From NCBI GenBank assembly GCA_036659935.1, contig JAVXBP010000002.1, positions 1 to 49,287 of the forward strand: DNA of 49,287 bases. The letters are read 5' to 3'. Numbering within the stretch: position 1 is the first letter of the stretch; every line of letters begins with the position of its first letter. Shown here in pieces: positions 1 through 49,287 of the stretch. The notes beneath the pieces are model-generated. The model worked only from the letters and a program-made list of their open reading frames with translations, had not been told where the DNA came from and did no database searches. The translations under genes and the position numbers were made by a program. Origin of the DNA: Clostridia bacterium (GTDB taxonomy: Bacteria > Bacillota > Clostridia > Christensenellales > UBA3700).

Positions 1-2
1 GC

Positions 3-908
3 GTGGGACAAGCTTTCCGCATAACGTTGCAAGACGAGATTGTCAGAGTAATTCCGCCGTGCGATATCCCCGTCAAAATCGTGTATCAAGACGATGACGT
101 CGCGGTGATTGACAAGCAAAAGGGGCTTGCCGTGATATCCTCAGGCAACCATTATGGACGAAGTTTGGAAAACGCGCTCGCAAACATTTGGGGGCAATTT
201 GTCTATCGACCAGTCAATCGCCTTGACCGAGACACGTCGGGGCTTATGATTGTCGCAAAGAATCAACTCGCGCATTCTGTCTTGTCAACGTCGGGCGTAA
301 GGCGCAAATATATTGGCTTGTGTCAAGGGGAATGGAGTGGCAGCGGACAAATCGACCAGCCAATCAACAAGGTCGCTGGCGACAGTATGCGCCGACAAAT
401 CGACCAGAACGGCAAGCCTGCGCAAACGGACTTTTGCGTGTTGGCAAGCTATCTCAGCCACGGAAACGCTGTCTCGATTGTGGCTTTCGAGTTGCGCACT
501 GGGCGCACGCACCAAATTCGCGCGCATTGTCAATTTGTCGGACACCCGCTTTGCGCGGACAAACTCTATGACCCAAACGGCGAGCAAGTTTGCGACCCGA
601 ATGGAAAATTGTTGACCGAACAAGCCTTGCACAGCGCATTTGTCCAATTTCGCCACCCAATAACTGGCAAAATGTTGGAATTTGTATCCATTCCGTCTTG
701 CGTGGCGGACAGCGCTTTTGAGCAAATTGCAATGCAAATAAAATTACCGCTTGCAATCAAACCGCCAACAGCGTCGCCAATAATGCAAAATTCTTTGTCT
801 GACAATGAGTTTAATTGTCTTATGGACAGGGCTGCGTTGTCTTACGCTCAAGGTCTGTGCACAAGCGCAAAAGAGTTCAAAGAAGAACTTCGCAAGGAGC
901 GCTTTTGA
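3..908 (+). CDS. RluA-family pseudouridine synthase (5' end cut by window edge)
   Basis: ORF open from window edge. Motifs NRLDRDTSGLMIVAK (catalytic Asp) and GRTHQIRAH are typical of the RluA/RluD family. The atypical ~60-aa C-terminal tail lies between 19-bp exact direct repeats (711-729 / 899-917). Confidence 0.85.
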   Translation: MGQAFRITLQDEIVRVIPPCDIPVKIVYQDDDVAVIDKQKGLAVISSGNHYGRSLENALANIWGQFVYRPVNRLDRDTSGLMIVAKNQLAHSVLSTSGVRRKYIGLCQGEWSGSGQIDQPINKVAGDSMRRQIDQNGKPAQTDFCVLASYLSHGNAVSIVAFELRTGRTHQIRAHCQFVGHPLCADKLYDPNGEQVCDPNGKLLTEQALHSAFVQFRHPITGKMLEFVSIPSCVADSAFEQIAMQIKLPLAIKPPTASPIMQNSLSDNEFNCLMDRAALSYAQGLCTSAKEFKEELRKERF

Positions 909-930
909 GCAAATTGTCACAAATTCACTG

Positions 931-959
931 TTGACAAAAGAATAAATTTATTATATAAT
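931..959 (+). promoter_or_regulatory. sigma-A-like promoter upstream of alcohol dehydrogenase gene
   Basis: TTGACA (931-936), 17-nt spacer, TATAAT (954-959), ~75 nt upstream of ATG 1037. Confidence 0.5.
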
Positions 960-1036
960 AAAAGAATATTAATATATCAAACAATTATCAACGCTACAAA
1001 AACACCGATTTTAATTTCTGACAAAAGGGAGAAAAA

Positions 1037-2245
1037 ATGAATTTTTTTACAAAATTTTACGCGCGGTTTTTCCAAAAAGTTACATACGCGGTTATGCCGT
1101 TTATCGGTTGGAGAAAGCCACAATTGTTGGAGCTCGAACAGGGCGTTTGTGGCTTGCCACAGTTTTTGAAAGAGAACGGCTTTGGCAAAGCTTTGATTGT
1201 GACAGGGCCGACAATTCGCAAAATTGGGCTTATTGACGGGCTTTTGTCCGCTATGACCGACAGCGGAATGGACTTTGCAATTTTTGACAAAGTGCAACCG
1301 AACCCAACAATCGACAATATCGAAGAAGGCGTCAAACTCTACAACGAGCAAAAATGTTCGTGCATTATTGCGTTTGGCGGCGGCTCAAATATGGACTGCG
1401 CAAAAATAATAGGCGCGAGAATTGCCCGCCCAAAAAAGAAAGTTTGCAAAATGAAAGGCTTGCTCAAGGTCGGCAAAAATATTCCGCCGTTTTTTGCGAT
1501 TCCTACTACCGCTGGCTCGGGCAGTGAAACTACGCTTGCGGCGGTCATTTCCAATCCGCTCACTCACGAAAAATATCCAATCAACGACACGCATATCATT
1601 CCGCATTACGCATTGCTTGACCCACAATTGACGGTCGCGTTGCCACCGCTCACCACGGCGACGACGGGCATGGACGCGCTCACCCACGCGGTGGAAGCGT
1701 ATATCGGCAAAAGCAACACTCGCGAGACAACAGAAATGGCTGTCAGCGCGATAAAGCTCATTTTTTCCAACTTGCGCAAGGCGGTTGAACACGGCGACGA
1801 TATCAACGCGCGCAAAAATATGCAGGTCGCGTCTTACAAGGCTGGCGTAGCGTTTACTCGCGCTTATGTCGGCTATGTCCACGCAATCGCGCACGCGCTG
1901 GGCGGTTTCTATCAAATTCCGCACGGACTTGCGAACGCGGTTATTTTGCCGTATGTTTTGGAACGCTATGGCGAATGCATACATTATCAATTGGCAAGTC
2001 TTTCGTTTTTTGTCGGGCTGGGGACTTTTACCGCGAGCGAAAAAGCCAACGCGGATATTTTTATTCAAGCGATAAGAAATATGAATGACAGCTTTGGCAT
2101 TCCAAACAAAATTATCGGCATCAAAAAAGAGGACATTCCACAAATGGCTGAGCGCGCTTACAAAGAAGCGACGCCACTCTATCCAGTGCCAAGAATGTTC
2201 GACAAAAAAGAGTTGGAAGAAATTTTTGCGGAAATTGCAGAATAA
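1037..2245 (+). CDS. iron-containing (group III) alcohol dehydrogenase
   Basis: GGGAGA Shine-Dalgarno before the ATG. Fe-ADH signatures GGGSNMDCAK and the His-rich metal-site region YVGYVHAIAHALGG..PHG. Confidence 0.9.
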   Translation: MNFFTKFYARFFQKVTYAVMPFIGWRKPQLLELEQGVCGLPQFLKENGFGKALIVTGPTIRKIGLIDGLLSAMTDSGMDFAIFDKVQPNPTIDNIEEGVKLYNEQKCSCIIAFGGGSNMDCAKIIGARIARPKKKVCKMKGLLKVGKNIPPFFAIPTTAGSGSETTLAAVISNPLTHEKYPINDTHIIPHYALLDPQLTVALPPLTTATTGMDALTHAVEAYIGKSNTRETTEMAVSAIKLIFSNLRKAVEHGDDINARKNMQVASYKAGVAFTRAYVGYVHAIAHALGGFYQIPHGLANAVILPYVLERYGECIHYQLASLSFFVGLGTFTASEKANADIFIQAIRNMNDSFGIPNKIIGIKKEDIPQMAERAYKEATPLYPVPRMFDKKELEEIFAEIAE

Positions 2246-2345
2246 AACGCGATAAAACAATCGAATAAGGGCTTTGCAGGGCAGTCAAATATTGTGGCGG
2301 TTTTGCAAAAAAATGGGAAATTTGTATCATCAAAAGGAGAAAATT

Positions 2346-3980
2346 ATGAAAAGAAATGGCATGTGTCCGATTTGCTTTCTCAAGAAGCTTTTCAAGAAAC
2401 ACAGCAGTCCGAGCGAACTTGTCTTGGACAAACCATATTCCAACGGCGCGGCGCAAACTCCGCCAATGGGCTGGTCGAGTTGGAACACTTTCAAAAACCA
2501 TATTGACGAAAACCTCGTCTTGGAAACCGCTCGCGCAATGCAAGAAAAAGGGCTTGTCGCGGCAGGTTACAATCATATCAACCTTGACGATTGTTGGCAT
2601 TCGTCTCTGAGAGACGCGGACGGCAATTTGCAAGCCGACTTGACAAGCTTTCCGCACGGAATTCCGTCTCTTGTGACTGAGTGCAACAAGCTTGGTCTCA
2701 AGGTGGGAATCTACTCGTCCAATGGCACTCTCACGTGCGAGGACTTGCCCGCAAGCCTCGGAAACGAGGAGAGAGACGCGCTCACAATCGCGCGCTGGGG
2801 CATTGAATTTTTCAAATATGACTTTTGTCACAATGAGCTGATAAGCCGTTATGCGCCATTGGTCGAGAGTGTCACCACCACGCCAAGCGGAGAGTTTGGC
2901 GGAGTGAATATCTCGTGCGCGCAGGCTTTGCTCTATGGCAGCGCGAAACTTATGCCCGACGAGCATACTCCAAGCGGATATCACGTGTCTGGTCTTGACG
3001 ACGGTGGCGGAAAAATGGAATTTAACAACATTTTCGCGGAAGCGGACGGAGACTATGTCTTGACAATCAACGTGCGCAAAAAAGGCGAATATAAGAAGTT
3101 TTTGATGGCGGTTGTCAATGGCTCGGACAAATATTTCTTTGACTTTCCACCGCAAAAATTTTGGAATTATACCGCAAAATTCCAACAAGTCGTAAGACTG
3201 AAAAAGGGAATAAACACGCTCGCGTTGTCCAACCCTGTCCACACAAACGCCGACAGCGCAATGTTGCAATATTATATCATGGGACAGGCGCTTGCAAAGG
3301 CGTCGGCGACTGTCGCGCAAGAAAATGCGACAGCGGAAAAACCAATCATTTTCTCCATTTGCGAATGGGGGAAAAACAAGCCGTATTTGTGGGGCAAATT
3401 TGCGGGCAATATGTGGCGCACAACGGGCGATATTATGGCTTGGTGGCCACGCGTAATGAACATCTACGAAAGCACTGTTGGTCTCTGGAAATATGCTGAC
3501 AAGGGGCACTGGAATGACCCCGATATGCTCGAGGTCGGCAACGGAAAACTCACCGACAACCAAAACAAGTCGCACTTTGCGCTGTGGTGTATGCTCAATT
3601 CTCCGCTCATTCTCGGCAACGATATCAGAAATATGAGCGACGAAGTGCAGAAAATTGTCACAAATGCAAACCTTATCGCAATCAACCAGGACAGCCTTGG
3701 CAAGCAAGCGAAAAGAATCAAAACTGGGCTTGTGGATATTCTTGCAAAACCGCTCGACGGCGGAAAAGTTGCTGTTTGCGTTTTCAACAAAGGGGCGACC
3801 GCCAACGAATTTAACTTGCAAATTGCGACGCTTTGCGCGGACGAGTATTTGAATCTTGCAAAAGCAAACACTTATTGCGCTGTCGACCAATACACGGGCA
3901 AAAGCGAAAATTGCTCGCTGTTGAAAGGCAAAATGGAAGCGTATGGCAACGCTATGTTTGTGATTGCGCCACAAAAGTAA
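2346..3980 (+). CDS. GH27 alpha-galactosidase (melibiase-type)
   Basis: ORF 2274-3980; start placed at ATG 2346, preceded by AAAAGGAGAAAATT. GH27 blocks PPMGWSSWN, INLDDCW, CEWG, DMLEVGN. No obvious signal peptide. Confidence 0.85.
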   Translation: MKRNGMCPICFLKKLFKKHSSPSELVLDKPYSNGAAQTPPMGWSSWNTFKNHIDENLVLETARAMQEKGLVAAGYNHINLDDCWHSSLRDADGNLQADLTSFPHGIPSLVTECNKLGLKVGIYSSNGTLTCEDLPASLGNEERDALTIARWGIEFFKYDFCHNELISRYAPLVESVTTTPSGEFGGVNISCAQALLYGSAKLMPDEHTPSGYHVSGLDDGGGKMEFNNIFAEADGDYVLTINVRKKGEYKKFLMAVVNGSDKYFFDFPPQKFWNYTAKFQQVVRLKKGINTLALSNPVHTNADSAMLQYYIMGQALAKASATVAQENATAEKPIIFSICEWGKNKPYLWGKFAGNMWRTTGDIMAWWPRVMNIYESTVGLWKYADKGHWNDPDMLEVGNGKLTDNQNKSHFALWCMLNSPLILGNDIRNMSDEVQKIVTNANLIAINQDSLGKQAKRIKTGLVDILAKPLDGGKVAVCVFNKGATANEFNLQIATLCADEYLNLAKANTYCAVDQYTGKSENCSLLKGKMEAYGNAMFVIAPQK

Positions 3981-4125
3981 GTTCAAAAGAAGGAAAATAT
4001 GTTAGAAATGACCTTGCTCGCGGAAAGTTCGAAATAGAATAAAAAAAAGTAAGTCGCAAAAAGGACTTTGTACGCGGAAAAAGTTAAAAATAACGAAAAA
4101 TAAAAAGTGAGTGTCAGAAAAGACG
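3974..4125. repeat. degenerate tandem repeat seeded by the 3' end of the GH27 gene
   Basis: AAAAGTAAGT (includes stop TAA 3978-3980) at 3974, again at 4045, and AAAAGTGAGT at 4103. CGCGGAAAGTT / CGCGGAAAAAGTT blocks recur within the units. Period ~58-71 bp. Confidence 0.6.
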
Positions 4126-4243
4126 GTTCAAACAACAAAAATATGCCAAAAAAATATATAAGTGTGGCGTAAAATGCGATTTATTTAACTAGATAGACTT
4201 CAATTTGTTGTAAAAGCCGTCCGAATATGATATTATGTGACAT

Positions 4244-5599
4244 ATGGGAAAAAACTTTAGAAATTATAATAATCAAAATAGACAGAGAATTGTTGATAAT
4301 TTTGAACCGAGTGGCAACGCGGAAGATTTGCAACGCCCAATTGAAGAATTGCAATTGTTTCCTCGCACAGAAGAAGCGCTCAAAGCGGGGGCTTTTGTCA
4401 CTTTGCGCGATTTGGCGGCAAAAAGATTGTCGCAAATGTACAAGGTTCAAAATATTGGCAAAAAACAATGTATAGAAATTTCTCGCAAAATGCAAAAATA
4501 TAGTTTGAGCTTTCGAGAAGAAGAACCTGTTGTAGACCAACAAGACGGCGCTCAAGCTCAACCGAACAACGGCGCGCAAGCCCAACAAAGAGTTGGCGGA
4601 CAACCAAACGGCGAGCCAAGAGTAGGATTGCGCCCAAACACCAACAAAAGGCGCGAAGATAATGGCGCGGATAACGGCGGACAAGCGAGAGACAGCGGAC
4701 AAGTCCGCGACAACAACGGACAAGCGAGAGACAACGGACAGGCGAGAGACAACAATCGCAACCGCGACGGCAGACAAGATCGCAACCGCGACAGACAGCC
4801 GAACGGACAACAAGCTCAAGTCGCTCAAGGCGGAGCTGTCGGCGAGCCAAACAACAATGGACAAGCGAGAGACAACTTCCGCAACCGCAATGACCGCAAT
4901 GCTCGCCCAGACGGCAATCGTCCCGACCGCAACAATCGCAATGACCGCAATCAACAAGGCAGTCGCAATCAACAAAACAATCAACAAAACAACCGCAGAC
5001 AAGATGACGTCGCGCAACCAAACAATGACGCGCAAACGGAAGAATTCTTGTCGTCAGGACCGCTTACAAACCGCAATCGTCAGCTTATGCAGAGTGTCAA
5101 TCGCGGGCTGAATGACTCCCTTTCTCGTCAATATTCGGGCATGACAATCAATGAGATTATCGTCGGCAAGCGACCAAGACCGCTTCCGCCACGCCCAGAA
5201 AAAGAGTTTTTGACACCAGATAGCATTGTCAAATTTTGCCGTCAAGGCAAGTGGGGATACAAAGATTGGAAGGGCAACGTTATCATTCAACCGACTTTCG
5301 ACGAGGCTTATGGCTTCCACGAAGGGGTCGCGTGGGTGGAAAAAGACGGCAAACTCGCCTATATCAACAAGAAAGGCGACCTTTTGATTGACTATAAATA
5401 TGACGCTGCGACAAGCTTTTCGGAAGCGCGCGCAAGTGTAAGCCTTGGCGAAAAAAGCGGATATATCGACATGCAAGGCGAACCTATCGGCGAAATGGAA
5501 TATGATGTCGCGACACCGTTTTTTGACGGCAGAGCAATCGTAAGACAAGCCGACCGTTGGGGAGTTCTTACGGCAGACGGCAAAATTATGTGGCGCTAA
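4244..5599 (+). CDS. RpoA alpha-CTD-like (HhH) domain / disordered N,R,D,Q-rich repeat / WG-repeat protein
   Basis: N-terminus IEELQLFPRTEEALKAGAFVTLRDLAAKRLSQMYKVQNIGKKQCIEISRKM parallels RNA polymerase alpha C-terminal domain (IEELDLSVRSYNCLKRAGI..VRNLGRKSLEEV). The middle carries GQARDN/NRNDRN repeats. The C-terminus has GKWGY..G..VI..YD..F.EG.A repeats (WG/KWG repeat type). All three parts are in one frame. Confidence 0.7.
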   Translation: MGKNFRNYNNQNRQRIVDNFEPSGNAEDLQRPIEELQLFPRTEEALKAGAFVTLRDLAAKRLSQMYKVQNIGKKQCIEISRKMQKYSLSFREEEPVVDQQDGAQAQPNNGAQAQQRVGGQPNGEPRVGLRPNTNKRREDNGADNGGQARDSGQVRDNNGQARDNGQARDNNRNRDGRQDRNRDRQPNGQQAQVAQGGAVGEPNNNGQARDNFRNRNDRNARPDGNRPDRNNRNDRNQQGSRNQQNNQQNNRRQDDVAQPNNDAQTEEFLSSGPLTNRNRQLMQSVNRGLNDSLSRQYSGMTINEIIVGKRPRPLPPRPEKEFLTPDSIVKFCRQGKWGYKDWKGNVIIQPTFDEAYGFHEGVAWVEKDGKLAYINKKGDLLIDYKYDAATSFSEARASVSLGEKSGYIDMQGEPIGEMEYDVATPFFDGRAIVRQADRWGVLTADGKIMWR

Positions 5600-5712
5600 A
5601 ATTCCAAAAAAAAGGAAAACACGACAAAAATAATTTTTTTTGAGCGAGCAAATGGAATTGATATCTATATAAAATATCGTAAAATGAAATTGGTATTGTA
5701 AAAAATATGCAA

Positions 5713-6468
5713 CTATCTCAGACAGTTGTTTAGGGCGGCGGTGATAATACTGCCGCTTTCTTTTACCAATTTGTCGATATCGCTCGGGGTGACTACATAT
5801 TGCGCAATCGCCGACGGCAAGGCGCATTTGTCATATATCGAGCCGACGCTTATCACAAGCGGACAGCCAATCGCAATCACCGGCGCGCCGAGCGACGACT
5901 TGTCCAAGATTGGTTGGGCGTTGTCAACGCCACTGCCAGCGCTTATGCCTGCCGTTGTCAGTTGGAAACTCTTGCCAAGACGGTCAATTTTGTTGGTGGA
6001 CAAGCTGTCAATAATGATGATGAGCGCTGGCTTTTGCGTGTAGATTACTCCGCGAATTATGTCATAAGAACTGATGCCTGTCAGCCCGGCAAGCTGTGGA
6101 ATCAACGAGCAAATTTGATAGCGCGTCGATACTTTCGAGATTGCTTTCGCCACCTCATAGCCGAGCGCGTCAGCCGTGTAATTGCGATTGCCAAGCCCCA
6201 CGACAAGGGCTTTTCCGCCGTCAACACCGAGCTTTTTGACAAGGCGAGAAAGTGAAGTCTCGATGACTTTCGATATCGTCGACGGCTTGGAGCGGTGGTC
6301 GGGCAAAATCGTGACATAGTGTCCTTGCCTGCGGTTGGTTTTGCGCGCGAGCTGTGGCGTGACGGTGACTTCGTTGACGGTGACGCCTCGTTGGACATAG
6401 GTTTTGACAGGCAAAGAAGTGAGCTCCTCCGCGCTTTCTAACAAAAATTTGTCTTGAGTTGTTTCCAT
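5713..6468 (-). CDS. gpr: GPR endopeptidase (spore germination protease, peptidase A25)
   Basis: Blocks ALVVGLGNRNYTADALG, LTGISSYDIIRGV, LIIIIDSL, LTTAGISAGSGV, PVIAIGCPLV and VVTPSDIDKLVKESGSIITAALN line up with Bacillus GPR (LVVGLGN..VTPDALGP, IQISDSGIHPGSGVGN, LMVTPKEVD..). Start set at the second ATG (6468), just after a G7 run; the ORF track starts at 6489. Confidence 0.75.
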   Translation of the reverse strand: METTQDKFLLESAEELTSLPVKTYVQRGVTVNEVTVTPQLARKTNRRQGHYVTILPDHRSKPSTISKVIETSLSRLVKKLGVDGGKALVVGLGNRNYTADALGYEVAKAISKVSTRYQICSLIPQLAGLTGISSYDIIRGVIYTQKPALIIIIDSLSTNKIDRLGKSFQLTTAGISAGSGVDNAQPILDKSSLGAPVIAIGCPLVISVGSIYDKCALPSAIAQYVVTPSDIDKLVKESGSIITAALNNCLR

Positions 6469-6872
6469 ATGCCCCCCCAAAAAATGCAATTAATGAGATA
6501 ATTATTATGCGTTGAACGCTAATAAGATTGTATTATATATTAACAATATACTTGCGATTGTCGCGCGCTCTTGCGTTTATTTCTTTCCAATCAATATTGT
6601 TGACAGCACGGGAAAAGTTATTCGCAAAAACAAGCGACGATATGCTCGCTTTTTGTTTACTTTTGTAGAACAATCGTGTATAATTGTCTTAAAGTAAGGC
6701 GAATATTTGTCCGTTTGGGCTTGTCACAAGTCTCAAGTTGACCAAAACACACCAAATTATACAAAAAAATGTGTTTTATTGCAAAAAATATGTTTAAATA
6801 GTTGCAATAATCAAAGTTGTATGATAAACTTATCTAGCTAAATAAGAAAAAATATGTAAATGGAGGGAAGTT

Positions 6873-7139
6873 ATGCCTAACATTAAGTCTCAAATAAAAA
6901 GAGTAAAAACAAATCAAAAGGAAAACGATATAAATATCGCAAAGAAAACTCGCGTTCGCAATTGCATTAAGAAATTTACTGCCGCTGTTGCTGCAAACGA
7001 TGTTGAATTGGCGCAAACACTTTTGGTGGAATCTATTTCTTTGATTGACCGCGCAAAAAATGACGGAATTTATCATAGCAATACTGCTAGCAGAAAAATT
7101 TCAAGACTTTCGAAGCAACTCGACACAATCAAGAAGTAA
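6873..7139 (+). CDS. rpsT: 30S ribosomal protein S20
   Basis: MPNIKSQIKRVKTNQK.. N-terminus and 88-aa basic protein; GGAGGG SD. Confidence 0.95.
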   Translation: MPNIKSQIKRVKTNQKENDINIAKKTRVRNCIKKFTAAVAANDVELAQTLLVESISLIDRAKNDGIYHSNTASRKISRLSKQLDTIKK

Positions 7140-7172
7140 TTCTTTATAGAAGAAAAGAAAGCAAAAAAATAC

Positions 7173-7203
7173 AGGAAACGTTGAAAAGCGCTTCCTTTTT
7201 TTT
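7173..7203 (+). terminator. intrinsic terminator after rpsT
   Basis: AGGAAACG / CGCTTCCT stem (one mismatch) followed by a T9 run. Confidence 0.6.
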
Positions 7204-7482
7204 GCGCCAAAATTGACTTTTGCGTTGATAAGTTATTTTTTTATCCAAGGCTTTTCGCTTTGCAAAAAGTTTTTTCGATTGGGAAAAGGATTTTGTTTTT
7301 TATTAAAACATAGTTATTGAATAAATTTTCGTTTTTTTATGAGTGAGTTATTTTGTTTATAATTTTTGTATTGTTTAAACAAAGTCGCGTCTTTGTGCGA
7401 ATTGAACTTTTGTAATAAAGTTTCCTGTTTTGTGGAAAAGTTTTTTATTTCTCACGGCTGGAAAAAATATTTGGCAAAACCA

Positions 7483-7511
7483 TTGACAATTGTGCTGCGA
7501 TAGCATATACT
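7483..7511 (+). promoter_or_regulatory. sigma-A-like promoter of csoR-ATPase operon
   Basis: TTGACA (7483-7488), 17 nt, TATACT (7506-7511). Confidence 0.6.
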
Positions 7512-7518
7512 AATGTTG

Positions 7519-7541
7519 TACCCCCCCCAAGGGGATAGGGG
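7519..7541 (+). promoter_or_regulatory. candidate CsoR operator (GC-rich pseudo-palindrome)
   Basis: TACCCCCCCCAAGGGGATAGGGG lies immediately downstream of the -10. It has the C-tract/G-tract inverted architecture known for CsoR operators. Confidence 0.55.
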
Positions 7542-7558
7542 CAAAAGGAGAAAAGTAA

Positions 7559-7819
7559 ATGAAAGAATGTTTGTGTAGTGATATTGACAGAAGATTGGCA
7601 ATAATAGAAGGGCATATAAAGGGCATAAGACAAATGGTCGTCGAAGAAAAAGATTGCGGTGATATCTTGATGCAATTGTCGGCGGTCGAGTCGTCAATCA
7701 AAAAAACTGGCAAAATTATTCTCAAAAACCATATTGAATATTGCGTCAAAGAAAGCGTGGAAAAGGGCGACCTTGCTGTCTTGGACAGATTGAGCGAAGT
7801 GCTTGACCGCTACAAATAA
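7559..7819 (+). CDS. csoR: CsoR-family metal-sensing transcriptional repressor (Cu(I)-type C-H-C fingerprint)
   Basis: 86 aa with RRLAIIEGHIKGIRQMV. Ligand fingerprint is Cys33 (DCGDIL), His58 and Cys62 (NHIEYC), with the same 25/4 spacing as B. subtilis CsoR C45/H70/C74. Confidence 0.85.
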   Translation: MKECLCSDIDRRLAIIEGHIKGIRQMVVEEKDCGDILMQLSAVESSIKKTGKIILKNHIEYCVKESVEKGDLAVLDRLSEVLDRYK

Positions 7820-7828
7820 GGAGAGTTT

Positions 7829-10087
7829 ATGGAAGAAAAAAAGTGTTGCCACGGCAACGGAAAAAATATAGACGGGCTTGCAAAACAAGCTTGTCATTGT
7901 CACGAAAAAGTTGACGATAACAAAGTAGTTTGTCACTGCGACGAAAAGACAAGTGACAACAAAGAAGTTTGTCACTGTCACGAAAGTGGCAAAGAAAAGC
8001 AATCAGAGACGAGTTCTTGCTGCGCGAGTTCTCACAAGCCGTCGGCTCAAGTTTCGGCTTGCGGTTGCGGTGGCGAACACTCAAGTCAATCGGCTTGCGG
8101 TTGTGGCGGTTTGCATTCTGACGGCGGAAAGCGCGCGAATATGATTATGCTCGCCAAAATTCTGGTGTCGCTCGGCTTTCTTATTCTTGGCTTTCTCGAT
8201 TGGCATTCGATTGGGCAAAATGTAAAATGGTTGATGGTTTTCCACTATTTTAACCCTGCTTGGATAGCGGTGGTTTTGTGCGGAATTCCTATTTTTGCAG
8301 GCGCGATAAATTCGCTCGCCAACAAAAAAATCACCGCGTCGGTGCTTATCAGCGTGGCGATGTTGTCGGCGATTGTGTTGGAAATCGTAGGCTTTTTCTA
8401 CCCTATTGACGGGGACGGCGGACACACGCACAGTTATGTTTTTGTGGCTGGCGAAGTCGCGTTTTTGATGGCGATTGGCGGCGCGATAGAAGATTGGACG
8501 GTCGGAAAGACCAAGGCAGGCATTGCGCGCCTTGTCGGTTTGATTCCAAAAGAGGCATTTGTCAAAGTGGGCGACAGGTTGGAAAAACGCTCGCTTGCCG
8601 ACATCAAAATTGGTGACATTGTTGTCGCGAAAGCTGGCGAAATGATTGCTGTTGACGGCGAAATTATATCAGGAAGCAGTTCGGTTGACGTCTCGTCGGT
8701 TACGGGCGAATATGTGCCTGCGGAATTGACTGTCGGCGACAAAGTTTACGGCGGAACTTTCAGCAAAACGGGCGCGATAGAAATCAGAGTGGAAAAGCTT
8801 TTGCAAGACATGACAATCGCCAAAATGGCTGAGCTTGTCGAAGAAGCGCAAGGCAAAAAAGCCCCGATATCGCGCGTCGCGGACAGGTGGGCGAGCGTGA
8901 TTGTGCCGACTGCCATTGGGCTGTCGATTGTGGTCGGTTTGGTGGCAGGGCTTGCGTTCAAGACGTCAGTTGTTGAGGCGATTATTCGTTCGATAACGGT
9001 GCTGATTGTCTTTTGTCCGTGCTCGTTGGCGTTGGCGACTCCGACGGCGATTGCGGCAGGACTTGGCAATTCTGCGCGCAACGGCGTGCTTGTCAAAAGT
9101 GGCGCGAGCCTCGAAGTTTTGAGCAAGGCGGACACAATTTGTTTCGACAAAACGGGCACGTTGACGGAAGGCGCGCTGACGGTTTGCGACGTCGTTGTTG
9201 ACGGCGTGGAAGAAAATGAGCTGTTGAAACTTTGCGCCAGCGTCGAGAATTATTCTGAGCACCCACTCGCGGCGGCGGTCGCGCGTAAGGCGGAAGGCTT
9301 GGGAATCTATCAATCGAGCGATATCGAAATTTTGCAAGGCGTGGGCGTTGTCGGCAAGGCGAATGGAAAAGAAATCAAGCTTTTGTCATTTGCGCAAGCG
9401 GTCAAATCAAAGTGTAATCTCGACAAATTCGCCACGCAAGCTGACGAGTTGTTGGCGCAAGGCAAGACGCTTGTTGTCGCGCTTGTTGACGGAGCGACGG
9501 CAGGGCTGTTGGCGTTTTCTGACACGATAAGGCAGGACGCTAGGCAAGTCATCGACACGCTCAACAAGGGCGGTTACGCCACGATTATGCTCACGGGCGA
9601 CAACGAGAAAAGCGCTCGCTACGTCGCGGAAAAGTGCGGAATTCAACAAGTCAAATTTGGACTGTTGCCACAAGAAAAATTGCAGGTCATAAAGGACTTG
9701 CAGGCAGGCGGACACAAGGTTTGCATGGTCGGCGACGGCATCAACGACGCTCCGTCGCTCAAGCTGGCTGATTGTAGCCTTGCGATGGGCGCGCTCGGCA
9801 GTGATATTGCGATAGAAACCGCCGATATGGCAATTTTGAACAGCGATATGAACAAAATCGTTGACACGCTCGCGCTTTCGAAACGCGCGCTTGGCACAAT
9901 CAAACGCAATATTATCCTTGCAATGTCAATCAATCTTGTGGCGATAATTCTCTCGATGTTTGGAATTCTTACGCCAATGAGTGGGGCGATTGTGCACAAC
10001 GTTACGTCAATTCTTGTAGTGCTGTCGTCAGCAATGTTGTTGAGAAAAGGAAAATCGCAAAAAAAGCAAGGTGGCGAAGCAAAATAA
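7829..10087 (+). CDS. P1B-type heavy-metal-translocating ATPase with Cys/His-rich repeat N-terminus
   Basis: Motifs CPC (VFCPCSLALATP), DKTGTLT, SEHPLA, GDGINDAP. The N-terminus has CHCHE/CHCDE and SACGCGG repeats instead of a ferredoxin-like CxxC HMA domain. Confidence 0.9.
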   Translation: MEEKKCCHGNGKNIDGLAKQACHCHEKVDDNKVVCHCDEKTSDNKEVCHCHESGKEKQSETSSCCASSHKPSAQVSACGCGGEHSSQSACGCGGLHSDGGKRANMIMLAKILVSLGFLILGFLDWHSIGQNVKWLMVFHYFNPAWIAVVLCGIPIFAGAINSLANKKITASVLISVAMLSAIVLEIVGFFYPIDGDGGHTHSYVFVAGEVAFLMAIGGAIEDWTVGKTKAGIARLVGLIPKEAFVKVGDRLEKRSLADIKIGDIVVAKAGEMIAVDGEIISGSSSVDVSSVTGEYVPAELTVGDKVYGGTFSKTGAIEIRVEKLLQDMTIAKMAELVEEAQGKKAPISRVADRWASVIVPTAIGLSIVVGLVAGLAFKTSVVEAIIRSITVLIVFCPCSLALATPTAIAAGLGNSARNGVLVKSGASLEVLSKADTICFDKTGTLTEGALTVCDVVVDGVEENELLKLCASVENYSEHPLAAAVARKAEGLGIYQSSDIEILQGVGVVGKANGKEIKLLSFAQAVKSKCNLDKFATQADELLAQGKTLVVALVDGATAGLLAFSDTIRQDARQVIDTLNKGGYATIMLTGDNEKSARYVAEKCGIQQVKFGLLPQEKLQVIKDLQAGGHKVCMVGDGINDAPSLKLADCSLAMGALGSDIAIETADMAILNSDMNKIVDTLALSKRALGTIKRNIILAMSINLVAIILSMFGILTPMSGAIVHNVTSILVVLSSAMLLRKGKSQKKQGGEAK

Positions 10088-10201
10088 CCGCTCAACGCTC
10101 GCAAAATGCGCGTGAAAAAAGAAAAAGTGCTCGCAAAAGAAGAAAAGCGCGACCAAGCTGATAAATTTTTGAATAATAATTTGAAATATGGCAAAAACAT
10201 T

Positions 10202-10230
10202 TTGACAAATAAATGTTATTGTGTTAATAT
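10202..10230 (+). promoter_or_regulatory. candidate promoter of tRNA-Ser
   Basis: TTGACA (10202-10207), 17 nt, TAATAT (10225-10230). Confidence 0.45.
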
Positions 10231-10297
10231 ATCAATGTTGCAATCAATTGACAAGCTCAATTGTTGCATTTATACAAAGTTTTAGCTTTGGTCGCGT

Positions 10298-10388
10298 GGA
10301 GAAATACCCAAGAGGCCGAAGGGGCTCCCCTGCTAAGGGAGTAGTACGGGAAACCGTAGCGAGAGTTCAAATCTCTCTTTCTCCGCCA
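10298..10388 (+). tRNA. tRNA-Ser (anticodon GCT), CCA encoded
   Basis: Hand-folded. Acceptor GGAGAAA/TTTCTCC; anticodon stem CTCCC/GGGAG with loop CTGCTAA; long variable arm; T-arm GAGAG-TTCAAAT-CTCTC; discriminator G plus CCA. 91 nt. Confidence 0.9.
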
Positions 10389-10428
10389 AAACTGATGGTT
10401 ATCAATGATGACCGTCAGTTTTTGTTTT
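10389..10428 (+). terminator. intrinsic terminator after tRNA-Ser
   Basis: AAACTGATGGT / ACCGTCAGTTT stem (one G-U) followed by TTTTTGTTTT. Confidence 0.7.
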
Positions 10429-10547
10429 ATCGGCAATGTGGCGGTTTTATTTTTAACGGAAAAATAAAAGCATATTTTAATGTTGTATAAGACATTTTTG
10501 CGATATTTTTAATCAAAAGTGGTGGTTGCTATTTTTTGCAAGAATGG

Positions 10548-10754
10548 TCAGTCTTTGGTATATTCCAAAATATCGGACGGCTGGCACTCTAATATTTCGC
10601 AAAGCTTGTTCAATGTGGAAAACCTTATCGCCTTAATTTTTCCTGTTTTGATATTGGAAGTGTTTGCCAAAGTGAGACCTATTTTTGACGAAAGGTCGTT
10701 GAGTGAAATATGTTTTTTGAGCATAATCTCGTCTAAATGTAGTATGATTGCCAT
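10548..10754 (-). CDS. XRE-family (Cro/CI-type) helix-turn-helix transcriptional regulator, 68 aa
   Basis: LDEIMLKKHISLNDLSSKIGLTLANTSNIKTGKIKAIRFSTLNKLCEILECQPSDILEY is the classic short HTH_XRE layout. Confidence 0.8.
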   Translation of the reverse strand: MAIILHLDEIMLKKHISLNDLSSKIGLTLANTSNIKTGKIKAIRFSTLNKLCEILECQPSDILEYTKD

Positions 10755-10993
10755 AAAATTATATCACCATTTTTTTATTTTTTTTGCATAGCGTTGGCGA
10801 GCTGAAAAGCTATGCCAAACTATGTTAAGAGTGGACTTATCGCAAAAATATTATGCTTATGCTTTTTAGAACTTTTTGTTGAGATGCTGTCATAATTGTC
10901 GCTCATATACTGTCAATTATAGCACAAAAATCTAATATAGTACACAAAATTTATCAATATTTAATAAATTTTTATCGAATAGCAATAGAAGTG

Positions 10994-11022
10994 TTGACAA
11001 TTTTTAAAAAAAGCGATAACAT
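10994..11022 (+). promoter_or_regulatory. candidate promoter of the islet two-gene operon
   Basis: TTGACA (10994-10999), 17 nt, TAACAT (11017-11022), ~20 nt before the AAGGAG SD. Confidence 0.4.
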
Positions 11023-11042
11023 TAATAAAAAAGGAGTCATAT

Positions 11043-11459
11043 ATGAAAAAATCTAAAATATTATGTATGTTCTTTTTAATGTTAAACCTATGTTGTATCT
11101 TCATTTTTCCAACTTTTGCGTCAGCGGAAGAGTTGGATAATGCAAATCATCAATATTCTAACTATATTGATTGGGAGCAAACAAGAAAAATAGTCAATAC
11201 AAAAGATGTAATAAGTATAGATGCCGGAAATCCAATTATGTTGTTTGCAGCCGTAGAAGATCCGTCTACAGCTGGAGCTCAATCAATTATGCATGCGATA
11301 GTGGCTCATACATATCATGAAAGACTTGGGTTTATGGGAGCTAGAAAATATAGTTACGTATGTCATTTCGGTTGGGGGCCAAAGTATAACAATGTGGAAG
11401 TTCATAATGCAATAAAATATATTACGGTAGGAACTAGTTATATGTTGGAGATGAAATAA
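11043..11459 (+). CDS. hypothetical secreted protein (138 aa, Sec signal peptide)
   Basis: AAAGGAG SD. N-terminus MKKSKILCMFFLMLNLCCIFIFPTFASA|EE. No family recognised. AT-rich codon usage unlike the neighbours. Confidence 0.6.
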   Translation: MKKSKILCMFFLMLNLCCIFIFPTFASAEELDNANHQYSNYIDWEQTRKIVNTKDVISIDAGNPIMLFAAVEDPSTAGAQSIMHAIVAHTYHERLGFMGARKYSYVCHFGWGPKYNNVEVHNAIKYITVGTSYMLEMK

Positions 11460-12091
11460 TGTCTAAAGCCAGTAAAGTTGCAATAATTTGTAGCGCAATT
11501 GTAATAGTTATAGTCCTTGTGACAGTATTATTGTTTTCTTACAATACTGATTTGTTTGTTAATAAGAACCGCAAGGAGCTGACATTGCAGTTGAATGACA
11601 GGTCAATTACGATACCTTTAGAACATAAGTATTCTTTCTATACGCCAACAGTTCGTGTTTTAAAAACGGAGAAAACTATTAATGAAATAATTTGTATGTT
11701 TACCGAAAATATAAATGATAAAAAAGATAAAATAGTGGTAAAAATGATTGACCAAATAGCTTTTTTATATTTGTATACTGATAATGTTTTTGCGCAAAGT
11801 ATATTTATTGAACCTTACGGCGCGAAAAAAGACGAGCTCAGAGTAGGTGTTAACGAATTTGTTCCGCTCTGTTTGTTTGGTAGCGTTGAACATTTTAACG
11901 AGCTATTTCAAGATAAAGACAAACTTGTAGATGGCGGAATATACAATTTGCAAGAAAAACACTATCCCAACAGCTTGCAAATGCTGAGAGAATATTTGTC
12001 ACATATTTACGATATTAAAAACTATGATGTGGGCTCTATAAGTTTGGTAGTAGAAAACAAAAATATAAAGTTAAAAGATATCAGCAGTTAG
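11459..12091 (+). CDS. hypothetical N-terminally membrane-anchored protein (210 aa)
   Basis: Start overlaps the upstream stop (TAATG), suggesting translational coupling. One TM (VAIICSAIVIVIVLVTVLLF). No family recognised. Confidence 0.6.
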   Translation: MSKASKVAIICSAIVIVIVLVTVLLFSYNTDLFVNKNRKELTLQLNDRSITIPLEHKYSFYTPTVRVLKTEKTINEIICMFTENINDKKDKIVVKMIDQIAFLYLYTDNVFAQSIFIEPYGAKKDELRVGVNEFVPLCLFGSVEHFNELFQDKDKLVDGGIYNLQEKHYPNSLQMLREYLSHIYDIKNYDVGSISLVVENKNIKLKDISS

Positions 12092-12118
12092 AAAGATGTT
12101 CAAATTTTTTGTGTTCAA

Positions 12119-12148
12119 ATTCGCAGTCCCCGCGCTGTGAATTTTTTT
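12119..12148 (+). terminator. intrinsic terminator ending the islet operon
   Basis: ATTCGCAG / CTGTGAAT stem (one G-U), 8-nt loop, T7 run. Confidence 0.65.
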
Positions 12149-12439
12149 GCCAAAGAAAAAGGCATATTGCGCAATATCACAAGCGATAGCAAAACGAAGT
12201 GGAGAGAAAAATGTGAAAATTGCCACGAGTTTTCGTTATTGTGGAATGTTATAAATTTAACAAATGATTGCCAAAAGTTTAACAAGATATTGTCATTTTT
12301 TTAACAAAATTTTGCTAACAAAAGTTGGTTTTCGCCGACTTGTAAAAGTCGAGTTTTACTGCAAAAACGCTCGAAAATGCTCGAATATGCGAGTTTTTGT
12401 GGAGATTGAAAGAGAAATAAAAAATAATTCAAATATATC

Positions 12440-12468
12440 TTGATATTTGTTTTGCGGTATAGTATACT
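12440..12468 (+). promoter_or_regulatory. candidate promoter of V-ATPase operon (long ~245-nt leader)
   Basis: TTGATA (12440-12445), 17 nt, TATACT (12463-12468). Confidence 0.45.
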
Positions 12469-12713
12469 AAATCTATGAGACGATAACATTATCCAAATTG
12501 TCGAGAAATAATCGTCGCCAAAAGTAGAATTTTCCAAAGAAAAAAAGTGGAAAACATTGCAAAAAGAAATTTGTGTCGCAAAAAACGCAAGCAATGTTGA
12601 AAGAGAATTTTCCAAAGAAAACAAACTCGGCGAACGCTGTCGAAAGCGGAAATGTTGTCAAAGTAGCAATCAAAATTTAATACTGAAATTGGCATATGGT
12701 ATGAGGGGTATTT

Positions 12714-13043
12714 ATGGGAATTCAGGAAATTATCAATTCTATTGCGAGCGCTGAGCGCGAGGCTGACGAGATTGTTCGTCTTGCCACGTCCAAGGCGAGT
12801 GAAATGCAAATGAAAGCGGAGACTTCCGCTTCGTCTGCGATTGCGACCGCAAAAACAAATGCAAAAACTTGCCGAAAGCAAGCCGCTGCGCAAGCCGAAA
12901 TAAACCTCAAAACTGTTGTAGAAGAAAGAATTGCTCAAGGCGAAAAAAATGGCGCGTTGAGTTTGCAATCTGTCGATCAAAAAATTGACAAGGCGGTCGA
13001 GTTCTTAACAGGGAGGCTTGTCGAGCAATATGTCAATCGTTAG
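12714..13043 (+). CDS. V/A-type ATPase small peripheral-stalk subunit (NtpF / G-H-like)
   Basis: 109-aa Ala/Lys/Glu-rich coiled-coil protein. It holds the first position of an operon with the same gene order as the E. hirae ntp operon. Confidence 0.6.
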   Translation: MGIQEIINSIASAEREADEIVRLATSKASEMQMKAETSASSAIATAKTNAKTCRKQAAAQAEINLKTVVEERIAQGEKNGALSLQSVDQKIDKAVEFLTGRLVEQYVNR

Positions 13044-15168
13044 AATGAGAAAGTTGACCCTTATCGGGTTGACAAGTGACAAAGATAAATTGTTGCGCGC
13101 CCTTTCGAGATTGCGCGCGTTGGACGTCAAGGTCGCCGATGAGTTGAAAAACACCAGCGCTTTTGAGCAGGACAAAGACAAAATAAATGAAAAATTTTCG
13201 CGCGTTTCCAATGCGCTCGCTCTTGCGGAAAAAATTAAAAAAGACGCAAAAGCTATCAATATTTATTCTCAAAACAATATAAAACAATTCCAAAAAGCAG
13301 TCAAAAAAGACGGAGAAGATTTGGCGGAACTCACAACGCCACTTGTCTATGCAAACACAACCGACACGAAAGCGTTGGAAGTTTTTGTCGCGACAAAAAA
13401 GCCGAAATTCCAAGAGCCGAAGATATTCACTTTCGACGACTTGGACGAAATTTTCCGCAATCGCGCGCGAATTGAAGGCTATATCGCCGACATCGAAAAC
13501 GCGAGCAAAAGAATTGATTCTATCAAAACGGAGCTGTCGAAGTTGTCGTTGTTGAGAAATCAATTGCTTGTCTATCGCTCGATTGACGCGCCGTTTTCTG
13601 AGTTTGTCGACCACAAGTATATGTCGTGCATTGTGGGCGCTATGCAAAAGTCCAAGCTCAATGAGCTCGCTTTGGCGCTCAAAGAAGTTGACTTGTGCGA
13701 GCTTTTCCGCTTCGACGACGTTTTTTCTGAGGCGGCGTTCGCTGTAATTTTCCACAAAGAAGTCGCGAGCGAAATCAACGGCGTTCTCAACAATTTTGTC
13801 TATACAAAATGTCCGTTCGAATATTCTCGCGCGACGATTGAGTGCATTGAAGAAATCAATTGTGGCATGGCAAAACTCGGTCAAGAGTGCAAAAATGTAG
13901 CTTTCGAAAACGCCGAGCAAGGGGACAAACTCAAGGATATTCAAACGCTTTTTGACTATTACAATCTCGAATTGCGCAAGTTGGAAGCGGCGGAAAAATG
14001 TCGCGCGACGACAAAAACTTTCTTGTTGGAAGGTTGGATTCCGTTCGACAAAGAAAGCGTTGTCAGCGAGAAATTGAGTGACAAAGATTGCGTGGTCGCA
14101 TTCGAATTTGCCGACCCGCAAGACAACGAACTGCCACCGACTTTGACAAAAAACAACGGTTTTGTCTCAGCCTTTGAGGGCGTGACAAATATGTACGGCG
14201 TGCCAAATTATCGCGAACGCGACCCAAACACGTTGTTGGCAATTTTCTATTTTTTACTTTTTGGCATTATGCTTGGCGACGCGGGCTATGGTATTCTTGT
14301 GACGCTCAGTTGCTTTGTTTATTTGGCGCTTGCAAAAAAGACAAAAAAGCAAAGCCCAATGATAAAAATGTTCCTTTTCTGTGGCATATCGACCATTGTG
14401 TGGGGCGTGCTGTTTGGTGGTTGGTTCGCAATCGAAAACATTGGCGCGCTGGAGTCTTTGAGATGGTTCAACCCACTCAACGAACCGCTCAAAATGTTCG
14501 TTCTTTCGTTATGTATGGGCGCTTTGCAAGAAATGGTAGCGTTTTTTGTCGGTGGAATTACAAAGGCGGAAAACGAAAAAAGCATACCGAAAAAGATTGG
14601 ACTTATGCTCAGCAACTTCGGTTGGTGCGCGGTTATGATAGCGTTTTTCTTGGTGTTGCCTGCGATGATGAAAATTCTTGGCATAACAACCGAGACTGTC
14701 GGCTGGCAAGCGACAATGGTGAGCGTGGGCGGTTATGTCGCGCTTGTCGGCGTGGCGATGCTTGTGCTTGGCGGTGTGGTTGGCAAGACGAATCCGCTCA
14801 AAATGTTTACGGGCATTTTTGGCAATCTTTATGGCGGAATCAACGTTATCAGCGACTTGTTGAGCTATACAAGACTTTTTGGACTGGGGCTGACGTCGGC
14901 GGTTATTGGCTACGTTATCAACATTTTGGTAGGAATTTTCGTTCAAATGCTCGGCTGGGCTGGCTGGATAATCGCTGTGCCTGTCTTGATAATCGGTCAC
15001 GGCTTCAATATCGGTATCAATATGCTCGGCGCGTATGTGCACAATGCAAGGTTGCAATTTATTGAATTCTTTGGACACTTCTATGACGGAAGCGGTTATC
15101 TCTACAAGCCGTTGGGGGCGGAAATGAAATATACCTTTGTCGAAACGGCGAGCGAAAACGCAAAATAA
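13030..15168 (+). CDS. ntpI: V-type ATPase subunit I (a subunit)
   Basis: ~710 aa with a soluble N-terminal half plus a multi-TM C-terminal half (..YTRLFGLGLTSAVIG.., HGFNIGINMLGAYVHNARLQFIEFF). The ORF track starts at TTG 13018; ATG 13030 follows a GGAGG. Confidence 0.9.
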   Translation: MSIVRMRKLTLIGLTSDKDKLLRALSRLRALDVKVADELKNTSAFEQDKDKINEKFSRVSNALALAEKIKKDAKAINIYSQNNIKQFQKAVKKDGEDLAELTTPLVYANTTDTKALEVFVATKKPKFQEPKIFTFDDLDEIFRNRARIEGYIADIENASKRIDSIKTELSKLSLLRNQLLVYRSIDAPFSEFVDHKYMSCIVGAMQKSKLNELALALKEVDLCELFRFDDVFSEAAFAVIFHKEVASEINGVLNNFVYTKCPFEYSRATIECIEEINCGMAKLGQECKNVAFENAEQGDKLKDIQTLFDYYNLELRKLEAAEKCRATTKTFLLEGWIPFDKESVVSEKLSDKDCVVAFEFADPQDNELPPTLTKNNGFVSAFEGVTNMYGVPNYRERDPNTLLAIFYFLLFGIMLGDAGYGILVTLSCFVYLALAKKTKKQSPMIKMFLFCGISTIVWGVLFGGWFAIENIGALESLRWFNPLNEPLKMFVLSLCMGALQEMVAFFVGGITKAENEKSIPKKIGLMLSNFGWCAVMIAFFLVLPAMMKILGITTETVGWQATMVSVGGYVALVGVAMLVLGGVVGKTNPLKMFTGIFGNLYGGINVISDLLSYTRLFGLGLTSAVIGYVINILVGIFVQMLGWAGWIIAVPVLIIGHGFNIGINMLGAYVHNARLQFIEFFGHFYDGSGYLYKPLGAEMKYTFVETASENAK

Positions 15169-15312
15169 ATCGACAAAAACTCGACAAAAACTCGTTAAAA
15201 AATCGTTACAAATTGTGAGAAAATCACATTGTATATAAAACAAAATAAAATATTGGGACTGTTGAGACTTCAACGCTCGGCATTTTCCAAAACAAAAGGA
15301 AGGTAGAAAATT

Positions 15313-15792
15313 ATGGACTTTACAGGAACAGCAATTGCCTTGTTGGGCGCCGCGTTGGCGGTCTTTATGTGTGGCATTGGCTCGTCAATCGGCGTCGCGA
15401 AAGCGGGACAAGCGGCAGCAGGTGTTATCGCGGAAGACAACAGCAAGTTTTCAAAAGTTTTGTTGTTGCAACTTTTGCCAGCGACACAGGGCATTTATGG
15501 CTTCGCAATTGGCTTTATGGTTTTGATAAAACTCAACGCTTTGGGCGGCGCTATCACAATGTTGAGCATTGGCTCGGGCATTGGAATGATGTGCGCGTGC
15601 TTGCCAATCGCGATATCAGGTTTGGTGTCGGCGATATATCAAAGCAAGGTTGCAATCGCGGGCATTTCGTTGGTAGGAAAAAGAACGGAGGACTTCGGCA
15701 AAGGTATGATTATGACGGCAATGGTCGAGACATATGCATTGCTCGGCTTGTTGATATCATTCTTGGCGGTGTTCCTTCCACAGTGGGCGTAA
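15313..15792 (+). CDS. ntpK: V-type ATPase proteolipid subunit K (double-hairpin c subunit, Na+-site residues present)
   Basis: Near-collinear with E. hirae NtpK: LLLQLLPATQGIYGFAIGF, GLVSAIYQSKVAIAG, TAMVETYALLGLLISFL. Confidence 0.9.
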   Translation: MDFTGTAIALLGAALAVFMCGIGSSIGVAKAGQAAAGVIAEDNSKFSKVLLLQLLPATQGIYGFAIGFMVLIKLNALGGAITMLSIGSGIGMMCACLPIAISGLVSAIYQSKVAIAGISLVGKRTEDFGKGMIMTAMVETYALLGLLISFLAVFLPQWA

Positions 15793-15801
15793 GGCTATAT
15801 T

Positions 15802-16383
15802 ATGACAGGAAACGAAAAAATAATCGAAAAAATTCTCGCTGACGCAAACGCGACGGCTGACAAAATTTTGACCGACGCGCAAGTCAAGGTCAACGCTTTG
15901 ACGGCAAAAACGCAGGCGGAGTGTGACAAAATTGCTGCGCAAGCCAAAAAGGAAAGCGACGCGGAAGTCGGTGAAATGTTGAAACGCCGTCAGACTGTCG
16001 CCGACCTTGATATCAAAAAAGCGCTGTTGAGCAAACGCAAGGCGCTTATGAATATCGTGTCAGAAAAAGCGATAGAAAAATTGCGCGCGTTGCCGAGAGA
16101 AAAATATAAGGCGATTGTCACACAAATGATTGAGAAAAACGCTGAGGACGGCGATATTGTCACGATAGCCCAAACCGACAAAGATATTTTGACGGCGGAC
16201 TTTGTGGCGAGCGTCGCAAAATCACTTGGCGTGAAATTGACCTTGAACAAATCGTATGGCGAGTTTGCAGGCGGTGTCGTCTTGCAATCGAAAAACGTTG
16301 ACAAAAACCTTACTTTTGAGGTGGAATTAAACGCTATCCGCAATGAGGTTGAACCCCAAATTGCAGAAATTCTTTTTAGTTGA
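15802..16383 (+). CDS. ntpE: V-type ATPase subunit E
   Basis: 193 aa; N-terminal coiled coil (KIIEKILADANATADKIL..) plus C-terminal globular part. Operon position supports the call. Confidence 0.85.
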   Translation: MTGNEKIIEKILADANATADKILTDAQVKVNALTAKTQAECDKIAAQAKKESDAEVGEMLKRRQTVADLDIKKALLSKRKALMNIVSEKAIEKLRALPREKYKAIVTQMIEKNAEDGDIVTIAQTDKDILTADFVASVAKSLGVKLTLNKSYGEFAGGVVLQSKNVDKNLTFEVELNAIRNEVEPQIAEILFS

Positions 16384-16390
16384 GGAATAA

Positions 16391-17392
16391 ATGAGCAGTG
16401 AAAGTTTATTGTTTTCTACGGCGCGCATAAGTTCGGTGAGCAAAAATCTTTTGTCACAGGACAGAGTGCAGAAGTTGATGGAAGCGGGCGGTTTGGAATC
16501 GGCTGTTAAATTCTTGTATGAATATGGCTATGGCAGTGGGCTTACGCTCGCGTCGTTCCTTGAATATGAGAAACTTTTGTCAGCGGAAGAAAACAAACTC
16601 AATGACTATATCGCCGAGATTGCTCCAAAGGGCTATGGCTTCGAGACTTTCTTTTTCCGCAATGACTTCCACAATGCAAAGTTGCTCGCAAAAGAAAAGT
16701 ATGGCAATGTTACGGCGGACAAAAGTTCGTTTATGACAAAGTTTGAGCTCGATATTGACGAGTTGAAAAATCATATCATTCTCAGCGAGTTCGACAAGTT
16801 GCCACCAGAAATGGCGCAAGCTTTTGTCGCGATTGACAAAGCTTTTGGCGAACTCAAAGGCAGCCCAAATATCATTGATATCCAACTCGACAAGGCATAT
16901 TTTGTGGCGGTGTCCAACTATCTCAAAAAGTGTCGCGGAGCGAAGGTGATAAAGACTTATTTTTCCAAAAAGGTCGACCTGTCCAACGTTATCAACTTTT
17001 TCCGTTGCAAAAGGCTCGGTTTTTCTTTCGAGAAATATGCTGATATCTTTATGCCAACGGGCAGTTTTGGCGTGGAAGTTTTGAGACGGGCTTATGTCGA
17101 GGACAGCGAGAGATTGGCGGAAGTTTTCAAGCAAACTGACTTGTGGGAATTTGTCGAAGTGTGCAAAGAAAACAACTCGTCGTCCCTTGTCAGCGCGGAG
17201 ACTTTGATGGACAATATGTTGCTCAAAATTATGCGCGAATACAAATATGATATGTTTTCTATCGGTTGCATAGCCAATTATTATTTTGGAAAGTTGACCG
17301 AGATTAAAGAAGTCAAAATGATTCTCGCTTGCATCAAAAACAATGTCAAGCCAGAACAAATAAAACAAAGGTTGCGTGAACTGTATGCTTAA
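16391..17392 (+). CDS. ntpC: V-type ATPase subunit C (eukaryotic d homologue)
   Basis: 333 aa; called from operon position and length. GAGGA SD. Confidence 0.8.
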   Translation: MSSESLLFSTARISSVSKNLLSQDRVQKLMEAGGLESAVKFLYEYGYGSGLTLASFLEYEKLLSAEENKLNDYIAEIAPKGYGFETFFFRNDFHNAKLLAKEKYGNVTADKSSFMTKFELDIDELKNHIILSEFDKLPPEMAQAFVAIDKAFGELKGSPNIIDIQLDKAYFVAVSNYLKKCRGAKVIKTYFSKKVDLSNVINFFRCKRLGFSFEKYADIFMPTGSFGVEVLRRAYVEDSERLAEVFKQTDLWEFVEVCKENNSSSLVSAETLMDNMLLKIMREYKYDMFSIGCIANYYFGKLTEIKEVKMILACIKNNVKPEQIKQRLRELYA

Positions 17393-17711
17393 AGAGAAAA
17401 TTGCGGTCGTTGGTGACAAAGATTCCGTCTTGGCATTTGCGGCGATTGGTTTGGACGTGTTCGCTGTGTTGGACGTTGAAGAAGCGCGCGAAAAAGTCAA
17501 GGCGCTCGCGAGAGACTATTCAGTAATCTTCGTCACCGAACAAATTGCGGAAAAAATAAGCGCTTTGCTTGACCGCTACAAGACAAAAACCTATCCTGCC
17601 ATTATCCCGATTCCGTCGTCCGACGGCACAAACGGCTTTGGCATGAACAACATAAAAAAAGACGTAGAAAAGGCGATAGGCGCTGATATTCTTTTTAGAG
17701 AGGGGAAATAA
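17385..17711 (+). CDS. ntpG: V-type ATPase subunit F
   Basis: [22 protein letters not shown].. is typical of subunit F. ATG 17385 preferred over the GTG at 17376. Overlaps the end of ntpC. Confidence 0.85.
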
Positions 17712-17712
17712 T

Positions 17713-19482
17713 ATGCAAGAAAAAATAGGTAAAATAATCAAGGTTTCCGGGCCGTTGATAGTGGCGGAAAATATGGCGGACAGCAAAATGTACGACGTTG
17801 TAAGAGTCAGCGAAAAGCGACTTATCGGCGAGATTATCGAGTTGCGCGGCGACAAGGCTTCTATCCAAGTTTATGAAGAAACGAGCGGACTCGGGCCTGA
17901 CGAGAATGTCTATTCGACGGGCGCGCCACTTTCTGTCGAGCTTGCGCCGGGGCTTATGGAAGGCATTTTTGACGGAATTCAAAGACCGTTGCAAAAGTTG
18001 CGCGCGGCATCGGGCGACCGCATTGCGCGCGGAATCGAGATATCCGCTATCGACCACGAGAAAAAGTGGAATTTTGTCGCGAGCGCGAAAGTCGGCGACA
18101 AGGTCAAAGCTGGCGACGTGATTGGAAGCGTGCAAGAAAATGAGATTATCTCTCACAAAATTATGATACCTTTTGGCGTGAGCGGAATTGTAGAAAAAAT
18201 CACTAGCGGAGAGTTCAACGTGCTGGAGACTGTCGCGATTCTTGCGACGGACAATGGCAAAAAAGACGTTTGTATGCTCCAAAAGTGGCCTGTCCGCAAG
18301 GGGCGTCCTTACAAAGAAAAACTTTCTCCGACAATGCCTATGATAACGGGACAAAGAGTTATTGACACGCTTTTCCCAATCGCGAAAGGCGGCGTTGCGG
18401 CAGTGCCAGGTCCGTTTGGAAGTGGCAAAACTGTCGTGCAACACCAACTTGCAAAGTGGGCTGACGCAGATATTATCGTTTATGTTGGCTGTGGCGAGCG
18501 TGGCAATGAGATGACGGACGTTCTCAAAGAGTTCCCAGAATTGATTGACCCAAAATCAGGTCAACCGTTGATGAAACGCACGGTTTTGATTGCGAACACT
18601 TCTGATATGCCAGTCGCGGCGCGCGAAGCGTCAATCTACACTGGCATTACTATCGCGGAATATTTCCGAGATATGGGCTACAATGTCGCGATTATGGCGG
18701 ACAGCACAAGCCGTTGGGCGGAAGCGTTGCGCGAGATGAGCGGACGATTGGAAGAAATGCCCGGCGAAGAAGGCTACCCTGCATATTTGTCATCGCGTTT
18801 GGCGGAATTCTATGAGCGCGCGGGCGTTGTCAAAACGCTTGGCGGAGGCGAAACAGTCGGCTCAATCACAGCGATTGGCGCGGTTTCTCCCCCTGGCGGT
18901 GACTTGTCAGAACCTGTCTCGCAAGGCACTTTGCGCATAGTAAAAGTTTTCTGGGGGCTGTCGGCGTCTTTGGCTTACAAGCGCCACTTTCCTGCGATTG
19001 ACTGGATTCAAAGTTATTCGCTCTATGCGGACAGACTTTCAGATTGGTACAGCGACAATATTGGTGACGAGTGGTTGCAATTGCGCGCGGCGGTTATGAG
19101 AATTTTGCAAGAAGAAGCGAAGTTGGACGAAATCGTGCGATTGGTCGGAATGGACACCTTGTCCCCTGGCGACCGATTGACAATGGAAACCGCAAAGTCA
19201 ATCAGAGAAGACTATTTGCACCAAAACGCTTTCCACGAAGTTGACACTTACGCATCGTTGGAAAAACAGCGCCTTATGATGGAACTTATCATCGAAAACG
19301 ACAGACTTGGGCGCGACGCGTTGGAAAAGAACGTCGATATCGAGGACGTTCTCGCGGTCAAAGTAAGAGAAAAAATTGGTCGTTCAAAATATATTGAAGA
19401 AACAAAACTTGCTGAATTTGACGATATTATGCAAGCGTTGAAAAAAGAAATGCTGGCGCTTACCACCAACGGAGGACTGTAA
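17713..19482 (+). CDS. ntpA: V-type ATPase catalytic subunit A
   Basis: Walker [10 protein letters not shown]; ..[12 protein letters not shown]..; the non-homologous insert typical of A subunits. 589 aa. Confidence 0.97.
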
Positions 19483-19483
19483 T

Positions 19484-20875
19484 ATGTTGAAAGAATATAA
19501 AACAATCAGAGAAGTGGTCGGCCCACTTATGCTTGTCGAAGGCGTCGAAGGCGTAAAATATGACGAGTTGGTCGAGATTGCGCAAGAAAATGGCGAAACG
19601 CGCCGTGGCAAAGTCTTGGAAATCAATCGCGACAAAGCGTTGGTTCAACTTTTCGAGCCGTCGCAAGGGCTCAAGATTAGCACCGCGAAAGCAAGATTCC
19701 TTGGCAAGCCTATTCAGTTGGCTGTCTCAGAAGAAATGCTCGGTCGCGTTTTTGACGGAATGGGCAACCCCCGTGACGGCGGCGCGCCTATTATTCCAGA
19801 ACAAAGACTTGACATAAACGGTCAACCTATCAACCCGACCGCGCGCGATTACCCGGACGAATTTATCCAAACGGGAATATCCGCAATCGACGGCTTGAAC
19901 ACGCTTGTGCGTGGACAAAAATTGCCAGTTTTCAGCGCGTCAGGTTTGCCACACGCCGAACTCGCCGCTCAAATCGCGAGACAAGCGGTCGTGCTCAACA
20001 ATGACAGCAAGTTCGCCGTTGTTTTCGCAGCGGTAGGAATAACTTTCGAAGAAGCGGATTTTTTTATTCAAGACTTCAGAAAAACAGGCGCTATCGAACG
20101 CGCGGTTTTGTTTATGAACCTTGCAAATGACCCTGCGGTCGAGCGTATCGCGACACCAAGAATGGCGCTGACTGCGGCGGAATATTTGGCGTTCGAAAAA
20201 GGTATGCACGTGCTTGTAATTATGACCGATATCACCAACTATGCCGAGGCGCTGAGAGAAGTCTCCGCCGCGCGCAAAGAAGTGCCCGGTCGCCGTGGTT
20301 ATCCGGGCTACCTATATACCGACCTTGCGACAATGTATGAGCGCGCAGGTCGAATTTTTGGCAAGAAGGGCAGTATAACGCAAATTCCTATCTTGACAAT
20401 GCCAGAAGATGACAAAACGCACCCTATCCCTGACCTTACAGGTTATATCACAGAAGGGCAAATCATTCTCAGCAGAGAACTTTACAAGCGCGGTTTCAAT
20501 CCGCCAATCGACGTTTTGCCGAGCTTGTCAAGACTCAAGGACAAGGGCATTGGCGACGGAAAAACGCGAGAAGACCACGCTGACACAATGAATCAATTGT
20601 TCGCGGCTTATGCGCGCGGAAAAGAAGCCAAAGAATTGTCAGCAATTTTGGGCGATGCGGCGCTCACTGAGACTGACCGCAAGTTCGCAGTTTTCGCGGA
20701 CGAATTCGACAAGAGATATATCGCGCAAGGTTTCAACACCAACCGCTCAATCAACGAGACTCTCGACCTTGGTTGGGACTTGTTGAGACTGTTGCCACGC
20801 TCAGAATTGAAACGTATCAAAGACAAATTTATCACAAAATATCTTGGTAGCGAGGAAAAAAATGACAAGGCTTAA
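19484..20875 (+). CDS. ntpB: V-type ATPase subunit B
   Basis: 463 aa with ..[20 protein letters not shown].., ..[13 protein letters not shown]... Confidence 0.97.
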
Positions 20876-21512
20876 CGTCAACCCTACGCGAATGGAACTC
20901 AGACGGCTCAAAACCCGTCTCAAAACTGCCGTGCGCGGACACAAATTGTTGAAAGATAAGTCGGACGAAATGATAAGACAGTTTATGCTCTATGTCCGAG
21001 AAAATAAGCGCCTGCGAGAAGAAGTCGAGGGCGAACTTGGCAACGCTTTGAATGGCTTTATGTTGGCGCGCTCAGTCTCTGACAACGCGACAATCGAAGA
21101 AGCAGTGCTTATGCCTGCCACCAGCGTGCAGTTGACTTGCTCAACCGCAAACGTGATGAGCGTCATCGTTCCGTCAATCGCAATCAAAGAAAACAAAGAA
21201 GGGGAAAAATATCCTTATTCTTTCGCGACTGTCACAGCCGAACTCGACAATTCTATCGCGACACTTTCCGACTTGCTCGTAAAGCTTTTGCAGTTGGCGC
21301 AAGTCGAAAAAACTTGCAATATGCTTTCTGACGAGATAGAAAAAAATCGTCGCCGTGTCAACGCTTTGGAATATGTTATGATTCCACAAATCGAAGAAAC
21401 TATCAAATATATTACAATGAAACTCGACGAACAAGAGCGAAGCAACGTGATAAGATTGATGAAAGTCAAGTCGCTTATCGCAAAGCGCGACAGCCAAAAC
21501 GCAGGCGAATAA
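20862..21512 (+). CDS. ntpD: V-type ATPase subunit D
   Basis: [20 protein letters not shown].. is the canonical subunit D N-terminus. ATG 20862 follows a GAGGA. Confidence 0.9.
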
Positions 21513-21540
21513 CGCGAGAAGAATTTTTATTTTGGAACAA

Positions 21541-21570
21541 AAAACTCTCAACGAATTGTTGAGAGTTTTT
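21541..21570. terminator. bidirectional intrinsic terminator between ntp operon and convergent GH2 gene
   Basis: Perfect 12-bp stem AAAACTCTCAAC / GTTGAGAGTTTT with a 5-nt loop; the A-run and T-run flanks could serve both strands. Confidence 0.85.
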
Positions 21571-21712
21571 CTATTATTAGGAATTCATTTTATCAATGAT
21601 ATGTCGATAGTTTTTGTTTTGGATATCATTTGCCAAGCAATATAATTTGTGTTTTTGTTTGTGAAAGTTTTGCTTGCTTTTTTATTGTTAAGTTATGACG
21701 GGGGCGTTGTTG

Positions 21713-24259
21713 TTATTTGCGACAATTTATGTGTTGCAAACAAATTTTCTTTCCGCTCAGGTCAATTCGAACATAGCGCGCTGGCGAAGTGATTGCAATT
21801 TCTATGTTTTTGGAAAGCATTTTTGTATTTTTTTGCGCCGTTACCGTCCAATTTTCTTTGTCGAGAGAGAGCGATATCGCGCACTCGAACTCCGCGAAAA
21901 ATGGCCGTCTTATTGTCATATCGCAACTGTCATAGCAATGCTCTAGGTCGAGAATGATATAAGGCGAAGTGTCATTCGTCGCAGGTCGCCACATTTTGCA
22001 ATCGCTCGCGGAAGTCAAACATAGGCTGCTGCCAAGTTGGAACTCACTGCTTGTCGTCACTGGGCGGTCATTGAGAATGTCAATATATTTTTGTTTTGGC
22101 TTGTCGAATTTGAGTTTTTCGTCTTTTACTTTTTCGCTTTTTGACTTGCCAAACCTTGTTTTCTCGCTTTCCGCAAAGTCGCTTTTGTCGGACTTTCTTT
22201 TGTCAAATTTGCTTTTTTCTGTTTTTGACTTGTCGAATTTGTATTTTTCCGCTTTTGTGGCGGTTGAGATGTCGTCAATTTTTTCTTGCGGAGCGAGCGG
22301 ATAAATTATTTCTTGTCCGCAATAATTCTCGTCGCCGACAATATTTATCGCAACAGTAGCGCTTGTCAGCCCTTTGCAAGAACATTCAATCACGCTTTCG
22401 CCACCAAAATAACCGCGCAATTCTATCGCGCACGCTCCGTCGAAAGAGCTTTTTGACGCCTCGGAAAAGAGCATTTCTTTGCCAGTTGGCAAAAGTCCGC
22501 CACCAGAGAGAACGCGCATTGTGATATCGAAGTTTCCGCGAACGCGACGGCCGTCTTTGTCGCAAACTTGCGCCACAAGAAAAGCGCCTTGCGTTCCGTT
22601 TGCGGTTATCGTTGTCGTGTCAGCAAAAAGTGTCATATGGTCGGGCGCGCCCTTGGAAGAAAAAGTCGGCGGAGCAATTCCGCGAAGCTTTTCGCGATAG
22701 GCGTACCACGCGCGCAAAGGCAGGCGGTATAAATCTACAATTCCAAGATTGCCAATGTCGGCAATACTGCCGTGGTGGAAGCCACACCAAATCGCGCGAC
22801 CTGCTCGCCAAGGATAATATTCGTCGCTGCCAGCCGTCTCATACAAGTCATATTTGCCCGGTCGATAGGCTGGAATACTGCCATATTCCGCGACTACATT
22901 TGGCTTGCTCGGGTGCTTGAAAAGCGTCGCGCCGTCGCCGTTGTAGCCTGCAATATCACCGAGAGTGTCAAAGCCACCGCGTTGAACGCCACCGATTGCA
23001 GCTGGGCGAGTAGGGTCAATCTCGTGAGAATATTCCACAAGTCGCGACACGAGTTTGCGCGCCGCAGAAAGGACTTTTTTGTCAGAGAAAAACATCTCGT
23101 TGCCCATGCTCCAACAAACAACCGACGGACTGTTGCGATTGATTCTTACCATTTCGGCAAGGCTCGCGCGCAAGCTTTGTTCGAAAGGCGCGACTTGTTC
23201 TTTGAGCAGTGGCATAGCGCTTGATTCCCAATCGCCGTCAGCCTTGAAACCGCCAATGCCCCAGAAAACGTTTTCGCTCCAGAATAACATTCCTTGTTTG
23301 TCGCATTCTCGCGCAAATTGTTCGTGGTGCGGATAATGCGAACCGCGGATAAAGTTGAAACCGCACTCTTTCATCATCGCGACGTCGCGCGCGATTGCGG
23401 TGTGCGTGACCGCGTCCCCCCAACCGCCGTGGTCTTGATGCACGTTTGCGCCGTTGAGCAAAAGGCGCTTGCCGTTCAAGAAAAAGCCCGTGTCTTTGTC
23501 CCACAAAATTGTGCGTACGCCGAAAGTCGTTTGCAACTTGTCGTCGCAAATCTCGCTTTGCAAGGTGTAAAGGTAGGGCTTGTCAGGCGACCAAAGTTGT
23601 GGGGCGGTTATCGTCAAAACTTGGCTGGAAACTTGCTTTGCAACAACGCAACTTGCCTTTGCGACAGCGTTGCCGTCTTTGTCAAGAATGGTCGAAAGCA
23701 AGGTTTGCCCAATACAATTTGTCGTCTCGGTTGATATGCAAATCTCCGCTTGAGAGTGCGCCACGCGTCTTGTTGAGACAAAAACGCCTTTCCAATCAAT
23801 GTGTTTTGTCGGGAAAGTCAAGAGTTTGACGTCGCGATAAATTCCGCCATTGAAAGTGTGTTCGCCAGCGCGCGGAGCAAGAGTGGCTTGCCACAAGTTG
23901 TTGACGCGCACAAAAAGCGTGTTTGCGCCGACTTGCGCGCAAGACGAAATATCGCAAACAAAAGCGTTGTAACCGCCCTCGTGTTTTGCGACAAATTTGC
24001 CATTGAGAAAGACTTCCGCCACTTGGAAAACACCGCCAAACTCAATACATATCGCTTGTTCTGTGTCTTTTGCTTCCAAAATCAGTTGGTGAGAATAACA
24101 GCCATAGCCAACAAAAAAGTCCTTTTCGCCATAGTAAGGAATGCCAAAACTGTGTGGCAAACCTATCGCAGAATAGTCTTGCAAGTCATTTGCAAACTCG
24201 TCGCCGACATTCTCGCCAAAGCGAAAAAGCCAATTGTTGTTGATATATTTTTCTTCCAA
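21713..24259 (-). CDS. GH2-family glycosidase with Lys-rich repeat linker and C-terminal F5/8 type C (discoidin)-like domain
   Basis: GH2 blocks NFIRGSHYPHHEQF and VCWSMGNE (acid/base Glu). TTG start at 24259 preceded by AGGAAGG. Linker KYKFDKSKTEKSKFDKRKSDKSDF..KLKFDKPKQK. No signal peptide. Confidence 0.85.
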   Translation of the reverse strand: MEEKYINNNWLFRFGENVGDEFANDLQDYSAIGLPHSFGIPYYGEKDFFVGYGCYSHQLILEAKDTEQAICIEFGGVFQVAEVFLNGKFVAKHEGGYNAFVCDISSCAQVGANTLFVRVNNLWQATLAPRAGEHTFNGGIYRDVKLLTFPTKHIDWKGVFVSTRRVAHSQAEICISTETTNCIGQTLLSTILDKDGNAVAKASCVVAKQVSSQVLTITAPQLWSPDKPYLYTLQSEICDDKLQTTFGVRTILWDKDTGFFLNGKRLLLNGANVHQDHGGWGDAVTHTAIARDVAMMKECGFNFIRGSHYPHHEQFARECDKQGMLFWSENVFWGIGGFKADGDWESSAMPLLKEQVAPFEQSLRASLAEMVRINRNSPSVVCWSMGNEMFFSDKKVLSAARKLVSRLVEYSHEIDPTRPAAIGGVQRGGFDTLGDIAGYNGDGATLFKHPSKPNVVAEYGSIPAYRPGKYDLYETAGSDEYYPWRAGRAIWCGFHHGSIADIGNLGIVDLYRLPLRAWYAYREKLRGIAPPTFSSKGAPDHMTLFADTTTITANGTQGAFLVAQVCDKDGRRVRGNFDITMRVLSGGGLLPTGKEMLFSEASKSSFDGACAIELRGYFGGESVIECSCKGLTSATVAINIVGDENYCGQEIIYPLAPQEKIDDISTATKAEKYKFDKSKTEKSKFDKRKSDKSDFAESEKTRFGKSKSEKVKDEKLKFDKPKQKYIDILNDRPVTTSSEFQLGSSLCLTSASDCKMWRPATNDTSPYIILDLEHCYDSCDMTIRRPFFAEFECAISLSLDKENWTVTAQKNTKMLSKNIEIAITSPARYVRIDLSGKKICLQHINCRK

Positions 24260-24510
24260 GTCGAACCTTCCTTTTGCGTGACAGCGACGCGGAGTATATA
24301 GTATTGTAATAATTATTATAATATAGGGGAGTTACACTTTGTATTATACGGCATCGAAAGCTTGCCGTCAATGCAAAAGCTCACGCGCGCGCAATTTTTT
24401 GTTGAGTTGTTGATTGCGGTCAAATTTTCTTGTTTGTACAATTTGGATTGTGGTCATTTTCTTGTTTGTCAAAAACTGATTGCAGTTTTTTTGGACAAGG
24501 TTGATAGTAA

Positions 24511-25125
24511 TTAATTTTCTTGTTTGTCAACGAGTGGTTGTGGTTGAGTTTTTTTGTTTGTCAGTGGCAAAAAAGTAATTTTTGCCTTGCAAAGACTGAT
24601 ATTCCGTTGTTGTTTCCAAGTGGAAACTTTGCGCTCAAGAAAGAAAATATCGGCGGCTTCCCACATAAAAACCCACGCGATTATGTCGAGAATCTCGTTT
24701 GTTATCGCGCTTGCCCAGAAGTGATTCGCAAGCAACATAAGCAAGAGAAATGCCACCCCAGCGAGCAACATAAAAGCCGCGAGAATAACGTCGCGTTTGA
24801 TATTTTGTTTTTCGGCGATATAACATTCGTAATAATGCGTCTTTATCGCTTGCGCATAGACTTGCTTTTCTTCGTCGTCAATCACATTGCTGTGAATCTG
24901 CAAGTGAATGTCCTCTTTGTAGCGCGCTGGCTTGAGCGCTTTGTCGAGAAAATTGGACGCGTCCTCGGACAGCGTTTGCGCCTCGTGATAAGAAAAGGGC
25001 GAAATAAAATTGCTATCGTCCAAAACGGTCATATTGAGCAAAAGCAAGCCGTTTTCGTCTCGTTGCTCGACGGACTTTTCCACTTCTTTGTTCATTGCGA
25101 CAATTCTTTGTATGCCTCTAAACAT
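24511..25125 (-). CDS. hypothetical membrane protein (soluble N-terminal half plus 2 TM)
   Basis: AAGGAG SD 9 nt before ATG 25125. TM segments VILAAFMLLAGVAFLLLMLLA and ILDIIAWVFMWEAADIFF. No family recognised. Confidence 0.6.
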   Translation of the reverse strand: MFRGIQRIVAMNKEVEKSVEQRDENGLLLLNMTVLDDSNFISPFSYHEAQTLSEDASNFLDKALKPARYKEDIHLQIHSNVIDDEEKQVYAQAIKTHYYECYIAEKQNIKRDVILAAFMLLAGVAFLLLMLLANHFWASAITNEILDIIAWVFMWEAADIFFLERKVSTWKQQRNISLCKAKITFLPLTNKKTQPQPLVDKQEN

Positions 25126-25463
25126 AAGCAAAATCTCCTTGTGTATAGCTTTATTATACTACAATCTCGAATATAAGAAAGCTATTTTGAACAAAATATC
25201 CTAAAATTTGCGTGTTTTGTGGCGAGATTGTTTTGCTAATAATAAATTTGTAGAATACAATCAACGAAAATATCTCAAAGAAAGTCGAAAGGGCGTCGAA
25301 AGAAAGTCGGAAACAAGCCAAAAACACGCAATAATGGAAAAAACAAAATTATTTACACATTATTTACACAATTTTAATGTTTTTTTTGACTTTTATAGAT
25401 ATAATAAGTATATGCTCTTGTAAGGCACGCTATCAATACATAAATCTTGCAAGTTGCAACAAA

Positions 25464-25577
25464 AAACGCTCGCGAAAAAGTTTTGAAATGTTGCAAAGAA
25501 AGTTAGCAAAACGCTCGCAAAAAAACTAGTGAAAAAGTTTTTAAATGTTGCAAAGAAAGTTAGCGAAAAAACTTACA
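25464..25577. repeat. ~57-bp tandem duplication in divergent promoter region
   Basis: Exact 22-mer AAATGTTGCAAAGAAAGTTAGC at 25486-25507 and 25543-25564. Each copy is preceded by ACGCTCGC..GAAAAAGTTTT. Confidence 0.7.
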
Positions 25578-25651
25578 AAAAATTCAATATTAACGCTCGG
25601 CGCGCGCAATCGCGACTGAGCAAAACTTAAAAGAAATCTCGGAGGGATATT

Positions 25652-27031
25652 ATGCACACTTCTCGCGTATGGCAAAAGGTCATTATCATAGCAATGTTGG
25701 TCGCTATGTTGGGGGCTTGCTTTCTGTTTGTGGGCTGTCAAGAAGTTGACACGTCAGGCAAATCTGCCTATCAAATCGCCGTGGACAACGGCTTTGTTGG
25801 CAATGAGCAACAGTGGCTCGCAAGTTTGAAGGGCGAAAATGTCAGCATTGACGACTTGTTTGCGAAATATTGCGAAGCGAACCCAACCGCTACTTATGAC
25901 GAATTTCTAGAAAAATATTTGACGTTGAACGCGCCAAATTCCATTCAATATGCGACAAACAAGGCTATAAGGTCGGTGGTGAGCATTTTTTCCAAGTTCG
26001 TTGTTACTCAAAATTCAATTTGGGGCGGCGCGCCAGAAACGAAAGAAGTGATGTCGGGCGGAGCGGGAGTTGTCTATAAACTCGAGAAAGACGCCAACGG
26101 AAATCGCACTGGCGGAGCTTATATTATCACGAATTATCACGTGGTCTATGAGCGCACGGCGCAAGACGATGGCTTTTCCAAACAAATCATAATCAAGCCT
26201 TTTGGCAGAGATTACAACGGCGATTATATCAAAGGAAAGGACATTCTCGCGACATATGTTGGCGGTTCGCTTGTAAACGATATCGCGGTGCTCCATGTGC
26301 AAAATGACTATTTTAAGACGGAAAACGTGCAAGAAATCGTTGTGGCTGACTCTGGCAAAGTGTGCGCTGGCGACGCGGTTGTTGCGATCGGCAACCCAAC
26401 CGGCGGTGGCATATCGGCGACGTCGGGCATTGTGAGCGTTGACTCTGAGCTGATAGAAATAGAGTTGTTGTCAGAGGCAGGGAAAAGAAACATTGTGCGC
26501 GTAATTCGCATTGACGCCGCGGTAAACGGCGGAAACTCAGGCGGTGGACTTTTTGACACCAATGGCGACTTGATAGGAATTGTCAATGCAAAAATTCAAA
26601 AAACGGGCATTGAGAATATCGGTTATGCAATTCCGTCAGTTGTCGCGACAAGCATTGCGGACAAAGTTATCGCGCGCGACTTTGACAAAGCGTTGGTGGG
26701 TATCACCACCACAATAACGCAAAGTTGGGCGGTCTTTGACAAGGCGACAGGGGAGACACATATCGAAGAAGAAGTTATCGTCGCAAGCGTTGACCCAAAA
26801 ATGTTGGCATATGGCAAACTTTCGGCTGGCGATATAATAAAGTCAGCGCAGTTGTTGAGCGCCGACGGCAAAGAAGTGGCAAACATAGTAGTCAATCGCA
26901 GTTTTGTCCTGAGCGATATGCTGTGGAAGGCGAAAATCGGCGACAAACTTGTCTTGCAAATCGAGCGCGAAGGCAATGATGTTGTTGTCGAGATGCTATT
27001 TGCGCAAGAAAATACTATCAAAATAAAGTAA
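25652..27031 (+). CDS. trypsin-like serine protease (S1C, HtrA/DegP-like) lipoprotein
   Basis: Catalytic triad contexts ITNYHVV, NDIAVLHV, GNSGGGLFD. Lipobox-like LFVGC. GGAGGG SD. PDZ-like C-terminus. Confidence 0.85.
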   Translation: MHTSRVWQKVIIIAMLVAMLGACFLFVGCQEVDTSGKSAYQIAVDNGFVGNEQQWLASLKGENVSIDDLFAKYCEANPTATYDEFLEKYLTLNAPNSIQYATNKAIRSVVSIFSKFVVTQNSIWGGAPETKEVMSGGAGVVYKLEKDANGNRTGGAYIITNYHVVYERTAQDDGFSKQIIIKPFGRDYNGDYIKGKDILATYVGGSLVNDIAVLHVQNDYFKTENVQEIVVADSGKVCAGDAVVAIGNPTGGGISATSGIVSVDSELIEIELLSEAGKRNIVRVIRIDAAVNGGNSGGGLFDTNGDLIGIVNAKIQKTGIENIGYAIPSVVATSIADKVIARDFDKALVGITTTITQSWAVFDKATGETHIEEEVIVASVDPKMLAYGKLSAGDIIKSAQLLSADGKEVANIVVNRSFVLSDMLWKAKIGDKLVLQIEREGNDVVVEMLFAQENTIKIK

Positions 27032-27053
27032 GCCAAAAACATAACAAAGCGAC

Positions 27054-27085
27054 AAAAAAAACCGCATTTTATTGCGGTTTTTTTC
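27054..27085. terminator. intrinsic terminator after protease gene (A-run/T-run flanked)
   Basis: AAAAAAA-ACCGCA-TTTTAT-TGCGGT-TTTTTT. Confidence 0.8.
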
Positions 27086-27109
27086 ATTTAAAATTTGTGT
27101 TTTGAACAG

Positions 27110-27271
27110 TTACAATTGTTACGCAAGTTGTGTTGTGACAAGCAACTTTAACAATGTTTACGCAAGCTTTGTTTTCGACAAGTGACTTACACAAAGCAAA
27201 TTACAATTGTTACGCAAGTTGTGTTGTGACAAGTAGCAAATTGCAACGTTTACGCAAGCTTTGTTTTCGAC
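27110..27271. repeat. ~91-bp tandem duplication that includes the last 22 nt (with stop) of the PI-PLC-like gene
   Basis: Exact 33-mer at 27110-27142 = 27201-27233. Exact 24-mer at 27156-27179 = 27248-27271; the stop codon complement TTA is at 27250-27252. Confidence 0.85.
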
Positions 27272-28260
27272 TGGAATTGTACGATAGAACTTTCTTTGAC
27301 AAGCCCTTTTGCAAGATTGAGCGAGATAATTTCTTCTATTTTTCTGCCGTCGGTTACAAAATCGCGCATTATTATATTTGTGACAGCCAACTTGTCTTTG
27401 TCGCTTGCCAACGAGTTGACAAACGCGCTCATATTTGCCGAGTGACCGTCCTCGAGCTCTTTGAGACTTCCCAAATAAGGAGAAGTGAGTTGTCCTTGCA
27501 AGACAAAAAGCCCTTTGTTTTTGTTGGCAAAACGATTGTAATAATTTGGCAACGCTTGTGAGATAAATTTTGCGCTTTCCAATTTTTGCAAGCCAGAATC
27601 ATAATAAGAATCGAGCGCCGCGCCGACGAGCGAACCGCCGTCATTGTTGCGACGGAAAAGATAATCGCGCCCAAAATAGTCGCCGTCCTCGCGGTCTCCC
27701 CACAAAATCAGCGCCTTGCCACGACATTGTCCTAAGGTGAGAGTGTCAACAAAATCAAGTTCTGACAGAGTGGAAGTGTTCTTTATCGCCAACTTGTCCA
27801 AGCCGACTTTTTCGATAATCGCAAGCGTTCCTTCCTTTGAGTTTTCGAAGTGTTGGAAGTCAAGAATGAGCGTTTCCGTTGGGAATTCGACGAGAAAAGC
27901 TTTGATATCATTTGCGATTGGCTCGAAAGCCACCCCTTTGATGGGGCCGTGGAACATCTTGTATTCGTCGCCCGACTTTGCCACGCGCAAGTCAAAATAG
28001 CGCGCGCCAGCCTTGAGTTGCGACTTGATGTCGGAGCTCTGAGTGCAAGCCATGCTTGTCATGGTTACCGTGCCTGCGTCGTGACTGCCAGCGATGACAA
28101 TGTTCTTGAGCAAAGCGTCGTCCTTGATATCAGCTTGCCATTTGGAAAAGAAAATATCCTTTTCCACAGTTTCTTGCGAGGAAGAACAAGCGACAAAAAA
28201 TGTCATACAAAGCGCGCACGCAAGCGCCAACGCCAAAAATCTAAAAAAAGTTTTTTTCAT
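27250..28260 (-). CDS. PI-PLC X-domain (phosphatidylinositol-specific phospholipase C-like) lipoprotein
   Basis: IAGSHDAGT, GARYFDLRVA, MFHGP and FPTETLILDF parallel B. cereus PI-PLC (IPGTHDSGT, GARIFDIRGR, LHHGP, PSETIIMSL). Signal plus lipobox LCMTFFVAC. Start at ATG 28260 after GGAGAAAT. Confidence 0.8.
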   Translation of the reverse strand: MKKTFFRFLALALACALCMTFFVACSSSQETVEKDIFFSKWQADIKDDALLKNIVIAGSHDAGTVTMTSMACTQSSDIKSQLKAGARYFDLRVAKSGDEYKMFHGPIKGVAFEPIANDIKAFLVEFPTETLILDFQHFENSKEGTLAIIEKVGLDKLAIKNTSTLSELDFVDTLTLGQCRGKALILWGDREDGDYFGRDYLFRRNNDGGSLVGAALDSYYDSGLQKLESAKFISQALPNYYNRFANKNKGLFVLQGQLTSPYLGSLKELEDGHSANMSAFVNSLASDKDKLAVTNIIMRDFVTDGRKIEEIISLNLAKGLVKESSIVQFQSKTKLA

Positions 28261-28276
28261 AATTTCTCCAATATAA

Positions 28277-29806
28277 TTACTTTTTCTCGTTCGCGGAAGA
28301 AGCTGTTTTTTCTGCAAGTTTTTCTTTTTTCGCGCGTTGTTTGTTCGCGTTGGAAACATAAATTCTATAACTTATTTTGCTAAAAAACTTGGTTATCGCT
28401 TTGCGAGCTTTTGCAAAAGGCGAATGTTGCGGTTGTTGTCCGTCAGAGAGATATATCTCGAAAGACCGTATGTGTGGCTCAAGTCTGCAACGCTTGATTG
28501 TAAAAATCAAGTTGTCAGTTGTTATCTCGTCGAAAAGCGCAATCTTTTTGTGCCCGATGACCGTGCCTGCGCGCAAGGTTTTGTATGCGCCGTTGACGAT
28601 TGTTCCGAGCTCAAATTCTTCTACGCGCTGAGAAAAGTCAATGTCTTCGATAATGACCGCTTTGTCAATTTTTGCTGCGGCGAAAGTATATTTTGTCGTA
28701 TAGGTAATGAGTTTCTCGCCGTTTTCCAACTTTTCTTCGACGACCGTCTCGCTCGCCTTTGCGTCAATTTTTGTCGCGAAAGCGCTGTCAATTCTTGCGC
28801 CGAGCGCTTGCAAAACTGTCACGTCGGCTTGGTTTATTTGACCGCTTTTGTCAGGCGGAATGTTGAGCAACAACATGCAGTTGCCACCGACGGAATTGTA
28901 ATAAATGTCGAGCAATTTGTCAACGCTTTTTATTTTCTTGTTTTGATTTTCGTGGAAAAACCACCCCGGGCGGACAGAGACGTCAACTTCCGCGGGATAC
29001 CAAATGAATTCGTCGAAATGTTTCAACACTTCGCGACTGCCCAAATCTTCGCTGATACAATCAATTTTGCCCTCGAACTTGCCAGCGTCAGTTTGTTGAG
29101 AATTGCTCATTACCGCTTGGACGTCAAAGCCAAAGCGTGGCACAACGTTCCATTCGCTTTGTCGGCATTGTCCGCCTTCGTTGCCTACCCAACGCACGTC
29201 AGGCCCACAATTGGAAATGGCGCAATTCGGTTGAAGTTTGCGCGCAAGGGCGTAATATCTTGCAAAATCATATTTTTGCATAGGCTTGCCGTCCATAAAA
29301 GAACCGCACGCGCCGTCGAGCCAAATTGTAAAAATGTCGCCATAACGCGTGAGCAATTCCGTCATTTGGTCGCAATAAAAGTCATTGTATTTTTCCGTGC
29401 CATAATACTCTGAGTGTCTGTCCCACGGCGAAAGATAAATGCCGAGTTTCAGTCCGCTTTTTGCGCAAGCCTCGCTCAACTCTTGGATAACGTCGCCTTT
29501 TCCGCCACGGAAAGGGCTGGCTTTGACACAATAATCGGTCGTGTCAGTTTGCCACAAACAAAAGCCGTCGTGGTGTTTTGCGGTGGCGATGATTCCTTTC
29601 GCGCCGAGTTTTTTGATGACGGAGCACCATTGATTGCAATCGAGATTGGTTGGATTGAAAAGCGCTGGGTCAGCCTTGCCGTCCCCCCATTCAAGCCCGG
29701 TAAAAGTGTTCATTCCGAAGTGCGCAAAGACATAGAAGCCCATTTCTTCGATAGCTTTTTGGTTGGCGGTGGGTACAATCGAGACATATTTTTCCAAATT
29801 TTCCAT
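28277..29806 (-). CDS. GH29 alpha-L-fucosidase
   Basis: AKHHDGFCLW and the ..YLSPWD.. context. AAGGGAGAAAAT SD. No signal peptide. Lys-rich C-terminal tail. Confidence 0.85.
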   Translation of the reverse strand: MENLEKYVSIVPTANQKAIEEMGFYVFAHFGMNTFTGLEWGDGKADPALFNPTNLDCNQWCSVIKKLGAKGIIATAKHHDGFCLWQTDTTDYCVKASPFRGGKGDVIQELSEACAKSGLKLGIYLSPWDRHSEYYGTEKYNDFYCDQMTELLTRYGDIFTIWLDGACGSFMDGKPMQKYDFARYYALARKLQPNCAISNCGPDVRWVGNEGGQCRQSEWNVVPRFGFDVQAVMSNSQQTDAGKFEGKIDCISEDLGSREVLKHFDEFIWYPAEVDVSVRPGWFFHENQNKKIKSVDKLLDIYYNSVGGNCMLLLNIPPDKSGQINQADVTVLQALGARIDSAFATKIDAKASETVVEEKLENGEKLITYTTKYTFAAAKIDKAVIIEDIDFSQRVEEFELGTIVNGAYKTLRAGTVIGHKKIALFDEITTDNLIFTIKRCRLEPHIRSFEIYLSDGQQPQHSPFAKARKAITKFFSKISYRIYVSNANKQRAKKEKLAEKTASSANEKK

Positions 29807-29997
29807 ATTTTCTCCCTTAAATGTTTGTTTGGATATTTTTTTGAGTTGTTTTTTGTTTTTCTATAAATTTTGGTCGTTTTCGACAAGATTATTGATAAAT
29901 ATTTTACTATTATTTTACAATATATCTATATATAGCCATTTTAACACATTTTGTTAAAAATTTCAAGAAGTTGCAACATTTTATTTTTTAATCGCAG

Positions 29998-30026
29998 TTG
30001 ACAAATATTGCGAACGGGTTTATAAT
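29998..30026 (+). promoter_or_regulatory. consensus sigma-A promoter driving riboswitch/ATPase
   Basis: TTGACA (29998-30003), 17 nt, TATAAT (30021-30026). Confidence 0.7.
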
Positions 30027-30043
30027 AAAAATGTAAATCGAAT

Positions 30044-30136
30044 CTCCGAAGGGGAGTAGCGTGGGAAAACCTTGTCATGTCGTCAACACAGCGCAAGCTC
30101 GGCATGCCAGTCCGAAAGGATTCGCAAGACCTTCAC
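30044..30136 (+). promoter_or_regulatory. yybP-ykoY (Mn2+) riboswitch aptamer
   Basis: Conserved blocks GAAGGGGAGUAGCGUGGGAAAA, GUCGUCAA and GCAAGACCUUC match the L. lactis yybP-ykoY crystal construct as I recall it (AAAGGGGAGUAGCGUCGGGAAAC..GUCGUCAA..AGCAAGACCUUUCC). Confidence 0.8.
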
Positions 30137-30166
30137 TCTTTTGAATAAATTGGGTGAAGGTTTTTT
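30129..30166 (+). terminator. riboswitch expression-platform terminator
   Basis: ACCTTCAC (30129-30136) pairs with GTGAAGGT (30154-30161), followed by a T6 run. Its 5' arm is the 3' strand of aptamer helix P1, giving ON-switch logic. Confidence 0.75.
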
Positions 30167-30204
30167 GTTTTATAAATACAAAACATAGGTTCAGAGAGGA
30201 AAAA

Positions 30205-32829
30205 ATGTACAGAAAATCTACTGACGAGCTGTTGGAAAGATTCCACAGCAACCGCGAAACGGGCTTGTCGCAAGAACAAGTCATCAATTCGCGTGGCGAG
30301 TTTGGAGAAAACAAACTGCAAAGCAAAAAAAGACAGAGCCTTTTTGTTAAATTTTTGTTGCAATTCAAAGATATTCTTTTGATAATCTTGATAATCGCAG
30401 CAATCGTTTCGCTTTGTATTGACCCGAAAGAATGGTTCGAGAGCGCAATAATTTTCTTTGTCGTAATCGTAAACGCTATTTTGGGCGTATTCCAAGAGGA
30501 CAAGGCGGAAAAATCACTTGACGCGCTCAAAAAAATGTCGTCGCCGACTTGCAAAGTTCGTCGTGACGGGCTTGTGCAAGAACTCAGCACTGACCAACTT
30601 GTTGCAGGCGACATAATTTTGGTTGAGGCGGGCGACTTTATTCCTGCCGACGCGAGACTTTTCGAATGCTCCAACTTGCAAGTCGAAGAATCAGCGCTGA
30701 CGGGCGAATCGCTTGCGGTTACAAAAAATGTAGCGGTTCTCGAGGGCGAAAATTTGCCACTCGGCGACAGAAAAAATATGTTGTTTTCGTCAACGTTTGT
30801 CACAAACGGACATGGCGAAGCGATAGTTACCGCGGTTGGAATGCAAACGGAAATCGGCAAAATCGCTGGTATGTTGTTGGAAAAAGACGACTCGCAAACT
30901 CCTTTGCAAATCAAACTTGCCCAAGTCGGCAAGGCTATTGGTTTGATTGCGATTATCATTTGCGCGGTTGTTTTCGTAATGGAAAAATTGAACGGACTGA
31001 CTTGGCTTGACGCTTTCAAGACGGCAGTCGCGTTGGCGGTCGCAGCTATCCCAGAAGGACTTGCCACCGTTGTAACCATCTCTCTTGCGATTGGCGTTCA
31101 AAAAATGTCCAAACAAAACGCAATTGTCAAGAAGTTGCCTGCGGTAGAAACGCTTGGTTGCACAAGCATAGTTTGCTCGGACAAGACTGGCACTTTGACA
31201 CAGAACAAAATGACTTGCACAGAACTTTTCGATGGTGAACAACTTCCGCTTGCAAACGGAATGACATTGGACGAGAAAAAAGTTCAATTGTTGCAATATT
31301 TTGCGCTTTGTTGCGATGCGAAAATTGACATTGTCGACGGCGTAGAAAAACGCCTTGGCGACCCGACAGAAACAGCCCTTATCGAGATAAACAACAAGCT
31401 CGGCAAGGCTTTTGGCGATATCAAACGCGTGGGCGACTTGCCTTTCGACAGCGAAAGAAAGTTGATGACCGTTGTGCTGCAAGTGGGCAAAAAGTTCATT
31501 TCTGTCACAAAGGGCGCGCCTGACAATATGTTCAAATTGAGCGTGCCATCGCCGTTTATTGAGCAAGCGACCAACGCCAACACAAATATGGCGGAAAGAG
31601 CGCTGAGAGTGCTCGGGCTTGGCATAAAAGAATTCGACAAAATGCCTGTCGTTGACGAAACGCTGGAAAAAGATATGACTTTCTTGGGCTTGATTGGAAT
31701 GATTGACCCAAGCCGTCCAGAAGTCAAAGTGGCAATCGAAGAAGCAAAGAAAGCGGGCATTCGCCCAATTATGATTACTGGCGACCACATAACGACCGCC
31801 ACCGCTATCGCTCGCGAACTCGGAATTTTCCGCGAGGGCGACCGCGCTATTACGTCGGAGCAACTCGAAAAAATGTCCGACAAAGAACTCGACGCGCATA
31901 TCGAAGAATTCTCAGTTTACGCTCGTGTCGCGCCAAAAGACAAGGTTAGAATTGTCGAGGCGTGGCAGAAAAAAGATATGGTTGTCGCTATGACTGGCGA
32001 CGGTGTCAATGACTCGCCTGCGCTCAAAAAAGCCGATATCGGTTGCGCAATGGGCATAACTGGCACGGACGTTTCCAAGGAAGCGGCGGATATGATTCTT
32101 GTTGATGACAACTTTGCGACAATTATCAACGCGGTTGAACAAGGTCGTGGCATTTACGCCAACGTCAAAAAGTGCGTGCGCTATTTGCTATCGTCCAACT
32201 TTGGCGAAGTGCTCACAATTTTTGTCGCGTCAATCATCTCGATGTTTATGACGGACGCGTTGTGGGGCGTGCCACTCTTGCCGATACACTTGTTGTGGAT
32301 AAACCTTATCACTGACTCGTTGCCTGCATTCGGGCTTGGAATGGACTCTGCGACCAAGAACATTATGTTGGAAGCTCCTCGACCAAAAAAGGAAGGCTTC
32401 TTTGCAAACGGTATGATATACAAAATCTTGTTCGAAGGTATTATTTTCGGCGCGCTTTCTATATCGGCGTTTACAATCGGCACAGTTCTCGAAGGAAGTC
32501 TTGCGATTGGTCAAACAATGACATTCTTGACATTGTCAACAATTCAACTTTTCCACTCGTTCAACGTCAAGTCTGACAGAACGCTTTTCTGCAAAGAAAC
32601 ATTCAACAACAAGTTCCTCAATATGTCATTCCTTGCGGGCTTTGCGTTGCAAATTCTTGTAATCTATATCCCAGGAGTCAACACAATGTTCAAGCTTGCT
32701 CCTTTGAGTATTGCAAATCTTGCGACCTGCATAGGGCTTGCGGCGATTGTAATTGTGTTTGTTGAGATATTCAAATTGATAGCCAACGTTGCGGCAAAAA
32801 AGAAACAAGCGCAAATCGTTATCAAATAA
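30205..32829 (+). CDS. P2-type cation-transporting ATPase (Ca2+/Mn2+-type)
   Basis: CSDKTGTLTQNKMT, TGDHITTA, TGDGVNDSPALKKADIG; 10-TM layout. Start at ATG 30205 after GAGAGGAAAAA. The ORF-track GTG at 30154 lies inside the terminator. Confidence 0.9.
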   Translation: MYRKSTDELLERFHSNRETGLSQEQVINSRGEFGENKLQSKKRQSLFVKFLLQFKDILLIILIIAAIVSLCIDPKEWFESAIIFFVVIVNAILGVFQEDKAEKSLDALKKMSSPTCKVRRDGLVQELSTDQLVAGDIILVEAGDFIPADARLFECSNLQVEESALTGESLAVTKNVAVLEGENLPLGDRKNMLFSSTFVTNGHGEAIVTAVGMQTEIGKIAGMLLEKDDSQTPLQIKLAQVGKAIGLIAIIICAVVFVMEKLNGLTWLDAFKTAVALAVAAIPEGLATVVTISLAIGVQKMSKQNAIVKKLPAVETLGCTSIVCSDKTGTLTQNKMTCTELFDGEQLPLANGMTLDEKKVQLLQYFALCCDAKIDIVDGVEKRLGDPTETALIEINNKLGKAFGDIKRVGDLPFDSERKLMTVVLQVGKKFISVTKGAPDNMFKLSVPSPFIEQATNANTNMAERALRVLGLGIKEFDKMPVVDETLEKDMTFLGLIGMIDPSRPEVKVAIEEAKKAGIRPIMITGDHITTATAIARELGIFREGDRAITSEQLEKMSDKELDAHIEEFSVYARVAPKDKVRIVEAWQKKDMVVAMTGDGVNDSPALKKADIGCAMGITGTDVSKEAADMILVDDNFATIINAVEQGRGIYANVKKCVRYLLSSNFGEVLTIFVASIISMFMTDALWGVPLLPIHLLWINLITDSLPAFGLGMDSATKNIMLEAPRPKKEGFFANGMIYKILFEGIIFGALSISAFTIGTVLEGSLAIGQTMTFLTLSTIQLFHSFNVKSDRTLFCKETFNNKFLNMSFLAGFALQILVIYIPGVNTMFKLAPLSIANLATCIGLAAIVIVFVEIFKLIANVAAKKKQAQIVIK

Positions 32830-32833
32830 CAGT

Positions 32834-32945
32834 AAGCGAAAAGCTCAATTGTTGCAAATGACACAACGCTAAATAAGCGCAAATGTTATAAACGATATAA
32901 TACAAAAGCGAAAAGCTCAATTGTTGCAAATGACACAACGCTAAA
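32834..32945. repeat. 72-bp tandem duplication downstream of the P2 ATPase
   Basis: Exact 40-mer AAGCGAAAAGCTCAATTGTTGCAAATGACACAACGCTAAA at 32834-32873 and 32906-32945. The flanks resemble the gene's last 26 nt. Confidence 0.85.
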
Positions 32946-33142
32946 AAAGCGAAATGTTGCAAACAACAAAACAAAAAACAAGCGCGTGTCGAGCAAACCT
33001 TGACGCGCGCGATAGAAAATTAATATACAAAGTATAGAAAACATATTTTTCGACCAAACTATTTGTAATGTTTGAGCGCTCAAAAAAAGTCGGCTTGTCA
33101 CAACAGGTCGACTTTTGCGTTTAACAAATATTGTGTGGGAGA

Positions 33143-33298
33143 ATGGAAATGGAAAAATTGAACAAAAACGTCACCGAAAGAATAAAACGCAGTTTGCCAC
33201 GCCTTGTGGACAGCAGTAACCTTGTAATGGCGCTCAAAGACGAGAGCGACCATTGGGTGATAAGTCAGCTCGAAGAAGACGAAGATTGGACATTGTAG
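33143..33298 (+). CDS. candidate small acidic protein (49-51 aa), below the ORF-track cutoff
   Basis: GGGAGA SD then ATGGAAATG. Encodes MEMEKLNKNVTERIKRSLPRLVDSSNLVMALKDESDHWVISQLEEDEDWTL*. The local composition is less AT-rich than the flanks. No homology evidence. Confidence 0.35.
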   Translation: MEMEKLNKNVTERIKRSLPRLVDSSNLVMALKDESDHWVISQLEEDEDWTL

Positions 33299-33452
33299 AA
33301 AATTAAAAATTCGAAAATTACTCGAGAAGTAAAAAAATTGAAAGCTACTCAAAAGTTTGTAATAATGCAAGGGGATAGCGCTTGGAAAGTTTATAGAGCC
33401 AAAAAATGAAAACAGCTCAAAAAATGAAATAAACTCAAAAATTGAGAACAGC

Positions 33453-33833
33453 TCAAAACGCTTGTGGCAAAAGTTGTCCCAGTGTGGTTGATGTGGCAAC
33501 GCCGTCACTTCCGCGACAAATTATCACAAAGTTATCACTGACAAATTCGCTCGCAAATTGACGACAAATTCCGCACGGAAAAGGTGTTCTTCCGTCAGAG
33601 ACAATCGCCATAGCGAGCCAATTGTGTGACCCGTGAGCGATTGCGGAAGTCATCGCCACTCTCTCGGCGCATATCGTCGCGCCAAAACTTGCGTTCTCGA
33701 CGTTGCAACCGACAAAAATATCGCCATTGCTGTCGAGCAGGGCGCAACCAACGGAATAATGCGAATATGGACAATGCGCCAAAGGCAACATTTGTGTCGC
33801 TTGCGCGAGCAAGTCTGTCAAGTCAAGTTCCAT
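33453..33833 (-). CDS. cdd: cytidine deaminase
   Basis: Zinc motifs CAERVA and PCGICRQ; 126 aa. Confidence 0.92.
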   Translation of the reverse strand: MELDLTDLLAQATQMLPLAHCPYSHYSVGCALLDSNGDIFVGCNVENASFGATICAERVAMTSAIAHGSHNWLAMAIVSDGRTPFPCGICRQFASEFVSDNFVIICRGSDGVATSTTLGQLLPQAF

Positions 33834-33854
33834 AATAGTTTCTCCTTTTGTTAC

Positions 33855-34721
33855 TTACACGCCTTGGAAGTTAAAGTCTGGCACATATTCTTTTTCTTCT
33901 TTGCGCAATTCTTGCACATAAGAGTTGTCGAAGCCATATTTTTCCAATCGCGCGATTGCAATTTTGTATTCCAAAGGTTTCAATTTTTGATTGAGCTCGG
34001 GGAAGTTTGCCGCTTGTCCGCACGGAAAATATTGTCCCATAAGCGATATATAGGTTGACTTGTCGAGATTGAGACGGCACCACTCAACAAATTGTAGCGT
34101 GTTGTTGAGCGCGGACGGCAATTGCAAGTGTCTGATAATCATTCCTTGACGCATAATTCCGTCCACGACAACGTCGCGTGGGACTTGCTTGCGCATTTGG
34201 AGAATTGCGTCGGAACAGCGTTCGAAGTAGTCGGGCGCGTTGCAATATCTTTGCGCGAGCGCGTTGTCGGCGAACTTAAAATCAGGCAAAAAAATATCGA
34301 CGATTCCGTCAAGCTTTTTGATTGTATCAATCGTCTCATAGCCACCGCAATTGAAAAGCAGTGGAATTTTCGGTTGATAAATATTGACGGCTTGAATTAT
34401 TTGGTCGACATAATGACTGGCGGTGACAAGGTTGATATTGTGCGCGCCAGCGCTTTCCAGTTCTTGGAAAATTTCCGCAAGGCGGTGAATGGATATCTCT
34501 TTGCCTTTTCCGCGCGAGACCTCGAAGTTTTGGCAAAAAACGCATTTGAGCTGACAGCCCGCAAAAAAGATTGCGCCACTGCCACGAGCGCCGCTTATAA
34601 TCGGTTCTTCCCACAGGTGGAGAGCGGCGCGCGCGAGCGAAAGCTTGTCGCTTTGCCCACAATAGCCCCGCTTCTCCGAGCGGTCAACGGCGCAATGTCT
34701 TGGACAATTGTCGCACAACAT
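33855..34721 (-). CDS. radical SAM protein, PflX-like (pyruvate formate-lyase activase homologue)
   Basis: CxxxCxxC cluster CQLKCVFCQN. N-terminal CDNCPRHC..RGYCG is typical of COG1313-type proteins. Confidence 0.75.
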   Translation of the reverse strand: MLCDNCPRHCAVDRSEKRGYCGQSDKLSLARAALHLWEEPIISGARGSGAIFFAGCQLKCVFCQNFEVSRGKGKEISIHRLAEIFQELESAGAHNINLVTASHYVDQIIQAVNIYQPKIPLLFNCGGYETIDTIKKLDGIVDIFLPDFKFADNALAQRYCNAPDYFERCSDAILQMRKQVPRDVVVDGIMRQGMIIRHLQLPSALNNTLQFVEWCRLNLDKSTYISLMGQYFPCGQAANFPELNQKLKPLEYKIAIARLEKYGFDNSYVQELRKEEKEYVPDFNFQGV

Positions 34722-34724
34722 TGA

Positions 34725-35606
34725 TTATTTCGCCAACAATTTGATGATATGCTTGCAAGCTTTTTTGCCGTCATCGCTGAGTGGCAAGAATGGCTTGCGG
34801 CAATCGCCCATATTTATTCCCATTTCTGTCAAAACGCCTTTTTCCATTGCAAAAACGCCATATTTGATAAGAATTGTGATAATCTCGTTTACGTCTTCTT
34901 GGATAGCCTTTGCGCGCGCGATATCGTTTGCGTTGAAAGCCTTGTAGATAGCGACAAATTTTTCTGCCATAAAGTTGTATGTCGAACCAATTCCGCCGTC
35001 AGCGCCCATAGAAAGCCCTGCGACCAACATTTCGTCGAAACCATTGTAAACGATTGGTTTGCACTCCATCGACTTGAATTGTTGGAGCATATAAAGGTCG
35101 GCATTTGTGTGCTTTATCGCGATAAAATGCTTGTTTTGGAACATATCTTCCGCCATAGTTTTGTTGAAGTTGAAGCCGTTTGCAGCAGGGAAGTTGTACA
35201 TAATCATAGGAATGTCAACGCTGTTTGCGATGTCGTTGTAATAGCCTTTGATTGCCTCATAGCCAAATGAATAGTAATAAGGCGCAACCGCAGAAATTGC
35301 GTCATAGCCAATCTCTTCGGCATATTTTGCCATCTCGATTGAGTGAGCTGTGTTGATAGAACCAACGTGCGCGATAAGCGTTGTTTTGCCTTCGTTCGCG
35401 TCAGCGGCAGCCTTGAACAATTGCTTTCTTTCGTCAACTGTCAGCAACAAGCCCTCGCCAGTAGAACCGCCCACATAGAAGCCGTTTACACCTTTTGCGA
35501 TGTTCATTTTGACAAGTTTGTCAATTGCGTTTGCATCGATTTGGTCGTCTTTTGTAAAAGGCGTGAGCAATGCAGGGAAAATACCTTTGAATTTTGTAGT
35601 ATCCAT
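34725..35606 (-). CDS. nanA: N-acetylneuraminate lyase
   Basis: FPALLTPF.., GFYVGGSTGE, IAIKHTNADLY (Schiff-base Lys context) and YNGFDEMLVAGLSMGADGGIGSTYNFMA closely parallel E. coli NanA. Confidence 0.9.
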   Translation of the reverse strand: MDTTKFKGIFPALLTPFTKDDQIDANAIDKLVKMNIAKGVNGFYVGGSTGEGLLLTVDERKQLFKAAADANEGKTTLIAHVGSINTAHSIEMAKYAEEIGYDAISAVAPYYYSFGYEAIKGYYNDIANSVDIPMIMYNFPAANGFNFNKTMAEDMFQNKHFIAIKHTNADLYMLQQFKSMECKPIVYNGFDEMLVAGLSMGADGGIGSTYNFMAEKFVAIYKAFNANDIARAKAIQEDVNEIITILIKYGVFAMEKGVLTEMGINMGDCRKPFLPLSDDGKKACKHIIKLLAK

Positions 35607-35655
35607 ATTGTACCTCTTTTTAATATATTTGCTATTTAATTGGTTTGCTATTTAT

Positions 35656-35746
35656 TAACTAATCTACTTACTTACTAACTAACTTGCTTACTAACTAACT
35701 AACTTACTTACTTACTTACTAACTAACTTACTTACTAACTTACTTT
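35656..35746. repeat. tetranucleotide (TAAC/TTAC)n microsatellite between nanK and nanA
   Basis: TAACTAATCTACTTACTTACTAACTAACTTGCTTACTAACTAACTAACTTACTTACTTACTTACTAACTAACTTACTTACTAACTTAC. Confidence 0.9.
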
Positions 35747-35830
35747 TCTGCTAATTTGATAGAATTTTCTATTTTTTGTTTGCTTTGGACAAGTTGTTTC
35801 TCCAAGTAAACTTGGTCGGACAATTTTCGG

Positions 35831-36712
35831 TTATTGTTCTTTGAATATCCCGTTCAACGCCGCATAGACAGCGCCGAGCGCGCCTGCTTTGTTGCCGAGT
35901 TTTGCGGTGGAAATTGGAGTGTCGAGCAAGACGTTGTATCTGTCAAGGAAGTCATTCCACCACAATTCGCGCGCTTCGATGACGCCACCGCCGACGATAA
36001 TCGCGTTTGGCTTATAGTTGGAAATTGTGTTTGCAAGCGTCATTACAAAGTCAGAATAAAAGGCGTCCAACGCTTTTGCATATTTGTCCTTGTTGGAGAA
36101 AACTTCGTTCAAATTGTCTGTGCCTGCATTCGCTTTGAGCCCAGTCGCCGACACATAACATTCCGCGCAACCTTTGTTGCCACAGAAACATTTTCTGCCG
36201 TTGGGGTGCAGCGGCATATGACCGCTTTGAGTGTCGCGAATGGAATGTTTGTCCAGTTTGCGCGAGGTGAGAATGGACGAGCCAAGCCCAGTGCCAAGCG
36301 TAAACATCATTACTTTGTCGCTGTAGGGCATATCCGTGAGAAAAACTTCGCCGATAAGCGCCGCGACAGCGTCATTGATTGCGACGACTTTTGTGTCGAG
36401 AGTTTTGGACAGCGTTTTTGTCAGCTCAAGCCCCGTGAAACCGCGCAACGCGTTTGTCGCATAGATTACTCGTCCGCTGTCCCAGTCGATTGTGCCTGCG
36501 CTCGAGACTGCGACAAGCTCGCATTGAGACAAGTCGAAATGATTGACAGCCTTGCAAATGTTCGCGAGAATTATGTCTCGACCGCGATTGCCTTCTGTCG
36601 CGACCCAAAAATTGTCAAGAATGCGATAGGTATCTTGATTTTGTGGATCGACCACGTCAATAAGGGCGCTTTTTATGCCGGTGCCACCGACGTCAACTCC
36701 GATTGTTAGCAT
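35831..36712 (-). CDS. nanK: ROK-family sugar kinase (probable N-acetylmannosamine kinase)
   Basis: GVDVGGTGIK ATP motif; ROK zinc motif CFCGNKGCAECY. ATGCTAA overlap with the nanE stop. Confidence 0.8.
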   Translation of the reverse strand: MLTIGVDVGGTGIKSALIDVVDPQNQDTYRILDNFWVATEGNRGRDIILANICKAVNHFDLSQCELVAVSSAGTIDWDSGRVIYATNALRGFTGLELTKTLSKTLDTKVVAINDAVAALIGEVFLTDMPYSDKVMMFTLGTGLGSSILTSRKLDKHSIRDTQSGHMPLHPNGRKCFCGNKGCAECYVSATGLKANAGTDNLNEVFSNKDKYAKALDAFYSDFVMTLANTISNYKPNAIIVGGGVIEARELWWNDFLDRYNVLLDTPISTAKLGNKAGALGAVYAALNGIFKEQ

Positions 36713-37386
36713 AGTTCCAAAGCCTCAACGAATCTTTGCGTAATATCTTTTGGGCGTGTAATGCTGCTGCCGATTACTATTGAATAAACTCCGCAACGCG
36801 AGACTTCTCTCAGCTGTTCGCGCTCCCAAATTCCGCCTTCCGCGATAATCTTACGCTCAGGGAAACTCGTCACCAATTTGCGCAAAAAGTCGCAATCAGG
36901 AATGGACATTCCCGTCGTGTAAGAGGTGTAGCCGCGCATTGTCGAACCGATGTAATCAAAGCCGAGCTTGTCAGCCATTTGAGCGTCTTGGAAGTCAGAG
37001 CAGTCAGCCATAATCTCGATTGTCGGCGCGTTTTTTCTGATATACGCGACAAGGTCGGCGAGCTGTTCGCCGTTCGGGCGGTCGCGCCTTGTGCAGTCGA
37101 GAGCGATGACTTGACACTTTGTGTTTTCCAACAATTCGCGCACTTCTTTGAGCGTGGGCGTGATATAAACGTCGCTTTGCGGATAAACCGCCTTGATAAT
37201 GCCAATCACTGGCACGTCTACGCGCGTCATAATATCATTGATATCATTGACATAGTTTGCGCGTATGCCAACCGCTCCGCCTTTGACAGCGGCGTAAGCG
37301 AAATGCTTCATTATGCCAAGGTCAAAAAGCGGTTCGCCTTTGACTGCTTGACAAGAAACAATAATACCACGTCTCAAATTTGCCAT
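36706..37386 (-). CDS. nanE: N-acetylmannosamine-6-phosphate 2-epimerase
   Basis: GIIVSCQA..GEPL, ..IIAEGGI... Start at ATG 37386 after AAAGGAGAA; the ORF-track TTG at 37407 was rejected. Confidence 0.88.
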   Translation of the reverse strand: MANLRRGIIVSCQAVKGEPLFDLGIMKHFAYAAVKGGAVGIRANYVNDINDIMTRVDVPVIGIIKAVYPQSDVYITPTLKEVRELLENTKCQVIALDCTRRDRPNGEQLADLVAYIRKNAPTIEIMADCSDFQDAQMADKLGFDYIGSTMRGYTSYTTGMSIPDCDFLRKLVTSFPERKIIAEGGIWEREQLREVSRCGVYSIVIGSSITRPKDITQRFVEALELC

Positions 37387-37388
37387 AA

Positions 37389-38693
37389 TTAGTTCTCCTT
37401 TATCCAATCAATAGGGAATTTTGCCAATTCTATACTTTCGTGTTGTGTGCTTGTCTCATAGAGCGCGCAAATTTGTCCGTCGGGCAATTGCGCCATTGAG
37501 CTGTAGACAAAGTCGCCGTCTTTGAGTTGTCGCGAATATTCGAACGTCTCGCCATAGTCATAAGACAAGCGAATTGTGCCGTTTGTTCGAGCGGTTTTGC
37601 TGGCAGCGTTGAGAAACAAAGTCGCCACGCGTCCGTTGTCGTCTGCGGTGATAACACTGCATTGACAAATCGGTTGGTCGAGTTGCGGTTGGAACTTGCA
37701 ATCGCGCCAACTCTCTCCGCCGTCATCGCTTATCGCGGTCATTATCAATTTTTTGCCTGCGTGGTTGCGCATAAAAAGTTTGAGCGAGCCGTCGGGCAAT
37801 TCTATCAATTGAGTCTCTGTTATCTGGTCGAACGGCAACAAGAATCGCGGACAAATAGGAATGATTCCGTGCTTGCGCGCGTGGTTTGGCGACTTGCCGC
37901 GTTGCCAAGTTTTGCCTTGGTCGTCGCTGTAAATCATTGCCGCCGACAGCATCAAGATTGCTCCGCTTGCTGTGTTGTAATATATCGGGAAAACATATCT
38001 CCCTGCGTGAGCGCCATTCTTGATGACAAGCCCAACGCCCGGGCCTGCGCCAAGAAAGCTCATATAATCTTCTTTGACTTGATTGTTGAGACAAACTGGT
38101 TCGCTCCAAGTCAAGCCGTCGTCGCAACTGTGTGAAATGCACAAGAAGAAAGTGTTTTTCTCTTTGAACTTGCCACCGCCGACATTGATATTGCCAAGGT
38201 TTTGCCCAGCCTTGTCAGTAATGTTGCCTTCTTTGTCAACGCTCATCGCCGTCATGACGTTGTCAACAAAAATTTTGCCGTCGCGCAAGAAAGCTTTTTT
38301 GTTGTCGCCATAGAGAATGCGATCGCCGTCAGCCGTCAGTCCTTTTCCTTTGACGGAAGTCAAAATGCCAACTCCCGATGGAGTGTGCGCAAAAATGCAA
38401 AATATAGTGTCAGTCTTTTCGTCATAAAGCATGCAAGGGTCAATGCTTGCGGACGCCTTGAGCTTGCGTTCGCCAAATTCCTTTTTGAGAACAATTGTCT
38501 CGCCCCAAGTCACTCCGCCGTCAGTCGAACGACGAACAACCTTGTCAATTCTGTTCGGGTTGTCGCCACCGCCAAACCATCTTTCGTCAGCGCAAGCAAC
38601 AAGCGTGCCGTGCTTGGTGAGTAATATTGCAGGAATTCTATAATTCCCAGCGCGAGCAAGGCTCTTTCCAAAAACTTCGTATCTTGTCAGCAT
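37389..38693 (-). CDS. GH33 exo-alpha-sialidase, no signal peptide
   Basis: RIP motif (YRIPAILL). Five Asp-boxes: STDGGVTW, SCDDGLTW, SDDQGKTW, SDDGGESW, SYDYGETF. The N-terminus MLTRYEVFGKSLARAG is not a signal sequence. Confidence 0.9.
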   Translation of the reverse strand: MLTRYEVFGKSLARAGNYRIPAILLTKHGTLVACADERWFGGGDNPNRIDKVVRRSTDGGVTWGETIVLKKEFGERKLKASASIDPCMLYDEKTDTIFCIFAHTPSGVGILTSVKGKGLTADGDRILYGDNKKAFLRDGKIFVDNVMTAMSVDKEGNITDKAGQNLGNINVGGGKFKEKNTFFLCISHSCDDGLTWSEPVCLNNQVKEDYMSFLGAGPGVGLVIKNGAHAGRYVFPIYYNTASGAILMLSAAMIYSDDQGKTWQRGKSPNHARKHGIIPICPRFLLPFDQITETQLIELPDGSLKLFMRNHAGKKLIMTAISDDGGESWRDCKFQPQLDQPICQCSVITADDNGRVATLFLNAASKTARTNGTIRLSYDYGETFEYSRQLKDGDFVYSSMAQLPDGQICALYETSTQHESIELAKFPIDWIKEN

Positions 38694-38770
38694 AAGTCTC
38701 CCCTTTCTTTGTCAGTGTGGACAAAGTGTTGATAAGTTTTGTTATTTTTTGAGTTTGATATCAATCAATC

Positions 38771-38955
38771 TTGCAGTTGGCAAATCACTTGTGTTGCGTA
38801 AAAGTAATCAAACGGCGCAATCAGAATTGCAGTTGGCAAATCACTTGTGCGCTTGCAATCGAACTTGCAAAACAATCTTGCAATCGTCAAATCACTTGTG
38901 TTGCGTAAAAGTAATCAAACGGTACAATCAGAATTGCAATCGTCAAATCACTTGC
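38771..38955. repeat. tandem array (~53-bp subunits, 107-bp super-period) seeded by the 3' end of the aldose-epimerase-like gene
   Basis: CAAATCACTTG at 38781, 38837, 38888 and 38944 (the last is the gene's ..QVI-stop). The 51-nt blocks 38781-38831 and 38888-38938 differ only at the 2-nt CG/TA position. Confidence 0.85.
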
Positions 38956-39827
38956 ATTGTATATTTGTATGTATATGTTTTGCCTTTTTCGAGGCTCAAT
39001 ATCGTTGGCTTTTGTGACAGTTCCGAGTGCGGTTTGATTGTGTCAGGCAGTGTCAGCCACGGCTCAACGCACATATATTCGCCGAACTTTTCGTCCGACC
39101 ACACGCCAAGGAAGGGCGCGTCGCCAATGTCAAATTTTATCTTTTTGCCGTCCTTGCGAACAAAGGTAAATTGTGACGGCATACCTTGAAGAATTATGCA
39201 TTTATATTGTCGCATAAGCGCCTTGGAAAGCTCCAATTTGTCAATCGCGCCAAAGTCTTTTTCGCCCGTGACAAAGTGACCGTTATCGTCCAAAGTGACA
39301 TATCGCAGGCTTACTTTTTTGCCAAAATCGAGAAAGTTTCCTGTCGTTTCCAACTCGCCGTTCGCGTTTGTTTCTCCACAAAGTTGCAAGCCGGGGTGAC
39401 CGCCCAAGCCAAAATAAATCGTCTTGTCGTCGAGATTCTCGACCACAAATTGTGTGGTAAGGGTGGCGGTTTCGTCAACCGAACGAGTGGTCAAAAAGTT
39501 GAACTTGTAAGGATATTGCGCCAAAGTGCGCTCGTCAAAGTGGCAACCGAGAGTGACAGATTGGTCGCGCGCCTCGACTATATCGAGCTTTGTTGTTGGC
39601 ACAAAACCGTGAATGTCGAGCGAATATTTCTTGCCGTCGACAGTGTATGACTTGTTGTTGAGGCGCCCTACAAAAGGGAAAATTACAACGTCTTGTCCCG
39701 TCCAACTTTTCTCGTCGCCTTGCCACAAAAGCTCAGCGCTTGTTTGTTTGTCAACAAAGCTTGTCAAAGTGCCGCCAAGTTGATTGACGTTGACAGAAAG
39801 AATGTTGTTGTGTATGTTTATCATCAT
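38943..39827 (-). CDS. aldose 1-epimerase (galactose mutarotase-like, LacX-type) family protein
   Basis: 294 aa with ..VVIFPFVGRL..HGF.., ..GGHPG.. and ..CVEPW.. blocks characteristic of the family. Confidence 0.7.
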   Translation of the reverse strand: MMINIHNNILSVNVNQLGGTLTSFVDKQTSAELLWQGDEKSWTGQDVVIFPFVGRLNNKSYTVDGKKYSLDIHGFVPTTKLDIVEARDQSVTLGCHFDERTLAQYPYKFNFLTTRSVDETATLTTQFVVENLDDKTIYFGLGGHPGLQLCGETNANGELETTGNFLDFGKKVSLRYVTLDDNGHFVTGEKDFGAIDKLELSKALMRQYKCIILQGMPSQFTFVRKDGKKIKFDIGDAPFLGVWSDEKFGEYMCVEPWLTLPDTIKPHSELSQKPTILSLEKGKTYTYKYTMQVI

Positions 39828-39980
39828 GATTCCTCTCGCCTTTTTCTTGTGTAAAGATTACAATATAATAAGTATATCACACAACGCGCGCGTACGCAAT
39901 ATATTTATAATCAAATTTGTTCCAAAAGCGCGCAAAACGCTTGCAAGCGGTTGCAATTGATATACACGGTGGGAAAAGTT

Positions 39981-40133
39981 GTCCACAAAGTTGTAGTGAA
40001 GTTGCGTAAAAACTGTAGTGAAGTTATGCAAGATTGCAGTGAAGTTGTGCAGTAATGTAGTGAAGTTATGCAAGATTGTAGTAAAGTTGCGTAAAAATTG
40101 TAGCGAAGTTGCGTAAAGTGCGGTGAAGTTGTT
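39981..40133. repeat. seven tandem 21-22-bp units abutting the stop codon of the CE4-like gene
   Basis: Unit starts at 39993, 40015, 40036, 40057, 40078, 40100 and 40122 (GTAGTGAAGTTRYGCRNRANT). Units 2 and 4 are identical. The last unit runs into stop complement TTA 40134-40136. Confidence 0.85.
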
Positions 40134-41357
40134 TTATCGCGGGCGGGCTGGGTCAAGAATTGTGTTCGCGTCGAAGTATTTCGACAGGTCGATATTGCGC
40201 AAAGAATAGCCGTCGAGCGGAATTCTGTCCATAAATGAGCATTTTTCCGTTACGCTTTGTTCAAAAGGAATTTTGCCAAAGAAAGGACTGTCGCCCACTC
40301 CCCAAAACATAGAAAAACCGCTCGCGAGCAAGTGTTTTTGTTTGGCGGACAGCGCGTCATTTTCGAGCATATCATATTCGCCAAAAGGGAAGCAATAAAT
40401 GTCAGTTTTTCCAATTATCGGAGAGACTTCTCGCAACCATTTGTCCGTGTCAGAAGCAAATTTTTGCGCGCTTATTTTTTGCGTGTGATAGTGTCCGTAT
40501 GAGTGGCAGGCGAACTTCCAATTTTTCTCTTTGAGCGTTTTGACAACAAATTGCGCGCGACCAATCTCATTTGCGCGGTCGGCAGAACCCGATTGAGTGC
40601 GGTAGCCGAGAATTCCGTCGAAACCAGTCAAACATATCACGCCTTTTGCGTTGCGATAAGAAAATGACGGATATTTTTTGACGAAACTTTCCACAATTGT
40701 GATGACTTCGTTGTCATAATTTATCTTCTTGCGCGCGCCAGCGGTATAGGTCGCGATGTTGCCGTCAATGTCAACGACGAGTTTGTCATTCATTCCGCGG
40801 TTCATTTTTGTGGAGTAGTAATTGATATCGTCGAAAGACAAAAGCAAGGGCTTTTTCCCGTCAAAGTCGCACTTTTTTCTTATGACAGTTCCGCCGACAA
40901 CCGAATAAATATCACTCGGAGAAACAAGTATATAATTCCGCGCGTACAAGCTTGCCAATATCGCGGAAAACTCGCGCGCCGTCAAGCAATCTTTGTCATA
41001 ATGTGGCGACATCTCGTTGCCTTGCGCAAAGGCGAGTTGCGGAAAAGCTATAAGAGCGTGAGTGAACAAGTGCGTTATCTCAGGGTAGCCATTTGCGCGC
41101 GTGGCGGTGGCTTGGGGAAGCGCAATGTCGCTCGAATTTGTCTCGTTGTTGACTTGCGAAAGATTGCCGTCAATTGAGTTTGTCTCGTTGAAAAGTTGCG
41201 AATGTGTGTTATCGTTCGAACTTGTATCGTTGAAACTTTGCGCAAAAGCCATATTTGTGGCGATTGTCTCGCCAAGCCCTTGCGCGATTGTGACCGCTCC
41301 GCAACTGTTGAATATCAAGAGCGCCAATATCGAGATAAACAAAAATTTATTTTTCAT
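40134..41357 (-). CDS. secreted polysaccharide deacetylase-like (NodB/CE4-type) protein
   Basis: Signal peptide MKNKFLFISILALLIFNSCGA. LLLSFDDINYY (DD motif) and CHSYGHYH (HxxxH-like). N/S/T-rich repeat near the N-terminus. Start at ATG 41357. Confidence 0.65.
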   Translation of the reverse strand: MKNKFLFISILALLIFNSCGAVTIAQGLGETIATNMAFAQSFNDTSSNDNTHSQLFNETNSIDGNLSQVNNETNSSDIALPQATATRANGYPEITHLFTHALIAFPQLAFAQGNEMSPHYDKDCLTAREFSAILASLYARNYILVSPSDIYSVVGGTVIRKKCDFDGKKPLLLSFDDINYYSTKMNRGMNDKLVVDIDGNIATYTAGARKKINYDNEVITIVESFVKKYPSFSYRNAKGVICLTGFDGILGYRTQSGSADRANEIGRAQFVVKTLKEKNWKFACHSYGHYHTQKISAQKFASDTDKWLREVSPIIGKTDIYCFPFGEYDMLENDALSAKQKHLLASGFSMFWGVGDSPFFGKIPFEQSVTEKCSFMDRIPLDGYSLRNIDLSKYFDANTILDPARPR

Positions 41358-41586
41358 TTTCGCCGTCCTACAAACCTTTCTATTAGTATGGTTGAGAAGG
41401 GGCTTTTTATCACAGAAAAAGCGAAAAACTGCATACCACTCGACATTTTTGCGAGTTTGGGCTGCAGTTTGTTTGTTTTTTGATTGCAAATATTTTTGGC
41501 TTTTTGACAAGAATTGTTATGTTTTTTGTCGCGATTGCTAGGTTTTTGCGACCTTGTTTTGCAACTTTTGATAGCAATTTATTTGA

Positions 41587-42477
41587 TTATTTTTTGCCTT
41601 TGTTTTGCATTTCGTCCAAGATAAGTCGAGCGTAAGCGTGCGCGATATTTTCTCCGCTCGCTTTTTCAATTCCGCCAAAAAACGCGTTGGAGTTGACTTC
41701 GCATATCACGGGCTTGTTGTTTTCGCCGAACAAAACGTCGATTCCGCAATAGTCCAAGTCAAGGATAGTCGCGACTTTTTCGCACAATTCTCGCCATTCT
41801 TGCGACAATACAAATTCGTTTGCGCTGCCGCCCAAGCCAAGGTTGGAGCGGAAGTCTTTGTTCGACTGTCTCAGCATTGCGGCTTTGACTTTTTTGCCGA
41901 CGACAATGACGCGCACGTCTCTGCCAAAAGAAGTGGCAATCGCTTGTTGGACAAGATAAGGCTTGCCGACTTCTTGACGGACAAGTTCTTCCAACTGCGC
42001 GCGATTGGACGCGAGAAATACGCCCGTGCCGAGCGACCCACAACAATCTTTGACCACTATCGGATAGCCACCGACAAGTTCTTCCACTTTGTCATAATAT
42101 TCCGCGGACGGTTGGCAATCGTGATTGTAGCACATAAGTCCGCTCACGGTGCGTGGCATTGGAATGTCGCAACCAGAAAGCTTGATATAAGTTTCCATTT
42201 TGTCGTCGCAAAGCTCAATCGCCTTGTGCGAGTTGAAAACTCTTACGCCGAGTTTTTCGAGCATAGCCGAGGCATATTTGTCCTTGTCAAGAAAAATGCA
42301 AAAGTCGCAATCGGCAAACTGCGATTGGATATCTTTTCCGTCGACGAAAGCGGCGTTTGAGTTGGCAAGAACGCGCATATCGACGCCAAGATAGGTCAGT
42401 TCGCTCGCAAGTCTTTCTGACTGATAAATAGTATTTTGTGTGAGATAAAAAGAATTTGTAAGGATAATGCCTTTCAT
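41587..42477 (-). CDS. RimK-family ATP-grasp alpha-L-glutamate ligase-like protein
   Basis: Collinear with E. coli RimK: PIVVK..GSLGTGVFL, YLVQQAI..GRDVRVIVVG, KDFRSNLGLGGSA, GIDVLF...PVICEVNSN. Confidence 0.85.
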   Translation of the reverse strand: MKGIILTNSFYLTQNTIYQSERLASELTYLGVDMRVLANSNAAFVDGKDIQSQFADCDFCIFLDKDKYASAMLEKLGVRVFNSHKAIELCDDKMETYIKLSGCDIPMPRTVSGLMCYNHDCQPSAEYYDKVEELVGGYPIVVKDCCGSLGTGVFLASNRAQLEELVRQEVGKPYLVQQAIATSFGRDVRVIVVGKKVKAAMLRQSNKDFRSNLGLGGSANEFVLSQEWRELCEKVATILDLDYCGIDVLFGENNKPVICEVNSNAFFGGIEKASGENIAHAYARLILDEMQNKGKK

Positions 42478-42721
42478 ATTTTCTCCTTGGGGGCGAATTT
42501 CTATTACAATTCAACTACAATTCTACTATCGCGCGACGCTTTTGTCAACGCAAAGACAAAAACAGCTTGAAAAAATGCAAAATAAATGCAAAACGAATGT
42601 AGAACGGCATTTTTCTCGCGAATTTCCGCCAAAGAGTTGTGGCGAGACGAATTTGTTTGTTTTAAAATATTGTCGTCATTTTATTTTGTTTTTGCTCGCG
42701 CGTGTGCTATAATAACGATAT

Positions 42722-44428
42722 ATGGAAAATTCGAGAAAGAAAACTCTCGCGCTTTGCGCAATAATTCTTCTTGTAGTGTTGTCGATGACAGCGCTTATTT
42801 TTGCCACGCCAAACAATGCCGTCGCGCAAAATATGAATTTGAAAATTACGCTCACCGCCAAGTCAAAGTTTTCGGCTTTCGGCGAGGCGATAGCTTACAC
42901 GCACAACAACACAATTTTTGTCGCGCAAAATGACAAAATCGTCACGCTGAGCAACGCTTATGTGGGCGAGTGCAAGGATATCGCGATGAATGGCAAGCAT
43001 ATTGTAACACTTTCGACCACAAACAAACTTGGGCTTTTCGAATATTCCGCCACGGCGGTGACAAAGATTGACGACCCTTACGCTGGCTTCGAATATTTGA
43101 CGGAAAAAGACTTCGCGACGGCGCAACATATTTTTGCAAACGCGCAAGGGGAATTTTTCTATCAAGACAGCAGTCAAGTAAATGCAGTCAATTTCGAGAC
43201 AAAAAAAGTCGAATCGCAATATACGGCAAAAAATGACATTTTCAATTTTTCATGCGTGACAATCGCAAATGATACGCTCGTCGGGACAAGCTCGGACGGC
43301 AAGCTTTTTGCTATCGGGCAAAAAACGCAAATAAAGGACGCAACTCTTGACAACTTTTTGCTTTTGTCCGACAACAGTTACACGACACTTTGCGCGATAG
43401 GCGACAAGTTGTTCGCCAACAGTGGCTCGGGCATTTTCTCAATCAACACGCGAGAAAAGACATCGACAAAATTGCTCGACACTCCGTCGAAAAACGGGGC
43501 GGCGCAAGCGGTGACTTTCAATGGCGAGCAATATGTTTTTGTTCTTTGCGCCAATGACTTGTCAATCAAAATGTATTTGTCTCTCGACAACTCATTGACA
43601 TATATCAACAGTTTCGACAACACGGAATATTCTCACCCGACCAACTTTGACATTTTGACAGCGGCGCGAATGACGGTCAACACATCGGTGTTTGTCTCGC
43701 CACGCAACTTGCAAGTTGTGTTTTCGCTCAAGGCAAATGAGATTGCGCTTTTGCTCGCAAAGCAAGACAATTATTTCTATATCACTGACGGCAAAGGCAA
43801 TTTTGGCTATATTCACAGCGCGACCGCCACTCAACCGTTGAGCTCAGAGAGCGAGACGATATTTGGCAGTGTGGCGCAAGGTTTGCACCAAAACACAAAA
43901 ATTTATCAATATCCATTCGAGACGGCGGAAGTGCTGGAGACGGTTGATATTTTCAAACGGTTGGAAGTTGTGCGCGACGTCGCGACAGAGAGTGGCGTGT
44001 CTGTGTGGGGCTGGTTGGAAATCAAATATATCAACGCGGACAAGACGCTTGCGCGCGGTTTTGTAAAATATAACGATATCTCGCCGTATACGGAAATTCA
44101 AGCGCCTGCGCTCAAAAAAGACGCGAAAGTCAAAACTGGCAAGTTCGGTTCGGTGGCGAACATTTACGCCCTGCCAAACGAGCAAAGCAAAATATTGTCC
44201 ACCTTGGCGGACGGAAGCAAAATCACGCTTATCAAAAAATATGACCCAACAAGCGAGTGGATGGCAGTGCAAGTCGGCGAGGAAGTCGGCTATATCAAAA
44301 CCGCCCAAATTCAGCTCAACGGCTTGACAAACGTGCAGTTGCTGTCGATTATATCGGTCAGCGTTTTGGTCGCGGTTACGATTGTGATTGTGACAATATT
44401 TGCAATAAAAAGAAGAAAAAAATTTTAG
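42722..44428 (+). CDS. signal-peptide protein with two C-terminal SH3b-like domains and a C-terminal TM anchor
   Basis: N-terminal TM/signal LALCAIILLVVLSMTALIFA. SH3b-like ..KIYQYPF..WGWLEIKY..GFVKYNDI and ..ANIYALPN..WMAVQVGEEVGYIKTAQI. C-terminal TM then KRRKKF. TGcTATAAT lies 7 nt before the ATG, suggesting a leaderless mRNA. Confidence 0.7.
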   Translation: MENSRKKTLALCAIILLVVLSMTALIFATPNNAVAQNMNLKITLTAKSKFSAFGEAIAYTHNNTIFVAQNDKIVTLSNAYVGECKDIAMNGKHIVTLSTTNKLGLFEYSATAVTKIDDPYAGFEYLTEKDFATAQHIFANAQGEFFYQDSSQVNAVNFETKKVESQYTAKNDIFNFSCVTIANDTLVGTSSDGKLFAIGQKTQIKDATLDNFLLLSDNSYTTLCAIGDKLFANSGSGIFSINTREKTSTKLLDTPSKNGAAQAVTFNGEQYVFVLCANDLSIKMYLSLDNSLTYINSFDNTEYSHPTNFDILTAARMTVNTSVFVSPRNLQVVFSLKANEIALLLAKQDNYFYITDGKGNFGYIHSATATQPLSSESETIFGSVAQGLHQNTKIYQYPFETAEVLETVDIFKRLEVVRDVATESGVSVWGWLEIKYINADKTLARGFVKYNDISPYTEIQAPALKKDAKVKTGKFGSVANIYALPNEQSKILSTLADGSKITLIKKYDPTSEWMAVQVGEEVGYIKTAQIQLNGLTNVQLLSIISVSVLVAVTIVIVTIFAIKRRKKF

Positions 44429-44444
44429 ATAAAGAAGGTAGAGT

Positions 44445-45731
44445 ATGCAATTTTCTATGACTCAACAAATTCTTGCCCGCAAACTTGGACTGTCATTGCA
44501 AGACAAGTCCGCGCTTGCGCCAGGCTCGCTCGTTATGGTTGACGTTGACGTGGCGCTTTCCAACGACGTGACCGCGCCTGTCGCGATTGACGTTTTCAAC
44601 AAAAGCGGTTGCGCGCTTTGCAACCCACAATGCGTAACGTTTGTTATGGACCACTTTACGCCAAACCGTGACATAAGGACAGCGGAATTGTGCAAAACAG
44701 TGCGCAACTTTTCGAAAGAAAATGGAGTGAAAAACTTTTTCGACGTTGGCGAAATGGGCATTGAACACGCGCTTTTGCCAGAAAAAGGCATCGCTCGCCC
44801 GTGGTCGGTTGTTATCGGCGCGGACAGTCACACTTGCACTTATGGCGCGTTGGGCGCGTTTTCTACTGGCGTCGGAAGCACAGATATCGCGGCGATTATG
44901 ATGTCAGGAAAAGTTTGGCTCAAAGTGCCGTCGGCTATCAAATTCAAGCTCGTCGGCAAGCCCGACAGCGACGTTTCTGGCAAGGACGTAATCTTGTATA
45001 TTATCGGAATGATAGGCGTCGACGGAGCGTTGTATAAGTCAATCGAGTTCGACGGCGAAGGCGTAAATTCGCTCACTATGGACGACAGATTTACAATTTG
45101 TAACATGGCGATTGAGTGCGGCGCGAAAAACGGAATTTTTCCAATCGACGAGAAAACAAACGAATATACGCAAGAGACTTGCGGTCAATCTTTCGAAAAG
45201 CTCGCTTGCGGTGACGACAGCGCTTACGAAAAGGTCATTACAATCGACTTGTCAACAATTCGCCCAGTGGTGGCGTTTCCGCACTTGCCGTCCAACACGC
45301 ATTTTGTAGAAGACGTCAAAGAAGAAATAAAACTCGACCAAGTGATAATCGGTTCTTGCACAAACGGCAGAATCAGCGACCTCGAAAGCGCGGCGAAAGT
45401 GCTCGAAGGCAAACACGTCGCTCAAGGCGTGAGAACGATTATTATCCCGGGGACAAACAAAATCTATTTGCAGGCGCTCGAAAGGGGCTATATCAAGACT
45501 TTTATTGAGGGCGGGGCGATAGTGTCCACTCCCACTTGCGGACCTTGTCTTGGCGGACATATGGGAATTCTTGCAAGCGGAGAAAGGGCTGTGACCACCA
45601 CAAATCGCAACTTTATCGGGCGCATGGGCGCAAAGGACAGCTTTATTTATTTGGCGTCTCCGTCAACGGCTATGGCGAGCGCAATCGCAGGCAAGTTGAC
45701 CAGCGCGCAACAATTGAAGGAGACAAAATGA
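44445..45731 (+). CDS. leuC: 3-isopropylmalate dehydratase large subunit (short archaeal/clostridial type)
   Basis: Aconitase-family motifs [20 protein letters not shown]. 428 aa. Confidence 0.9.
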
Positions 45732-46216
45732 TACAAGGAAAAGTGCACAAATTTGGAAGCGATATCGACACGGATATCATAATTCCTGCGACATATCTCA
45801 ACACTTTTGATGAGAATGAGCTCGCAAAACATTGTATGGAATATACCAACCCCGACTTTTTCCACTCGGTGACAAAGGGCGATATTATGGTCGCGGAAAA
45901 CAACTTTGGTTGTGGCTCGTCACGCGAGCACGCGCCAATCGCTATCAAAGGTTGTGGGATATCAATCGTAATCGCAAAGTCGTTCGCAAGAATTTTTTAT
46001 CGCAACGCTATCAATATCGGGCTGTATATTTTGGAGTGCCCAGAAGCGGTCGACGGCATTGACGACGGGGACGAAATCACTGTCGACGTCAACAGCGGAG
46101 TTATCACAAATCTCACCCAAAACAAACAATTCAAAGCCTTGCCATTCCCAAAATTCATTCAGAATATTATCGAATGTGGCGGACTTATAAACGCTATTAA
46201 AGCGAAAAAAATATAG
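45728..46216 (+). CDS. leuD: 3-isopropylmalate dehydratase small subunit
   Basis: [20 protein letters not shown].., [15 protein letters not shown] overlap with the leuC stop. Confidence 0.9.
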
Positions 46217-46228
46217 GAGAAATGCAAT

Positions 46229-47293
46229 ATGGCAAATTTTAATATCGCAGTCATTCAAGGCGACGGCATAGGACCAGAAGTTACGTCGGCGGCTATGCAA
46301 GTGTTGACAAAAATCGGGGAACGCTTCAATCATAAGTTCAACTTTGAGATGAGCGTGTGCGGCGGTTGCGCCTATGAGAAATATGGCGAGCCACTTCCAC
46401 AAGAAAGCTTGGACATTTGTCTCGCGAGCGACAGCGTTTTGTTGGGCGCGGTGGGTGGTTTCCAATATGACAACTTGCCTTATGAGAAACGCCCAGAGCG
46501 CGCGTTGCTCGGCGTGAGAAAAGCGATGAACTTGTATGCAAATCTTCGCCCTGCAAAAATTTTCGCGGCGTTGGAAAAAGTTTGTCCGCTCAAAAAATCA
46601 AAAGATATCGACATTATGGTCGTGAGAGAACTTATCGGCGGAGTTTATTTTGGCGAGAAAGGCATTCGCAACGGCAAGTTTGGCAGAGAAGGCTATGACG
46701 TTATGGCTTACAGCGAAATGGAAGTCGAAAGAATCGGGCGCTGCGCTTTTGAGCTCGCGCAAAAAAGACGCGGAAAAGTCAGCAGTGTGGACAAAGCAAA
46801 CGTGCTTTCTTCGTCGGGAGTGTGGAGAAAGGTCATTCACGACATTCACGAAGATTATCCCGGAGTGGAGTTGGAAGACGTTCTTGTTGACAACGCCGCT
46901 ATGCAACTCGTGAGAGACCCGTCTCAATTCGACGTTATCGTCACGGAAAACTTGTTTGGAGATATTCTTTCTGACCTTGCGTCGCAATGCGTTGGCTCAA
47001 TCGGAATTTTGCCGTCGGCAAGCATAAACGAGACAACTCGCGGACTCTATGAGCCTATTCACGGCTCTGCGCCAACAATCGCAGGCAAGAATATCGCAAA
47101 CCCACTCGCGACAATTTTGAGCGCGGCAATGATGCTTAAGTATGCTTTCAATCTCAGCGCGGAAGGCGACGCTATCGAAAAAGCCGTCGAAAAAACGCTC
47201 AATGACGGCGCGCGCACGGCTGACCTCAGAGAAGAAGGCTTGGCTGTTATCGGCACAAAAGAAATGACCGAACTCGTCATCAAAAACATATAG
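46229..47293 (+). CDS. leuB: 3-isopropylmalate dehydrogenase
   Basis: IAVIQGDGIGPEV, MVVRELIGGVYFG, NLFGDILSD, HGSAP. Confidence 0.93.
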   Translation: MANFNIAVIQGDGIGPEVTSAAMQVLTKIGERFNHKFNFEMSVCGGCAYEKYGEPLPQESLDICLASDSVLLGAVGGFQYDNLPYEKRPERALLGVRKAMNLYANLRPAKIFAALEKVCPLKKSKDIDIMVVRELIGGVYFGEKGIRNGKFGREGYDVMAYSEMEVERIGRCAFELAQKRRGKVSSVDKANVLSSSGVWRKVIHDIHEDYPGVELEDVLVDNAAMQLVRDPSQFDVIVTENLFGDILSDLASQCVGSIGILPSASINETTRGLYEPIHGSAPTIAGKNIANPLATILSAAMMLKYAFNLSAEGDAIEKAVEKTLNDGARTADLREEGLAVIGTKEMTELVIKNI

Positions 47294-47357
47294 AAAACAT
47301 CACAATCGTTGTACAGGTCGCTCGAAATGCGACTTTGCGACAGAAAAAGGAGAACAT

Positions 47358-47648
47358 ATGAAAGCAATCGTATCCGTTATCGGAAAGGACAAGAAAGGAA
47401 TTATTGCCAAGGTTTCGACCGCGTTGTATGAGATGGATATCAATATCGAAGACATATCTCAGACAATTTTGCAGAATTATTTTACTATGATTATGGCGGT
47501 TGAGACGCAAGACAACAGCCCCAACTTCGAGCAAATAACTCTCAATCTCTTGGCTTTGGGCGAAAAATTGGGCGTGGAAATTCACATTCAATCACAGAGT
47601 ATTTTTGACAGTATGCACAAGATAAGTAACTCCAATCAGGAATTGTGA
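47358..47648 (+). CDS. ACT domain-containing protein (UPF0237 type)
   Basis: [36 protein letters not shown]... Forms the conserved pairing with the downstream UPF0210 gene. Confidence 0.85.
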
Positions 47649-47655
47649 GGTAGAA

Positions 47656-49005
47656 ATGTATACAAATAAAGAAATTCTTGAGACAATCAATATGGTTTCT
47701 CACCAACATTTGGACGTGAGAACTATCACTATGGGCATATCGTTGCTCGATTGTATATCAGAAAGCAAACAACGCGTTTGCGACAAAATTTATGACAAAA
47801 TTATGTCCAAGGCGAGCAATCTCGTCAAGGTCGGCGAAGATATATCACGCGAAATCGGCGTGCCAATTGTCAACAAGAGAATATCAGTTACGCCTGTCAG
47901 CATTATCAGCGCGGCAAGCAAGGGACATTTGGAAATAATTCGCACTCTCGACAAAATCGCGGCGGAGATTGGCATTGACTTTCTCGGCGGTTACTCTGCG
48001 CTTGTTCACAAGGCTATGTCGAGCTACGAAGAAGAATTTATTCGCAGCATTCCGGAAGCTTTGTCCACGACAAAAAAGATATGCGCGTCAGTCAACGTGG
48101 CGACCTCGAAAGCGGGCATCAATATGGACGCCGTCGCTTTGATGGGGAAAATCGTCAAAGAATGCGCTTATCTCACTCGCGACACGGACAGCTCGGCTTG
48201 CACAAAACTTGTTGTTTTTGCAAACGCAGTTGAGGATAACCCTTTTATGGCGGGCGCTTTTCTCGGAATCGGGGAAGACGACGCGGTCATCAACGTGGGC
48301 GTTTCTGGGCCTGGCGTTGTCAAATCAGCGCTCGAAAAAGTTCACGGCGACCTGACGGAAGTCGCGGAATGTATCAAACAAACAGCTTTCAAAATCACTC
48401 GCGTAGGGCAACTTGTGTGCAACGAAGCAAGCAAGCGCCTTGGCGTTTCGAGTGGAATTGTTGACCTTTCGCTTGCGCCGACACCAGTTGTTGGCGACAG
48501 TGTGGCGCATATTTTGGAAGAAATCGGCTTGGAAAGCGTCGGAGCTTATGGCACAACCGCAACGCTTGCTATGCTCAATGACGCAGTCAAGAAAGGCGGC
48601 ATTATGGCGAGCAGTCACGTCGGCGGACTGAGCGGAGCTTTTATCCCTGTCTCAGAAGACGCTGGTATGATTCGCGCGGCGGAATGTGGCGCGCTTAATA
48701 TGGAAAAGTTGGAAGCTATGACCGCGGTTTGCTCGGTTGGGCTCGATATGATTGCCATTCCGGGCGACACAACGGCGGACGTAATCTCGGCGATTATTGC
48801 GGACGAGATATCAATCGGCGTGGTCAATGTCAAAACCACAGCCGTGCGCGTTATTCCTGTTTGGGGCAAAAAAGCGGGCGAGCACGCGGAGTTTGGCGGA
48901 CTGCTTGGACACGCGCCAATTATGAAAATAAACACTTATTCGCCGTCGAAATTTATCGCGCGCGGTGGTAGAATTCCTGCGCCGTTGCACAGCAATAAGA
49001 ACTAA
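47656..49005 (+). CDS. UPF0210 / DUF711 (PFL-like) family protein
   Basis: ~450 aa with [24 protein letters not shown]. Canonical partner of the ACT protein. Confidence 0.85.
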
Positions 49006-49287
49006 CAAAATCAACAAAACAAACTTAACCAACGAACAAATTTAACTAGTAAACTAGCTTAATCAACGAACTAGCTAAAATAATAGAACAAGCTAAACAA
49101 ACAAATTTAATCAAATGACTAGCTAAAATAAAAAGCAAACTTAATCAACAAAAAAGCTTAATTAAAAAGCAAACTTAATCAACGGACTAGCTAAACTAAC
49201 AAAAAAGCTTAATTAAAAAGAACTAACAAAATTATTGCGCGCGGTGGCAGGTTACCTGTTCCGTTGCGCGGTAATAAGAATTAAAGG
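49006..49287. repeat. G-poor nested-repeat spacer followed by a second, diverged copy of the UPF0210 3' end
   Basis: AAAAAGCAAACTTAATCAAC x2, AAAAAAGCTTAATTAAAAAG x2, ACTAGCTAAA x4. Region 49232-49284 matches 48954-49006 at 42/53 nt (hand alignment), in frame and with its own stop. Confidence 0.85.

Follow-up and report, generated by a model that had tools for sequence, protein, structure and literature searches.

The closest described counterparts of the repeats analysed here are the bacterial minisatellites (VNTRs), which are ascribed to slipped-strand mispairing. The repeats here share with them head-to-tail units (11-57 nt), each specific to its locus, a copy number that differs in steps of whole units among close strains, and an in-frame arrangement within genes. 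MIRU-VNTRs are strain-variable minisatellites that lie in the spacers of co-oriented operon genes and touch gene boundaries; in work of 1997 and 2000, Supply et al. are said to have found them overlapping the flanking stop and start codons. They form a single dispersed family whose members have a common consensus and maintain translational coupling through an internal reading frame. According to a 2025 review, MIRUs insert at start codons and bring with them a short, coupled reading frame (PMC12548453). Microhomology-mediated tandem duplications, reversible and spanning tens to ~100 bp between short repeats, show an intragenic bias among survivors to lengths divisible by three that is missing from intergenic DNA (PMC8639346, PNAS 2021); these events are rare, subclonal and known from yeasts, and E. 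coli yielded them at a 20-fold lower frequency. Another lineage-restricted case is the TAACTGA heptamer of Beggiatoaceae, Cyanobacteria and Bacteroidetes (PMC4679880), an abundant short direct spacer repeat with stop triplets, which is a single fixed sequence, lies mostly just before start codons and is a proposed binding site. In diversity-generating retroelements, too, the 3' end of a gene recurs downstream of it, as the pair of template and variable repeats.

The window analysed here is a whole contig of 49,287 nt in a metagenome-assembled genome (MAG) from an uncultured, spore-forming, gut-type Clostridia species whose closest kin are Christensenellales-like; the material examined from this species came to ~60 kb. 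Arrays were detected by running TRF on the window, gene tails were compared with their own spacer, with mismatched spacers and with shuffled controls, and the window was compared with two NCBI MAGs and with Logan run assemblies. Short tandem arrays make up 18-20% of intergenic bases in the window versus 0-3% in four relatives (UPF0210 85-88% identical to the window's), an at least sixfold higher density, and in-frame intragenic arrays are also commoner in the window than in the relatives. Across loci the periods run from 11 to 107 nt (TRF) and the duplicated lengths from 12 to about 70 nt; some arrays are degenerate or patchwork in structure, and the sense strand is often A-rich and G-poor. 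The period is divisible by three for 15 of the 19 arrays inside genes but for 5 of the 20 in spacers (P = 0.001). This follows the same filter logic as the microhomology-mediated duplications, although the products seen here are old and fixed and have grown into arrays within a single bacterial lineage. The load, about a fifth of intergenic bases, is unusually high for VNTRs, strong degeneration or a patchwork build is common among the arrays, and several take in the last codons and the stop of the upstream gene. In contrast to MIRUs, the units differ per locus, and unlike the TAACTGA heptamers they are many and unrelated and lie mostly directly after stops. The initial annotation knew of no described class with such a signature; that was too strong, as locus-specific VNTRs fit the description and MIRU is a described analogue.

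Table 1. Positions of the repeat features in the window (strand as given; a point marks a feature assigned to neither strand).
Feature	Coordinates	Strand	Basis
rluA: 19-nt direct repeats 711-729 and 898-916 around 168-nt insert X (730-897)	711-916	+	exact 19-mer
GH27: tail AAAAGTAAGT and two similar downstream 10-mers, weak	3973-4112	+	tail-versus-spacer comparison
P1B ATPase: tail with stop and the next ~40 nt; one copy in window	10050-10130	+	
ntpI-ntpK spacer: period-11 array 1 nt after ntpI stop	15170-15213	+	TRF, 3.3 copies, score 51
2-TM protein: three 32-nt units	24424-24545	-	family D13
Divergent 2-TM/htrA spacer: 57-nt array, 2.1 copies	25459-25582	.	TRF score 174
PI-PLC-like gene: patchwork array	27110-27271	-	repeat comparison, family D12
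P2 ATPase: tail 32804-32829 and alternating-unit array	32804-32984	+	TRF, family D8
cdd: period-18 array across stop (33453-33455)	33400-33458	-	TRF, 3.3 copies, score 83
ROK-nanA spacer: TACT/TAAC-rich array	35619-35745	-	TRF
Aldose epimerase: 56/107-nt array	38771-38954	-	TRF score 187
CE4-like gene: period 21/42 array 2 nt from stop (40134-40136)	39991-40131	-	TRF score 170
rimK-like: tail and 21-nt imperfect downstream copy, borderline	41550-41612	-	
UPF0210: functional tail E 48949-49005, 17/34-nt array 49006-49227, decayed copy E' 49228-49284	48949-49284	+	

The observation in the initial annotation that gene tails reappear downstream was partly borne out. Instead of ten or more loci, tail copies beyond chance were found at the PI-PLC, 2-TM, P2 ATPase, aldose epimerase and UPF0210 genes, with rimK borderline. 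At 6 of 30 3' ends, a gene's final 40 nt matched its own downstream spacer with a higher score than any mismatched spacer (binomial P = 4e-4), and in the same comparison this held at 1 of 27 5' ends; the 3' excess is thus significant, whereas the contrast between 3' and 5' ends by itself is not (Fisher P = 0.11). At the PI-PLC-like gene, the annotated 24-mer (B) is exact: coding tail plus stop (27248-27271) equals 27156-27179, and, read along the gene, the identity covers 26 nt with the stop included. A 33-mer (A), which holds the palindrome ACAATTGT, lies at 27110-27142 and 27201-27233, and the fillers between blocks have diverged. The own-spacer score was 44, versus a maximum of 20 for mismatched spacers, and the array occupies a convergent spacer with no gene downstream. 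In the 2-TM gene (score 34 versus a mismatched maximum of 23; shuffle P = 0.005), the last 32 coding nt (24514-24545) recur at 24456-24487 and 24424-24455; a 17-mer is exact between the first two (24514-24530 = 24456-24472) and recurs once more at 24424, and the repeated stretch adjoins the stop (24511-24513), which lies outside it. The P2 ATPase units all start with AAGCG, the Y units being 96% identical and the X units tail-like; the tail copy (20/23 identical, one gap; shuffle P = 0.01) ends 4 nt short of the stop codon.

The first copy in the aldose epimerase array is the last 12 coding nt with the stop (38943-38954). The 11-mer CAAATCACTTG occurs four times versus 0.06 expected, two copies having the full stop and two a TGA to TGC change. 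Homologues end in line with the C-terminus, MQVI*, and this tail is therefore ancestral. Because the aldose epimerase and UPF0210 tails both align with homologues' C-termini, the downstream copies derive from the tails. The stop, said to lie within the copy at no fewer than six loci, does so at PI-PLC, aldose epimerase and UPF0210 but not at 2-TM or P2; with the second rluA copy, this makes four loci only.

The UPF0210-spoU spacer is 7-12 nt in relatives and ~280-300 nt in the window and strain L005 (the spacing in strain L004 is inflated by an N-gap). E and E' are identical at 45 of 57 positions, stop included, and the head-to-tail junction AAGAACTAACAAAAT occurs twice. E' adjoins the spoU ribosome-binding site, that is, it keeps the ancestral position; the ancestral state is thus shown here as it is at the aldose epimerase C-terminus. 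The array lies within the ACT-UPF0210-spoU operon, differs between strains by 17- and 34-nt units and, again in contrast to MIRUs, is crossed by no reading frame. In strain L004 an array also straddles the spoU stop, a case absent from the initial annotation.

At other loci the connection with coding tails is weaker. For GH27, whose coordinate had been given off by 1, the best tail-versus-spacer match is an 8-mer that mismatched and shuffled controls equal, and the P1B match in the window is likewise at chance level. However, strain L020 carries 206 extra nt at P1B with copies E1, E2 and E3 of a ~70-nt stop-spanning unit, the alignment giving one such unit in the window versus three in L020. 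The rimK tail ranked highest among the mismatched comparisons, yet its shuffle P was 0.065. The ntpI (period-11 repeats at 15170-15205) and CE4 arrays do abut the stop, as had been claimed, but exclude the coding tail: the ntpI tail is not significantly within its array, the CE4 tail is not part of its own, and for ntpI, CE4 and cdd alike the similarity of tail to own spacer is at chance level. The cdd array was missing from the initial list. The ROK-nanA array lies 85 nt from the ROK stop and 12 nt from the nanA start.

Strains that are ~99% identical differ by whole repeat units, as the proposed comparison of orthologous loci confirmed. One ntpI unit fewer is present in L025, cdd has a 17-nt unit indel in L019, and at CE4 about three 21-nt units are lost in L005 as a 64-nt indel. 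Nearly all indels longer than 5 nt are array units of 17, 34 or 64 nt, in-frame 84-nt events, or direct-repeat-bounded events of 152-206 nt. In several arrays 5-9% of aligned sites differ between the 99%-identical strains, versus ~1% of third codon positions; against L016, the ROK-nanA array shows 11 mismatches, and L016 has a scaffold gap there. The PI-PLC, P2 and 2-TM arrays are identical in two strains (for PI-PLC, L016 matches the window), and the exact PI-PLC 24- and 33-mers amid diverged fillers could reflect constraint or gene conversion. Microhomology at unit boundaries, in the form of AAGCG opening the P2 units and TCGTTG by the CE4 indel, is at most suggestive.

The rluA locus is of a different kind. 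Its 19-mer is exact, as annotated, with the second copy at 898-916 rather than 1 nt further on; it occurs twice, none being expected by chance, and the second repeat provides the TGA stop (906-908). In strain L015, position 729 is joined directly to 917, which makes the 187-nt insertion strain-polymorphic, and the L015 RluA (P0164) and all homologues are without the C-terminal extension. The peptide of insert X resembles the C-terminal part of RelB-family antitoxins; a donor was sought but not found. The insert is a foreign piece captured from an ordinary gene rather than an element, and a 19-nt target duplication flanks it.

We consider it probable that these features reflect a lineage-specific process of slippage and template switching on which selection acts as a filter. 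Stretches of 10-200 nt would be duplicated again and again, either by replication slippage or by template switching guided by microhomology, and selection would purge most duplications. Those within free spacer DNA, those inside genes that preserve the reading frame, and those straddling a stop codon would survive, the last because translation still stops as usual in the first copy, while the second merely lengthens the 3' untranslated sequence. In the ancestor the spacers were short (7-12 nt for UPF0210-spoU in relatives), and therefore a tolerated duplication would nearly have to include the gene tail; by a simple count, with free spacers of 60 nt or less, 65-100% of tolerated duplications of 40-90 nt must straddle the stop. 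A seeded array would then gain and lose whole units and diverge, leaving a decayed tail copy downstream. The PI-PLC and P2 patchworks, in which exact blocks alternate with diverged fillers, fit serial template switching, and an occasional switch to a distant template could have given rluA its RelB-like gene fragment and 19-nt duplication. The initial suggestion of a slippage or template-switch scar is thus supported by the density, the whole-unit indels and the patchwork, but not in its confinement to gene ends. Arrays are found in frame within genes and also occupy divergent spacers (15% of bases, versus 25-29% elsewhere); the one at 25459-25582, in a purely 5' spacer, has a stop codon on neither side, and therefore arrays are not specific to 3' ends, contrary to the initial claim. 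Still, 7-8 of the 12 first arrays 3' of a stop start no more than 6-12 nt away, versus 0.9-4.1 expected (P = 1e-5 to 5e-3, varying with the promoter space excluded). The identity of the PI-PLC, P2 and 2-TM arrays in two strains, a 19-nt core that the PI-PLC and CE4 arrays have in common, and the often A-rich, G-poor sense strand also count against the main reading. Because arrays sit nearer to stops than uniform placement predicts, even with 70 nt before starts excluded (P ~0.002-0.005), a process nucleated at stops may also operate.

This closeness, which uniform placement underpredicts, would also be expected if the arrays were functional 3' untranslated or termination elements, such as unstructured, G-poor Rho loading sites after the stop, or intergenic insulators. 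Several arrays are almost structureless with C over G on the sense strand (C/G of 0.30/0.07 in CE4, 0.17/0.08 in UPF0210 and 0.22/0.10 in 2-TM), and clean hairpin terminators are visible at few gene ends, as the initial annotation had noted. We nevertheless regard this as unlikely. Composition is mixed (G exceeds C in the GH27 and ROK arrays; the two are about equal in aldose epimerase and PI-PLC), the arrays fold with no excess structure over shuffled sequence (two are almost structureless), and no clear dispersed repeat or motif family is common to them in the window. Whole-unit changes and the 5-9% site differences between strains, the arrays in divergent spacers, and the array within the ACT-UPF0210-spoU operon, in which a terminator would deprive spoU of transcription, also speak against it.

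Footprints of small insertions aimed at gene 3' ends, by a miniature mobile element or with long, variable target duplications, are just as doubtful. The insertion sequences IS1630 and IS1634 make such duplications, the UPF0210 layout is E-insert-E', and rluA, the one locus where this earlier suggestion held, has a 168-nt presence/absence insertion with a 19-nt duplication. However, the rluA insert is itself an ordinary gene fragment, terminal inverted repeats sought around every array and that insert, as expected for a known family, were not found, and the window's Pfam matches include no transposase, integrase, reverse transcriptase or Cas protein. The inserted material is, moreover, locus-specific and itself tandem-repetitive, and the duplicated lengths vary.

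It is improbable that some arrays are operators for regulators of downstream sugar-utilisation genes. In its favour, the aldose epimerase gene and the sialidase-nan operon are found downstream of the CE4 and aldose epimerase arrays, the window holds 10 copies of TTACGCAA with 9 of 10 within three arrays, TACAATTnTTACGCAAnTT is common to the PI-PLC and CE4 arrays, and PI-PLC unit A includes a palindrome; but TTACGCAA was chosen post hoc with counts inflated by within-array duplication, the PI-PLC array, in a convergent spacer, has no gene downstream, most arrays are without the motif, and one strain is missing about three CE4 units.

Chance similarity in A/T-rich low-complexity spacers, or artefacts of short-read MAG assembly, would account for the loci at or near chance (GH27, P1B in the window, rimK, and the unmatched ntpI, CE4 and cdd tails), and contig ends and scaffold gaps often fall within arrays, one MAG having overlapping flanks around 100-N gaps. 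As a general account this is very improbable, given exact 19-, 24- and 33-mers and a fourfold 11-mer far beyond chance, the six outscoring tails, and the same architectures found again in independent assemblies. Diversity-generating retroelement repeats or off-target CRISPR-type integrations, which the template-like downstream tail copies and the repeat-filler-repeat layout recall, are effectively refuted by the missing enzymes, E/E' mismatches of all kinds rather than adenine-specific ones, copies of just 12-57 nt, and varied periods with fillers that are themselves repeated.

The arrays are therefore best read as locus-specific bacterial minisatellites (VNTRs) and not as a new element class. 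We infer a molecular mechanism of slippage and template switching peculiar to this lineage and filtered by selection, of which the arrays would most likely be a neutral by-product.

Each gene's final 40 nt (its tail) was scored against the gene's own downstream spacer, the spacers of all other genes and dinucleotide shuffles. The own spacer beat all mismatched spacers at 6 of 30 3' ends (binomial P = 4e-4), those of the 2-TM protein, PI-PLC-like protein, P2 ATPase, aldose epimerase, rimK-like and UPF0210 genes, and four of these six also beat 99% of the shuffles. A single 5' end out of 27 outscored all mismatched spacers, through a low-complexity match. The contrast between 3' and 5' ends is not significant by itself (P = 0.11). 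The initial annotation had described tail duplications downstream of ten or more genes, at positions that we recovered to within a base or so; the copies hold up at the six genes named, with rimK borderline, whereas the GH27, ntpI and CE4-like tails, and that of the P1B ATPase in the window, match at chance level. At ntpI and CE4, real arrays lie 1-2 nt beyond the stop, with the tail not part of them. Copying of the stop codon, claimed for at least six cases, is seen at PI-PLC, aldose epimerase and UPF0210 and in the second rluA copy; the 2-TM, P2 and rimK copies end 3-4 nt before the stop. Other cases had gone unlisted. A period-18 array (33400-33458) spans the cdd stop, a sister strain has an array at its spoU stop, and some strong arrays lie in spacers that are divergent only (for example 25459-25582).

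Arrays account for 25% of the bases in co-oriented spacers, 29% in convergent and 15% in divergent ones. Twelve arrays are the first to follow a stop; seven or eight of them begin between -22 and +12 nt from it, where uniform placement expects 0.9-4.1 (P from 1e-5 to 5e-3, the latter with the 70 nt upstream of starts excluded); none of the 12 lies within 10 nt of a start codon. The tetramer array at 35652-35745 (TAAC/TTAC-type) reads as (TAAG/TTAG)n in the sense direction of its flanking genes, ROK and nanA, places stops in all three frames between them, and ends 12 nt short of the nanA start.

Four other assemblies of the same species, all short-read MAGs ~99% identical to the window, overlap most of it; the analysis covered ~60 kb of species sequence. 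Copy-number variation between related genomes, proposed at the outset as a check, is present: these strains differ by whole units (17, 34 and 64 nt; 11 nt at ntpI). Nearly all longer indels (>5 nt) are whole array units, in-frame events in genes, or 152-206-nt events bounded by direct repeats. Both gain and loss are seen between strains. The P1B ATPase tail, with its stop and 35 nt beyond, forms a unit of ~70 nt that occurs in three copies in one strain (L020) and once in the window, so a locus that seems weak from the window alone is also subject to the process. Aligned sites differ at 5-9% in the aldose epimerase, CE4 and UPF0210 arrays, compared with ~1% at third codon positions; the single strain pair available shows no difference in the PI-PLC, P2 and 2-TM arrays, which indicates that instability is specific to particular arrays. 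Chance or assembly artefact is ruled out at the core loci, which independent assemblies show.

Contig ends and scaffold gaps often lie inside arrays, as is the case for many contigs of all assemblies, the window included. The MAG GCA_036658715.1 carries 100-N scaffold gaps within arrays, with overlapping sequence on both sides (L004 9531-9630; L025 3029-3128; several sites in L016 and L020). These gaps are mis-joins that inflate apparent spacer lengths.

Genes also carry strain-variable, in-frame tandem repeats (4678-4755, 7883-7985, 22109-22257 and 41143-41226). The P1B ATPase varies by 84 nt between strains in its repeat-rich N-terminal region, the GH2 protein has 848 or 863 residues, and a WG-repeat protein gene is split at the repeat in one MAG, with a scaffold gap at that site. 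The CE4-like gene has an 84-nt indel bounded by the 6-nt repeat TCGTTG; a tandem duplication was tested as its origin and rejected. In the rpsT-csoR spacer, 152 nt (7296-7447) bounded by the imperfect direct repeats GGAAAAGGATTTTGTTTTTTAT and GGAAAAGTTTTTTAT are missing from L020.

Array load sets this species apart from four relatives whose UPF0210 is 85-88% identical to that of the window: 18-20% of intergenic bases lie in arrays here, compared with 0-3% in the relatives, where in-frame arrays inside genes are also rarer. The gap from UPF0210 to spoU is 7-12 nt in all four. In the window, the functional UPF0210 tail (E, 48949-49005) is followed by a 17/34-nt array of ~190-240 nt, a decayed tail copy (E', 49228-49284), and the ancestral ribosome-binding site and start of spoU. 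E and E' are identical at 45 of 57 positions, with 12 differences of mixed types; E encodes IIARGGRLPVPLRGNKN followed by the stop, and E' a 17-letter counterpart. The head-to-tail junction AAGAACTAACAAAAT is preserved twice, the mark of tandem tail copies. At aldose epimerase, the C-terminus lines up with those of the homologues, which makes its tail ancestral and the source of the array copies. In a distant relative (L001, 2990-3076; CE4 homologue 55% identical), three copies of the small hairpin ACTATGCGTGTAATAGT lie 60 nt past the stop of the homologous gene; these were considered as an array of the same kind and rejected as a different thing.

The window, a complete contig of 49,287 bp, encodes by Pfam a germination protease, a V-type ATPase operon, a sialic-acid cluster, several glycoside hydrolases and two P-type ATPases. 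Three genes were missed or miscalled by simple longest-ORF calling, and the spurious ORFs 10519-10791 (+), antisense to one of them, and 33098-33508 (-) were dropped from the gene model.

Genes missed or miscalled by longest-ORF calling
Feature	Position	Strand	Setting
CsoR-like metal repressor gene	7559-7819	+	upstream of P1B ATPase
Cro/C1-type HTH protein	10548-10754	-	antisense to 90-codon ORF
51-residue ORF with ribosome-binding site	33143-33298	+	between P2 ATPase and cdd

The CsoR-like repressor and the P1B ATPase suggest a copper-export pair. Genes for GH2, GH27, a GH29 fucosidase, a sialidase with nanE, a ROK kinase, nanA, aldose epimerase and the PI-PLC-like protein (21713-24259, 27250-29806 and 33855-39827) point to foraging on host glycans as a lifestyle. 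Overall G+C is ~45%, falling to ~30% in spacers, and Rfam and tRNA scans of the window returned tRNA-Ser only. A scan of representative genomes, a set that lacks this species, with the lineage-specific CE4-like protein gave relatives at ~50% identity only, those with names being Christensenellaceae and Clostridia MAGs. Homologue searches yielded no intermediate relatives, the next aldose epimerase being 48% and the next UPF0210 88% identical.

The arrays are bacterial minisatellites (VNTRs). Thirteen intergenic arrays (TRF score at least 50) repeat head to tail with periods of 11-57, inside the unit range of ~7-100 nt for this class, and whole-unit copy number changes between strains. Among described elements, their nearest counterpart is the mycobacterial MIRU, found in operon spacers at gene boundaries (PMC12548453). 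MIRU form a single dispersed family with a common consensus, whereas all repeat families here are local; array-versus-array scores in a search for a dispersed family were weak and short, the best being a 19-nt core common to two arrays. A MIRU unit also carries a reading frame that overlaps the flanking stop and start, giving translational coupling; the UPF0210-spoU array has none, since stops break all frames and no ORF of at least 20 codons crosses it. A lineage-restricted flood of intergenic repeats is known in Beggiatoaceae but, unlike the arrays here, it consists of one fixed heptamer near start codons (PMC4679880). Ordinary membership of a REP or MITE family, the mundane alternative raised in the initial annotation, does not apply: bounding inverted repeats and dispersed copies are absent, and folding z-scores run from -2.3 to +0.9. 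The unusual features are the load and the systematic way in which coding tails are recruited.

The rluA case differs in kind from the arrays. Its 19-mers (711-729 and 898-916) flank a 187-nt presence/absence polymorphism, position 729 being joined directly to 917 in L015 (L015 1342-1360). RluA of that strain ends in SAFEQIVTNSLLTKE followed by the stop, and all homologues are equally short; through the strain-polymorphic 187-nt insertion, the C-terminus in the window strain is 51 residues longer. The 168-nt insert between the 19-mers is open in one frame only, and the peptide of that frame is homologous to the C-terminal (toxin-binding) part of RelB-family antitoxins. Direct repeats around an insert together with an empty-site allele, the pattern of insertion with target-site duplication, occur at rluA only. 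The insert ends bear no inverted repeats, neither a second copy nor a donor gene was found in the ~300 kb examined, and the Pfam hits in the window include no transposase. A captured gene fragment with a target duplication would be the expected trace of a replication template switch to a distant template and back.

Several functional readings of the arrays were weighed. A Rho loading site would need ~70-80 nt of RNA that is unstructured and much richer in C than in G; the CE4, UPF0210, 2-TM, ntpI and rimK arrays fit this composition, but GH27, ROK, aldose epimerase and PI-PLC do not, and the match is mixed. Operator arrays are hinted at only post hoc, by motifs. The core TACAATTnTTACGCAAnTT is common to the PI-PLC and CE4 arrays (27111-27129, 27202-27220, 39999-40017 and 40084-40102), the palindrome ACAATTGT lies inside PI-PLC unit A, and 9 of the 10 occurrences in the window of the 8-mer TTACGCAA, a motif chosen after the arrays had been viewed, fall in three arrays (sites include 38794-38801 and 38901-38908). 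Such sequences may reflect a binding motif or a common origin. A terminator or structured RNA was rejected on folding and terminator scans: no convincing structure emerged when eight arrays were folded (z-scores of -1.9 to +0.9 for seven and -2.25 for the P2 array), the arrays contain no G+C-rich hairpin followed by a U tract, and true terminators are located outside them (for example 27052-27087 and 21540-21570); a scan for terminator and promoter consensus was uninformative for the arrays. A mobile element (no ends or shared sequence, and no enzyme among Pfam hits), a diversity-generating retroelement (no reverse transcriptase among Pfam hits, and E/E' differences not restricted to adenine) and CRISPR-like integration (Pfam hits and the E/E' comparison) were rejected.

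Array periods are a multiple of three in 15 of 19 arrays within genes vs 5 of 20 in spacers (P = 0.001); selective filtering of this kind is also reported for microhomology-mediated tandem duplications (PMC8639346). Candidate microhomologies here are AAGCG unit starts at P2, TCGTTG at the CE4 84-nt indel and the imperfect repeats at the 152-nt indel, the original junctions being mostly eroded. A duplication straddling a stop would leave the protein intact, and one straddling a start would create a spurious upstream start. By count, where the free spacer is at most 60 nt, 65-100% of tolerated duplications of 40-90 nt must take in the tail. The frame filter, the tolerance of stop-straddling duplications and this short-spacer count together make the simplest account a high, lineage-wide rate of slippage and template switching, whose duplications selection would filter before arrays grow and decay. 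The tight clustering at stops, the exact PI-PLC blocks and the G-poor composition of some arrays leave room for a process truly preferring stop sites, or for secondary use of some arrays. We regard as very improbable the stronger form, in which active duplication or template switching is nucleated at translation stops, its products serve as unstructured 3' spacers and protein C-termini are rewritten, as in the RelB-like tail of RluA; nucleation might then stem from replication stalling at points of ribosome release and RNA polymerase pausing, or from a dedicated enzyme.

One bacterial lineage can bear a minisatellite load about 10 times that of its relatives, with the stop codon as a safe harbour where duplications can begin. 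The arrays have added hundreds of bases to the UPF0210-spoU operon, tightly spaced in relatives, and occasionally change protein ends, as with the extended RluA and with the P1B ATPase, GH2 and CE4 genes, which vary in frame. They break short-read assemblies and scaffolds, affecting MAG quality, and are ready markers for strain typing. If the high rate stems from a replication or repair function that is absent or altered, this lineage would offer a natural model in which to study tandem-duplication mutagenesis; were a stop-nucleated process true, it would be a previously undescribed engine of innovation at the 3' ends of genes.
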